Below are positions 1 to 64,000 of a DNA stretch of 64,000 nucleotides, piece by piece; the stretch's first letter is position 1, and each line of letters starts with the position of its first letter. The DNA lies in contig OX337228.1 of NCBI GenBank assembly GCA_946965045.2, forward strand, positions 6,696,001 to 6,760,000. Direction: 5' to 3'. The notes below the pieces were generated by a model that was given only the letters and a program-made list of their open reading frames with translations, had not been told where the DNA came from and did no database searches. Source of the stretch: Epithemia pelagica. Lineage: Eukaryota > Protista > Bacillariophyta. A program made the translations under genes and the position numbers.

Positions 1-18
1 GAACAACAGGAGCTCCTC

Positions 19-3000
19 TTGGAGGAGGATCATCAAAGTAATAGTTCTTCTTGTTCGTCGATTCGCAGTGCTGCTCACTCGCCGACGAGCTGTCCCATTG
101 TCTCGGATTCGCCGCCGCCGTCCACGAGGCCTGCACATTCGTCTCATCAAGCCACTGTCACCGCCACTACTCCTACGACGACAGCCTTGGAATTGCTCTG
201 CCAATTCGTGGCGACGCTCTTGCAATGCATTCGCGCCAGTCCCACCTTGCACGATGTCATTGTGCATGCCGTGTCGGGCGTCTTGCAAGAATACCAACCT
301 CTGGCCGCCCCAGACGCCACGACGAAACCATCCAGCCATTCGACGACGACGACTCGGGATCCCTGGTCGTTGGACCCCCGCACCGTCATTCCCGTTCCCT
401 TATTGGATGAACTCTTGCTTGCCCTGGTGCCGGGACCCACGCGAGTGGTCCCCCAGTATTCGTCGACGAAAGCATCACAACCACCCACGTGGCGGACCGT
501 GGACAATCCCGTCTACCGCGTCACGGCCCATATTTGGCAGCACAATGCCACCGTCCTGCAACTGCCCCTCTCGCGACTCGTGCATCAACTCTTGGCCAAA
601 TCCCAGCAGGGAACCGTGGTCGAATTGGAATCGGTCCTGGCCACGGAACCGCCCGCACCACGAACGGAAGCAGCACCCCAACCAGCAGCCGGAGACGACA
701 ATGACACGTCCATTTATTCCATTCTCCCTTTGGTCCATCACATTAGTGCCTCCGCCTCGTCGTCCTCCGTGTCGTCCCTCTTGCCCGTCACCACGACGCA
801 GCATCATGCCCTCCTCGAACCGCGCGTGTTTGGAATGTTGCAAGAAGGACTGTACGTACCCATGTTGTTTGTATGGAACGACCGGTCGACTGCCAGGGTC
901 TCACGCCATTTTGTTTGTTTGTTTGCTTGTTTTTTTGTTTGCTTGCTTCCCCATACCAGGACGCATTTGCAATTTGAGACGCGATGGGCCACCTGTCGTA
1001 CCGTGGCGGCCTGTCTTACGGGATCAACCTCATCGTCTCCGCAGCACAGCGGTGGAGTGGATTCCCTCTTGCTCACGCCGTGGTTGGACCGATCGCGGGA
1101 TGCCAAGCCCGAAATCCGCACCGTCGTGGCGCAACACATTTTTCTCTTGCTGCGCCACCTTGCGGCACACTCTGTACCCGGAATCGCAGCGGCACATGCT
1201 GGTGAATCCTCCTCGTCGTCGTTGACTGCCAACAACACGTTGGAACTGGACAAGGTTGTTCGCCTGGCCGAACGTCTCTTGACCGATGGACATGCCATGG
1301 TACGCGTGGCCGCCGTGCAAGCCTTGTGCCACGATTATTTGCATCCCACCGTCACCACGGCAAGCCTGCAGCAAGATGCCAACCGGCGCCGGACGTGGAA
1401 CCGCATGGTGCGCCGTCTCGTGGCATTGAACACCGGAATACCTATCCAGGAACAGCAGTCGGTGTGGAAGGCCTTGATTCGCCTTTGGGTCCGAGCGGCG
1501 TGGGGACCACTCGCGTCTCTCGTCGTCATGGGGGGAGAGGACGACGACACCCACACCAAGGAGGAGCAGGAGGATGCCACCCTGTTTTGCTCCTTGTTGG
1601 TGCAACATTTGGATCCATCCTCGGTCCATGGCCCCCGACGAACCGAACCAACGGCCGCCGAGACGAATATCAAGACGACGGAACCGTTTTTTGTCGAGTG
1701 GCTGCCCCGACGCTTGTTTTCCATGGCCACCTCCAATCAACAGCCCCGTCACCACCAACCACAACATTCACAATCGCATCGGTCCAATTCTCGCACACAC
1801 CATCCTCCACAACCACAACCACATGGCGATTCGTGGATGTTTCCCCAGTTGGAAGCCGGATTGCATCACGGATGGTATCGATACGTGTCCCATCCGCACA
1901 ACAAGAAGAACAAGGGTGGCACCCACACCAACAGTACCACTACTACTACGACGACCATCCGGAAACAAGTGGCGGCGGCGCTGAGTTTGTGGCACCGAGT
2001 GCCGCGTCCGTGGATCGTGTCGTGGGCCCACACACGGGCCCGACGACAAGACACACTCTCGGAGTACTTGGAGGCACGAGAAGCGACGCGAACCGCACCC
2101 AAAGGTAGGAATCCCAGGACAAGGAATGGAGCGGAACCTTTATGTGTGTTGTGTGTGTGCAGGATTCCGGGGTCTCATTTGATGCGTTGTGGTTTTCCTT
2201 TGTTACACGTTTTGTCTATTGTAGGTACAGAAGAAGCCTTGGCGGCCGATGCGAGGGCCATGGAAGTCTTGAGGAGACTCTCCTTGCTCATGGGCCATGG
2301 GATGGATGAGAAGGGCGGCGACGAACAACAACACAAGATGCTCTTGGCATTTCATGGATTCCGAGACAAGCAAGTCTTTCGACTCTTGTCCACCATTGCC
2401 AATCCCTGCCATTCCCCCAATGCACGACAGCGCGCGTTGGAACATGTTCCGAGCCGCCTAGTGGCATTTTTAGACAATCCGACCGTGGCTCAGTTTGCGC
2501 GGGAGATTGTCGAGAAAACGGCCATGCCCGACTTTATGAATTATTCCATTCTGGGAGACTTGATTCAAGTCGCGTACGAGCATGGTCCCCTACGGTCGCA
2601 AGCCTTGACCATTGTCTCGGCAATCGTGGGTCCACTTTCCAAAATGGCCTCACCCGCATGGAACCCCTTGACGTCTCTCCTGGAACATTCCTTGTCCAAC
2701 AGCAAGAGCCAGGACGGATCCGACGAAGAAAGCGATGAGCTTAATTCTGATACGATGGACCTGATCACTTCCATTCTGGCTTCATCTGCAATGTATGCTA
2801 CTTCGAGCGATTCACTTCCTTCCTGTATGATCGACTTGTGTCGTCATGGAACTCCTGACCAAGCGAGTAATTCTGCAAAAGCAATGGTTCACTTTTACAA
2901 GCAAGTCCACGATGACAAGGACGCAACGGACAAAACGCTCTCACTCATGGACAACTTATCCTCCGAGTTGAGTCTTTCGGAACCCAGTCCTACTTTGACA

Positions 3001-5106
3001 GTCTTGGCATCCCTTACGGCACTTGTCGAAACGGTGCCTACCAATGCAGAAGTGATGGAGGCTGCGACTCAGGATATCTGGCGCTTTTGCCTCAAGGCAC
3101 TCCTTCAGAAGAACGACGACAAATTATCCTCAAGTCCACGCCGCAAACGTGGTCGTTCTCGCAGTATGCCGGAATCGGGAGGAGAGTCGCTGTATCGAGG
3201 AGCAATTGAGTTCTTGGTTCATTTTGTAAGGGCCTACATCTTTGCAAACACGCCAGAAGCTGCCAAGACCTTTGTCAAACGCCATAACAATGACATTCAA
3301 CGAATCATGTCACGGCTAGTGGAGCTATCACACTCTTCAACCGTTGCGAATGAGGTCAAAGAATGTGCAACCATACATGTTTGCCGGCTATGCGATCCCC
3401 GACTCAGGCTGGAGCCCGTTTTCCTCACAACCCATTTGTGGCTTTTGTTCAGCAAATCTTTCTTGGACGATAGTCCAGTACGAGATTGTCTTCATCGGGA
3501 GTTCCCTCTGCTTCTTACGGGTGGAGGAGTTTATGGTGAGGAAGGTTCACCAAAGCCGCCGGAAGCACCGTCGTTACGTCTTGTTTCTCTCCACATGTTC
3601 TTGCAAGCAAAGCAAATAAAAGTCGCAGCGACCCAGTGTATATCGATTCTTCGTGATACATGCGACAAGGCTTATGGGCAATGCAGGACCTTGGGACGCA
3701 AGGCCACCGAGAGATTCGAGTCGGTCCACAAGATGCGGCTCATGCCAGAGTATATGGTTCCTTTGGGGCTGTATCTCTTGTTGTTTCATAGCAATGAGGA
3801 TGACGAAAAGACTCTACGACGACGGCTCAAACTGCTGACGGAGCCACTGGTTCATAGTTTAGGAGATACTGCAGACAACATTTCGTTTCTGTTGCGAATG
3901 ACTGAACACCTTGGTGCCAACTACGAGGCCGTCTCCCCCAAAACGTTCGATTCACCAATTTCTTGTGACATTGTCTTTGTATGCAAGATAGCTCGGGAAG
4001 TTCTTTTGTCGTTGGTAAAAAAGGATGTCAACCTATCTCCCTATGGAACAATTCACGTCCCTTCTTGGCTTTTTCTGCGCAAGTCTTCGAGCAAAGAGGA
4101 GTCCCCCAAGGCACTCCCTGCTAGTACGGAACAAAAGAACGCGCGACCATCTTCGATGAAGAAGCAAGATCTGGTGGCTTCCAAGCGCAAGTCAGCTGGC
4201 CTTCATGTACAATTCTCTCCGGATGCTAGTCAACATGTACGAGAAATTCGACCGCCATCTACTGATCTCGAAGATAAAAGTAGCTTTGGCGGTCTCTCTC
4301 CCATTGCCAAATCGTCTCCCGGAGACTCAACCCGTGTATCGGACTTTTCCAACAGCACCGCAAGCAAGACAACCAAATCTCACAGGAGAGATTCTCCCAA
4401 TAAACCCGAAACGGACGCCTCTCAGGATATGGAAGCAGCTGTATCTTCCCAATCGACAGCTTCGACTGGGAACTCTGAAGCACAATCATCTACAATGTCA
4501 AGTGTCTCCCGCAACAAGGTAGATCGTAAGTCCGGGTCACGAGGTAAAGATCTTCGCGAAGAGAACCAGGCGAATGGTTCTGTCGACATGGAGGCACCAG
4601 CATCTTCCCAGTCAAGAGTATCTGCCAACAAGAAGGCAGGTCGTCAATCCAAGTCACTCGATGGAGATATTCCAAAAACGACCCAAATGGATGGCTCTTC
4701 CGGCAAAGCGGGACGAGCGTCTTCCCAGTCAACCGAATCCAGCAGTGAATCGAAAGGACGATATTCTAAGAGTTCAAATGTGTCTCGCAAAAGGGCCGGG
4801 CGTACAAGTAACACTTCCCTGTCTGCATCTGAGGGCAGCCCGAGAAAGCGATCTCGTCATTCCAAACATGACCAACAAGCAAAGTCGCAACAACTCATTC
4901 CCAATCAAATGCAAATGGGAAAGACAAAGGATCGCAATAAGTTGTCGCATGGAAAGTCCCAACCTAGTTCCAACCTGGACTTTGAATCTGAAGACGAAAC
5001 AGCCGAGAACTTGCAAAACTTTGTACCGCGGAAAATTGATGTCACAATCAAGGCTTCAAAGAAGAAAAGAACCAAGAAGAAGCCTCTTGCTTCTCGAGCA
5101 TCCTGA
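19..5106 (+). CDS. PDS5: Sister-chromatid cohesion protein PDS5 (HEAT-repeat); two predicted in-frame introns 852-959 and 2105-2224; true start uncertain or upstream of the window
   Basis: PDS5-like segments WLDRSRDAKPEIR, VRVAAVQALC, DKQVFRLLSTIANP, RLMPEYMVPLGLYLL and DNISFLLRMTE, then a Lys/Ser-rich disordered tail. Introns GTACGT..CCAG (108 nt) and GTAGGA..GTAG (120 nt) are T-rich and splice to QEGLTHLQFETR and KGTEEALAAD. The ORF track starts at a TTG. Confidence 0.8.
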   Translation: MEEDHQSNSSSCSSIRSAAHSPTSCPIVSDSPPPSTRPAHSSHQATVTATTPTTTALELLCQFVATLLQCIRASPTLHDVIVHAVSGVLQEYQPLAAPDATTKPSSHSTTTTRDPWSLDPRTVIPVPLLDELLLALVPGPTRVVPQYSSTKASQPPTWRTVDNPVYRVTAHIWQHNATVLQLPLSRLVHQLLAKSQQGTVVELESVLATEPPAPRTEAAPQPAAGDDNDTSIYSILPLVHHISASASSSSVSSLLPVTTTQHHALLEPRVFGMLQEGLYVPMLFVWNDRSTARVSRHFVCLFACFFVCLLPHTRTHLQFETRWATCRTVAACLTGSTSSSPQHSGGVDSLLLTPWLDRSRDAKPEIRTVVAQHIFLLLRHLAAHSVPGIAAAHAGESSSSSLTANNTLELDKVVRLAERLLTDGHAMVRVAAVQALCHDYLHPTVTTASLQQDANRRRTWNRMVRRLVALNTGIPIQEQQSVWKALIRLWVRAAWGPLASLVVMGGEDDDTHTKEEQEDATLFCSLLVQHLDPSSVHGPRRTEPTAAETNIKTTEPFFVEWLPRRLFSMATSNQQPRHHQPQHSQSHRSNSRTHHPPQPQPHGDSWMFPQLEAGLHHGWYRYVSHPHNKKNKGGTHTNSTTTTTTTIRKQVAAALSLWHRVPRPWIVSWAHTRARRQDTLSEYLEAREATRTAPKGRNPRTRNGAEPLCVLCVCRIPGSHLMRCGFPLLHVLSIVGTEEALAADARAMEVLRRLSLLMGHGMDEKGGDEQQHKMLLAFHGFRDKQVFRLLSTIANPCHSPNARQRALEHVPSRLVAFLDNPTVAQFAREIVEKTAMPDFMNYSILGDLIQVAYEHGPLRSQALTIVSAIVGPLSKMASPAWNPLTSLLEHSLSNSKSQDGSDEESDELNSDTMDLITSILASSAMYATSSDSLPSCMIDLCRHGTPDQASNSAKAMVHFYKQVHDDKDATDKTLSLMDNLSSELSLSEPSPTLTVLASLTALVETVPTNAEVMEAATQDIWRFCLKALLQKNDDKLSSSPRRKRGRSRSMPESGGESLYRGAIEFLVHFVRAYIFANTPEAAKTFVKRHNNDIQRIMSRLVELSHSSTVANEVKECATIHVCRLCDPRLRLEPVFLTTHLWLLFSKSFLDDSPVRDCLHREFPLLLTGGGVYGEEGSPKPPEAPSLRLVSLHMFLQAKQIKVAATQCISILRDTCDKAYGQCRTLGRKATERFESVHKMRLMPEYMVPLGLYLLLFHSNEDDEKTLRRRLKLLTEPLVHSLGDTADNISFLLRMTEHLGANYEAVSPKTFDSPISCDIVFVCKIAREVLLSLVKKDVNLSPYGTIHVPSWLFLRKSSSKEESPKALPASTEQKNARPSSMKKQDLVASKRKSAGLHVQFSPDASQHVREIRPPSTDLEDKSSFGGLSPIAKSSPGDSTRVSDFSNSTASKTTKSHRRDSPNKPETDASQDMEAAVSSQSTASTGNSEAQSSTMSSVSRNKVDRKSGSRGKDLREENQANGSVDMEAPASSQSRVSANKKAGRQSKSLDGDIPKTTQMDGSSGKAGRASSQSTESSSESKGRYSKSSNVSRKRAGRTSNTSLSASEGSPRKRSRHSKHDQQAKSQQLIPNQMQMGKTKDRNKLSHGKSQPSSNLDFESEDETAENLQNFVPRKIDVTIKASKKKRTKKKPLASRAS

Positions 5107-5221
5107 AGCCATTAGAGGTTCACCAGGTTCACCATTAGAGGTTCTAGAGAGGCATTTGCAACTGCAGTGCATCCATTCCGACAAGTTTAGAAGTATGTCT
5201 ATAGTCTGCAGCTCATTCTAT

Positions 5222-6268
5222 TCATACTTCATATTGTATAGTCATGCGAATTGTCTTTCGTGAGGAACCCCACGATTCTTCCTCAAGACCTTGATCCGAA
5301 ATCTTACAAACAGCCGCAATCACGGCCAATGTTTGTTCCAGTCGCTGAACCTTGGAAAAAGGATAATTCTTGTTCCATCGATCCATAAACAAACGTTTCA
5401 GTTTGCGAACGGCTTCTTGTCGTTCCGTCATGGGACAATCTTTATTCTTGGCCACTTGTACATAGGCCCGCCGCACAATTTTTTTCTCCGTCTTCGTCCA
5501 CAATTTCATCGCGTTTGCCCTTGCCGGGGGGCTTGTCATCCTTTCGGGACATTTTCGGTTTGCGAGAGTAAAGGTGGGATCTTGTTTCGATACAATGTCC
5601 AAGAGCTCGATAAAGCGTTCCGAAACCTCTCGACAATATTCTGGGCAAGGTAAATCCAATTCCTGCCGGACTCGATTACGACGATGTTGTTGTTGAGCTT
5701 GGAGCAAACGGGCAAGCGAAAAGAGCATGGGTCGCAACACGTTGAGAGTGGTGGATTGTTCCACTTTGGTGTACTCGTGAATCTCCGCATCCGATTTGGA
5801 GTTTTTCTTATTCTCGTCTGGTTTCGATTCAGAGTCTGCTTCTTTTCTTTTTGTGCACGACCGCCTCGCTTGGCTCCACTTTTGTTGTTGGAGGACTCGG
5901 CAGTGGGCACGGCACACGAAGAGAACCAAATTAAAACACACGACATGGGTTCCGCATCAATGTCCAAGAGGCTCTGCCAATCCTTCAAGGAGAGTGTTGT
6001 CGATGATGACTGGAGTCCCGAGGCAACACCCACGAGAAACGGCAAGCCATCGTTGAACACCAAACACGAGACTGCCGCTCCTGCCTCCAACACGACAGAA
6101 AATGCAAACAAGAAGGGCGATGCAGATTTGAACTCTGGATTAAAAAAAGGGCAACAGTTTGTGGCGCAATCCTTGAGTATTAAAGTAGGGTTCGTGTTCT
6201 TCATCCTCATTGTCATCGTCTTCTTCTTCTTCTTCTTCGTTTTGTTGTTGCTGTTGTGTCGTCGTCAT
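5222..6268 (-). pseudogene. Hypothetical protein gene apparently interrupted by two compensating frameshifts
   Basis: MTTTQQQQQNEEEE..KLLPFF (frame of ORF 6140-6544) joins NPEFKSASPF..GGRAQK (frame of ORF 5536-6216) if one T is removed from the T7 run near 6142-6148. That joins RKEADSESK..QYEV (ORF 5222-5941) if one A is added near 5845-5852. No family recognised; the reconstruction is inferred. Confidence 0.35.
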
Positions 6269-6542
6269 CGACTTGCTCTTGTTCTTGTCGTCGTCGTCTT
6301 GGTTGTGGTTTCGTAACAGAGGAGCCGTGTCCTCTTGGCTCCGCTGCCCTCGAGGTACGCCCGACGGTTGATTGTTGTGTAGTTGGGCTGTGCTGCTGCC
6401 CTCGACCCTCAACAATGCCCCGAATAAACCGACCCCGCTGCCTCGCACCTCTATGGTCAGATCGCCAAACAACACGAAACGCCAACAACACGCAACAATC
6501 CAACACGCACAAAAACAAAATACGAACGAAATACGATTGACC

Positions 6543-7463
6543 ATGATGATGTGTGATTGTGATTACTGTTACGAAAAGATGATCAGCTCCGAATGGGCTC
6601 AGTTAGTTGCTCCTTTTGTGACTCTCATACTGTGTTACGGTTTCGCTGATGTCCTCGATGAGGCGAAACTAATAGTCCAACACCTGCTTCGGGTCATTTT
6701 CAGCAAGAAAAGTCGTACTACAAGTAGCGAGCATACGGAGCTTCGACACGAACATGCGGAGCTTCGACAGCTTCGACACGACAAAGCTCAGCTTCAACAA
6801 CAGCTGGCCGTTGCCGAAGCTAAGCAACAAAAAGAAATTGCAGCGAAGGATGGAGCCTACAAGAAGCTTCGTCGCGAGAATGCGGCGCTTCGAGTGAGGA
6901 AAGTGCGGTCTGGCCGAAAGCTTCGACGCGAAAATGCTCAGCTTCAACAACAGCTTGCTGTTGCCGAAGCAAAGCTTGCTGCGAAGCAACGCGAGAATGG
7001 TCGCCACGAGGATGGAGAGATCGAGATTCGCGATCGCGAGGAGGAGGTCGACGTCGACACTGTTGCTGTTCTGCCTTGCGAGTTCGACGCTGACTTGGAC
7101 TTCCCTCCTCTCGCACTCGCAGACGATCTCGAGGACGACGAGGAGACCCCTCTAGTTCCAGTCGACCGTCCTGAGCCTGAACCCGCGCTCATCCCCGACA
7201 ACGACGACGAGAACACTTTGGGGCACGACTCACCCCCTCGAAATTCCACCCCTCCTTCCCCCACCCCCACCCCCACTGAAAAAGATACCTCGCCTCAGAT
7301 GGATGAGAATGCCCCCCAGAGCGTGATCGAGAGTTCCGCCGGCCCCGAGAAAACCCCACATTTGGGCAGAATCCTTACTGTTGCCTACTCCAAAAAGGCA
7401 CACGGAATGGTGCACGTTCGACGATCCGCTCGTCTTTTGTCAACGGGTACGGGTAAAAAATAG
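6543..7463 (+). CDS. Hypothetical ~306-aa protein: N-terminal hydrophobic segment, duplicated coiled coil, acidic/Pro-rich linker, C-terminal RRSARL motif
   Basis: Open frame from ATG 6543. Hydrophobic LVAPFVTLILCYGFADVL; AQLQQQLAVAEAK and KLRRENA each occur twice; ends GMVHVRRSARLLSTGTGKK. Confidence 0.65.
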   Translation: MMMCDCDYCYEKMISSEWAQLVAPFVTLILCYGFADVLDEAKLIVQHLLRVIFSKKSRTTSSEHTELRHEHAELRQLRHDKAQLQQQLAVAEAKQQKEIAAKDGAYKKLRRENAALRVRKVRSGRKLRRENAQLQQQLAVAEAKLAAKQRENGRHEDGEIEIRDREEEVDVDTVAVLPCEFDADLDFPPLALADDLEDDEETPLVPVDRPEPEPALIPDNDDENTLGHDSPPRNSTPPSPTPTPTEKDTSPQMDENAPQSVIESSAGPEKTPHLGRILTVAYSKKAHGMVHVRRSARLLSTGTGKK

Positions 7464-7642
7464 AAAAACAGAAAAATAACATGTCGGTTGTCGGTTGCCA
7501 GTGGTACGTGCGCACGTTCGTGTCGGTTATGAATCTTTCCATACTCTCACTCTACCCCTTCTTCTGTTTCTAGCGATTGCAAAATTCTACTCCTACTCCT
7601 ACATCAGCTGAGTCTAGCTCGAGTCCTTGTCGGAGATGTCCT

Positions 7643-7698
7643 TGTTGGTTTGTTGGTTTGTTGGTGTGTTGGTTGTCGGTGTGTTGGTTGTCGGTGTT
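7643..7698. repeat. Degenerate TG-rich short tandem repeat (TGTTGGTT / TGTTGGTTGTCGGTG units)
   Basis: Seen directly, immediately 5' of the hairpin array. Confidence 0.8.
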
Positions 7699-7699
7699 A

Positions 7700-8044
7700 T
7701 CACAAAACCCTGGTGGCACGAGGACTTTGTCCTTGTGTCATCAGGTATGGCATGGAGACTTCGGTCTCTGTGCCATTTGGGAAGAGTGCCATAGTTGCCC
7801 CTGGAGAATCCATTGATTCCTCCAGGCTTCCCAAATTTCACAAAACCCTGGTGGCACGAGGACTTTGTCCTTGTGTCACCAGGTATGGCATGGAGACTTC
7901 GGTCTCTGTGCCATCCCAAAATCCTGATGGCACGAGGACTTTGTCCTTGTGTCACCAGGTATGGCATGGAGACTTCGGTCTCTGTGCCATTCGGGAAGAG
8001 TGCCATAGTTGCCCCTGGAGAATCCATTGATTCCTCCGCTTCCC
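7700..8044 (+). repeat. Modular tandem array of near-identical hairpin units, arranged ABC-AB-ABC
   Basis: Units start at ~7700, ~7838 and ~7915. A: CCTGGTGGCACGAGGAC-TTT-GTCCTTGTGTCA(C/T)CAGG, 17-bp stem. B: TGGCATGGAGAC-TTCG-GTCTCTGTGCCA. C (in unit 1): ATTTGGGAAG..CCTGGAGAATC-CATT-GATTCCTCCAGG-CTTCCCAAAT. Confidence 0.95.
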
Positions 8045-8243
8045 TACCCGCTGTATTTAAGTGTTGGGTTGATCGATAACGAGTGGATTAGTGTTTCGGC
8101 TAAAATGTTTCTATATAACATGTAGTGGTAACAATAGCAAGTGGAACATTTGAACATGCACGACAACATTGCTGACTAGTGATTCCTAGGAGTAGTCGAC
8201 AATCAGAGAGGATAAATGGTAATTGCTGTTTAAGTGGCTGAAG

Positions 8244-9017
8244 CTACTTCATGTGCTTCTTTGTGAGCTTTCTTGCCTTCCCTACACCAGCGCGACCCTT
8301 CTTTTTCTCCTCTGCCTCTTCACTTTCGCTGGACTGTTCCGCAGCATGGTCCCCGCCGCCAAAAGATTCCGTCATGCGTCGTCGTCGTTGAGGTCGTGTT
8401 TTCCCAAGGTCGCATTCCTCAATGTCATCTTCTTCTTCGTTTGCTGGGTCCTCCTCATCCCGGGTGGTTGTCGTAGTCACTTGTTGTTGTTGCTGCTGCA
8501 GCAGACGCCGCCGTCGTTGGGGTGGACCGCTGCTTGTGCTTGTACTTGTTTGTGCGAGGCTTGCCGCTTCTTGCTCTTGGTTTGGGCTGATGAGTCCGGG
8601 CGTTTTGTGGTGGTTCCTTTTCGAGCTTTTTTGGATGCGGCCGCCTTTTTTCGCTCTTGCTTTTCTTTTGTGTCTTGCTCTTGTTGCCACAGCGTCGCGA
8701 GTCGTTCTTGTTGCAACGTGTATTCCTCCCGCAACAATTCCAGTTCCTGCTCCTCGTCGTGGACATGGCGTTGCAATCGTATCAGGCATTGATGCGTCTC
8801 CACCATTTGGTTCTTGGGAATAGTGTCATCGTTGTCCTTGTGGTTGTCGTCATTCTCCTGGAGTAAATGACGCGTGCCTATGGTCGAATCGACCGCATAG
8901 GGATGCTTCCAATCGGGAGCGACAATCTTGTCCGTCTCCTGATTCTTCTTGGTGGGTGGCTTTTTCTTAAAGTCCTTCAAAACGAGATAGATACACGTTC
9001 CGTTTGCTGTTAGCCAT
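8244..9017 (-). pseudogene. Hypothetical coiled-coil/Lys-rich protein gene with two apparent single-base frameshifts
   Basis: ATG 9017 gives MANSKRNVYLSR. Removing one T at ~8979-8982 continues LKDFKKKPP..DWKHPY..CLIRLQRHVHDEEQELELLREEY (ORF 8477-8980). Adding one base in the C4 run near 8519-8523 continues QRRRRLLQQQ..KKHMK (ORF 8244-8789). Real pseudogene versus assembly error is unresolved. Confidence 0.5.
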
Positions 9018-9022
9018 TATCT

Positions 9023-9613
9023 ATGACGAACAGCAAAATGACCGAGATGATTGTGGGAGTTATGGAGCACTTCTTGTACAAAGACTTTTTGTTGGTACGA
9101 GCCGAGATGACACGCCTCTTGGTGGCATTGGTGGCCTTTTGTTGTTCCAATCAACACAATTCGCAGAGCAAGACCCTGCGTTCAATGGGGACGAAGGTTA
9201 TGAAAACATACGAAGAACATGTCAAGAAAGGCAGTATCAATGCGCTTCCCATAATGGGGACTTTGCATTATGCAGCAATCATGTGCGAACAAGCTGCGCA
9301 GTACTTTCGACATGCCAAAGACAATGAGTGGGCCGACTACTATATCCGGGAAGCCTTGTCCTTGTACTGCGATTGGGGTGCGGAAGGAAATGCTTACCAA
9401 TTGGCTCAACAGCATGAAACTTTGTTTGCGCATGAACTTTCCTTGTTAAGCAGTGGCACCAAAAGCGACAATCAGGCATGTGTCTTTGCCGTGAAGGGAC
9501 GTACACGATACTCAGCATCTCAGTTTGAGTCCTTACAAGACCTTGACTGGAATCTGTTGTACTGTGTGTCACTTGGAACCCTATTCAAGTTGCCAGCGAG
9601 CTCCTTTTCGTAG
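9023..9613 (+). pseudogene. Isolated C-terminal fragment of a diatom large AAA/STAND-type ATPase (TPR-like tail)
   Basis: EQAAQYFRHAKDNEWADYYIREALSLYCDWGAEGNAYQL followed by KGRTRY resembles the ERAG..A..Y..WGA..K tail of these large ATPases. There is no room upstream for the NTPase domain, and the usual LxAE..Y..AI segment appears deleted. Family recalled from memory. Confidence 0.45.
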
Positions 9614-10345
9614 AGATACGAGATTCCAATTTCCGCCCGCTGCAAGCAAACACACACACACACATGCCTTTTTGTTTGTCTCTCGAGCAGCAACAGGGAG
9701 AATCGCTTCTCCGAGCATACACCGTCCCTTTTGTGTGCGTGTGTCAATGTCTCCACGGTTCCAACACCGAGTTTGGGTGGTAATGTCGTTGTCGCATTGT
9801 CGTCGTCTGTTTCATGACGAAGACGACGATGGTGCAAAATCTTGACGTGTGGCCAAATACTTGTCCAACAAGTGTTGGCCGGATGTAATGGGGGCATAGT
9901 TGGGTGGATTATCTCGAAGCAACCAGATGAACGCCAACAAACCACTTGATATCAAATACAACCCAAAAGTACTGGAGGCACCGGTGGGGGTATTTGCTCC
10001 TGCTTCCAGACCCTTTGTCAATTCCTTTGTTATAAACAATCAGCGGATTGCTCAAGATCGACAGAAACGGTATGCATCGGACGAGGCGATTTTACAGGCA
10101 GCCTTATGATCGCATCCACAGTAGCAATTAAAATGGAGTCGTTCCCCGAGCAGCAGTTCACCTTGACATGAAACTACACAGTATCTACACCTGAAATCAA
10201 CTCAATCAGGACACGACGTACAAATCAAACCACCAACTCACCAGAAGCGGTATTCAAACAAACGACTCATCTAGCCCAACCACATTTTCACAAAAGCCGC
10301 ATCCATTCCGACAATCTCCAACAAGTGCACTGCACCTCATTCGAG

Positions 10346-11902
10346 TTATTCGATTCCTGTAACATCTTCTCTGTTTCTTTGGAACTGCCTTCCATCGTAC
10401 GGTAGATACACCATATCTTCAGTTGCCCAGTAGGATGGAATGCGTTCGACAAAGTCTTTTTCGTTGGCACGATCGCAATCCAGAGATGGCAGTTGAACGC
10501 AAAACGCGTCTGCTACATCAAACGTGCTCACCTTGGCCAGTTGATAGAGTGGCATAAACCTGTACAACGCACAATACATATAAAGTGAGAGAAATGTCGT
10601 GAGAACAGGACGTTGTGGACGGAAACCAGAACGCCAACTCTCTATAATGTCCCATCAAGACCTACCGAAAGGGTTGTTCAAACAAGTGACTCATCTCGTC
10701 CAACCCCATCATGGCAAAGCCCACAATCATCGACAAGGCTAGAGTCGACCATTCTGTCATACCAGCACCCAACAAGGCAAAGGGTAGGGTGGCCAGGTAG
10801 ACAATCATGAGCCTTCCAGCATGGGCGGCGTAGACAGGTGGAATGGGCGACGCTCGAATGCGTTCTCCCTCCATGACGACTCCATTCAGCTGTTTCAAAT
10901 TATCTTCAATTAATCGGTGTTCCGTCGTCCCAATCAATTTTCGTCTCGTGACATCCCCCATGATTTGTCGCAATCGATGAATGATGGCAATCGGTTGTTT
11001 TCGTTGATGTCGCATAAAGGCGGCATCCTCTCCCTTGAGAATGCACTCAACAATATCGTCGTTGGCAATTTCTCGCAAATGGGACTTTAATGCCCATCCA
11101 AAAAGGGCCAAATGACGGGCCGCCAAGAGACCAAGTTTCGGATCGCGAGGAGCCACATAGGTGGCGAAAAGAAGGGCTGTATCGCGCGTTTGCAGGACCA
11201 TGCGACCCATGGCCCGACGAGCATCTTTGAGACGACTGAGACCCTGATTGCTTCGCAGGGTTTGCAGAGCTGCCACAAAGGTGGACACGAGCGACAGTGA
11301 CGTTAACGGTACACGGAATCGAACCGTTGTAGCCGGACCCCCAGCAGTATTGAGCAATATTGCCGCACTGGACCAGATCAGGAGTGCACCTAATTGAGGA
11401 AAACACCGAATGAGCAACCGTGATTTGGGAAGACCAAAGATGTAACGGAGGTGTCTCCGTCGACTGGAGTGCTTTTCCCATTCCTCCAGCCCCCAATAAC
11501 TAGTGAAAGACAACTGACGAGAGCTAAACCAGCCTGTGGAGAGAATGATACATGTCAGAAACAGACGAATTGGGTCCAATCACTACACCTGCGATGATAT
11601 CTTGCTGACTCACTGGGAACCGTGGGATCGTATCGCTCCGATTGTAACTCATGGAGTACGGTGCGAATATCTTCTTCAAAAGATTCGAAAGAATCCAAAC
11701 TGGACGCCTCGTCGTCCTTGTTGTTGTGGCCTCGCCAACGGCTGCTGTGAACCCATCGATGTCGACCTTCAATATACTTGTGAATCTTTGTGTGAGGATG
11801 ATGATTCAACGATACAAATGAGTGGCCGTTCGGCAGGAATTGAAGTAGAAGAATGCAGCATAGTACAACAATCTTGGTCATACAAGTTTGGAGGGTTGCC
11901 AT
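10346..11902 (-). CDS. Plastid-targeted bestrophin-like (UPF0187/RFP-TM) anion channel, ~456 aa; exons 11902-11614, 11533-10666, 10559-10346
   Basis: Signal peptide ending GHS-FV (ASA-F-like). Motifs EEWEKHSS..R, LRSNQGLSRL..ARRAMG, ERIRASPIPPVYAAH and GLDEMSHLFEQPFR. Introns GTGAGT..CAG (80 nt) and GTAGGT..CAG (106 nt) keep the frame. Confidence 0.9.
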
Positions 11903-12112
11903 TGGCAATAGGTGATTCTAGGATTGTATCATCGCTGTGTTCGGATGAAATCTTTTGTTTGTTTTATCCATTTGTTGTCTGTTGGATGGAAAAGACAACG
12001 ACATTCTAGAATTCGGGGGTAAAAAGAGTTCTTTTTTCGATCAGCTATCATCAGCCCCCTTTTCTTCTCTACTGAGCTACCACTACCATAGCGACAGAGG
12101 TAGCCTCTCTAT

Positions 12113-12128
12113 CTAGGAGTACTCCTAG
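12113..12128. other. Perfect 16-bp palindrome CTAGGAGTACTCCTAG
   Basis: Seen directly, ~210 bp upstream of the bestrophin ATG. Confidence 0.85.
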
Positions 12129-12720
12129 CTACTCTAGGCAGAGAGCTCTCCCTCTCTCAACTCCCTGCAAGGAAAGAGTTCGACTGGGATCGTGCTGCGG
12201 CTTCTATACTCGATATCTTTATTTACCATGGATAGCCGGAATCGTCCTGGAACGGACCCTCCTCCAGCATATTTCATTGGATGTCTTTCGAGCAATAAAT
12301 CACGTCGCAATGCAGGTAGAGGCACCCGCAGACACGAGACGACTCTACCACCGCCTCTACGAGAGAATCTCCATGAATCCCGCTCACTAGAGAGACGGAA
12401 CGAACCAACTACAAACAGTTGGAATGGAATCCTTGCATCACACACGTGTTTCTCGTGGACTTTCTATCAACCTTGTTTTATCCACATACTGTTAGTAGTA
12501 ATCTCTCGGGCGGTTCGACGATTCTCTGCGAGAGGATCGTGCGTCTGCATCCAACAAGAGAGAACCGTGTGCGGTGGGCGCTCCTACTGAGTGACAGAGA
12601 GAGAGAACCATGGGATTGTCTTTTTTTCACTCGCCCAACCCAAAGAAAAGAGCATCGAAACCAGAGTTTAGGGTTTGTCTTTCTTGAGCGTTTTGTTGCT
12701 TGTAGGATCGCTTTCGGTTT

Positions 12721-13202
12721 TTAATACAAGTAGACCAGTCCATAAAAGAGAGTCCAAAAGAGGGTAAAACTGAGAGCAAATTGTTGGGCGCCCATGGTCA
12801 GGTACACAAACCACGATTGTTTTGTATAGGCTGACAAGTTGCCCTTCATTTTGAAACACCAAATGGCAACACAAACTGCAACATGCCACGCCACAAAACA
12901 GACTGTTGGCAAGTAAGTGCAGTCGAACATACGTGAGAGTTGTCAGTTCCGAGATGAGAATCTTTCGGGAGAAATCGAAACGGGCCAAGTTGGAACTCCA
13001 AATACGCATGTCGTCACGTACCAAACCCAGAAAGACCCGTCAATCCGCAAATTCCAGCGACGCAGCCAGCAACAGTCCCCATGACATTTTTGATTCGATC
13101 AATGCGTTGCATATTCATGCCCATGGCCATGGGATCCACCACTTCTTTGGTCGAAGACTCATTGCCAGGAGCATTCGTGTTGGGCGTACCCAAATCGGCC
13201 AT
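12721..13202 (-). CDS. EMC6: ER membrane protein complex subunit 6 (TMEM93 family), ~120 aa; exons 13202-13022 and 12902-12721
   Basis: GTVAGCVAGICGLTGLSGF|VCF and C-terminal SFTLFWTLFYGLVYLY are typical EMC6. Intron GTACGT..CAG of 119 nt. Alternative ATG at 13217. Confidence 0.9.
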
Positions 13203-13497
13203 GGGATCAGCAATCATGATGAATGATTCTCGTTATAGAATTTGTTCGACTTGGCAAAGAAGAAGAGAAGAGACAAACACGCCCTATATTCGTTCCATAT
13301 GGATATCTCGGATTCGCTGCGGATACGCGGAGGGAGCTCCGCCGTGCGGACAGCAGACAGACCGCTTACGTGTCCAATGTCAGTGAGCGAAACCCGAGCG
13401 AAGCTACAGTTTCCTTGCCACGGCTGACGGCTGCAACCCGCAAGTGCCCCGTCTTCAACTTTTATTGCAACAACATCTTGCAAACTGTAAGACTATC

Positions 13498-13845
13498 ATG
13501 CCACGAGTATTGTCTGGATTGCAAAAAGAAGTCTTGGCCTTGTATCGCAAAGTCTTGCGTGAGGCGCACCACAAGGATTGTCAGGCCTTGTCGACCACAA
13601 AGGAGCAGCAGCGCCCGTCTTTGGCATACTTGTTGGGTCGCAAACGCAGACAAAACGATCCATCGACGACGACGCGGTATGCGGTGGAGGAATTTCGTCG
13701 ACAAGCTCAATCGGTGAAACGTTCGGATTTCAAACGAATCGAATATTTGATTCGCAAGGGAGAAAAACAAGTCAAACTCTTGCAAATGCCAGGAGTCAAA
13801 CATGTCCTTGGTAGTCAAAATACCAGCAGCCTTTCAACGAGTTGA
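13498..13845 (+). CDS. SDHAF1: LYR-motif protein, succinate dehydrogenase assembly factor 1 (SDH6-like), 115 aa
   Basis: MPRVLSGLQKEVLALYRKVLR..EEFRR..DFKRIEYLIRKGEKQVKLLQMPGV. Confidence 0.85.
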   Translation: MPRVLSGLQKEVLALYRKVLREAHHKDCQALSTTKEQQRPSLAYLLGRKRRQNDPSTTTRYAVEEFRRQAQSVKRSDFKRIEYLIRKGEKQVKLLQMPGVKHVLGSQNTSSLSTS

Positions 13846-15111
13846 TCATGTCGTGGGTCTCCTGTTGCTTCTGGGAAGATGGCTACGTGGAATCTGCCAG
13901 CAGACACGAGAGAGGACAATCGCAAGTGTCGTCTCGGCAGGACAAGCGAGATGGGAGGTTCGAATTGATGCTTGATGGATTGGAGTGGATTGTGTCAATT
14001 TCTTCCGGATCAAAGGTTTCTTGATACCCTCCCAAGAAACGAGGCGGAGAGGTGTCAAATTGACCCTGTCGTCGTTTGCCAGAGACGATATCGCGAACAA
14101 GACGCGGAAATATCCTGCCCGGTTACAAAACCTTCTAGTATCCACGTCAATTACCTTGATGGAAACGAAAGGCTTGTAATGTTGGAACTTGTGTGACCAG
14201 TACATATATGGTGCGCAGAATTCTAGAAGGCGACAAAGATGTGTTCAGGCCTAGAGAAGCTGTTCTTGGTCCGAGAAGAGACAGGTCGAGTAGAAAACGA
14301 AAACCTTCTCCCCCACATAGGACTCTAAGATTCATAGGAGTGAGTTTCATCTCGCTACATGTCAGACCATGGTATATCATGCCAGGGAATGTAATACTTT
14401 TCTAATTAATCGGAGTATAGGTAGTTGTTCTTCTTATGAGTAGGAGTACATGGCTAGAGAAAAAGGAGCACTACCCGCTCGATTGCTATGGAGCTAGGCC
14501 TATTTTCGCAGTCGCGGATCCGTCTGCCACGCGTACGTATCTGTAGCCGCCCGGCCATCTCACATCGCGCGCATGACCGTCAGCGAGCTCGCACAGCCAT
14601 TTTCTAATAGGGCGTTCTGGCTTGGGGAAGGTTACAGCCCCCCATCGCTCCTTCATCGCTTGCGCGATTGCCCATGGCATGCATTCTTCATCCCCAATGT
14701 ACAATCTATGGTGTGTTATGGGAGACTTGGCGAGATGGAACGTATGCCTATTCGGAAAGGCCGCAATAGGGCAGAGAACAAAAGGGTCAGAGCACGAGGA
14801 ATAGTTAGACAAGGACCTCGTCGGCATTCCAATTGCCCTGTCCTTTTCAAGAAGCTTTTGAAAGTCAGGGCACACGACTAGACGCTCAATAAGAGAACAA
14901 GACGGTGCCTCTCGTTTTTTTGTATTTGAATTTGGCATCCGCATGTGTGTGGAGCTGAACTGAGCGTATACCAACAGGCCATTGTCCGTATCGGAACCAT
15001 TTCTTTCTTGCAGGTGTTCTTGCTTCGTTTCCGAGTTGTAGTATTGTTGTCTGGTCGATATCGTCCATGGCGGTCTAAGAGGACAAACGGCTACTTGTGT
15101 TATTCTGGATC

Positions 15112-17601
15112 ATGGAGGAGGACCCTACGGAGGAAACAAAGGGGGCTGCTGCTGCTGCTGCTGCACAAAGCTCGCCGTCCAATGTGGCACGAAAACAACC
15201 CATTGAGAAAGGAGAGGAGGGTGAACAGCAGCAACAACAACAAGAACAACCTGTGAATGCGGATCCAGCAGCCGAGACTACAAATCCATTGTCGCCATCC
15301 GAATCACCAAAGGCTGTGCCATCGTCTCCAGCCAAAAAGCCCAAGCGACGATCTCCCAAAATTCCTTGGAAAAAGCCCAAAGACATGCCGAAACGACCCC
15401 TGTCTGCGTACAATTTGTTTTTCAAAGACGAACGAGAAAGGTTGCAACAAAAACAACAATCACAACCATCCGACAAGAAGGAGCCTCCAGCGCAGGCAAA
15501 GACGGTCGTCGAGGCATCCTCAACTACTTCTACTACTGCCAGTACTCCAACAGCCAAAAAGGGGCTGGGCTTTGCTCGATTGGCTCAAACCGTTGCGGCC
15601 AAATGGAAGGGATTGGATGCCGCAACACGAGCACCCTACGAACATCAGGCAGCCGCCGACAAGGAGCGATACGACAAGGCCGTGGCCATTTGGAGAGAGG
15701 AACAGGCCCGTAAAAAGAAGCAGCAGCAACAAGAGCAACAACAACAAGCCGTACGACAATCCTCATCATCCTCACAAAGAACTGGTCCACCAACCATGCG
15801 AGAGCAGCAAGGGGAAGATCATCACCATCATCTGCAACAACAGTCGTATGGCAATTTACCACATGTGGATTCCTTGGATTCAGGGAGAGGAGGAGGTGGA
15901 CTGCTAGAGTCTTTGCAAAGCCGAGGAGGGTCGCCGTCCGATGACCAGACCAACGGGAGCAACAAGAGTTACCCTCAAGATTGGTTCGAAGCCACCACTG
16001 GAAGTGGTGGTGGTGGAACCTCCAATCTCAGTTACGAGGAAGCTAGCAATAGTATGATGGAGAGGGGGGATGGCAACGACCACGAAGAGAGAGAACGCGA
16101 CATGTTACTCTTGGCTCCCACCTCGCCACTCCTCGATCCATGGACCAGCGGTTTAATCATGTCATCGTCGACATCGGCGTCTCATACACAATCCACATCT
16201 GCTGGTCATCTTCCGGAATCGTCTCTGCCCTTTCTGGGTGGTACACAACAACAGCAACCTGGGCCACGATCCCAGACCATAATGCATAATCATCATCATC
16301 CCCCTCATGCACACGTGCATCCTTCGACTCGGGGGTTCTTTGGAGCTCCGGTTCCACCCAACAGCATATTTCATAACCAGTCGCCGCACATGGAGGCGCG
16401 TAGTGGTGCGGCATTGCCATCTTCCTTCGCCACCACTCGCCCACCATCATTGCAGCAACAACACTCCTTGTCGTACGAGCGGTACCCCTTCAATACGCTT
16501 TATAATAATACAAATATTCATAACAATCCAGAACAACTGGAAGCACCAGGAGCGACAAGTCCCTTGTCCAGAATATCACCCACCAACCCATTTTCTTCCC
16601 AGTCGTTATCTCTGTTTTCGGGACCATCGTCATCCATGACGATGGGCCTCCCACAACAACAACACACAACAAACTCCTCACAACTTCCACGGACCAATCC
16701 AGGTCCATTCATACCCTTTATAAACAACTCACAGTCTGCTTCTTCTTCGTCGTCCTTTGATTTGAATCCTCGACCTTTGCCAAGGGCCTCTGCGTCTTCC
16801 TCAAGCATGGACCATCATCATCATCAACGACTCATGATGCGCATGAATTCCCTTCCTCCCCCGGCCCATCATCATCATGCTTCCTTTCCTTCCTCCTCCA
16901 TGTCGTCATCCTTGTATCTTGACGTGGCCGTGGACAGCACTGCTGGCAGGTCAAACAACCTACCAGTTCCCGCAACCAACATGGGCCTACACGAACGCAT
17001 CCACAATCATAACAACAACCCACAATCCAATCCGCTTTTGGATCCAACACTGTTTTCATCCCAACCATCTTCTATGGCTTTTGGGGCACTCGACAGTAAT
17101 CGAGCCGCTTCTTCGTCGTCGTCCATGGATCTGTCAGCCTCACGATCGAGTCGACAATCCTTGTTGTTCTCGACCAGGGATCTTGGTGATGGGGGTTCCT
17201 CTCTATCATTGCTAGATCCACAGCAACCACACCAACAGCAGCCGCACCAAGATATTGGACATGTACGATTCCTGGAGGAAATGTCCATGTCGTCCAGTCC
17301 ACAACCACAACAAGCACCACCACCCTTGTTTGGAGAACTGCAAGAACGCGCATCCACCTCCATGGAAAACTCGACGATTCCGAGCGCCACGACTGGGCCT
17401 TCCTCCGATCCGCAGGATGCACATCACCTTCGAGGTAATAATGAACCGTTGGATCCAGGCATGCTCGAGTACATGACTCGGTTGCCCTCCTCGTCGGGAA
17501 GATCAATGACGACCACAAGAGCAGAAGGCGACCACAACAATACGGGGAATGTGATGGGGCGATCTACGGGACTACCGCACCGAAAGGACCAACATGGCTA
17601 A
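15112..17601 (+). CDS. HMG-box protein with a long Q/H/S-rich disordered C-terminal region, ~829 aa
   Basis: PKDMPKRPLSAYNLFFKDER..GFARLAQTVAAKWKGLD..PYEHQAAADKERYDKAVAIW; ATG at 15112. Confidence 0.9.
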   Translation: MEEDPTEETKGAAAAAAAQSSPSNVARKQPIEKGEEGEQQQQQQEQPVNADPAAETTNPLSPSESPKAVPSSPAKKPKRRSPKIPWKKPKDMPKRPLSAYNLFFKDERERLQQKQQSQPSDKKEPPAQAKTVVEASSTTSTTASTPTAKKGLGFARLAQTVAAKWKGLDAATRAPYEHQAAADKERYDKAVAIWREEQARKKKQQQQEQQQQAVRQSSSSSQRTGPPTMREQQGEDHHHHLQQQSYGNLPHVDSLDSGRGGGGLLESLQSRGGSPSDDQTNGSNKSYPQDWFEATTGSGGGGTSNLSYEEASNSMMERGDGNDHEERERDMLLLAPTSPLLDPWTSGLIMSSSTSASHTQSTSAGHLPESSLPFLGGTQQQQPGPRSQTIMHNHHHPPHAHVHPSTRGFFGAPVPPNSIFHNQSPHMEARSGAALPSSFATTRPPSLQQQHSLSYERYPFNTLYNNTNIHNNPEQLEAPGATSPLSRISPTNPFSSQSLSLFSGPSSSMTMGLPQQQHTTNSSQLPRTNPGPFIPFINNSQSASSSSSFDLNPRPLPRASASSSSMDHHHHQRLMMRMNSLPPPAHHHHASFPSSSMSSSLYLDVAVDSTAGRSNNLPVPATNMGLHERIHNHNNNPQSNPLLDPTLFSSQPSSMAFGALDSNRAASSSSSMDLSASRSSRQSLLFSTRDLGDGGSSLSLLDPQQPHQQQPHQDIGHVRFLEEMSMSSSPQPQQAPPPLFGELQERASTSMENSTIPSATTGPSSDPQDAHHLRGNNEPLDPGMLEYMTRLPSSSGRSMTTTRAEGDHNNTGNVMGRSTGLPHRKDQHG

Positions 17602-18023
17602 CATCGGGCTGTAACAACTAACTATATATAGGCACAACAATGCTGCTAAATCAAACCTGGCATTCAAAACCTTTTTTTACCAAAGTGGGGATAAGAAACT
17701 TTCAAAAAGACTCTAACTAAACTTAGTTTTTATCTTCCGCTGCAGTCTGATTGTTGCTGTTGTTTGGTGATGGCTGTGGAGGTGTGGCTGGAGTTTGATG
17801 CGGATCCGAACTCGACATCAGACATCTTCCTCTTACGAATTACGATGGCCGTAACTACGACTATAGGGTTGGCCATTCGGCCGAACCAGTGCACCGACAT
17901 ATCTACGTCATACAATATAAAAACAAATAAGTATGTTCGTAACCAGCACTCGCAGAAAAACATCCATCTCGCCTACTAGTTTTCACAGGAAGGTTTCAAC
18001 TATCCGACCAGGTGCTGTTTAAA

Positions 18024-21000
18024 TTAGCTATTCGTATTGTTTCGTTCCAAGACAGTTGCCAGGGATATCGACTTTTTATTCTCGTTGTTTTGCTTGTGGT
18101 GGTAGTAATTTCGCAAGGAACCAGCCGATTGCGGAGCCGTCGACGACGATGGAGAGTTCCTGTCGTTTTTGTTCCGTCGATTCCACGGCCGTCCCGTCAA
18201 AAACCGATGGTTTTCAGATGCCACCGAAGAAGAAGGTGTTTGATGAGAGGTTGCTTCGTCCACGTCCAAGAGATGCATGGTTTCTACCGAAGTATTTTGA
18301 TGCGAATGATCATCCTGAGGAGATGGATGTCCCAGTGCCAATGATCGTTGCGCAGCCGGGCCACTTCTACTTTGATCGTCCATGTCTAACAGGTGAATTG
18401 TTTCTACTGATTCAGACCATCCACCGCTGGTCTGGTTGGCGATCGACCGATCGTCTGGTTGCTGTCGCCGTCTTTGATTGTGCGAATCAATACCCAGGAC
18501 TCGCAGTGAAGGAAGGCCTCCTGAGCGAGGTGTGTTTTCATTGCCACCTTTGGGGCTTTGATATTTATTCGCTCGTTTTTGATCCCTGCTGGGGGGACCA
18601 TCCGTGTTGTCATAGGAAGAAACGGAATACTCATCTGGTAAGAGAACAACCATTCGACGGGAACCACTCGTCGTTGTGCCAGTGAGAATGGAATTCTCTG
18701 CTACCGACGGATCCACATCGACATGGTTGTAGTGCAACCTCTCGACTCGACGCTTGTCGTCATCACCATTGTCAAAGTGTCCATGGTAGGCAGGATGACG
18801 ACCGGCTTCCAAACTGCTATTCTGTCGTAGCCGTCTGTCTTGGAACGACGTCGAGTCGGCTGACCTGTTCAAGGCATCCATATTGAGCGCAATGCGTTGA
18901 TGCAAGCCGCCACTATGATTCGTGTTTGTGGTGCTCATGCTCACATCACCCGTTGTTTGACGCTCCAAGTCATGGATACGACGAATAATGGATTCTTCGT
19001 CCTCTGTGCGAACCGATTCATTCAAACTATTGGGTGCAGATTGCATCGACTCGCCGGGCACGTAGGAATATTCCACAGGCATCAGTTCGTACAACCGTCT
19101 TGTGGGACTTGGCGCTGATTCAGCAGAAGCTTCGTTCTTGAGAGTTTCTTGTTGCTGTGTAGCGCGCTTGCCATTGTTCTTCGTTTTTGTGTTGTCCTTG
19201 TCCACTGAACTATACGCAGTCGCAGTCGTCTTCTTGCTGCTATTCACGTTCTCGTTCCGACGTTTCGGCTTTGCCTGTTCTATTCCAGCACGTACTTCTG
19301 TAGCTCTTGGAGCCATGGGTTTGTCGTCGTCATAATCACGATGGAAGTGAGGTACAGCTCCTGGAGACTCTCGTTCCTGTCGCCACTCGTTTGACTCCGC
19401 TTCTTGTGTCATTCTCTCCCTGTCTGTGTCCCTACTATTCCTCAGGGTTCCGTGCAAAATCGCCATGGCTTCTTCTTCTTCGCATGGATCGTTACAACAG
19501 TCCACCATTGAGTTGGCCAGCGTCACGGAGGACCGAAACAAGGGAACGATACTACTGCCCATGCTACTGGACTCCTTGGACAACGAAGAATGTTCTCTTC
19601 GAGGAACCACTGGCAATATTGTTGGTGACTTTTTCTGCTCTTTGGCTTGAGGTTGTGCAACTTTGACTGTTCCCATGGCCGGATGCGCTCCCCCGTTGGT
19701 ATCGAAACTCGAACTCACTGTGGGTTCATCCTCTTCCTCATCATTGCCAGTGATAATCTTTAACACGTCCATATCAACATTTCTGGATGTATGCTGTTGG
19801 TCGTTCGCCGCATGGTCCATCTCTTTTCGGTGGGTCCCGTTCTTCTTTTTGTTTTGCGAATGTCTGGCCGAAAGACGATCCCATGCCTCTCCTGCCGTGA
19901 TTGTTGTAGCAGTGGGTGTCCGGAACTTGTACGACAAGGGAGGTCCTCCTCTGTCGTTACCTCCTGACGACTCTTCCTCAGTTCCAATGGATGCTGTCGA
20001 TGTAGTGGTTGGCGCAGTAGCCAGCGATGGAGCATCATCATCTTGCTGTGCATGATGCGGTGATGCATGGTCACTGTGATAAATGACCTCGATCGAATTC
20101 CCATTCAGAGCAACCAAGATTGGATCTTCGTAGGGTTTGTCGTTCTTGTTCGTGCCATGACCAACGGAGGTACCGGCACGCAACGATGCTTTTTCACCAC
20201 GTTCATTTTTGATTCGGCCCTCTTGGGGAGAGGGTGGTCGACGCAGACGAAACAAATTGGCCTTGCGCGCAAGACACAAGGGAGAAGGAACTAAAGCACT
20301 GTCCCGATGGGTCGACGTCGTGTCTTTGGGTCCCCGTCGTTTGTTGTTTTTCGTGCTCTTGTTGTTGTTGGTCTTGTTGTGTTTTGGTTTGTTCTTGGTG
20401 GTGGTTTGTTTGCTGGTACCGGCTGTGGTAAAGGTTGCCGTTTCCACCAGACTGCTCGTGTCTGACGGGGTGGTTGCCGTGTGTGCAGCTACCAGAGCAG
20501 GAATCTTGTCCTTGTCCCAGTCATAGTCCTCTTCTTCCAACATGGTAGCAGTGGCCAGGTCATGATCGTGAGTATGTTCTTCTTGATAGATATTGTGATG
20601 ACTATTGTCATCCTCCACGAGACCGGCCACAACCAACTGCTCCGACGTAGAGGATGCCACAGAACCGTCTTCGCGTGGTTGCTGCTTGTGCCTTGTTGGT
20701 TGGGATGGTGTCAAAACCGAGTCTTTGGGGGTCAGGGGTGGTGGTCGTTCGACTTCCGGTCCATACCGTTCTCCCTGCTGTTGTTCGTGTGGTTGAATGC
20801 GGGTATACAAGTCATCCTCGCCTTGTTCCATGGCCGAGGCATGATCCAGGTCCCGTTCTTCTTCTTCTTCTATGTCTTCGCGTGTCACCTCTAATCGGTT
20901 GCCATCGTCCTTGCGTGGTGGATGGGAAGGTTCGTTGTGGACGGTCGATGCCGTGGCAGTACTGGACGAAGGAACAAAGAGTGAGGCCGACGAACGCAAA

Positions 21001-22643
21001 AAGGACGACGTAAAGGAGGGAAAGGAAACGGGACTGTTGAGGGGATCCTTGTTCGGATTCATCTTCTTGTCATTCTTGGTGGCCAACGAATCATGGGAAT
21101 TCCACAACAATCCTTCCATATCGGTAAAGGAAAAAGTCTGGGATCGTTGCAATCGTAGCAAGTTGGTTTGGTAGGAATCTTGATGACGAAAGGACGAAGG
21201 ACTTGTTGTGTTGTTGTTTCGTCGTGGACTCGGTGATCGACCTCTACCACCACCTCGTGGAGGGCTGTTGCTGCGAGGCCGTGATGTAGGCTTTCGTCGG
21301 GTGGGAGACGGTGTGCGTTGTTTCCGCGAGCGTCCTTTGTCCTCCTCGAGCTTTTTTCGTTGTTTTTGCCGGGAGGGCGAAGAAGACCGGGCCGGAGGAG
21401 AAGGACGACGGACAGAATTTGGTCCATGTTCCGGAGAGCCATTGGAATATCGTCTGGATGATGATGATGTTGTTGTTTTGGGTGTCATTTTGGAGGGGCC
21501 GTCCTCCTCCTGTTCATCCATGCGGTCATTGTCCTGTTGCCACACTGCTCGTTCTTGTCCGTGGGTGGGAGAATGTTCTTTTCCGTCCGGTCGAGATGAG
21601 GAACGAGTAGCTGGTTGTCGTGTCGAACCACGACGTGGTGGTGGAGAAGGACTGGAACGAGTACCAGAATGGTCCCGTTTGGGAGAAGAAGACGCATGGG
21701 GACTTTTACTTCGGTGTCTGGGGGGAGAATTGGAGTGACGTCGACTGGCATGGCGGCCCCGAGCCGAAGGATATGGAGGATGAGTCTGATGATGAGGATG
21801 ATGATGCGTTGTGGGACTCGAATCGTTGCGAGGAATGTTGGAATACGGATCATCGTCATGGTACTGTCGCATCGGGGAGGAGGACTGTTGCTGCTGCCGA
21901 CGGCGTTGTTGCTGTTGTTGCTCCTCTTGTTTTCGATCCAGAAAACTGCCCAAGGATGTTTGTGACAGGGATGGCGGTGATGGTGAAAGACTTCGATCGG
22001 GACGACGGCGAGGTGGCGAAGGACTGGAGCGTCGCCCACGTCGTTCGTCTTCTTCTTGGTCGTCTCGTCCGTCGTAGTCCTCGTACCGATCATGAGGATG
22101 AGGAGGATGAAAGTGGGAGGGTGGTGGCGGCTGAAACGAAGGTGTTGCGCCATTGGTAGACGTTCCATAGCTGCTACTACTCGGATGATAGTGACCATCA
22201 TGATGATTTAGCAAGGGCCGATGATCTCGTGGGGTTCGACGTGAGGGAGAGGAAGGACGACCCGTAGACCGATCTACCGGTGGGGGAGGAGAAGGCGACC
22301 GTCGATACTGCGAAGACCGCCGAGCAGCAGAATTGTTTGTGGGAGATGGAGAGCGACGACGATACTGTGAGGAGGAGGCCTTGTGGTTCTTTTTGGTGGG
22401 AATGGATGTGGTGGAAATGAGTTCTCCATGATCCTTGCCTCCGCGTAAAATGGTAATACTGCGAACGCGTCGTCCAATCGATTGGGCATCTCCAGACCCA
22501 GTGGATTGCGTCGAGGCCAATCGTTTGCTGGGTTGCTTGTGTCGGCCACTCATTTTACTGCGACGCTCCGGTGGACGGTTCATCGTTGGACTGTGATGAT
22601 GATCAATCCGCTTGTATGGTTGCGGTTGTTCGTAGTGACCCAA
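18024..22643 (-). CDS. Intronless 1539-aa intrinsically disordered Ser/Pro/Arg-rich protein
   Basis: 4.6-kb stop-free frame from ATG, with many SP/RSPSP repeats and no globular domain recognised. Confidence 0.8.
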   Translation of the reverse strand: MGHYEQPQPYKRIDHHHSPTMNRPPERRSKMSGRHKQPSKRLASTQSTGSGDAQSIGRRVRSITILRGGKDHGELISTTSIPTKKNHKASSSQYRRRSPSPTNNSAARRSSQYRRSPSPPPPVDRSTGRPSSPSRRTPRDHRPLLNHHDGHYHPSSSSYGTSTNGATPSFQPPPPSHFHPPHPHDRYEDYDGRDDQEEDERRGRRSSPSPPRRRPDRSLSPSPPSLSQTSLGSFLDRKQEEQQQQQRRRQQQQSSSPMRQYHDDDPYSNIPRNDSSPTTHHHPHHQTHPPYPSARGRHASRRHSNSPPRHRSKSPHASSSPKRDHSGTRSSPSPPPRRGSTRQPATRSSSRPDGKEHSPTHGQERAVWQQDNDRMDEQEEDGPSKMTPKTTTSSSSRRYSNGSPEHGPNSVRRPSPPARSSSPSRQKQRKKLEEDKGRSRKQRTPSPTRRKPTSRPRSNSPPRGGGRGRSPSPRRNNNTTSPSSFRHQDSYQTNLLRLQRSQTFSFTDMEGLLWNSHDSLATKNDKKMNPNKDPLNSPVSFPSFTSSFLRSSASLFVPSSSTATASTVHNEPSHPPRKDDGNRLEVTREDIEEEEERDLDHASAMEQGEDDLYTRIQPHEQQQGERYGPEVERPPPLTPKDSVLTPSQPTRHKQQPREDGSVASSTSEQLVVAGLVEDDNSHHNIYQEEHTHDHDLATATMLEEEDYDWDKDKIPALVAAHTATTPSDTSSLVETATFTTAGTSKQTTTKNKPKHNKTNNNKSTKNNKRRGPKDTTSTHRDSALVPSPLCLARKANLFRLRRPPSPQEGRIKNERGEKASLRAGTSVGHGTNKNDKPYEDPILVALNGNSIEVIYHSDHASPHHAQQDDDAPSLATAPTTTSTASIGTEEESSGGNDRGGPPLSYKFRTPTATTITAGEAWDRLSARHSQNKKKNGTHRKEMDHAANDQQHTSRNVDMDVLKIITGNDEEEDEPTVSSSFDTNGGAHPAMGTVKVAQPQAKEQKKSPTILPVVPRREHSSLSKESSSMGSSIVPLFRSSVTLANSMVDCCNDPCEEEEAMAILHGTLRNSRDTDRERMTQEAESNEWRQERESPGAVPHFHRDYDDDKPMAPRATEVRAGIEQAKPKRRNENVNSSKKTTATAYSSVDKDNTKTKNNGKRATQQQETLKNEASAESAPSPTRRLYELMPVEYSYVPGESMQSAPNSLNESVRTEDEESIIRRIHDLERQTTGDVSMSTTNTNHSGGLHQRIALNMDALNRSADSTSFQDRRLRQNSSLEAGRHPAYHGHFDNGDDDKRRVERLHYNHVDVDPSVAENSILTGTTTSGSRRMVVLLPDEYSVSSYDNTDGPPSRDQKRANKYQSPKGGNENTPRSGGLPSLRVLGIDSHNQRRRQQPDDRSIANQTSGGWSESVETIHLLDMDDQSRSGPAAQRSLALGHPSPQDDHSHQNTSVETMHLLDVDEATSHQTPSSSVASENHRFLTGRPWNRRNKNDRNSPSSSTAPQSAGSLRNYYHHKQNNENKKSISLATVLERNNTNS

Positions 22644-22840
22644 TGATACTAGGCAACTATTAGAGCTTTCGTTCGAGTCGCTTGGTTTGAAATACCAAGA
22701 CGACGTACGTTACGAGAAAACAGAGATAACAATGAAACCTCATACAGACACACAAACTGTATATTGTAGTGTTCTACCTAGGTCGCTGCCCGATATGGTC
22801 ACCAGGCGAAAGGTCCGCGTTGTTGCTCTAATCCTTTTTC

Positions 22841-23031
22841 TTCAACGGCCTTTCAATGACACTTAGATCATTGTGTGTTGGATTGTGTTTGTACGAACTT
22901 TGTGGCCCCATCGAGGTGCAGCAACTCATATTATTATAATGTATATGTATGTATTCGATGCCATGACCGTTGAACGGTATCGTGAACGGCACAATCAGAA
23001 TAGCTCCTCTTCGAATGCCACGTCACAACGG
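22841..23031. promoter_or_regulatory. Cluster of five AACGG/CCGTT (MSA-like, MYB3R-type) motifs upstream of the 1539-aa gene
   Basis: Cores at 22844, 22967, 22973, 22985 and 23027; includes the palindrome ACCGTT-G-AACGGT. The motifs are seen; function is inferred from plant MSA elements. Confidence 0.6.
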
Positions 23032-23459
23032 ACACTCTGGCGAGCCTCTGGCTCTAAGTAGAAAAGTCGGCTGTGCTCGTGTCGCAAGTCGAGGATATAT
23101 CCCTAACCCCAATAAAACCAACCCCAGCAAGCTACTCTACCGATAGTAGCCGTCGAAGTCGATCCTCCTCGAGTGTTGGACCACCGCCAACACTCCACCA
23201 TACAATCAATGATTGGCACCACTCCAGAATCTGTCGGCTAGAAAAAAAAGGCAAGAATCCAGAACTCCTGGTCTTGCATTGTCCATGAAGAAGGTGGCAC
23301 ATGAAAAATAAATAACTGTTGCCTTTTCTAGTAGGTGTAGCTTCAAGTGTTATTATTATGGCTAGCTTTTTCAAGTATTATTAGGAGAAGTATGGACTCT
23401 AGCACCGACTGTCCTTCCCCTAGGCAGACTCGTGTATGTATCATCCATGCATTCCATTC

Positions 23460-26400
23460 TTAGGGAAAGCCAAACCAGGACGAAGAATTCGTTTGACGGG
23501 AGGAGGCGGAGAAAAAGGAGGTACTTTCCTGTTCTTTGGTGGCCGTGGACTTGCGAGTTCCTCGCGACGTCGACGACGACAAGACGTGCGGTTTGCGGCC
23601 TGCTGCCCGTTGTTTGGAAGCGTATCGTCGTCGGTGATTGCGTGCGTGCCGTTCTTGAGAAGATGACGGAGACGATTGTTTCCACATGTGATCCATGAGC
23701 AAAAAGGGATCCCGATGAGGAAGATCGGCATATGTACTCACAGAAGAAGATGTTGCACATGAACTCTTGGAATCGTCATCATCCAACAAGCAGTCCATGG
23801 CATGGTACTTGGTATCTGTATTTGGTACTGACGCTGGCAATGAGTCGAGTTTTGGGGACTGCTTGTCGTGGGTGGATGAGCGTATTCCCACGGTTTGAAA
23901 CAGGGGTAGAATTGTATCATTGTATTCTTCAAAGGCTTCATCATCATCGTCATAGTTCACACTGTCATCCTCCTTGGGTGCTGCCTTGTCTGGAACATCT
24001 TCTTCTACTATTTCATCCATGGTAACATTAAAGTCGTGCAAGTTTCTCAAATGGTTCTTCTTTGGTTTCGAAGGACCAGTAGTAACAGATGCAGGTTGTG
24101 CAGAAGGAGCCGCCACATCAAGCTTGTGATCAAAGCCCAACGATGGGCTTTGAGTCATGGATGCGTCGGGTTCACCGCTGTCGTCCACGGGGTTCGAGTG
24201 CTTAGCAGTGTTGGGAGGACTTGAGATCGGCGGCTTGGGCGTCAACAGCATTTCGTTGCTGGTGTCGGCTCGCATGGTGTAGCTGGACGATCCATCATCC
24301 TTGTCTTCTTCCAAAGACGCCTCAGAAACTGCGGACAGGGAAAAGTGATTGACAAAACGTTCATTCTCTGTCCCTGGAGTGGAATCGGAAACTGTACTCT
24401 GATTATCCTGGTGCTGAGCGTGAGTGAGTAGGGGTGGCCCTTCTCCATTGACGCAATCCGCGGCATGGGTGCAAAGCACCAGCGGTCCAACATCCTGGGT
24501 GTAGCCACTTGATATGGAACGATCCGCCTCGGACGTGAAATCCGAAAACCGACTACTATCCAGTGTTTCGTCATCGTCCGTGTAGCTAGAGTGATTGTTG
24601 TCCTCGTAGTCTTCGTCCTCGACAAGTGCATCCAAATGCGATTCCTCGTTAGTGCCACTCGTCAATCCAAAGGCTGACCATAAACAGTCATCCTGCACTC
24701 TTGTGGCAAGCAAGCGTTGATTCTTCCTTTTCTTTGTGTCTTTTTGGATGCTGTTTCTTCCACGAGTGATCACTCGACGTCGCTTTTCCAGTTCTCCAAG
24801 AGAAGGAGAAGACTTATCCCGCTCGTTGCGAGATGACACTGTGTTGGGTGAGACTTCAGAAGATCTTGCCCCGCTCTCTTGTTTGTCCGTCGTTTCATTC
24901 TCGTCCAGTAGTGGACTTCTGCTTCCAGTCCTGATCACTTCGTCGTGAGTGTGGCTGTTGGAAGTATGGCCTGTTTCTACAGTAGCCACCGACCACATCG
25001 CAAGTGATTCTTCGTCACTGTGAACGTTGTCACTGTCCTCCTGTGGTTCATCATTTGGAATAGTCTTGCCCTCAGCGTTACCATCTGATGTACTGGTGTC
25101 TGGAGCGGAATTTGTCGCAGGAATCTTCGGATCAGATCCGTTAATTTCCTCGTCGCGTTCTTGCTTCTCTTGACGTGGTACACCCTCTTTCTTTGATCCC
25201 CCTATAGAGGAGCGTGACCGGAAAAAGCTAAATGTACGCGAGAGCCTCGACAAGGCACCCCCCGTGCCATGCGACCCCGGTTTCCCCGTTCCGGCTCCCA
25301 CATTAGATGCCGCGGATCCTTTGCTTCGGTGCAGTACAAGGAGTGGCTCTCTTTCTTTCTCGTCGTCGGTCTTCTTTTCTAATACAGTGACATTGTCATC
25401 ACTGTCATCCCCAAGTTTCTCGTGGCTCGTAGAGAACTGTTCTTCAAGCCCTGTCTTTCCATCTGACGCATCATTCGTCTTCTTCTGTTCCATCTCTCGA
25501 ATCGCATCTTCCATTGGTGTTCTCTCCTCATCATCTGTGTGTAGAGGTTGATCACGAGGGTTTTGTTCCGCTTCATCGTCTCGTGACCAACATGGAAGCA
25601 AATCCATATCTCCCAGTTTGCTGTCCCTTGTCTCATCATGAGGGACAGTCTCTAAAAGAATACCTTCACCTGATCCCGTGGTTTCCGGTAGAGGGACATT
25701 CTTCGTGGTAGAATTTACTTCAGTTCTAGACGAATCAAAAGCTTGATCGCGTGATAGACTGCCGGTGTCAGCGCTTTCTATGCTGGTACTTGAGAAGTCA
25801 TCCTCTTGTTCCATATCCCATGCCCTTACGTAGGGATCACGGCGACCTTGCGATACCGAAGCAGATGAAGACTTTCCCCCTTGTCGAAACAAACTGCTGA
25901 ATCCACCACGATGAACTGGCTTGAAGGACGACGGTCTTCGCAAGCATGCGGCCACAGTTTTCAAATTGTGTCGTTTTCCCGTTGTGACAACCATCGAAGA
26001 GGTCAACGAAGCCCCTTCTTCGTGATCTGCAAGTTTGAATTCTTGAACATGATCGTCCTCATTAGGTCCAATCTTGTTGTCTCCGCCATGATTATCTTCT
26101 GGGTCATTGTCTGTTGAGACGACGGTGCTTTCGTTATCATGAGCCACGAGTCCTTCTTCCTTGTTCGCGGAAACATCTGCCGTATCTTCTTCGTCGATAC
26201 TTTTTGAAGAGTTGTCTTCTAGTGTACCTTCTACTGGAACAGAATCAACCTCATTGTCGATCTCAAAGGATGACGAGGGTGGCTCAGGTGCCTTCTTATC
26301 CAATGCCATGCTTGGTTCCACAGATGTATCTGTTTGCTTGTCATCTTGCTCCATAATAGTGGTAGAGGCCCCATCCAACTCGTCGGAAGGGTTTTGGAGT

Positions 26401-28973
26401 TCCATCTCATGAATGCTTTTGATATCATCACCGTTGTCGATCTGACTAGTTTCGTCTCCATCCACTTTGGTTCTAGATTCGGCACTGTCGAAACCGGACA
26501 GTGGGGGAACCGCTGGAGACGGAGATGTGGAACGTTTGGAATCGAGGACACTGTTTAAAGTGCCATTGCCGGAACCGAGCATTGAATCCGATGGAGAAAG
26601 AGACAATGACTTTGACAGCGAAAGGGTACTTCGGTCATCAGTGAAGCTGTTGTTAATCAAACTACTCGACGGTTCCACCTCGATTCCGGACGCCTCGGCC
26701 ATATCTTTTTCGCTGTTTGTATTCGGATGAGGAATGGAAGAGAGTTTCGAACCAGCCTTGGCCTCTAAGGAATCTCCAGCATGATCTGTTTCAACCTCTG
26801 ATTCTATCTTCTTCTCACCATCTCCCTTCTTGTTCTTCCCTGTGCAAGCAAAACCTCTGCGAAGCATTTTGAACGAAAATACTCCTTCACCAATAAACGG
26901 CCTTCGAGACTCTTGTTCCGCTGCATCCAAGCCCTCTGGTAAAAGGTCTCGCACTTCCGTAACCATCTCTCCGTCCATTAATACAGTAGGATCCGCATCC
27001 AATGAGATTTCAATCTCCGTCTTCTCTTCCACTTCGTCTTCTCTCGAGACCGTTGTATTCGGCAGCTCAACGGTACTTTCGGCTGAACGGTGAATCTCGT
27101 CGTTTTGAGGTGGTGAATCTTGTACCGTTTCCATCAACGGCTTTGTGGGGAGAGCGTGCTCCGTCTGTTCTTTTGCATCCAAACATTTCTGGACTTGAGG
27201 AGGCTCTGAAGCCTCAGTATTGGTAGGCACGTCGTTGGGAGTATCGGTGGGGTCCGGGTCTGTCGCGCCCAAAACAAGCGGAGTTTCTGCTGGATCATTA
27301 GATGGATCGTCGCAAGAACCATTTGTTCCTGTTTGGTTTAGTTTTGATTCTTCTTCTACAAGGTCATCCACAAGCGTTGTAGGTTTCTTTCTTGGAGCAG
27401 AACGACCCCAAAGACTGTTCTTGACCATTTGAAAGGCGGCCGTCGAAGCGGATTCGACCATGCGGCTTGCCGAAGATGTGTTGGAGGATTTGCCCGGCTC
27501 GGGATCGGATGACTCTGTCTCCTGTTTCTCTTTCACTTGTGTGTGATCTTCTTCTTGAGTTTCTGGTGATGGGACTGAGAGCTGTGGTTCACTTGTTGCA
27601 GAGTTTCCAGGTGTCGGTTCCGAGGATGGTGGTGATGAAGTAGGAAGGAGGCTGTAGGAAGCACTGTTACTAGTCTTGCTACTGGAAAAAGATGGAGTAA
27701 GCGACGATGAAAAGGCCAGGAACCCACTCCAGGTCGTGGACAAAAGAGACTTTGATGGCTCGTCCGCTTCAAAGCAAGAAGTCTCTGGCGGTACAACTGC
27801 AAGAGTCTGGGTATCTTCTTCGGCCGCTGGCTCTCGTGTTTCGACAGATGCGGATGATTCTGAAGGTACCGACTGTGATACGGTACTAGGCTCAGATTCA
27901 GTTTCTAAACGTTCCCGTCTCGGCGAAAGGCTCTTGGCATTTCTGCGAAATGGTACCTTGGCAGGATTTCCGTCATTGCTGTAAGGTTTGAGTTTTTTCT
28001 TGTGCACACGACTGTTCTGGAGTAAACGCTCGTGTTGCTGTCGTCGTTGACGTTGTTGTTGCACCTCGTGCGGCTTGTGAAATGGGTCAGTGTTGCTTGT
28101 AGCGGTAAAGATTTGAATGGGATCTTCCCATTCAGAAGACGTCAAAGAGGATCGCTGGCGTCCACTCATGCGCCGGGAACTGTAATTGTAGCTGTGTTCT
28201 TCCTGCCTGCTCAACGATGTTCCTCCTCTTTGCATCGAGTAGGGACGTGGTTGACTGCGTGACCTCCACGTTCGAGATCCACCAGGTCGGAGATCGGATA
28301 CGGTTCTCTGTTTGTGAACATTCGTATTGCTCATGACTCTTGTTTCAGTCTCCAAATCCTGGTTTGGATCATCCTTGGGCTCTGGAACTGGACGCGTATC
28401 CTGGTAAACAAAAGTACGAATGGACTCTTCCTTATTGGCATCAGTCTCCAGTCTTCCTCCCCCATTCTTACTACCATTGCTACCACCACTCATGACAACT
28501 AGGTCCCCTCGCAGGGTAGATCGCAAATGGCTGGGAACACTGCTCATACTCATAGAAGAGGAACAAGAGGGTATGACCGATGGATACCACACCTGACTGG
28601 TAGTCGTACTGGCGCCATCGTTGGGTTCTTGGAGTGATGATGGTTCTTGCTGTGATGATCGAGGACTCGCTCCAGTATCCACACTACGGGCGTCGAGGAC
28701 GGCATCGTCTTGAAGAGAGCTGGGACTGTACATGCTACTACTTCCAGTGATCATTACCACACCTTGACGAGGTCGATATCCTCGATGACGCAAGGGACTT
28801 GTCTTGTTAGGATTACCAAGTCGTGGCTGCGTGCGAGGCGTGTAGGCAGATGATGCGCGTCGTTGGGGTATCGAGGCGTTGAGGGCTGATTGTGAGGGCT
28901 GTTTGAGATCGGTATCCCAACACAATTCAGCATCTCGTTTTAATTCTCGAATGCGTTCTTTCTGTTGATATTG

Positions 28974-29025
<52 letters not shown>

Positions 29026-29378
29026 GGACGACGTCTCCCTCTCCTTGAGGATGCCAAACCGATTCGACCTGGAGATTTGCTGTTCGAAGCTGACCTCCTC
29101 CTTCTCCTCCTTTGAGTGCTTGTGGGCCGTGTCATTCGATCAAGTGAGGGTGAAGGATCGCGTGCCTCCTCTTCATTTTTGTTTGTTCTTGTTTTGGGTG
29201 GTGATTTCCCGGCTACATCTCTGCTATTCGTTGCGCCTAAAGTCTGTTTGCTTTTGTTAATCGCACCAGGCTTGTTGGTGGGCAAGGTGTCGTGTAAACG
29301 AGACGAGGACCGGGCTGGTGTTGCTTCATAGCTTTGCACCACATCCTCATCCCTCGCAGTCGACTTGAACTGCCTCAT
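23460..29378 (-). CDS. Intronless 1972-aa acidic/Ser-rich intrinsically disordered protein with a poly-Q tract
   Basis: 5.9-kb stop-free frame from ATG; no domain recognised. Confidence 0.85.
28971..29024 (-). repeat. (CAG)14(CAA)4 trinucleotide tract encoding Q18
   Basis: Seen directly as (TTG)4(CTG)14 on the plus strand. Confidence 0.9.
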
Positions 29379-29574
29379 GGCCGAACTTGTAGGATGTTGG
29401 GTTTACAAGCGAATGAATTGTGGTCAATGCTGTTTCGAGGTGTAACGCATGTCCAATATCGAAAGGTGTCGATGGATCTATGTTCGATAGGTGCACACAA
29501 CAACAAAACAATTCGAAGAGAGTTGGATGTGGGGACAGGTAGCTTTCCTGGAAGGCTCGACCGGCGGATCCCGT

Positions 29575-29672
29575 CCGTTTTGGGACCACGACTTAGTTCG
29601 AAATTAAGTAGACGGCGCACATCCATCTAAGCCCCTGCTCGAACAGCTTCTCAGATCGTCCGTTGGACCGTT
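29575..29672. promoter_or_regulatory. Three MSA-like CCGTT motifs upstream of the 1972-aa gene
   Basis: Cores at 29575, 29660 and 29668; GTCCGTTGGACCGTTAA is a tandem pair, one copy reading TCCAACGG on the minus strand. Confidence 0.5.
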
Positions 29673-30252
29673 AACCTGAGTGGAAAAAAAATCAAGTCCA
29701 TCGCTGGAAAGGTCACGGTCTTGGATGCAGTCCGCGCGGGGGTATCTTTTCTATTTTTTCTTGCATGCGCAATGCGCACCGAAGGTGCTCGCTCATCTTT
29801 TCATCTTTTCGGATAGAGCATCCTCACCACAACTCGAGAGACCACAATCTTTCATGTACAACAATACAATGAGAAAAAGCACACAACAAGAGCCCGAAAC
29901 CTTGCCCGAACCGTGGTGCCCATCCATGTTTTGTGTCGGTACTCTAGATGCTTCTGAATTTTCTGCAGGTTCCGAATCCATGATACCCACACTCCACCTC
30001 GTGTAAGAGTAGCAATAATAATATAACCTAGTAGATTAGGTAGTTGAGGCAGTTTCCTCTTTTGTTTGGAGGATTGCTTTATCTCTCTTCATTCTGGTTC
30101 TTTTCAGGACGAACCTGGAACTGGCTTCAAGAGAGAGTTTGTCTAAAGTTGAGTGCTGGCTCGTCGTGACAACGGTTGTGATTGTTGGGTAGCTTGTCGC
30201 CCGGTAGTTGCTGCTGCTATTGTCAATGACGTGGCAGCACTCGATCGTCGTG

Positions 30253-32055
30253 TCATTTTTGACCGACTGCATACTGCAAGTGGATGTGTTTGTCTCCATA
30301 CTTGGCTTGCAATATCAAATTGGGTCCCTGAGGTACCGTCAAGGGTTTGGTACTTGGTCGAATAGGTTTGGGAGGTGACAGCGAACGTCGAGTATACCGC
30401 AATCGCCTTGTTCGATCCACAACACGTTGTTGTGTCTGTAACCGGGGACCATGAGGCACGGTCGTTTGTCTTCGTGCTTGTCTTGCAGATTGCTTGTCTG
30501 TAGCGTTGGATCTACTAGAAGAGAAAGAAGAAGAGACAGAGGACCTGGTGTCTCTGTGCCCTGGCGTTCCATTCGGTATGGCTTCTAACGTCATTGCTGT
30601 GCTTGCTTTCGCACTCGTGGTCGGTTTTTGTTCTTTGACAATGGTTTTCCCTTGCTTGTTGCGGCAAAACAAAACCGGTCCCGACTGGTTCCTAGCCGCG
30701 GTACGACGAGACTGAGACTGTGTTTTTGGCTGGGGAATGAGACTGTGGGCTGTTTTGTGTGACATTCCCGTTCTTGATGGATGGTGGTGTTTTTCGGATA
30801 TTAATGGTTCCGGAAGCAGCCTTCCTGACGAGTTTTGTTGTTGTTGTTCGTTGGACACCACCATGGATCGTGGCAAGCATGTATCAGCACAAAAGTTTTC
30901 CTTGTTAGAATTGGTGGTGTTCTCATCGTTGGAGAGGCACTTTGTTGTAGAACAAGATAAGGAGGCTGGTTGTATTCTGCTGTTGGGTTGTTTCTGTTGT
31001 GGTTGTGATTCTTGGAAAGCACCTTGACATGGACCCGGGCGATGCATCATGTGTTGGTGACGTGATGGATGCGGGGGTGAAACGACCATGCCATGTATCA
31101 CCAACGGTTGTGGTTGCTTTGGCCGTGAACGGGCCTTGGAAAAGGGCGGGGACAAGGATAAGAATGGACGACGACGACGACGTCGCTGTTCTTGCTGTGG
31201 TACTTGCCGCTGCGGTTTTCCAAAGGATGCCTCGTTCCGCGCATTGGTGGTGATCCTAGGACCAGGAGCACATGGAGTGACGCATTCTCGAACCCCAGAT
31301 GGGTGTTGAGGGTCTCCTGTTGTTCTTGTCAAGGGCCCTCGTGGCTCGTTTGCTTTTCGTGATGCTACAACGTCCTGGTGCTGTTCTTTGTCACTTTCGG
31401 TCAATGACAGTGAAGATATGAGTGCCCCTTTCTCCTCCTCAATCCTTGAATTTGAGCTGTCGTCATTGATGCAAGCTGGACTGGTTTCCATGGTTTGTGT
31501 CATGGACGATTGCAGTGGTGAGGAACACAAAGACGACGATGGGGACGATGAGAGACTGGTCACCGAGGAATCCGTCTCTTTGGAACAAAGAAGAGACTTT
31601 TGACGAGCCATGGTGATGCCTTGTAAATTGTCTCTTTCTTGGGAAGAGATGGACGAAGGGCTGTTGATCCCATTGTCTTGATGTTGTTCTTTCAAGGTAT
31701 TCCATATTTGATCGTGTTGAGACAGCCATTTTCGATGACCCACGCGTTTCCAAAAGACGTTAGAAGAAGTGTTGGTGATAGTAGAAGCTCTTGATGCGTT
31801 TGGTACGACAGTATTGGTCCAATTCATGCCATGTTTGGCCGCTTGACTGTGGACCTTGTCGGTGCGGCCTCGCGGTTGATTCCACTGCTGTATCAAGGAA
31901 GCAAACGTCGTGGTTTCGGTAGATGCTGAATTGTCACACGAGTCTGACGCTTGCGAAACACATGTTGTTGAATGAAAGCTGGACGCGAATACTGGATGTC
32001 CACAGGTTTGCTCTGTGGCAGCTACCATGGCTGGACTGGAACTGGACGTTGACAT
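30253..32055 (-). CDS. TPX2-like microtubule-binding repeat protein A (600 aa, mostly disordered)
   Basis: C-terminal TTVPHGPRLQTQQRVVDRT and RPSTKPLTVPQGPNL match the T-x-P-x-x-P-x-L-x-T-x-x-R and KPLT.P TPX2/WVD2-type repeats. Confidence 0.7.
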   Translation of the reverse strand: MSTSSSSPAMVAATEQTCGHPVFASSFHSTTCVSQASDSCDNSASTETTTFASLIQQWNQPRGRTDKVHSQAAKHGMNWTNTVVPNASRASTITNTSSNVFWKRVGHRKWLSQHDQIWNTLKEQHQDNGINSPSSISSQERDNLQGITMARQKSLLCSKETDSSVTSLSSSPSSSLCSSPLQSSMTQTMETSPACINDDSSNSRIEEEKGALISSLSLTESDKEQHQDVVASRKANEPRGPLTRTTGDPQHPSGVRECVTPCAPGPRITTNARNEASFGKPQRQVPQQEQRRRRRRPFLSLSPPFSKARSRPKQPQPLVIHGMVVSPPHPSRHQHMMHRPGPCQGAFQESQPQQKQPNSRIQPASLSCSTTKCLSNDENTTNSNKENFCADTCLPRSMVVSNEQQQQNSSGRLLPEPLISEKHHHPSRTGMSHKTAHSLIPQPKTQSQSRRTAARNQSGPVLFCRNKQGKTIVKEQKPTTSAKASTAMTLEAIPNGTPGHRDTRSSVSSSFSSSRSNATDKQSARQARRQTTVPHGPRLQTQQRVVDRTRRLRYTRRSLSPPKPIRPSTKPLTVPQGPNLILQAKYGDKHIHLQYAVGQK

Positions 32056-33137
32056 TAGCGATTTCAGTGTAAGTAAAACTGATACTGACTATTCAATCAA
32101 TATCGCGCTGTAAGTTCCGTCGCAGTAGAATGAGTCAATGGGGTTAAGAAAAGATTGAAGTGTCGTCGACGCGCAGAGAAGGGGACGCTCCAACGTGTAG
32201 ATTTGAACGGCGATTTGCAATGAGACGTCTCCCACAAATTTGGAAAAGTGAGGGCGTCCCGCCAATGGCCTTTCAAGGAAGGTCCCCCGCCTTTCTTGAC
32301 AATATGAGTCGCTATGTCTACTACATCTAAAATTGTACAAAGTCAAAATCAATATAGGCCACAGAGTAGTGTGACAGATGAGAGGCTGGCGTGCAAACCG
32401 AGCGGGATGGATATGGTCGCACATTCTGAAATGGCAAAGGGATCAAGACCAAGCTAACCTGGTGAACATGAATTTTTGTGGCTTCAATACTCCTATTGTA
32501 GCCTCTTTGCCTTGTGGAAATTCAAGGGGGCAATAGCTTGGGTTGGTCGTGGTGAGCCATTATTGTCGGAGTCGCACATGCGCCAGTCTTCCGAAGCATC
32601 GTTATTTAGACGGAGCACACGACCGTTTGCTATATGCCCCAAGGAAACCCATGACCTTCCCCTAGCCGGCCAGTCCAAGACTCCCACAATATTGCGATTG
32701 TCAACCAAAAATGGCCACCCCATCCAGGATTCATACAACTATGAGTAGAGAGCAATGTGAATGTGTTCTCTGACCCGACAACTTGGCTTTTGAGATTAAT
32801 CCAAAGCAGACAGAAACATACTATCTCAGTCAAGGGAAGAGGTGTCTTCCACACGGCAAACGGAAACACAGAAACTTTCCGCCACTCTTGTTGAGTCTTA
32901 AATTATTGCTGCGCCAAAACAATAACCAAAAACTCTGGAAACTGGGTGTATCACTACTTTTTCATACGCTTGAACGAAGAATCTCCTTCATCGTCAAAGC
33001 AGTGCCACAACCAGCCAAGTAAGGATAACTTGGAACGTTTTTCGTTTTTCGTAAACATCAGGAATCCACAAGATCTACCTAGACGAGATTGATACCTTTG
33101 ATCCAGGAGCTACAACCACAACTTCCATCATCCAAGC

Positions 33138-36100
33138 ATGGAGTGTTGGCAGGCCAGTGGTGGTACGACAATGACTACTCCCAAACGACTGGCACCTCGT
33201 AGTACCGATGTTCTTTCACCCCATCATCCAGCCTCAATTGCAGCCGCTCAAGCCGGTGTGTCGGCCAACGATCAGGACACGGCTCCTGCCAAAGCTCAAC
33301 GAACTCGCAGTGACGATACCGAAAGTACACATGAACAAAGTGACAAATCCTCCTCCTCCTCCCAGCCGCACCACCAAGACGACACAGCGAATCCCGCCGT
33401 GACTACCATTTCTCACGCCAACGTGGTCATTTCCGTGGTACCTTCAAGAGACGAAGCAGACAAACCAACGCGACCCAAAGCTGACCCTCCGGCATCGTCT
33501 TCCTTTTTACAATGGGCGTGTAGCAGGACCGGTGCCACTCCTGCTACAGGGCAACGTTGTAGTAGTGCATCCTGTTTTACGGCCAATCCTTCCGCAAAGA
33601 CAGATTTGGAACAGATTCGTCAGGCCGTTACCATGGAAGATGAAGATGGTGATATGCGCAACAACCACTCGATGTTGTCCAATGACCCTTTGATGGGAGG
33701 CAAGCGATCGTCAAATCACTCTAGTACAAGAGCTCCTGCTCCAATGTCATCCTCCTCCTTGTACCATTCTCCACGTCGAGGCCGAGCGACATTCCCACCG
33801 ACTTCGATTTCCACTACCCCTTTGCAAATGGCCATGTCTGTAAGTTTACTGTCTAACGATGACGATGATGATGAAGAGGAGGACGAAGAAGAGGACGTCC
33901 AAGAAAAAGAGGAAGAAGAACAACAAGAAGACAATACGAGGGAGAAACGGCCCGAACAGAAAGACACTACGAACCATGAATCGACGACGAATACCCATCG
34001 AGACACATCACAGCTCTTGCTCGACGATTTGGATCATGCCGAATTGGCATCCATTCTCGAAAGTCCACCCCGCCCAGTTCGGGGCAGGCCGTCCAAACAG
34101 ACACTTGATTCGCCCCGTGGTCAACGGGGCCCCGTAAAAGGATTCACGCCACCACGAAGAAAAGGTCGAAAGGCATCTACACCTTCCAAATTGGAACCTC
34201 TAGGTCATGATGCCACCTCCCGACCACCCCAGGCTGTATCACACATGTACACGTCCGGCTTTGATCCTTTTGCCGCACCTGCAGGACAAGAAGAACCCAT
34301 GGATACGCTCAGCCAGGACGAACCAGCGGAAGCTACTCTTGGATCATCTGAACCTGCTCCCATTCTTGCACCGGTCGACGTACGAATGCAGGATCAAGAC
34401 CAAGACAAGGACCAGAATCCAGATGCTACTGTAAAGCCAAAAAGGGGACTTAAGGCATGGTTTCGTCGAAGTAATGGTGGTGGAGGGAAAAAGAAAAATC
34501 GGTCGACCAAGGCCAACCGAGAAACTACCCAATGTGAGAGCCATGGATTCCTGAATGAAGTCGACGCTCCGACTCCTGACCTGAATAATCAAATTTACCG
34601 CTACCAAGACCGGGAGAAGCAGCCACCAGTGACTGAGGATTATGGAGAAGAGGTAATTCCTGGCAGTGCGGGTGACCACTCATTTGTGCGAGTCAACTCG
34701 GTAACCCAAGACGAGGTGGAATTGTCTGCCGCCCTCATGTCACCACGAAACGAACCAACGGCTCTTGCGTTGGTGCCGCAGCCTGAAGAAACCATGACCC
34801 ATGAAACCAACCGTCGGAATAATCGAAAGAAGCGATGGTTCTCCAAAAACCGAAGTAAGAACAAACAACAACTAGAGGAGGGTCACTGCGACAACCAGCA
34901 AATGAACACGATTACCAATGTGAATGAAGCCGAGACATATCATTCGAATATTGTAACCAATACCCAACGGGAAGCGACTACCTCACGACGAGGAGGAATG
35001 GCGGGACCTGAGACAACAGCCATGCCACTTCTTTCGTCGTCATACAGTTCTGGCATGCTAGTCCATGAACCCAGTGTCAATAGCAAAACAAACAAGGACA
35101 GTGGTAGTGACCACGGTTCTGTGTTCTCACGAAAACAAGAGTCTGTCATCATTAAATCGCGATTGCCATCGTGTCAACCTTCTCGCGAACCAGTTGTCTC
35201 TGTGAAACAAGATATGAAGAAAGACGTTCACAGCAAACCACCAATGGCAAAGCCAAACACAAGTGGTGGCGCGAAACTGCACTCAGACTCTAATACTGAC
35301 GAAAACAATGGTGCCTTGCGTAGTAATGACAAGATTATTCCCTTGGGTAAATTGCCCAATGGCATGAATGCACCGTCCGCGGTCGTTGTTTCGGTCAAGA
35401 CGGTTGGACGCCAACGCAAGAAGAAACCAACATCGAGCACTGAAAGCACCATCAAGCCTCTAGAGCAACTCACCATCACTCCAGCAGCGCAGAATCCTTT
35501 CCATAATAACATCGACGACTACTGCAAGGAGATGAATGGAGTTGTCGAGGACACTCCTGGGAAAACAGCACCGGTAGGTTGGATGCAACAGGGTGAAAAT
35601 TCCACCATTCCCGCTACTACAGTTGCCTGTTCTCCGAATCGAAAAAACATGTTGCGCTTGTTTGGTCGTCGCAATACCCTTGGTGGAGATGCGAACACAA
35701 CACCCACAAGCACACCGACAATGCCTCCCACGGACTCTTCTTGGTCGGCATCATCACCTCAAACCTTGACTCGACCCATCGTTGTGGCTGGAGAAACGGT
35801 AGAACTCTTGTATGGGAACAACCAACAATACCAGGACCATAATGACCTTCCGAGCGAAAGCAATGAGGCGACCGTGGTCTTGCCAGCAAATCATTCCACC
35901 CGTGCTGCCGAAGCTCCGGGAATGCCCATTCCCCCCAGCTTGTCCCATTCCAACAACAACCACATAGTGGCGAATCAGGCTCATTTGACGGATTCACCAC
36001 GCCCTATCGAATCTGGGTCCACAAAGAACAATCGCCGCCCCATTTCTCCTCCTAGATCTCCTTTGCGACGCCCCCTGTCTCCTCCCCGGTCTCCACTTCG

Positions 36101-37142
36101 ACGCCCCTCGTCTCCTGCTGCTCCTGTTATTTCTCCACCCTCGTCACCAGCAGCTCATTCACCACGTGGACGGTACCAACGATTTCATGCCACAACGACA
36201 GCCAGTCCGACGCCCAGTACCAAGAGTCGTCGCAGCAACAAGGGCCATGATGATGGAGACACTCCCTCCATGGTAGAGATTCATTCCTTGACCGACATTA
36301 CCGATGTCACAGAAGACAAGACGGAACGGATGATTCAACTTCAACAAGAACAACAAGAAGCAAAGGAACGGCAAGCAAAAGAGCGAAAAGCGAAACAAAG
36401 GCGACAAAGACGTGGTCATCGCAAGTCAAGGTACAATTCGTCTGATGACGAAGATGATGATGATTCTTCCCGATCGTCCTATTCGTCCTCTTCCTCCCGA
36501 TCCTCATCTTCGTCGGCCTCATCCGGGTCGTTTTCCGGTTCCGATTCGTATGCCTCCTCCCATTCGTCGGGTATGTCTGAATCCAAGGACGAGTACGATT
36601 ATATTTCTGATTCAGAAGCCGAAAGCCCTAAGGATCCCTGGTCCTCCTATTCGTCTCGTCATCACCGCCGCCCATCACGTGGTGGTGGCCGTCGACCACA
36701 AAAACAAAATGGTCGTGAAGGACGAGGGCGACCACAACTCGAGTCGGGATACACAAGTGCAGGTGGTATTTCGAGAGAAACAGGTCTTGGTCCACGAATG
36801 CGTCGTCCGCGTCGCTTGGGCGGAGGAGTTGGCGGAAGGCGACAACAACAACAAACTACACAAGGTCAAGCACAATCCAGACGACCGTGGGGCACTCGCT
36901 CTGTGGATCGTTCTCGGGCCACGACAAGGACTCGTACAACCACCACCACCACCGCCAGCCCCCAATCCAGACAACGTCATCAGGCCCGAGACATGGAGGA
37001 TGACGAAGGCCAAATGACCAGTTCGAGTACCGATCAAGACAACGAAGATGACAACATGTCGGACGTTTTGGATCCGTCTGCCATGTTCCTTCATGCCTTT
37101 ACCTGTACCGAAGAGACATCAAACCATCATGGTCGTTCGTAG
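33138..37142 (+). CDS. Intronless 1334-aa intrinsically disordered protein
   Basis: 4-kb stop-free frame from ATG; SP-rich, acidic and basic blocks; no domain recognised. Confidence 0.85.
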   Translation: MECWQASGGTTMTTPKRLAPRSTDVLSPHHPASIAAAQAGVSANDQDTAPAKAQRTRSDDTESTHEQSDKSSSSSQPHHQDDTANPAVTTISHANVVISVVPSRDEADKPTRPKADPPASSSFLQWACSRTGATPATGQRCSSASCFTANPSAKTDLEQIRQAVTMEDEDGDMRNNHSMLSNDPLMGGKRSSNHSSTRAPAPMSSSSLYHSPRRGRATFPPTSISTTPLQMAMSVSLLSNDDDDDEEEDEEEDVQEKEEEEQQEDNTREKRPEQKDTTNHESTTNTHRDTSQLLLDDLDHAELASILESPPRPVRGRPSKQTLDSPRGQRGPVKGFTPPRRKGRKASTPSKLEPLGHDATSRPPQAVSHMYTSGFDPFAAPAGQEEPMDTLSQDEPAEATLGSSEPAPILAPVDVRMQDQDQDKDQNPDATVKPKRGLKAWFRRSNGGGGKKKNRSTKANRETTQCESHGFLNEVDAPTPDLNNQIYRYQDREKQPPVTEDYGEEVIPGSAGDHSFVRVNSVTQDEVELSAALMSPRNEPTALALVPQPEETMTHETNRRNNRKKRWFSKNRSKNKQQLEEGHCDNQQMNTITNVNEAETYHSNIVTNTQREATTSRRGGMAGPETTAMPLLSSSYSSGMLVHEPSVNSKTNKDSGSDHGSVFSRKQESVIIKSRLPSCQPSREPVVSVKQDMKKDVHSKPPMAKPNTSGGAKLHSDSNTDENNGALRSNDKIIPLGKLPNGMNAPSAVVVSVKTVGRQRKKKPTSSTESTIKPLEQLTITPAAQNPFHNNIDDYCKEMNGVVEDTPGKTAPVGWMQQGENSTIPATTVACSPNRKNMLRLFGRRNTLGGDANTTPTSTPTMPPTDSSWSASSPQTLTRPIVVAGETVELLYGNNQQYQDHNDLPSESNEATVVLPANHSTRAAEAPGMPIPPSLSHSNNNHIVANQAHLTDSPRPIESGSTKNNRRPISPPRSPLRRPLSPPRSPLRRPSSPAAPVISPPSSPAAHSPRGRYQRFHATTTASPTPSTKSRRSNKGHDDGDTPSMVEIHSLTDITDVTEDKTERMIQLQQEQQEAKERQAKERKAKQRRQRRGHRKSRYNSSDDEDDDDSSRSSYSSSSSRSSSSSASSGSFSGSDSYASSHSSGMSESKDEYDYISDSEAESPKDPWSSYSSRHHRRPSRGGGRRPQKQNGREGRGRPQLESGYTSAGGISRETGLGPRMRRPRRLGGGVGGRRQQQQTTQGQAQSRRPWGTRSVDRSRATTRTRTTTTTTASPQSRQRHQARDMEDDEGQMTSSSTDQDNEDDNMSDVLDPSAMFLHAFTCTEETSNHHGRS

Positions 37143-38267
37143 AGTCGACCATATCTATACAAAGGGACGCGAATGTATCGCATTCCATATTGTAAGTGTC
37201 CAAGCTGTGTTCCCCTTTTTGTCATTTCGTCTCTTCCAGGACCAAACAACACTACCAAACATGTCCGTATAATGAATAAGAAGAAAAATCTATGTTTACA
37301 AATGGTGATCGCTGTTGGATGTTTGAAATCCAACACTTCTTCTAGGTAGCTCTGCGTCTATACGAACAGTCATGAATTGATGGGAGGATTCAGGCGAGGC
37401 TCAATCAGTCTGATGCTGTGGAAAGAAATGTAGAGCAAGTTGTCTATACCCACATGCGGTATCGTCTTCTCCATGAATGTTAATGGGGAAGGGGATGCCT
37501 TATATCTATTCCTCTAGTGGAGAAATTGTGAGACAACGAGAAAACACTCGGTACTTGTAGTTGTTCGATGTTAGACACCATCTGATTTCGATATGCGTTG
37601 AACGCTTGGAAATTTTTTTGAACTATCGGCCGGCCGGTCTGGAGGGAATGCGCTTGCGCGCACCACAAGAATCCGAACGACAGCAGCTGTCCCGCGCCAT
37701 GGCCTCTGGCCATCGGGGCGCGCCATCTGTCCAAAGCCATTTAGAAGAAGGAGAGCGCTCCTGCTGCATCTGCATCACTCGTTTAGAATTCCTCCTCCCC
37801 CCACATAGGCTAGGAATATTGATGCCGCCGCCGACGCATCCGACAATCGTGAGCATCCTTCTTTCTTCTTTTGTGGTCTGTAGATTCGACCACGTCCATT
37901 GCGCGCAAATTGTATTCAACCTCGAAAGCATACTCCACATTATAGAGCATAGAGGTAGAGAGAGCTGGAGCTCAGCGCCTTGTATACCATTCAACGACAC
38001 TTACAACAAGATTGGCATTTGCTTCCTTGTGACTGTTACTCTACAGCAGAGGGGCGAGAGTCATTCTCCATCAACCATCAACGTGTGTCACGATTCCATG
38101 TCCAGTCCATCCTTCCGCCGCTTGCACCACTAATTGATTGTACCTTTGATTGATTGGATCTTTTGTGGGTAGAATATATCATTCGTGTGTACTTGACTGG
38201 CAACGCAGCGATCCACAAAGTCACTCATCGAGTCACGAGGACCCCGCCTAAGTAGCCTTTCTTGACA

Positions 38268-40445
38268 ATGGAGGTTCAAAAGGAGACGAAGCTAGCCGAC
38301 GATCGGCAGCATCGTTTCGAGAGTTCGGTCCTTGATACAACAGAAACGAATGGAAGCACAAGCCAATCTTTGTTCTTATTGTTTCAGGAGGTCCAAAACA
38401 CCAAACAGGAAAGCAACCATTTTCCAATCCATCCGAAGCAAAATGTAGAAGAGGATGAGGAAGAATCGGATCGATATCGAATTACCTATTTAGGTGATAT
38501 AGACGAAGAAGAACCAAAACTCGAGAAACAACTCTATTTTACAAGCAACTCGATGGCCGAGGAAACTTCACCCGCCAAACACATGACCACCAAGCCATTC
38601 GACAATAAGGATGCCGATTCGGAAACGGCCACTACGGCAACAGCTTCCTTATCTTCGCCTTCGGCCTCTTCCACCTCCTCGGCCTCTTGCATCATGCCAC
38701 CCAGTGTCTGGAGAGCCTCATCCCCTCCCTTGGTACTGCAAGGAGCAGATTCACCCGCGACAATAACTCCCTTGAAACAAAAGAAGAAGAACAACACTGC
38801 TTCTTCAGCCACAGAGCCGTTCCATTCGTCACCGCCACTCAAAGAGGAGCGAGAGCCAGAACCGCAACCACGAAAAACAGCAGCAGCACCTGGTAGCAGT
38901 AGTAGTCGCTTTGAATGGTTGTTGCAACACCGTCGTGCGTCAAAGAGTGCACCTGGTCCATCACAACAACAGCATCCACTCCAAAAGGCCGAAACGCAGA
39001 AACCTCAAGACGCAAAGCACGAAACACGGTCCGCATCCACCAGAGCCTTTTCCTTGGTGCGCCGATTAGCCAGCAAAGCCAAACGACCATCCTCCTCCTT
39101 GACGGCTCCCCAAGATACAACAACAACGAAAACAGGAACCTCTGCACCACCACCACCACGAGGCCATCGCATGACCGCACAAGAAGGACAATTGCGGGCG
39201 CGAGCTCGTGTCTTATTACGACAACGATTGCATCAACAAACACAAGACGAAACCAAAGACTCACGTACCACCAAAACCAAGACACCGTCGACCCAGATTC
39301 CTCCGGTTCGATCACATCGTGCAGTGACAGTTCCACAGGGTCCTACCTTGCAAACAGCTCAACGAAGCAATCATCGAACGACACGAGGTTCTGCCTCTAC
39401 TAGTCGTAGTCGTCCTGTTGCTCCACCGCTAAATACGAGAAAGAAGCCGTCTTCGAGTAAACCCACCACGGTAGCACAGGGTCCCAAATTGCAAACGGAA
39501 CAACGTGTCGTCGATCGCACCTTGCACTTGCAGTATAGTCGGCCCTCCTTGCAACGACCCGTCAGTCCTCGTCGACGCAAACCACCTGAAACGACCGTGC
39601 CGCAGGGTCCCCAGTTACGCACCGCTCATCGCATGCAACACCGTCAGGAACAAGAACGGGAACGACAAGCACGTCAAGAAGAATTGGAACGGGAGCAACA
39701 CCGTCAGGAAGAAGAACGTATCAAACAAGTGGCGGCTGCTGCTGCCGCGGCACCACACAAACCCATTCGAATTCGCAAGAGTACCAAACCCTTGACGGTA
39801 CCACAAGGTCCGAATTTACGATTGCATGCCAAATATGGACACAAACTGGCGCCTCGTGTCGATGTCGATTACGACAGTAGTTGCTATTCCTCGCCGTCCA
39901 TGATTCGCCGTAGTACCACGCACAATTCGGGCAGTTGTTACTCGTCGGCATCCACAACCGCGCGACAGCGGCGGCCCACCAACCCCACGTCTCGAGTGAC
40001 ACCTCAAACCTTGGTGTTTGACGCAGAAGCAGACCGAACCCCCACTCTGCAACGAGCCGAACCAGTACCATACCACGCCTCGGGCGAATCGGTATCCTCC
40101 TCCAAGGCTTCGCCTCGTCGCTCATCTCCCCACAAATCCTTGCGGCTGCCATCATCATCATCGGAAGCGTCATGGTCTCCACCCAAGGAAGTCCTCGTGT
40201 GGCGGCCACCCACCCGAACCACAATGTCGCCGTCGCCCACAAAGACTCCGAAGCGATCGTCTCATGGACACGTAGACCCGTTATCGTCGCCACCCAATCC
40301 AAGCAGCACAACAAATGCTCCTGCGGCGGCAGCATCTCCGGCAGCCTCTACCACTTCGTCCAACACAAGCACGCCCAGTCGTACCGTGATGCATCGTCCC
40401 TTTATGCGAGGCATTGTGGAAGAAGAAATTGTCTTTGCGGGGTAA
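38268..40445 (+). CDS. TPX2-like microtubule-binding repeat protein B (~725 aa)
   Basis: Four repeats: VTVPQGPTLQTAQR, TTVAQGPKLQTEQR, TTVPQGPQLRTAHR and RKSTKPLTVPQGPNL, with a short coiled coil before the last. Confidence 0.75.
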   Translation: MEVQKETKLADDRQHRFESSVLDTTETNGSTSQSLFLLFQEVQNTKQESNHFPIHPKQNVEEDEEESDRYRITYLGDIDEEEPKLEKQLYFTSNSMAEETSPAKHMTTKPFDNKDADSETATTATASLSSPSASSTSSASCIMPPSVWRASSPPLVLQGADSPATITPLKQKKKNNTASSATEPFHSSPPLKEEREPEPQPRKTAAAPGSSSSRFEWLLQHRRASKSAPGPSQQQHPLQKAETQKPQDAKHETRSASTRAFSLVRRLASKAKRPSSSLTAPQDTTTTKTGTSAPPPPRGHRMTAQEGQLRARARVLLRQRLHQQTQDETKDSRTTKTKTPSTQIPPVRSHRAVTVPQGPTLQTAQRSNHRTTRGSASTSRSRPVAPPLNTRKKPSSSKPTTVAQGPKLQTEQRVVDRTLHLQYSRPSLQRPVSPRRRKPPETTVPQGPQLRTAHRMQHRQEQERERQARQEELEREQHRQEEERIKQVAAAAAAAPHKPIRIRKSTKPLTVPQGPNLRLHAKYGHKLAPRVDVDYDSSCYSSPSMIRRSTTHNSGSCYSSASTTARQRRPTNPTSRVTPQTLVFDAEADRTPTLQRAEPVPYHASGESVSSSKASPRRSSPHKSLRLPSSSSEASWSPPKEVLVWRPPTRTTMSPSPTKTPKRSSHGHVDPLSSPPNPSSTTNAPAAAASPAASTTSSNTSTPSRTVMHRPFMRGIVEEEIVFAG

Positions 40446-41201
40446 CACCACTGTGGAGATCTGAAACACGCGAGACACATCTAGGAGGACAATCTAAAAA
40501 ATCGTTGGATTTGCACTCTCAAAGTGGGCAAAACACAGTTCCAAACACTCTTGTACCTACGACGAGTCCATTCGCAGAATTACACACTGGGGAGAGAGGG
40601 GCAACCAAACTACTCTGGCTGCTCTTCCGTTTCGAGTCGTAGATTGATTCCTATATAAACAGCATATTAGAGAAAGATAAAACACCAGCGTCTTCTTGTC
40701 TACGGTAGGGAATAGAATAACAAGAGTCAACCATTTGTTTTGGGGATTGTTTTTTGGAACACGTCCATGGATCGAGTGGGAGGTCTTGACGTCATCATCT
40801 TCATTTAGTGAGAGGAAGAATGCCTTTTCGATTTTCAGTTGCAGGCTCATGCTTATTGCTGCTGTTGCTGTCATCTGGAAATGCAGAGTGAACCAATGAC
40901 AGTGCATGTAATGTCATGTCCAGAATACCATTCACAAGCGTGTTGTGTCTTGGATGATTCCCAAAGACAGCGGATAGGAGCACAAGAAGAAACATGTTAA
41001 CGAACTCTCTCAACACCTTGATATATATTTCATTGTAAAGCACCTTTTGGTACTCGCAGATATACTCACAAGCGAAGCCAAACAACACGCTCAATGCTCA
41101 ATATCCGGACACTGGATTCCAAGGCGCGCCACAAAAATGTGTCTATCAGAGGTCTTATTGCTCGGATCGGCCGGCGTGTCCCCCACATTCCCCCAAGAGA
41201 T

Positions 41202-41347
41202 CCGTTGAATGAGCCTTACATAATTCTAAGAGTCCCGTACTTGTCTGTGGACACCTAGAATTTTCCCTGAGACATGCCGGCTAAGCCATGCTCCTCAACG
41301 GACAAACGGACATGCATTCGTAATTGCCTTTAATAACGGTCACCGTT
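41202..41347. promoter_or_regulatory. Cluster of five MSA-like motifs upstream of the ~933-aa gene
   Basis: Cores at 41202, 41297, 41305, 41335 and 41343; includes the tandem CAACGGACAAACGGAC and the palindrome ATAACGGT-C-ACCGTTAT. Confidence 0.6.
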
Positions 41348-41658
41348 ATCAGGGAGATTTCCTACGAGCGGCTGCCGATTGGGCGATCCCATAGTATCTC
41401 AAATCTCAATCTCCTGGTTGTTGGCTTCATTCTCGATCTTGGTTCTCTTGATAGCAAGACGTTGGCAGTTTAAAAAGAAGAATGAGACGTGGCTCCAGAT
41501 AATCTATGACCTAGAGACCGAACATAAAACAAAACAACAGAAGAGGGAAAAGTTATCTGAAAACACTGGAGGAGTTGCTTCGCAGAAACGATTCAAATTC
41601 CATTGGGAATCGTACCCCTACTATCGAACGACCAAGAAAGACATCCACAATCGAGGCC

Positions 41659-44460
41659 ATGAGAACACGACGTCTCACACGAGCGAGTATGCGATCCATA
41701 CGAAAGACTACTTCAACAAACAACAATACTCAAAATAATAATGATAACAACAACGACAAGCAGGATAAAGAAGAACAGGTATCCACCACCCCGGACGCTT
41801 CCCAATTGGACGACATCCCCAACGAGGCACCCACTAGTAAGCCATCTACACCACTACAACAAATAACAAAGCCGATTGCGGATGCATCGTCGTCATCATC
41901 CTACCGACGTGTTTCGTCCAAAATTTCGGTCTTGAGTCAAGCCGATACCTGCTTTGAATTGGTACCAGAACATCGTGTTGTACCATCGATAGTGGCACCC
42001 TCAAAAGCAGAAGAAGAAACATCCTCGTCACTGACCTCGAATACATCATCATTGCCCTTTTCATCCACCAAGCCCCGACAATGCAGCCCCAACCGTGTGC
42101 GTGTGGCAGGGGAGAAACCACAATCCCCGCCGACGACTCTACACAATGGAAGTCTGTCGGAACCCGAACCAGACGTTGACTCCGACGAAGAAGAAGATGA
42201 AAAGGAACCCGTGGTTCAGCCTACCTCGACTACACGGTCGACGAGTAATAGTCCAGTGCCGAGAGGAGGAAGACCCAAGCAAACGGCGGCGGTGGCAAGT
42301 CCTTTGTCTTGGCGTAGCCGAAGCCACGGGAATCAGCCATCTCCTTCGGGTGGCTCATCATGTACCACATCGGTAGTCGAGGGTCAAAGTGTAGAGTCGA
42401 CGTACTCCTCTTCCTCATCTTTCTCATCGTTCTCGGATTCGTCGGGCCGATTCTTGTTGCAACGCATTGCACCACCCACACCCAACCGTAAAGAAAAACA
42501 GCAGAAACATGCATTGGAAGAAGACCAAGAGAACTCTCCCTCTGCACGTGGTTCCGATCCAAAACTCTCTCACAACAGCAACAAGAACGATACCATGAAG
42601 CAGAGCAAGACATTGTTTCAAGGTCGTCAACGTCGACGACGTCGAAGTTTCCGATGGAGACAAGCGAAACGATCTCCCAGAAGAGTAGACTCTCGTGAAG
42701 ATCCTTTCTTAGATGGATTGCCCTTTGTTTCAACAAAAAGCGGTGGTTTCCCTGGCAGTGCAAGTAGTGCCACTCCTGCTGTCAGTGATGACAGCAGTAG
42801 TAATAGCGCGTCCACCGGCTCAGTGGAAAGTGAGGATGATGACATTTCCCAACGCCGGAAAACACCATCTCCGCACCATACATCCTCGTCTCCTAATCGT
42901 TTGGACGGAAATGACTTTGACTTTTTTGACTCGGAGGAACATGAGGTGGAGCATGAAGAAGACAACAAAGACGAAGAAGAAGTTTCCTTATGGGACGATG
43001 TGGCGGCTGCTGCCATTTTGAGTGTGGAAAGTAGCATCGACGATGACCAAAAGAACAAGGCAAGTGGACCAGCACCGACAGAACCCACAATGGCGCATAC
43101 GGCAAGATCTTCCACCGCGGCCGTCGAATCACACAGCAACAACAACGATGCCTTGTCCACCACCTCATCCTTGACCGCAAGTACAACGAATGCGAATGCC
43201 TATACGAAAATGACTCAACTCATAAGTCGGGAACGATCCAAAAACCACCGACTCCGTCCTCGCATTCTCGCTGCTCGCTTTCGACGAAAGGGAGGAGGTA
43301 CCAAGCCAAGCAACAATATGAAGAATGACAACAAGAATGGCCCGGTCCAAGAACAAGAACATCAGCAGCAAATTCAGGGCCACCAAGGATCTGCGACAGA
43401 GACTGCATCGACGAATGCTCCCAGTGGGACTTCTCATAATGTCAAACTGGTGGACTCCCATGAAACAGGAGAACATGAGGACAAGAGTAACCATGTATCC
43501 TGGTGGAATGCTCTACCCTTCCGGAGTAAACGAAGTTCCAGTCGACAGGCAGGTTCCTCGGCTCGTACCAATCAACACTCTTCAGCAGAAGAGCACATAA
43601 AACAACAACTCATGGACGTTCAGTCGGATGCGGCCAGTGTGGCAAGTGGTTTATTTTACGATGCCATTCACCCCCTCATGGGGGTCTGGTCTAACACGTC
43701 TACGCAATGCGCCGTCGATGTCAATGGCTACGTCTTTGCGGATGCAGAAGACGAGGTTCGAAATGATGCTCCCGTGATTCATGACCGGTATCAAGTTGCA
43801 GTAGGAGAAGAGAATAATGATGCTCCTCGAGATACAGCCGAACTCGATGGGGACAAGGAAAAGCCATCTTCTGCGACAGCCTCGACCACTTCGTCCATGC
43901 CAACCTTGGTTCGACATGGCAATGGAGGTCGGACTCATCGTAGTATTGCCGAATATTATCGTCAAGGAACCGCCATGGGAAGTCTCTTTAGCTCTGCTGC
44001 TGCGTCCTTTGACGCAACAACGGTGGATCACGACAAGGGGTGTTGTGCCATGACCTTTTTGCCTGATTCCATGGAACCTCCTCCTCGTGTTGCAGGAAGG
44101 ATGCCCCAAAACAAGAGATTACCCTTTCCGCGAAGGAACCGCGATCGCTACACTACAGACAACATGATAGCAGAAGAGGAAGAAGACGATGGTATTCTTG
44201 TCACGGACGAGAAATCATCCTCGTCTTCCCCAACAGCAAAGCATACACCCTCTACTACAAGATCTACAACAAGAGATCTTGGCGAAGAAGACGACCCATG
44301 TGACGAAGGATCCCAATATTCCCAAGGAGAGGATCCATCCTGTACATCCAGTGCCTTTCCTTCACAGTATAGTACGGTTTCCTATTATGTCGATGAACTT
44401 GAGCCAATTGCTGCTTCATATACAATGTATTCCTTTGCCGTCCGGCCAGGTGACGAATAA
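41659..44460 (+). CDS. Intronless ~933-aa intrinsically disordered protein
   Basis: First in-frame ATG at 41659 (MRTRRLTRASMRS) within the 961-codon ORF; no domain recognised. Confidence 0.8.
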   Translation: MRTRRLTRASMRSIRKTTSTNNNTQNNNDNNNDKQDKEEQVSTTPDASQLDDIPNEAPTSKPSTPLQQITKPIADASSSSSYRRVSSKISVLSQADTCFELVPEHRVVPSIVAPSKAEEETSSSLTSNTSSLPFSSTKPRQCSPNRVRVAGEKPQSPPTTLHNGSLSEPEPDVDSDEEEDEKEPVVQPTSTTRSTSNSPVPRGGRPKQTAAVASPLSWRSRSHGNQPSPSGGSSCTTSVVEGQSVESTYSSSSSFSSFSDSSGRFLLQRIAPPTPNRKEKQQKHALEEDQENSPSARGSDPKLSHNSNKNDTMKQSKTLFQGRQRRRRRSFRWRQAKRSPRRVDSREDPFLDGLPFVSTKSGGFPGSASSATPAVSDDSSSNSASTGSVESEDDDISQRRKTPSPHHTSSSPNRLDGNDFDFFDSEEHEVEHEEDNKDEEEVSLWDDVAAAAILSVESSIDDDQKNKASGPAPTEPTMAHTARSSTAAVESHSNNNDALSTTSSLTASTTNANAYTKMTQLISRERSKNHRLRPRILAARFRRKGGGTKPSNNMKNDNKNGPVQEQEHQQQIQGHQGSATETASTNAPSGTSHNVKLVDSHETGEHEDKSNHVSWWNALPFRSKRSSSRQAGSSARTNQHSSAEEHIKQQLMDVQSDAASVASGLFYDAIHPLMGVWSNTSTQCAVDVNGYVFADAEDEVRNDAPVIHDRYQVAVGEENNDAPRDTAELDGDKEKPSSATASTTSSMPTLVRHGNGGRTHRSIAEYYRQGTAMGSLFSSAAASFDATTVDHDKGCCAMTFLPDSMEPPPRVAGRMPQNKRLPFPRRNRDRYTTDNMIAEEEEDDGILVTDEKSSSSSPTAKHTPSTTRSTTRDLGEEDDPCDEGSQYSQGEDPSCTSSAFPSQYSTVSYYVDELEPIAASYTMYSFAVRPGDE

Positions 44461-44766
44461 AACGAAGGATTTCGACTGAAGGGGGACGAAACGGGTGGTT
44501 GAAACTAGAGAGCTGTCTCATGGAAGAGGAACACCTCACTGGTATTCGCGAGGGGAGGGCACGTTCGGAAGGAGAAGTGGAGCAGATCATAATACATATA
44601 AGATAATGAGGAATTCAACTTAGCGGCCTCTTTCAAGAGAGACTTTAAGGGGGTTAGGTCCACCACTGGAAGGTAAAGTCTACGACTATCTAGAGCTATC
44701 ATTGATTTGGATGGAAGCCTTAGCGAGACGGGAAGTTGACCGAGTTCACTTATCAGCATACCATTA

Positions 44767-45652
44767 ATGGACTTTGTGCATCCCTTGGAATGTCAGATCC
44801 GTGAGGATTGATGCTGGAACGAGGAAGCTGGCTTTCAGTTGCTCCATGGAGTATTGCATGTGGACTCAGAAACGTCAAACAGCGACGTAGTTGAATTTAT
44901 CATTCGACGAAACCGTGACGATGTTGTGGCCATGTACATTGGCAATGTTTCCATGACAACACTCCTTGCCCTTGAGTTTGCGAATGATGAATGCAAGCAG
45001 GAGTTGGTGGAGAATGGGGATTTTGCGTTTGGCGATGGCACATTTTGGTCTCAGAGTACGGCGGCCATGTCCATTGTGAGACATGATGTTAAAAGTACTG
45101 ATTGGTCTTGTCGCCTAACGGGTTTGGCCAAGTGTTTTTGAAATCGGATTGTTTTGATATGGGAAATCGTTAATACCGAAGATGACAGTAACGAACACCA
45201 ACAAGGGTTCGCACCATGTGGACCGAAGTTTAGCGGGAGGTGACGCCGAACAAGAACCAGACCCCAATGTCTTGCAAGGTGGCACTGGCTATCATTTGCG
45301 AATCTGGTCCAATGGAGCACGAACGCCCAAAGGTGTAGAACCGGATGGAACTGGCCAATTCATGCCTTTTTGACAGCGTTCTCCAATTAGTCCATCCAAG
45401 CAAAAAATCCTCAACTTGAACTTTGACAATACTCCGGCTGTGGATGGAGTCCTCCCCTATCTCTTGGAAGGAAAGGCCGTCTTGGCGCGAACTATTGTTC
45501 CCATCCCTGTCATGCAACAGCAAGCTGCTTCCAACCTGAAAATTGGACAATATCGTCACAATTACGAAGAAACCGTGCAAGATCCGATCAAAGGACTGGT
45601 CAACCAGGATGCCAAGGAACCAGCCGTGGCACTACACGCCAAGGTCCAATAA
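44767..45652 (+). pseudogene. Possible decayed gene of unknown family
   Basis: MDFVHPLECQIRED*CWNEEAGFQLLHGVLHVD.. reads through an in-frame TGA at 44809. Further protein-like pieces lie in ORFs 45182-45373 and 45416-45652. Confidence 0.3.
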
Positions 45653-46675
45653 AAGGGAATGGCTTGTTGTGTATCTTGTTGTTGTCGCTTGACGTGTGCC
45701 ACGAGTTGCTCGTAAAAGAGAAAAAAGAATCCCGAATAGGTACCAAAGGACAAGAGTGTCGCTCCATATCCCTCGTACAAGGCGAGAATGCCTTCCGTTC
45801 TAGCAATGGTTCGAATGGAATCCGCACTGCCCGCATAGGCCATCCTGTCGGTACCATGTTGGGTTTGCAATCGTTCTTTAATGACATCGACCGGAAAATA
45901 AATGATGCAAGCAATCGCTTCAGCAATCATGCCAGACGAAAAGGAAATACCAAAGTCTACCAAGAGCGGGGAGGAAGAAGACCCATTCAACTGTCGTTGC
46001 CTTGTTGCCGTCAAGTGTTCCTGGGCCCAATCGTAGTGCGCAGATAAGAATAATAATGATATCGTTCTACATGTTTGATCGGTCACTAGAGGGCAGGGAG
46101 TCGGGCGTCTTGAAAGTGGCTGCAACGACGAGGACGACGAGGACGACGAATCCATCAGTCCAGTCCAGTCCAGTCCAGTCCAGTCCATGATGTTGGATGA
46201 ATTGGAATTTGTCGTGTTGCTCCATGATGCTTGTTTGCTCCATGATGCTTGTGGTTGTAGGTATTGGAATGTGATGGTTTAGCTTCATGTTTGTTGTTGT
46301 ATCTTATATCCAGTCGACAGGAACAAACAAGTCGTCACGTCACAAGTGAATGCTCTCTTGGTGCAACCGGTCCTGTGTCCTTATCATCCACAACCGGTCC
46401 TCTGGGTGTCAACTCGAACGAAATGAAAACACCAATTGGCACGAGTATAGTCGTCGTCACCCAAACCAGAGTCCATGGTGTACCGGTCTCTAAGCGGTGT
46501 TGCCTTTTGTACATAGGTGGACGACATTGTGGTGGCCTGTACCCACCCGTGTGTCTAGTGTACGATTCGAGTGCCGTGCGAGAATCCCCAGACGATCCTT
46601 TCGTGTGGTTGTGGTGGTTGTTGGTGTTGTACTTGTCATATTCGACACTATTGTTGTTTTGACATTCGTATCCAT
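45562..46675 (-). pseudogene. Degraded, 3'-truncated mitochondrial carrier (SLC25) gene
   Basis: Repeat 2 signature YFPVDVIKERLQ..EGILALYEGYGATL is intact. Repeat 1 survives only as the remnant GILAR..TLDT. Repeat 3 breaks right after AGSLASWLTSPL, before the D-x-x-K-x-R of the signature. Confidence 0.7.
46156..46185. repeat. (CAGTC)6 pentanucleotide microsatellite
   Basis: Seen directly. Confidence 0.9.
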
Positions 46676-46864
46676 GTCCAAACCGCAATCCTCCCATTTC
46701 AACAATGCCATGAAAAGCCACTATTCGCATTGCCTTCCGTTCGATTCAAAGGGCGGACAAACGCAGCTATGGAGAAAGAAGAAAACAGTCACGTTTGACA
46801 CGCACAAGAGATCTTCTTTCTTTCGGGACGGTCATCGCCATGAGAAGAGTGCTTTGCAGTCGAT

Positions 46865-48858
46865 CTAGGACTTGCGTATGTGAACACACCTCATAACTTT
46901 TATACAGCGAAGGAGCGTAGAGGACGGAGACACGTACAGTGATGAGTGGTTGGGTCGATCGGTCCTTCTCGACACAAAGTATGAGCAATCCAACACTCCA
47001 GCAAAGACGCCATGAATGGCCGCCTGAGGCGACGACGACAGAGCATGAGAATGACTCATGCCTCCCCTATGAGGTGGAATTACTGCTGATAGTTCCTGGT
47101 CCTGGTCGTCCGTCGGTTTCTCGTCGGACAGTACATGGGGTGTTTGAGCGGCCAGTTTCCAATCGTCAGCGTCCATGCGTCGCAATCGTGCCACGATGCG
47201 ACTCAATCGTTCCATGGCAATGTCCAACACATAGGCTGAGACCCAGGCATAGCAAATGCGAAACATGCCGGGTTCGACCTTGCGTTGACTGGCACTGGGC
47301 GTCCAGACAACGCGGGCATGATGAAACAAAATGGTGGACGACAAGATTCTTCCCATTCCAAAGTCTTTTCCGGCAACAAGGACGAAACATTGGCATGGAC
47401 CAACACGCCTGCCACGGCCAGAATGTACGGAATGACCATTTCGGTTAATTGGGCCACACAGGAATCATTGCTAGCATTGAGACGACGACGGGACTCGGCC
47501 AGAAAGAAACCGACATAGATGTCGTCCGTCAACAACTCGGCCACCAAGTACTATTGTTGTAGTATCGAGTCAAGATTTCAATAGCACAAAGAAAGAGAGA
47601 GACACAAACCATGAGTGGAACAACCAGGTAGATATAGCACCGACAAACAATCACAGCATATGGTTTGAATAAATATACACACACCTGGCGACTTCCTTAC
47701 TTACTTGAATGGGTCCACTGACGCAAGTAAAAATGAAAAGAGTAGAAGCCAATCCTTCCATTAATACTAGATTGTGGGTATACAAGAGACCACACCGCAA
47801 GTCACTGGCCCCAAAATCTTTGGATACGGCCCACAAGACATGGACATCTCACACTTTGAAACCGCTTCGTTTGTTTCCAAGAGGACAACGAGGAAAAGGT
47901 TGTCGTCATGGAGGAAGACTGAATAGCAGTAGAGGAGGTGGACGATGGCAGTGGATTGTCTTTTGTGTCTTCTTCCTCCTCCTCGTTTTTGTCTTGATCC
48001 TTGTCGTCTAGGGAGTAATGGGTACTCAGAGCGTAAATTTCATCCACCACAATGTGCAATTAATGTTGTCGTGCTCAGGCAATGGTCCGTCGTAGGATAT
48101 GGGGTGGATGAATCGTTCCCAAGGGATTGTTGGGAATAGTCAAGAGCAAAAATTTGACAACATTCTTTTTTCGTTTTTGTGGAGTCTTTTTGTGCTTGCA
48201 ATTCACGAGTGGCTGTTTCGTACGCCTGATCGAGTTCATCAATGGTGTGGGTCCGAGCCAGGGTCGGGCTTGCGGAATGCCTCGCGGTTGAATTTGGGTC
48301 ATGAGATTGATATCGTTTTCAAAGGCGACATATAGTAGGGTTGAGGAATCAAACAGACATCGCCTGGTTCTCCCAGTAGAAAAAAGACATGATTGATCAA
48401 GGCGGCACATCCGGCTCCCAAGCCAATGCATTTGGGAGGAATGTCTTGGAGCGCTTGTTCCGGCGTCAAGACCCCGTTGTCGGTTTCGTCCTGGTCATCC
48501 TGTTCCTCCACAGCAGGGTTGGATGCGGCGACACTCAAATTGCCACCCCTGGTAGTTCGCAAAAGACCACTGGACCCGTTGGTTCGCCGTGTCGTCGTCC
48601 CGTTCGAGTCCATTCTTCTTTGGTTTCTTGTTTGCTTTGTTGTGGTTGTCGCGTTTCCCACGTCCCCCATTTATAAAATGGCGGGCCAGCCAAAAAGTAG
48701 GCCGCAGCTTCGCGGGCCACGGCCGCCGTTGCTAGTTGTTGCCATCCACTCAACCATTCCGCCAACAAGTTCAAGACCAATTTGTTTTCCGCCACACAGA
48801 GGGCAATAAACCCCTGCCGCTGTCGACGCTGACCAAGAGTAGTCGTCGTCGTCGTCAA
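46865..48858 (-). pseudogene. ACC-synthase-like PLP-dependent aminotransferase (class I/II) pseudogene
   Basis: Ordered motifs GFIALCVAENKL, AREAAAYFLA, IGLGAGC..GDVCLIPQPYY, LLLTIPNNPLG, HIVVDEIYALS, WAVSKDFGASDLR and EPGMFRICYAWV are spread over several frames. In-frame stops at 48075-48077 and 48060-48062; intron remnant GTAAGT..TAG near 47706-47551. Confidence 0.85.
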
Positions 48859-49239
48859 AGAAGTAGTAGCATGCTCGTGGTGCTGGTTGTCAGTGTTGTT
48901 GTTGTTGTCATTGTGGGATGGTGGCTCGGTCGAAATGATAGAGGAATTCTATACTTTATACCGTTGTGTTTTGTTGTATGGAAAAGCCATTCGGGTTGTG
49001 TGGAAGAATGGTCCGCATACATATGGCATCCGTATAATACATCCAACCAACCAACCAAACACACGCGCACACAAGAAAAAACCACAGCAGCTGCAGTAGT
49101 TTCCAAAAAAAAGAAGAAGAACAACAACAAGAACAAAAAAGAAACAATGAAGTTTCTACCAGTCGCGAAATGTTTATTTCGTTTCCAACCAACCAACCAA
49201 CCAACAAGACGTACCGCCAAACAATGCAAAAAGTGATGC

Positions 49240-49715
49240 AAATAGGGAATGGGCGGTACCAAGGCAGCTTGTCCTCGACTGTCCACGACCGGAACAACTG
49301 TTTCGGTTTCTTTTGGTGGTTGTCGTCGATCCGTGTACAAGGTGGAACATCGTTCGTGACGAGGAACGTGTCGGCCCGACCAGGACGACGACGACGACTG
49401 TGGTCGTTGTTGTTTGGGGTCTTGTTGGTCTTGTCGTCGTCGATGATTCATTCACAGCGTGTCCCAAACTCCACTCATCACAAAGGCCGTCCATCGAATC
49501 AGCGTGGCATCGTCCAGGTGGTTGTGCTTCCTGCTGTTCGTGGTCCAAGCAGGACGAGAAGAACGAGCCGTCTGAACAGCATTCCACACGCTATGAGTCC
49601 ATCGAGACACTGGGTGTTGTGGCAAGTGGCACTGTCGTTACAGTCGTGGTGGTGCCGGTGGTTGAGGTTGTCGTTGTTGTCGTCATGGTGCAAAGCAAGA
49701 AATCGGACCATGCCA
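49240..49715 (-). pseudogene. Possible decayed gene for a Cys-containing disordered protein
   Basis: MAWSDFLLCT..SMDS*RVECCSDGSFFSSCLD reads through an in-frame TAG; KPKQLFRSWTVEDKLPW follows in another frame. Weak. Confidence 0.25.
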
Positions 49716-49926
49716 TTGTCCTAGAAAGAAAAAGATATATCGAATGTCTTTGTCTCTCGTTCTTCGTGTGAGACCGTAACGCGACCAACTTGAGGGGGTG
49801 CTCCTGCGCGACGGACGGACGGTTCAGACTCTCAGACCCGTGCCACGTACCCCAAGACCGGTGAACGGTAGTGTACTGTAGTATTATTTTGTTCAAGGAC
49901 GTACAGTTTATAATGTTATCAAAGCG

Positions 49927-50491
49927 CTAGGTTGTTGCGCGTGCGGCGGGCCTCTGAAACAACAATCGTAAACGATCGTGTAACCTACGCCATGTTTGCT
50001 TGTCCGAATTGCTTTTTCCTCGAATGAAGATGGTGTGTAATGAAAGTTCTACTTTAGCAATGGGTAAACGATTCAACAGTTCTATGGATAGGTATGTATA
50101 GAGCAACTTTGTAGAAGCGTTTACCCATCGGACCATAGCATCTTCTGTTATCTCGGGGAGTAGTGGTAGGCATGTTTGAAAGGCCCGCTGAGCCAGCACG
50201 GGTGATCAGTGCTTTTGCGAGTGCCCTGCAAGATGAAAAGCTCATGAGAGCTTTCCATTTTGCAACCCCAAGCCCCAAGTCCCAATGGATAGCTCGGGAA
50301 GCATAAGCTGCTTGCAGAAGACAACGACAAGGTGGAGAATGAGCAGGCATCAAAGTTTGCTCCGCGTCGATCATCGCAACAAAACGAAAAACATCGAGCT
50401 CACTTTTCTGCATCACCGCTCTCTCTACTCGTACACATTGACCTATAGTTTTTATTGTGATACTATTTTTCTTAGAGTCGAAAGTTGGCAC
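49927..50491 (-). pseudogene. Possible fragmented helical-protein gene
   Basis: Protein-like overlapping ORFs 50054-50491 (KSELDVFRFVAMID..) and 49927-50199 (EDAMVRWVN..WRRLHDRLRLLF) lie in different frames; family not recognised. Confidence 0.25.
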
Positions 50492-50513
50492 GTGCCAAAT
50501 CCTCTGTAGTAGA

Positions 50514-50610
50514 GTACCAAATACCTGTTTTCAGTACCCCGTGGCGTACGTGTGCGCCGTGCCCCGTACGCTTCAACCCTCGTACCCGCCCCCGTTTAGG
50601 GGGGGGTACG
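50514..50610. other. GTAC-rich segment with two GC-rich hairpins
   Basis: GTAC at 50514, 50534, 50546, 50566, 50582 and 50606. Hairpin CGTACCC-G-CCCCC/GTTTA/GGGGG-GGGTACG at 50581-50610, plus a smaller GGCGTAC-GT-GTGCGCC. Confidence 0.7.
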
Positions 50611-51112
50611 TGCTTGTGCTTGGGGGTTAAACTCTCTAGCGGGTATCAGCAAGAGAGTAACGTGATACTACGTAATGTATGTGGTTTGCGACAGACAGCT
50701 TTTGCTGGAACAAGGTTTTATGACTCTTCCTCCATATATATCTGAGACACAGTCCGACATCCATCCGACGTCCGTTCCGTACATCGATTGCCGAGACGAA
50801 CGACACTGCTCCCAAAAGTAAACGGTATGACCAAGACCAAGACAAACACTACACCCAGAAAGATTCTAAGATCCTCTCTACAAAGATCGATCGTGCGTAT
50901 TTCGCCTGCTTCCGAGCCAAATAGAAAGCGAGGCCTTATCAGACAACATACTACCTACCCAACTCCGTATATTTGTGAGTGCGAGATTCATTCGGACAGT
51001 CCTCCAGAATCGATCGATCGAGTCCAGTTCTGTTCATTACGAAAGGTCCAGCCTAGCAACGAGTCGGGGACAATCGATTTCCCCATTGGACGTCACCACA
51101 ACAACAACACTC

Positions 51113-51631
51113 ATGGCATCCTCGTACGAGTCGTCTCCGCCATGGGCCAGTTCCCATACGAACAACGGAGGCAAGGTACAAGTCGGAGATGTTGACATGG
51201 AACAACCAGGCGCCTCGGCATCGACGCCCTACCATGTCGGCGTCACATGTTGTGGTCGAACGTGGCAATACGCCGTGATTGGAGTCAATGCCACCTCCAT
51301 TGTGCTCATGATCCTCTCCACCTTGCTGCTCGTGGTCAATGGCGGAGAGGTCATGGTCCAATACCATTATGCCAGCAGCAAGGACGAAGTCCAAGCCATT
51401 GGTCTCCTTGTCCTAATCGATTTGGTATTCATGTCGCTCTTTGCCGTGGGTATTTATGGAGCCGTCAAGTTTCATCAATGCCTCGTCATGGTCCCCCTCA
51501 GTGTCTATATGGTCTTTCTCCTCATTGGTTTGGTCACGTCTCAATTGGCGGCTTTGATTTGGCTCTTTTTTGCCATTCCCCATCTGTTACTCATCCGAGA
51601 GATTCGTCGGGGTGTGACCTATTCGCAATAA
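51113..51631 (+). CDS. Small four-TM membrane protein (~172 aa), unknown function
   Basis: ATG 51113; Cys pair (TCCG) before TM1; four hydrophobic segments; GIYGAVKF; ends HLLLIREIRRG. Confidence 0.75.
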   Translation: MASSYESSPPWASSHTNNGGKVQVGDVDMEQPGASASTPYHVGVTCCGRTWQYAVIGVNATSIVLMILSTLLLVVNGGEVMVQYHYASSKDEVQAIGLLVLIDLVFMSLFAVGIYGAVKFHQCLVMVPLSVYMVFLLIGLVTSQLAALIWLFFAIPHLLLIREIRRGVTYSQ

Positions 51632-52652
51632 TCATAAAAAGAAGAAACCGGCGAAACCCCAATCTTTTGTGTTCTGTGCCAACACCAAACGGATCGATCT
51701 TTTCTTTTTTGTTGTTTGGAGACCTTGTTTGCTCTTGTTGTTGCTGGTGGTGAAACGAAGCAAACGAAGTATCATTGCCATATGGACGGCCGCCAGATGC
51801 TCCAATTACCTAGATCCACAAAGGAAAGGTCAGCTTTTGTATGTATCGTAGTATTATTAGAGGGAGTACTAAATCATAATAACACGCTGGTATTGCCATT
51901 GCCATATATCAAGTTCGAAAGACACGACGAGTACTCCTATCGAGCGGTATAGCTCTTGTGTGGATAGTCTATGTAGTCGACCTATTTCGGCGGTTCGATC
52001 CAAATTTCGGATAGGTCGCGTCTGGGTCGTCATCTTAACAGGACCATGACCAAAGTCCGCGAAATGGCCATGCCGGCGCGAGAGAGGTGCGGCCGCGAAC
52101 GAGCAACAAAAAAGCAAGGGCGAGAACCAAAAGAACACACCCACAACAATCGTGAGGCGCAACCATACGTGGTGATAGGTATACACAAGTCGTGTGAAGA
52201 GATCCCTCTTGCGTTTATCCACGCTGTGTGATTGGATAGAGAACAACGCCAAAAGAACAACACCAACCCAAGGTCTTCGTCCCCTGCAGCGGCACTCGCT
52301 CGTGTTTCCTTTGGAGAGTATTGGGAAGTGAAGCTCTCCAAATCCTCCTCTCGTTACATTGGGATATCTTGGATTGACGATTCTTTTGATCCATATTGAA
52401 TGGAATTGCAGACAACACGAGAATCCACCCAAGAAGAAGTATAAAAGGCACAGAACTTGATACACGAACTTGATTGACAACACACGAATTGACACATTGT
52501 ACTAGTGGAGGAACTTAAGATTTGCGGGAAAACCAGTGACACCACCCAGAAATTGTCGTCCATAAAGAAGAAGAAGAAGAAGAAGCAGAACAAGACAAGA
52601 ACCATATATACGACAGACAAACGAGTAGTCAGTCGCAGCCAGTCATCACAGT

Positions 52653-54446
52653 ATGGGCGATCGACAAGTCGTGGACGATGAATCCTTTTACGATCCGACC
52701 GAAGGGAGTGAGGCGGGGGATTCGGTCCACATTACCATTCCTTGGATCATGCAGCAACAACAACCACACCAGGACAGTCCCACCCGTCCGGCCGTGACCG
52801 CCCACGCCGCAAGTCCCTCGAGTCTGGCGACGGTGTCCCCCGACAAATCGTGCATGTGCATCATGGGGGAACAAGAACAACAGTCACAACCAGAGGACGA
52901 GGATACAACCACAACCAAGGTGGGTCCTCACTTTAGTCCCCAAGCTCCTCCTCCCATGGGAGCTCCACCCCTGGCACCACCCTCGCCTCCCAAGAAGAAT
53001 TCATCCTGGTCGGTTCCGGACGACGACCATCCCGAACGGGTCTTGGTCTACAGTTTTTCGGACGAAAAACACAATCCCGAAACGTCGCTTCCGGCACCCG
53101 TCCAGGATCCTCCTCCTCCACCGCCTTGTACTAGTTCCCAATTCCACAATGATGGTGCATGGGATTCGTTGCAGTATCCTACCATGGACCACCACAACCA
53201 GCAACTGGAGAATAGCCATCCAAATTTGGAGGAACCACAGCAATCACGGCACTCCACTCCAACCGTACAGTCCTTGCATCACCACAATAATAAGGACCTT
53301 CGATGTTCCGATCCTCATCCCATTCCTGTCGCCACAACTGATCATTATCATTATCATCAATGGATGGTATCATCCCAACCCAACAATCATGGCCAACTGT
53401 TTCAACAACAACAACAACACAAGACAAGTCAAGCCGTTCCAGGATTCTCCGCAACACCACCAGGGGCCGCACGGCAACCCTTGCATCCTACGGCTCCACC
53501 CGTACGCACCCACGCCGCATCCTCTTCGTATCAACAACAACAACCTCCTGTATCGAATGCGGCCTATCCCCAAAATGGCACTCAAGGCTTTGTCGTACAT
53601 TACGAAGACGACAACCACCAGGAAACCAGTCCACCATCGGAAGGAGGACAAGCACCATCACGACCACCCAATCCACCCACGACACGGCGCACTCGCAGTT
53701 TTGGACGCTGGTTGACGTCGGGCGATGCCAGTTTGGCCCCCAACATTGGCTTGACCAATTCCTACGAGGATGCCTTGTGGGGCATGGCGCCCCATGAACT
53801 CTTGCGTTTTTTGCAAATTACCAATGCCGTGGCCAGTTTCTTGTGCTTGGTGGTGGCCAGTTTGTCGTGGCTGGGCAAACTCGTCTTTTTGCAACTCGAC
53901 CAGGTCGTCCTCTTGGCCTATTTGGCCTGTTGGAGTGTCCTCCTCTTGGCGGTGGAAATTGTCGCCATGGCCACCCCCGAACAACAACGCCTCATACCAA
54001 CCAATTTTATGGGTCGCATTCGCGATCAACTGGGCTTTCTCTTTCATCCCTGCGGCAAGGCTCTCTTTGTCATGATGTTGTCCACCATGTGTTGGAGTCT
54101 CGAGTCCCTCTTTTGGAGCTTGATTGGGACCCTGTACTTGGTCAGTGCCGTGGGATGGTGGTATGCCGCCGTGGCCTATCCCGAGGAAGTGCCGCGACTC
54201 ATGGGGAGTGTCGAGCAAACCTTTCGGGCCGAAGCGCGACGACGCGGCACAGTCGGGGATGCCGCCCGCTTTTCGGTTGCCACTTGGAATGCCTTTATGA
54301 GATCCTGGCAGCAGCAACCCACGGCGTCGTCGGCCGCCGCCACCGAACGTCCCTCGTGGGTTGGAATGCTCAGTCCCTCCACCACCGAAGACTACGATCA
54401 CGATCCCGAACCGCACGAACCCACGGAACGATCCTCCTTGCTCTAA
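52653..54446 (+). CDS. COPI-associated/TVP15-type membrane protein with a long disordered N-terminus (597 aa)
   Basis: C-terminal hydrophobic domain LRFLQITNAVAS..YLACWSVLLLAVE..LGFLFHPCGKALF.. Confidence 0.7.
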   Translation: MGDRQVVDDESFYDPTEGSEAGDSVHITIPWIMQQQQPHQDSPTRPAVTAHAASPSSLATVSPDKSCMCIMGEQEQQSQPEDEDTTTTKVGPHFSPQAPPPMGAPPLAPPSPPKKNSSWSVPDDDHPERVLVYSFSDEKHNPETSLPAPVQDPPPPPPCTSSQFHNDGAWDSLQYPTMDHHNQQLENSHPNLEEPQQSRHSTPTVQSLHHHNNKDLRCSDPHPIPVATTDHYHYHQWMVSSQPNNHGQLFQQQQQHKTSQAVPGFSATPPGAARQPLHPTAPPVRTHAASSSYQQQQPPVSNAAYPQNGTQGFVVHYEDDNHQETSPPSEGGQAPSRPPNPPTTRRTRSFGRWLTSGDASLAPNIGLTNSYEDALWGMAPHELLRFLQITNAVASFLCLVVASLSWLGKLVFLQLDQVVLLAYLACWSVLLLAVEIVAMATPEQQRLIPTNFMGRIRDQLGFLFHPCGKALFVMMLSTMCWSLESLFWSLIGTLYLVSAVGWWYAAVAYPEEVPRLMGSVEQTFRAEARRRGTVGDAARFSVATWNAFMRSWQQQPTASSAAATERPSWVGMLSPSTTEDYDHDPEPHEPTERSSLL

Positions 54447-55071
54447 TAAGACTACCTGCTACACGCGGGGAGTGTTGGATCCGTTGCGCTCTATGGCCCC
54501 AATAATACACGACATTCAGGATGCGCGCGCGCATCTCTCTCCGTGGGACGGCAGTTTGTGTCGAGAGGTTGTTGGTACACGACGACGTGCTGTTGTTGTT
54601 GGTACGTCCCATATTTGGCTGGGAAGGAAGGAATGAGTAGTGTGTGTCTTGGAGATAGGTCCGTCTGTAGAAACACCAAGGAAACTGTGCGTTTGGCACT
54701 GGCCCAACCTTACTCATTAGTAGAAAACCAAGCAGTACTACCTAACCATTGGATCATGCTATTGGAAAACTGGAATGGGAGACAGTCGAGGAGGTAGGAT
54801 TAGGAATAAGGTTAGCTTGCGCGCATGTATGAAATGGTTAGTTCCTCGAAATGAACGACGCCGGAGGTGGTGCGGACATTTCATGGGTCCATCATGGTTT
54901 TCTTTCTTCCAGGGAAGAACCATTAACACGTGGAACTGGAAATCCACTTGTCTCTACTCCACTGTTGCTGCTTCTAGATATAAAATGTGGTTTAACTACT
55001 TGCTATCACGACGTGGTACCCGTTGTGGGAGAAACTACCTACCATATCCTACTACGACCGTTTGTTTCTTC

Positions 55072-57059
55072 TTAGAAAATGTGCGGCTCCCAGACCCAGA
55101 GGTTGGCCAACCATTTTTCTCCCTCTTCCACGGGTGTACTGGAATGTTGGGACAAATCATCCATATTGCCATCGGGCAACATGTTGTAAAACAAGACGGC
55201 CATGCCCTTCTTGGGTGTAATTTGGATTCCATCGTGGTATTGAGCATTGGCCGCTCGTGGAAACACGGTTTCGCCGCCTTCAAAATTGTCATTTAAATAT
55301 AAGAGAATGGTGGCAAAGCGCGTGGGCTGGTGCCGATGAAAGGAGGGCGGATACACAAAGTCATGATGAGCCGTGTACTCTTCGGATTTCTTGTATCGCA
55401 CCACTTGAAGACTTTCGGCCAAGGAATGTTCGTGCGCATCGAGGACATAATGAGGCGGTTGGTGCTGTAAGAGAGATTCGTCGATTTGTAACAAGTGGGC
55501 CGACCGTCGGTACACACGATCCGTCAATTCGGTCGAATCACGCGGCAGCCACGTATTGGACGACGATCGTGTGGATTTGTGACGTTGTTGTCGTGCCCGA
55601 GTGCTTCCCGACTGCAATGTACTGGGTTTAAGACCTTCCTTTTTGGCCAACTGAATAAACTCATCGCATTCTTGCTTGGACAAGAAATTGTCAATGGTAA
55701 AGACTCGAGGAGTTACAGACGCGACCGTCATGGTGTAGGTTCGACCCTCACTCGAAAATTGATGCGTTTGGCCAAAGGCTTGGGCCGTCCAAAAGGGATG
55801 GACCGGTAGGGGACGAGGAAATTGCGCCAACCAGGGACGGTGTGCCACAAGAGAATATTCATGCTGGACAACAATCCAACAAATACATGTGCCAAAAAGA
55901 GTGTGAGATTTGATATGAATAATGAGACGACTCGGTGGCCACAATCGGGTTGCAAGCTTTCCACACTTACTTCGTATTGTTTTCCGAGTTGAAGCATTTG
56001 ATAGCGCCGATTTTCTTCCGCCGTTCGAAGTTCCTTTTCGTGTCGAGGATCGTAGTAGAGAATGGGATTGTCGGCTGTCACGACCCATTGATGCAATCTT
56101 GTTTCAGAGTCATTGACGGCTGTAACCACAAAGGTTTGACCCGAGGATTGTGTGGCTGTACCCAAAGACTCAAAGGGTCCAATTTCACCCACCAAGCGGC
56201 GATTGTGGCCCTCCCAATACAACAAGACGGGCTTGTGAGATAGGTTGATGACTTTGACCGCAAATCCAGTAAAGGAGAGGTAGACTGCCTTCATTTCAGT
56301 AGGGCTCTTGTTGTTTCGTGGAACGGCAAGTGACTTTTTCTGATGCATGTCACTTGCGTACATGCTATTGACCGTCGGGCTGGGATAAAAGTACGAATGG
56401 CCCCTGAGGCGAAGCAATGTCGCATCCTCGTTTTGGTCGAGTAAACAGTTGTACTCTGGATTGCCATCCAGAAAATATGCTATTTCCTGCGTGGCCTCCA
56501 TTTCATTGATATGATCGGCACCAAAGACTCTTTGATATTTATCATCCTGCAGGACATCTGCGGCCAAATGACGCGCCAAGGAGGGAACATGTTCCTTGGA
56601 AAGTCCAAAGTCAAACACTTGCAGCTCGTTCGATTTCGGTGGTGGGGCAAGGCTTTGGATTCCACAAAAGGATACGGTCGCCGTTCGATTGAAATCTACC
56701 AAAAACGAATGTTTAGGGTCCCCAACAAGGAGGCTACTGGAATTGTGGGTAGACGAAATCATGACATGATTGATCTGTCGATGGACAAAAAAGCTGGCCA
56801 CAATGGCCACCAACACAGCGAGAGCATGTTGATGCCACATTTCCTTCAGTTCACCGACAAGAGTCGACTCGGAACTCTTACTATCGCTATTGTCTGGATC
56901 GTCTTCGCTCGATTCATCGTCATAGTCATGGTCGGATCCATCATACGTGTCCTCGTCCTCGTCATGGTCGTCATTGGTGCAGTCATCATTCCAACAATCA
57001 TCCTTGATGGATCGGAAATCTCCGTCCTCTGGAATATGATGCATTCCCTCTTGATTCAT
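55072..57059 (-). CDS. Membrane-anchored prolyl-4-hydroxylase-like 2OG-Fe(II) oxygenase, ~626 aa; exons 57059-55971 and 55863-55072
   Basis: PRVFTIDNFLSKQECD, RSSSNTWL, LQVVRYK..YTAHHDF (HxD), RFATILLYLND..GGETVFP, LSQHSSTPVEEGEKW. Acidic N-terminus plus one TM. Intron GTAAGT..CAG of 107 nt. Confidence 0.9.
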
Positions 57060-57407
57060 GATCTTGTCTATATAGAGGTAGTAGGTAGAGAGAGAAATGG
57101 ATCCAGTCTAGGGCTTCCCGTGTTTGGTTGTCTCCTTGTTTGCGTGCGTCTCCTCTGTCTCCTCACAAAAGAACCTCACTCTCTCCCAAAAAAGCGTGAC
57201 AGGTGAGACACCACCGGCCGCGTCTGCGCGACCACAAATTGTGACGCGCGACTCGTTACGTGTTTGGTCTTGTGGCGCGACCGGGAGGTGCATCCTCTCT
57301 AAATCCAACAGCCGATGTCGAAAATACATCTCGATCCTCCTCGCCAGAACAAGAACAACTCCTCTATGTAATTGACTTTCGCTAATTTTTAATAGGATCG
57401 GGAAGAT

Positions 57408-57517
57408 CCGTTGGTATCCGTTGAAATGTATCTACTAGTCCGAATCTTAGTATACCCAAGGGATACTTAATACTCAATCATCCATAGAAAAGCTCCGTCC
57501 GTTTGGATTCTCAACGG
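57408..57517. promoter_or_regulatory. Four MSA-like motifs 100-210 bp upstream of the silicanin gene
   Basis: Cores at 57408, 57418, 57499 and 57513; ATCCGTTG is repeated at 10-bp spacing. Confidence 0.55.
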
Positions 57518-57618
57518 TCGTCCCTCCATCCAATGAACACAAGGAATTATCCCATAAACTCTGTGAGAGAGGAACCAAGGAACCAACTAGATAGAAGAAA
57601 AAGGATCCATTCACCACC

Positions 57619-59221
57619 ATGTACGTTGCCAAGAGTTTGTTGATGATGCTTGGCCTTGCCCAGGCCACCGAGTTCTCCACCAACTCGGCTGCTGGTCGTA
57701 GCATCTTGCGTAAGGCGAAGGCCGTCAAGCCTTCCAAGTTCCTCTCTCGTGGTCTCCAAGAAGACGGTGAGATGGATTACGAACAGCTTTACCAAGGTCT
57801 TTCCTCCATGACTATTAAGTACGTTGGTTGCAGTACGTACGCCGCGTGGAGTGGACAACAAGGTGCCCAACAAGAAGGCCAACAACAACAACAGCAACAA
57901 CAGGATGGTCAACAACAACAACAACAGGGTGACAACCAACAAGCCGCCGAAGGACAATACTACGATGGCGAGTACGGATACTACCAACAAGAAGCCCAAA
58001 ACGATGGATTGGAGCCCAACAACCTTGTCCGATTCACTCTTTGTACTGGTTCCGGATGCGGTGGCACCTGCGACGGTGAATACGTGTTGGATATGGAATA
58101 CTTTATGGAAATGTACACGGAATGGAAAATGGAACACGATTCCTTTTGGTGCGAACGCGTCCGTGAAAACTGCATGTGCAACCCCTACCAAAACGGTGGC
58201 AACTGGGACAATGGACAATACTCGTACACCTGGGAATCCTGCTACACGAGCTGCTTTGAACAATCGAACTACGGTCTCACCTACCAGGGATGCATTGATG
58301 CCAACCAACGAGACAACGAAAACGTCTTCCAAATCCAGCAATACCTCCAATGTAACGGTAAGTCGTCGACTGCAGTGAAGAACAAACTCCTGCAACTCTG
58401 ATTTCTCACTGCCAATCGTATCTTGTTCCTGTATAGGAATCAAGTTTTACAACCCTGACTACCAGTACCAACAAGCCTACCAAAACATTAACTACAACTA
58501 TGCCGGATACGACAACGCCAATGCCAATGGTGGCAACGCCAATGCCAATGGCGGGGACGGAAGCTTTTCCTGGAGAGACTATTTCTATTTGAGCCCCACG
58601 TGCGAAAACAACCAAGATGTGGTTCTCCAAGCCTTTTACGATCAAGACTGCTCCTACGCTGCCTCGGACAGTGAAGTCGAACAAGCCATGGGTTCCTACT
58701 CCAGCATTCCCTACCTCCAAGGTACTCCTCTTCTTTCTCGCAACACTTGCCTCTCTTGCATGTCCGATGACGATTTGGAAGAAATGGAAGAGAACAATGG
58801 CCAGCAAAGAGACTACAATGCCAACGCCCAGAACAACTACAATGTGAACTACAACTACAACCAAAACTGGGAAGACCAACCGGATGCCAATGATCTTTGC
58901 CAAGCGGTGCTTGGTTTCGAAGAGGAAGCGAACGTGATTGTCTGCGACCCCAACCGTTACCGATCCAACGGATGTACTTTTATCAACGAAATGCTCCCCA
59001 GTTTGGATGGACGCTTTTCCTTTGATTACCAGGCTCAACTTGCCAAATTGAGAGATCAATTGGATTCGTCCGAACGCTTGCAGTGGGCCTTGTTGGGTGT
59101 CGTCCTCTTTTTGGTGGGTGTCATTGCCGCTTGGGCCGGATACGTCTTTAGCTCGGGCAAGCGAGCTCCCCGACACCGCAGCGCTCTCCTCGAATACCGT
59201 CGTGAAAACCAAATGGCCTAA
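57619..59221 (+). CDS. Silicanin-family (Sin1-like) silica deposition vesicle membrane protein, 507 aa; exons 57619-58357 and 58437-59221
   Basis: Signal peptide, RxL motif (RGL), N/Q/Y-rich tracts alternating with Cys blocks (IKYVGC, VRFTLC, EYVLDM..F, IQQYLQC, PTC, FYDQDC, CLSC, LCQAV), one TM and a short basic tail. Intron GTAAGT..TAG of 79 nt. Confidence 0.85.
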
Positions 59222-59657
59222 ACAGTGTCCATCGGTTTGACACGTTTACACAGTGTGGAGCTGTGATTGGATGTTAATAATATTATATGCATGTTGAAAG
59301 ATTTAGGGAGTCGATATTTTTTTCGTGATACTAAGAATGAATGATTGAAACTAGAGCTCTTTGTATCGTATTTTTGAAAACGTGCACTTGTTGAAAAAAG
59401 TGAGCTGTCCAACCACTCGTGTTGCACATAATTGAGACTCCAGGAGACTTTCGTGGAAGGAATTCGCCCTACAATACAAGGTGACGATGGCTTTTCATGG
59501 TCGTGAATACACATCACACTCTCGTCCTAGGGTTCGCCTCGACATAATATGTTACCCAGAGTATAAAGACTTGGCATGGTAAGAGGATCTAGTTATAAAC
59601 TATCATTAGGGTCAGTCATGGCGATGCGACAACCTCAGGACAATGACAGTACCGATT

Positions 59658-60518
59658 CTATTTTCTAGGCACTGTTGTTCCGTGTTCCGAAATGATCTTC
59701 CATCCATTAATCTTTTGCACATGAATGGTAAAAACACCCGATCGAGGAATTCCCTTTTTATCCCCCGCCAGTTCCATTTGATGTTCTCCATAAACCACCG
59801 CATGGTCATGGTTGGCACTCGTGGGAGTGACAATGAGTTTGCGCAAGGTTAATATCCCGGCCACTCCCTTTTTCTTTCGTTGCTTCTCTTGCTGCTTTTT
59901 GTTCTTGACAAAAATTTCGGTGAATACCTTGTCGATTTCACGGCGTCCCGTAATGACAACGCCGCCTTTGGCATGCGGCCCTTCGGCCAGATCGGCACTA
60001 ATATACCGAGTTTGATCCGAATCCCAATACGCGTCCAAGTACCCAAACAGGTTTCCACTATTCCATGCATTTGTCCACTCAAAGAAAGCCTCGCATACTT
60101 CTGCTTCCACTTGACAAGGTGTGTCCTTTTTCGATTCACCGTTGGATGTAGTCGCGTCAGGTTTGGTTTTGGCGCCTTCCTCTTCTACCTCTTCTTGCTC
60201 TTGCTCTTCTTGTCCGGGTACATCATCTACTGGATGTTGTGGAGCCGTCTCTTCCTCTGTCTCATCATCTTCCTCCTTTAGCTCTTGAGTTGGACCATCG
60301 TCTTGTTCTTGTTCTTCTTCTTCTGCCTCTGGTTCTACAACTTGTGCCGGTGCTTCGCCTCTCTTGGGTGAGACCTTGCTCGTCGGAGGTCGTCGCGACT
60401 CTTCCTCCTCCTCATTGTCGTCTGTCACATTGACATCTTCAAAATTTCCAAACTCAAACTCATTGCTCGAACCCTTCTCCGATGTATCAACGGTAGTATC
60501 GGTGGATTCGGTCGTCAT
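59658..60518 (-). CDS. NTF2/SnoaL-like (DUF4440-type) protein with an acidic N-terminus, 286 aa
   Basis: WTNAWNSGNLFGYLDAYWDSDQTRYIS..ITGRREI..GVFTIHVQKINGWKIISEH. Confidence 0.75.
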   Translation of the reverse strand: MTTESTDTTVDTSEKGSSNEFEFGNFEDVNVTDDNEEEEESRRPPTSKVSPKRGEAPAQVVEPEAEEEEQEQDDGPTQELKEEDDETEEETAPQHPVDDVPGQEEQEQEEVEEEGAKTKPDATTSNGESKKDTPCQVEAEVCEAFFEWTNAWNSGNLFGYLDAYWDSDQTRYISADLAEGPHAKGGVVITGRREIDKVFTEIFVKNKKQQEKQRKKKGVAGILTLRKLIVTPTSANHDHAVVYGEHQMELAGDKKGIPRSGVFTIHVQKINGWKIISEHGTTVPRK

Positions 60519-61180
60519 GGTCGCAATCCCTTTGTTGGTTTGGCCACGACGCAGGATCCAAAAATCAAACAGGTTGATCCGTTGCCTCCCAAAAATTTCA
60601 TTCTTCTCTATCTGGGGGCACGGGACTTGGGAATGGGGACTGCCCCTCCAGTCTGCACGTACGCCCTTCCAGGTGTGTTGTTCGTCGGCACTCGCATGGT
60701 GGGCCAGTTGGCAGACGGTCGTTGTCGTGCGCGAGCCAAAGTCGTTTGGGGGATTACAGCGACCAAAAGCCTAAAGGATGTGTCTCAGAGGACACGAATT
60801 TGATTCACATTGTTAATTAAATTTCTAGCTGAAACGCCCAGGTCGCAATTTTGGGGGATTTTCTGGTGTCTTTGCAATGGAGTCTCCGTGGAGATGTGAT
60901 TGGAATCCACACAAACTACAAACGGGGGATGGCCTCTATCAAGAGATGCTTGTCCCAAGGATGTTGTGGTTCTCGTCCTCTCCGATACCACAATTTCCAT
61001 TCCGCTCTCAGCACCCGAACATGCGGATGCTGCCGTTTTGGCGAGTCGGAGTTCGAGGGCTTTGTGGTTGGAATAGGTTATTGGATCCAGGCACTACGGG
61101 ATCCTTGGTCTAGGTAGTAGAGAGAGGTACTTGGAGGCGTTTGAGTGTGTTGCTCGACTGTTGGTGTTTCTCCGGTTGTC

Positions 61181-62759
61181 ATGGCACTGGAAGAAAGAGG
61201 GAGACACGCTTGGTCGTCTCCGTATAGTCGGAATCATGAGAGCAGCAGAAGGAAGCGATTGGTGAGAACTCACGTCGAAATGGAACGGCAGTACCTGTCC
61301 TCACAATTCGAGGAGACGGGTGCCGCGTATTGCTCAGTATCATCTTCTCTTGTGATTGATTGCCACCACCATTTCCAAGAGCGCCACCAAAAGCGGCCAC
61401 GAACGTGCAATACCATGAACGTGTACTCTTCCTCCCCCCACAGAAACAATGCGTCGATCCCTGTGACACATACCTATGTGTTTGGTCAGACACCGGCATC
61501 CTCTTCCTTTCAACTGGCACCCGTGACAACCGTTCCTCCTTCTTTTCGTCAGGCACAACCCATGAGCATGCACCAAAGTCACCCAGATAGCTATCCCATG
61601 TCCAAAACTGCTTCCACTGTATCGGTCAACAACAAAAGCTACGAGGAAAACGGAAGCAAGGCCTTTTACGAAAGTCATTTCGAACTTCAAGAGCAACTCG
61701 GACAAGGACACTTTGGAAAAGTATACAGGGCAACCACTTCCATGAAGCATACCAACACACCGTACGATGGATCTCCCTTTTCCGTGGCCCTCAAGCGTTT
61801 TTCCAAATCGAATCTGGTCAAGGCCAGCAAACGGGGTCGTTTGGTGGAACTCTTGAAACGAGAGATTGCGATTCATCGACGGTACGTTTCCTTGAATCAA
61901 TTCACCCACAAGATTTGTGGCCAGTGATCACTCCTAACACATTGTTCTTGGCTACAGTCTGGACCACCCACACATTCTTACATTCTATGGGCATATTTTT
62001 GGTACGAACCATGTCAGTCTCGTTCTGGAGTTTGCCGAATACGGTGATTTGTTTGGATACATGGCTAGTATTCCCACCTCGTTGGAGCGCTTGACTGTAG
62101 CACGGCGAGTCATGAAGCAGATTAGTACGGCCGTGGATTATCTCGGACGCGTCCGGTCCATTGCTCATCGTGATATCAAACCCGAGAACATTTTGGTCTT
62201 TGCCGAAAACAACGTCGGCCATGGCGGTGAAACAACCCCTGCCGAAGCTTCCATGTTCAAGCTCTGTGACTTTGGATGGGCCGTGCGCTTTTCATCGTCG
62301 ACCAGACAAACAACCTTGTGTGGTACTCCCGAGTACGTTCCCATTGAAATGCTTCAGCCACGATCGCAGCCCCCCGTGTCGACGACAACAAGTCCTGTCG
62401 TCAACCATGTCAACCGTGGACATGTACCAGGATCCTACGATGCGAAATACGTGGATTTGTGGGCCTTGGGTGTCCTAATGTACGAGTTGCTGCATGGATT
62501 TACTCCCTTTTACGTGGATTCCGAAACAGAAGAGGATACCACCAATGAAGTCGACCGACAAAACAAAAAGAACCGTCACACCCAACTGGTCTACAAAAAT
62601 ATTCGAAACTTTCGAGGAACAAAGTACCTACCAATGGACGTTCTTAGTATCGAAGGGTTCAACTTGATGGACTCCTTGTTGCAGGTGGACCCTTCAAAAC
62701 GTTGCTCGGCGCTTCATGTTGCAAATCATCGTTTTCTGAGCGATGACTATATGATGTAA
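61181..62759 (+). CDS. Aurora-like Ser/Thr protein kinase, 500 aa; exons 61181-61881 and 61958-62759
   Basis: LGQGHFGKVY, VALK, KREIAIHR|RLDHPHIL, HRDIKPENIL, DFGWAV (Aurora-type DFGW), RQTTLCGT, DLWALGV. Intron GTACGT..CAG of 76 nt. Confidence 0.85.
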
Positions 62760-63407
62760 GGGAGATCCTTCTGGTTGCCTAACATTGCATAGAGACAAGT
62801 AGAGACCCAATCATTATAAGATTTGATGACTAAGATTTGCTCTCGTGTCATTATTAGAGTTTGGCGTTCTTCTTTGGAGTACCGGCGCATAGCTGTGCCT
62901 ACTAGAGGTAGGTATAGATTTGTGGATGGGGTTGGAGGTTGGAGGTTGGAGTTGGAGATGGGAGATGGGAGGGACCATTCCCGAGTCCCGCGTGCAAAAG
63001 GATCTAAAATTTGTGGGGTCGACTTGCGTTTTCTAAACAAGACCCGTATTGCTTCAGGACCGGTGCACGCGCGGGACAAGGTCATTTAGCAATGGTTTCC
63101 TATGTCCTCAAGCGCGCCAGGCGGTTGAGACAAGGACGATAACAGCGAGAAGGGTCATCTCGTTGGTTGTTGGAATTGGAATCCTGCAAAAATTTAATCC
63201 CTTGCTGTCACCTGTCACGCATGCGCGAACGCGAGCTGGGGAGCAACAAACAACAGCAACGGGAAAGTGTCTCCTATTTGTTGCATTCAAGTCGATCGAG
63301 TAGAGCCGGTCGACAATAGATCAATTGTCCTTTGTCGTCCTACATCTGATTTGTGTTGCATTGTCACAAGTTAGATCTCTTCTGTTGATATCGCAACGAT
63401 ACGCAGT

Positions 63408-64000
63408 ATGGCTTCCTCATCATTCTCGATAAACCATAGAACCACTACACCAACGTCGGTGATCACGTCCTTGGAAGACACACTTACCCGTTTGGATGAG
63501 TATGAGCTTCCAGAAGACTTCAAGTTGGATAAACCACCGCATCACGGAGATGAAAAGAAAGAAGATAATGTTCCCGCTCTTCTGGAACGATACGAACGTT
63601 TGCGTGAAGGCTACCTCAAAAGCCAAATCACCCATGGTGCATTGGAGCACCTGAAGACTCATGGTTGGGATACTCTTCCCAGCGATGGCTCCGAGGACCT
63701 TCCCACTCTAGAGGAAAGTCATCGACAAATGACCCGATCTTTGGAAGAGACGGCCCAGCAAATGATATCAGTGCAACAGGAGTTACAGACGGACTACCGC
63801 TTGCTGCAGCATCGAAAGGAAGAATTGCGTGAACTGTTGCACGACTTTCAATGCAAAGGCACTATGGATGACAATGACTATTCTTTTTCTTCAGAGTTTC
63901 AAAATTCACTTCTCGCTCAAGACGACGAGGAGTTCGACGAAGAAACTATCCAACGTGGATTGGCCGAACAAGAGGAATTGATGTTTACTCTCCATAAACG
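63408..64000 (+). CDS. Partial coiled-coil protein running off the window end (not in the ORF track)
   Basis: ATG 63408 gives MASSSFSINHR..LLERYERLREGYLKSQI..QQELQTDYRLLQHRKEELRELL.., with no stop found by hand to 64000. Confidence 0.75.
   Translation, partial: MASSSFSINHRTTTPTSVITSLEDTLTRLDEYELPEDFKLDKPPHHGDEKKEDNVPALLERYERLREGYLKSQITHGALEHLKTHGWDTLPSDGSEDLPTLEESHRQMTRSLEETAQQMISVQQELQTDYRLLQHRKEELRELLHDFQCKGTMDDNDYSFSSEFQNSLLAQDDEEFDEETIQRGLAEQEELMFTLHK

Follow-up and report, generated by a model that had tools for sequence, protein, structure and literature searches.

Clustered AACGG boxes that look like Myb-type sites at and beyond a row of disordered-protein genes in the diatom Epithemia pelagica

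Do neighbouring genes for long disordered proteins in a diatom genome answer to a common regulator, and is that regulator tied to mitosis? The question is raised by a stretch of 64,000 nucleotides of Epithemia pelagica (contig OX337228.1, positions 6,696,001 to 6,760,000; hereafter the window). A preliminary description proposed that six adjacent genes in it form a co-regulated mitotic neighbourhood, marked by motif clusters similar to the MSA elements of plants. Part of this proposal stands: the genes are real, two of them belong to the TPX2 family, and the clusters are Myb-like, but clusters are found at only three of the six genes. We lean slightly toward the view that the locus is a genuine row of disordered-protein and TPX2-family genes, in which the clustered boxes are predicted Myb-factor modules co-regulating a subset of genes and not the block as a unit.

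A row of six genes, two of the TPX2 family

The row consists of six consecutive long intronless ORFs diverging from a spacer at 32056-33137, as first described. On the minus strand, gene A (18024-22643) encodes a Ser/Arg/Pro-rich disordered protein of 1539 aa counted from a TTG (1519 aa if translation starts at the first ATG, 22583), gene B (23460-29378) encodes an acidic, Ser-rich disordered protein of 1972 aa, and gene C, or TPX2-like A (30253-32055), a protein of 600 aa. On the plus strand, gene D (33138-37142) encodes a disordered protein of 1334 aa that has SPxR repeats and ends in an acidic/Ser tail, gene E, or TPX2-like B (38268-40445), a protein of 725 aa, and gene F (41659-44460) a disordered orphan protein of 933 aa. 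All six products are long and intrinsically disordered, with a Ser content of 13-16% and no Pfam domain, in agreement with the low complexity noted initially.

Evidence that these are genes comes from the other haplotype (97% identical to the window). Reading frames of 600-1972 codons stay open in both haplotypes, at a haplotype divergence of 1-4.5%. Every coding indel has a length divisible by three (3 nt only in A; 3 and 30 nt, in frame, in B), apart from a single one close to the end of C, and intergenic indels are of any length. dN/dS between the haplotypes ranges from 0.25 to 0.66 over the six ORFs (0.55 for A, 0.55 for B, 0.52 for D and 0.25 for E). Together, the open frames, the in-frame indels and these dN/dS values argue that the six ORFs are genuine genes, fast-evolving and weakly constrained.

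A mirror duplication of the block, with A, B, D and F as paralogues, was considered and ruled out by comparing the four, which by this comparison are orphans unrelated to one another. A word-based homologue search with gene F returned nothing beyond its own species, the same search with gene E returned own-species proteins only, and a region-restricted search with gene E found P0003 and P0005. The preliminary description had looked to synteny in relatives for support, but the block is not syntenic: neither the more distant genome that carries an orthologue of C (L001) nor the related species (L004) has other genes of the block in common with it. Genes A (10 sites seen against 4.2 expected), D and E encode more CDK-type [ST]P.[KR] sites than expected, an excess that stems largely from SPxR/RS-type repeats.

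The TPX2-type repeats first seen in C and E are borne out by profile searches and by hhalign. Two copies of the repeat T-x-P-x-x-P-x-L-x-T-x-x-R are present in C, at the C-terminus and of the form T-V-P-x-G-P-x-L-x-T-x-x-R, and four are present in E, at aa 354-525. A profile built on the repeat region of C and E matched 35 proteins among 1.84 billion; 32 of these matches were scanned, and 12 carry Pfam TPX2_importin (PF12214; best 2.4e-23) and four TPX2 (PF06886), such that the profile retrieves bona fide TPX2 proteins. When the repeat region was aligned by hhalign to TPX2_importin regions (E = 6.2e-5, probability 65%), the TVPxxPxLxTxxR motifs fell into register. Taken singly, the two proteins lie below the Pfam thresholds, with gene E reaching an E-value of 0.58 and 10.9 bits against TPX2_importin (gathering cut-off 29.5) and gene C giving no match. 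Neither sequence nor profile searches of the PDB matched the TPX2-like region, and a protein atlas search with the repeats of E gave nothing usable. By their repeats, C and E belong to the TPX2 family of microtubule-associated proteins as divergent paralogues, inverted to each other, and a third TPX2-like paralogue exists elsewhere in the same species. The likeness lies in the repeat region; the remainder of each protein is lineage-specific disorder. The locus adds two divergent TPX2-family genes to a group whose published TPX2 record consists of fragments (PMC10454807).

Two other proteins had been taken as mitotic company for the row. PDS5 is indeed encoded in the window (PF20168, E = 1.3e-16). 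The kinase described as Aurora-like does have Aurora A as its best PDB match (3e-15), but the assignment is weak: over about 85 residues of one exon, CDPK2 (7e-15) and MAPKAPK2 (3e-14) score almost as well.

AACGG clusters upstream of A, B, F and a fourth promoter

The AACGG clusters reported upstream of A, B and F were recovered, with five, three and five cores, respectively, 197-457 bp before the ATGs. In the cluster of the A promoter (22844-23031, -261 to -448 from the ATG), one pair of cores is palindromic and another forms a 12-bp tandem. In the B promoter (29575-29672, -197 to -298), all three cores carry an extended flank and two form a tandem pair 8 bp apart, and in the F promoter (41202-41347, -312 to -457) four of the five cores are extended, and there are two pairs with a distance of 8 bp, the one tandem and the other inverted. 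We also found a fourth cluster (57408-57517), 13 kb from the six-gene row, in the 559-bp divergent promoter between a gene G and a silicanin-like gene; all four of its cores have the extended flank, and a tandem pair is 10 bp apart. Across all four promoters, the clusters precede the start codons by 100-460 bp.

The promoters of C, D and E have no box cluster. The 1.1 kb before gene E contain no core, and the C/D divergent spacer (32056-33137) holds three scattered cores, which is background level; both points had been raised as caveats at the outset. Zero to two cores were counted in each of ten further promoters of the window, with one extended site among all of them. With three genes of the six lacking a cluster and the box also found at a promoter outside the block, the box does not mark out the block as one unit.

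The clusters stand out against a background that is itself unremarkable. The window contains 129 AACGG cores, one per 496 bp, matching the rate first estimated and the 132 expected after shuffling. Runs of at least five cores in 190 bp number three, compared with 0.075 expected under uniform placement, and close core pairs number 13, compared with 4.2 expected. At least four cores in 500 bp are found in three of 13 independent promoter regions (P about 0.002), these regions being drawn from 14 genes, two of which have a common spacer. No cluster was present in 46 kb of control DNA from the same species (L003) and a related species (L004).

The best evidence that these are real sites is a flank bias, because it is independent of how the clusters were defined: the flank signature played no part in defining or choosing them. 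AACGG[AT][CT] is found at 13 of the 17 cluster sites and at 22 of the 112 other sites (P = 7e-6), and T stands at -2 in 53% of cluster sites versus 12% of the others. The box consensus is approximately TCAACGG(A/T)C, often paired 8-12 bp apart. An origin of the cluster regions as copies of a mobile element or repeat was ruled out, given that the four are alike only in the box. Their common extended consensus, paired geometry and position 100-460 bp upstream give the AACGG clusters the look of genuine Myb-type sites.

A further AACGG cluster, one of the three strongest, is located inside the coding sequence of B (27050-27140). Only one of its five cores (27050-27136) has the AACGG[AT][CT] flank, and it is probably a different element from the promoter boxes. 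In a post hoc test, the CHR-like sequence TTCGAA also turned up close to the boxes: the A and B cluster regions have three copies between them, and those of F and G have none.

Between the haplotypes, all cluster cores are unchanged although bases beside them vary, including in the F cluster. The power of this comparison is low (0 changes versus about 2.7 expected, P about 0.07), and the other haplotype is too close to the window for footprinting. The L001 genome is AT-rich and has few AACGG at all, and a scan of metagenomes for silicanin relatives, with which the box could be checked upstream of orthologues, returned none. In the spacer between E and F, a hole in run X4 over 40641-41533 was considered as a sign of transcript ends and dropped; runs X1-X3 are fragmented there too and the spacer is highly polymorphic. 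The hole could equally reflect assembly fragmentation of a polymorphic region. A search for RNA runs covering the locus returned none, and the runs compared here consist of contigs, which carry no expression levels.

The genes beneath the fourth cluster

The silicanin-like gene (57619-59221, plus strand) has two exons (57619-58357 and 58437-59221) separated by a 79-nt GT..AG intron, and its product is 507 aa long. Members of the silicanin family have a signal peptide, an RXL motif, an NQ-rich luminal domain with 18 Cys, a TM helix and a cytosolic tail of about 20 aa, and the heptapeptide GGQKFAL before the TM helix has been described as invariant (PMC5525289). The spliced model shares a signal peptide, RXL, 20% N+Q, 18 Cys, one TM segment and a 24-aa tail with this family, the signal peptide and TM segment having been judged by eye. 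It differs from Silicanin-1 in having SERLQWAL where GGQKFAL is expected. The silicanin of the preliminary description corresponds to this gene, which, given that stretch, we name silicanin-like and not a Sin1 orthologue. A protein atlas search with the silicanin-like exon found unnamed diatom clusters only.

Gene G (55072-57059, minus strand) is split over two ORFs, with an intron or a frame change between them near 55728-56088. It encodes an acidic N-terminus, a TM segment and, at the C-terminus, a 2OG-Fe(II) oxygenase (prolyl-4-hydroxylase-like) domain.

A Myb-type box clustered before A, B, F and the silicanin-like gene makes shared regulation of these genes plausible. In the mechanism we propose, the clusters would be putative binding modules for a Myb-domain factor of the R2R3 or 3R type, and this predicted factor would co-regulate the subset comprising A, B, F, G and the silicanin-like gene, and not the whole six-gene block. 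What is new here is the fourth cluster, in the silicanin-like/prolyl-4-hydroxylase-like divergent promoter, and the link that it may provide, through the literature, to the timing of valve formation.

What the box may time

The closest comparison is with the MSA element of the plant MYB3R G2/M regulon, which has the consensus (T/C)C(T/C)AACGG(T/C)(T/C)A. Both have an AACGG core, a TC-type 5´ flank (T at -2, C at -1) and several copies a few hundred base pairs upstream. They differ at the 3´ flank, which is YY in plants and (A/T)C in the box described here, and in the genes to which they are attached. The plant MSA drives G2/M genes, whereas the box-bearing genes here are not recognizably mitotic: A, B and F are orphans, and the only genes with a mitotic annotation, the three TPX2-like ones (C, E and the third paralogue of the species), are all free of clusters, giving no mitotic enrichment among the box targets. 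A literature search for a diatom MSA element found none. G2/M timing of the box-bearing genes would be an analogy with the plant system.

Timing information is available for silicanins. In synchronized Thalassiosira pseudonana, mRNAs of the sin1 cluster reach their maximum when valves form (PMC9894196), and in G1-arrested S. robusta silicanin-like genes drop along with mitotic genes (PMC8027222). For Myb motifs, a preprint on Cylindrotheca closterium (10.64898/2026.03.25.714157) counts M-phase genes among the predicted targets. A literature search for a promoter element or motif of the sin1 (SiMat7) cluster of T. pseudonana found none. Because silicanin-type genes peak at this time in other diatoms, and by analogy with MSA and MYB3R, we favor expression of the subset around cell division and valve formation, although as a tentative proposal that we would put well short of probable.

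Several other explanations must be weighed against the proposed Myb modules. The clusters might be compositional accidents that regulate nothing, AACGG being one of many 5-mers that clump in the window. The window is overdispersed for many 5-mers, and for close-pair excess AACGG comes 19th among 491 of them overall and 8th among 501 when non-coding DNA is taken alone; four of 209 5-mers of like abundance cluster as strongly, which gives an empirical p of about 0.02 and makes the clustering unusual, not extreme. The total count at expectation and the cluster in coding DNA fit this explanation as well. Against it stand the flank bias, unused in selection, the recurrent pair spacing of 8-12 bp and the consistent position upstream of start codons, and the coding cluster is itself without the extended flank; we regard chance as rather unlikely. 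As for the original claim, in which MYB3R, acting on MSA-like elements, drives all six genes as a physically clustered G2/M regulon whose products are scaffolds for the spindle, the cortex or morphogenesis, it can draw on the clusters before A, B and F, the TPX2-family membership of C and E, the nearby PDS5, the [ST]P.[KR] enrichment in A, D and E, and the tie of silicanins to division timing. We nevertheless consider it very unlikely, with C, D, E and the third TPX2-like paralogue free of clusters, the box present beyond the block, A, B, D and F mutually unrelated and devoid of a recognizable mitotic feature, synteny absent at the L001 orthologue of C, a kinase that is not diagnostically Aurora, and a phosphorylation-site excess owed mostly to SPxR/RS-type repeats.

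The box could also be functional and serve another programme. YAACGG is a generic Myb site, common to many R2R3 and 3R factors, and it might be read by a Myb or other factor that responds to diel, nutrient, silicon or stress cues and is unrelated to the cell cycle. Diatom Myb genes do show diel and stress regulation (PMC6738920; PMC13643027), and sin1-type genes also react to silicon supply, but silicon response and division timing are confounded in synchronized diatoms, and we judge this explanation quite improbable. A sexual-stage programme (meiosis, gametogenesis or auxospore formation) under the control of Myb factors, Myb3R5 for example, strikes us as unlikely too. In its favor, the preprint on C. 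closterium (10.64898/2026.03.25.714157) describes Myb motifs that predict expression in meiosis and gametogenesis and a Myb3R5 that is sexual-stage-specific, and A, B and F are orphans under relaxed constraint that could be fast-evolving reproductive proteins. The silicanin-like and prolyl-4-hydroxylase-like genes under the same box, however, would be expected to act in vegetative wall formation. The C. closterium network resembles our case in the type of promoter motif, with Myb-type elements forecasting which genes of a diatom are expressed together and M-phase genes among the predicted targets; it concerns meiosis and gametogenesis in another species.

Returning to the Myb modules as we propose them, the paired TCAACGG(A/T)C boxes could define a division and valve-formation programme, a diatom counterpart of the plant MSA/MYB3R switch that couples silica-deposition genes to rows of disordered-protein genes. 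This extension is doubtful, and its consequences are conditional. If it is true, the programme would join silicanin-like and prolyl-hydroxylase-like genes to rows of fast-evolving disordered proteins, and these proteins could be lineage-specific scaffolds of the spindle, the cleavage furrow or the silica deposition vesicle. The box would then be the first cis-element linking frustule morphogenesis genes with the cell cycle, in a field, that of the regulators of frustule formation, described as being in its infancy in a 2026 paper. A box common to a silicanin-like promoter and orphan genes may offer a handle on the factor that times wall-building genes, and would allow further members of the programme to be predicted genome-wide and uncharacterized proteins to be chosen for localization. 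Should the programme instead be a sexual-stage or other one, the box would still be a usable promoter signature.

Clusters of an extended Myb-type box

The likeliest reading of our data, which we hold with modest confidence, is that a functional Myb-type promoter module is common to genes A, B and F and to a divergent silicanin-like/prolyl-4-hydroxylase-like (P4H-like) gene pair. The clusters of AACGG cores described upstream of the three genes were reproduced, with five cores for A (22844-23031), three for B (29575-29672) and five for F (41202-41347), 197-457 bp upstream of the ATG. A fourth cluster of four cores (57408-57517) sits in the 559-bp divergent promoter between the P4H-like gene G and the silicanin-like gene. 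The strongest argument that these sites go beyond chance is independent of their clustering. When the 17 sites of the four promoter clusters were compared with the 112 other AACGG sites, the flanks having played no part in selection, AACGG[AT][CT] was found at 13 of the former and 22 of the latter (Fisher P = 7e-6), T at -2 at 53% versus 12%, and C at -1 at 53% versus 33%. This bias therefore gives a box of approximately TCAACGG(A/T)C, often arranged in pairs, either tandem (with spacings of 8, 8, 10 and 12 bp) or inverted. All four cores of the fourth cluster carry the extended flank, and three match YCAACGGAY exactly. The ten other promoters in the window have 0-2 cores each and one extended site in all, and no AACGG cluster was found in 46 kb of control loci. 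The four regions have nothing in common except the box, which rules out copies of one repeat.

Close spacing of the cores is in excess: 13 close pairs were observed versus 4.2 expected, runs of five within 190 bp number three versus 0.075 expected, and at least four cores in 500 bp occur in three independent promoter regions (P ~0.002). This excess is tempered by an all-5-mer control, in which many k-mers clump in the window, AACGG comes 19th among 491 5-mers for the whole window and 8th among 501 for its non-coding part, and four of 209 5-mers with similar non-coding abundance form as many four-in-150-bp clusters, for an empirical p of ~0.02. Nor is AACGG enriched in total (129 found, 132 in shuffles). 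Both points would fit chance clumping, which the flank bias argues against and which we consider unlikely. All 18 intergenic cores are identical in the other haplotype, with adjacent bases differing, although this is weak evidence because just ~2.7 changes were expected.

Two further observations concern these sequences. The coding DNA of B has five cores packed into 90 bp (27050-27140), and one of the five carries the extended flank. This group looks like background and may have clumped by chance or be an internal element. The LIN54/CHR consensus is TTYRAA, and TTCGAA, which fits it, occurs at 23010, 29512 and 29597, inside the A and B cluster regions (three observed versus ~0.19 expected in 686 bp, a post hoc count with small numbers), and not in the F or G/silicanin-like cluster regions.

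Six serine-rich genes in two haplotypes

The coordinates of the six long ORFs in the preliminary description were recovered. A (18024-22643; 1539 aa with a TTG start, 1519 aa with the first ATG, at 22583, as start), B (23460-29378; 1972 aa) and C (30253-32055; 600 aa) lie on the minus strand, and D (33138-37142; 1334 aa), E (38268-40445; 725 aa) and F (41659-44460; 933 aa) on the plus strand. A second copy of the block, the ENA assembly locus L002, is collinear with 20065-42034 at 97% identity and is either the alternative haplotype or a strain that is very close, because its variants recur in DNA runs containing the window. Four runs contain the locus, all from one study and none on record as RNA; the E-F spacer is absent from the contigs of one run, and DNA-run contigs are also fragmented there.

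Relative to L002, indels in A-F are all multiples of three, bar a single nucleotide close to the end of gene C, whereas intergenic indels have arbitrary lengths. That 1-nt indel (window 30253-30300, L002 11770-11920) gives C alleles of 600 and 639 aa, whose tails differ downstream of the last TPX2 repeat. Divergence is 1.0-4.5%, depending on the position in the block, with coding DNA not better conserved than the spacers (3.1% for B and 4.5% for the B-C spacer; 1.0% for both D and the D-E spacer), and dN/dS is 0.55 for A and B, 0.66 for C, 0.52 for D and 0.25 for E. These comparisons show that A-F are genuine protein-coding genes, on which purifying selection acts weakly.

Every product is 13-16% serine, and the sole Pfam match among the six is a non-significant TPX2_importin in E. 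No similarity was detected among A, B, D and F by mutual comparison, and a word-based search returned no relatives of F outside its species. A, D and E have an excess of [ST]P.[KR] sites, a large part of which SPxR/RS-type repeats make up. The enrichment is compatible with CDK substrates and also with SR-like proteins. A and D have long RS/SPxR-type tracts resembling SR-related matrix proteins.

TPX2-like genes and the proposed mitotic neighborhood

TPX2-type repeats had been described in two of the ORFs, an assignment that was borne out, although Pfam and PDB sequence searches with C and E remained below significance. The two genes are paralogous (E = 7e-12) and share the unit T-V-P-x-G-P-x-L-x-T-x-x-R, with two copies in C and four in E. 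A profile of the repeat region gave 35 matches among 1.84 billion representatives, including the TPX2-family proteins P0009 (E = 2e-17 to the repeat profile) and P0015; of 32 non-query matches, 12 carry TPX2_importin (best 2.4e-23) and four carry TPX2. The motifs line up in a profile-profile alignment with three of these matches over their TPX2_importin regions (E = 6.2e-5, probability 65%). Because of these domains and this alignment, we accept C and E as divergent TPX2-family members below the Pfam cut-off. A third paralogue of the species (P0006; 979 aa, at 10001-12940 of L003, on another contig) adjoins Copia-type retroelement fragments and has no AACGG cluster upstream. The C orthologue in a more distant genome (L001) retains the C-terminal repeats and two N-terminal motifs, F-A-x-L-x-x-Q-W-N-Q-P and W-K-R-x-G-x-R-K-W-L-S-Q-H-D-Q (window 31672-31900, L001 9647-10000), which could be docking motifs, with Aurora binding as a candidate role.

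The preliminary description had tentatively placed all six genes in one clustered G2/M regulon under MSA-like control. The box is present at A, B and F, but C, D and E lack it; it is absent from exactly the mitotically annotated genes, the TPX2-like C, E and third paralogue, and is present outside the block at the silicanin-like/G promoter. Synteny in relatives did not hold up: the neighbors of the L001 C orthologue are unrelated to A, B, D, E and F, no relatives of these five were found beside a TPX2-like gene of another species, and conservation of the block was seen solely within the species. PDS5 is confirmed in the window, its promoter falling off the end. The reported Aurora-like kinase (62049-62759) has Aurora A as its best match, but CDPK and MAPKAPK2 score equally; the Ser/Thr kinase gene (61145-62759) is interrupted by at least one intron, and the PDB comparison covers one exon. 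As stated, the single six-gene regulon is not supported, and we regard it as very doubtful.

A silicanin-like gene and the possible roles of the box

In G (55072-57059, minus strand) an acidic N-terminus is followed by a membrane segment and a prolyl-hydroxylase-type 2OG-Fe(II) oxygenase domain. Two overlapping ORFs (55728-57059 and 55072-56088) together encode this protein, implying an intron or frame change. Its neighbor (57619-59221, plus strand) has exons at 57619-58357 and 58437-59221 around a 79-nt GT..AG intron (58358-58436). Splicing yields a protein of 507 aa with exactly 18 cysteines and an Asn+Gln content of 20%. It has RXL motifs, a signal peptide and a single membrane helix (these last two recognized by eye), and its tail is 24 residues long. 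The silicanin reported in the window is thus upheld in overall architecture, as set out by Kotzsch et al. (PMC5525289), but the GGQKFAL heptapeptide, stated there to be invariant, is replaced by SERLQWAL, and we call the gene silicanin-like only because that heptapeptide is not kept.

In synchronized T. pseudonana, expression of sin1 and of the cluster co-expressed with it is highest at valve formation (PMC9894196), and in S. robusta silicanin-1-like and mitotic genes fall together upon G1 arrest (PMC8027222). By analogy with these other species, the silicanin-like promoter, a single gene, is the only apparent tie of the box to division-phase timing. Timing of the Myb-type module at division and valve formation is the proposal we tentatively favor, although it is unproven. 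Our literature searches turned up neither a diatom MSA-type element nor a promoter motif of the sin1 cluster, and a 2026 C. closterium preprint describes the diatom cis-regulatory code as largely unknown (10.64898/2026.03.25.714157). According to that preprint, predicted Myb targets are enriched for M-phase genes, Myb motifs predict meiosis/gametogenesis expression, and Myb3R5 is restricted to sexual stages. Such data support a link between a Myb box and division-type genes, and equally support a box that marks a sexual-stage program, which would also fit fast-evolving orphan proteins but which we judge quite unlikely, as we do service in some other program. For the Myb-type module, the main value of our findings lies in a link, open to testing, from the box to a silica-morphogenesis gene.
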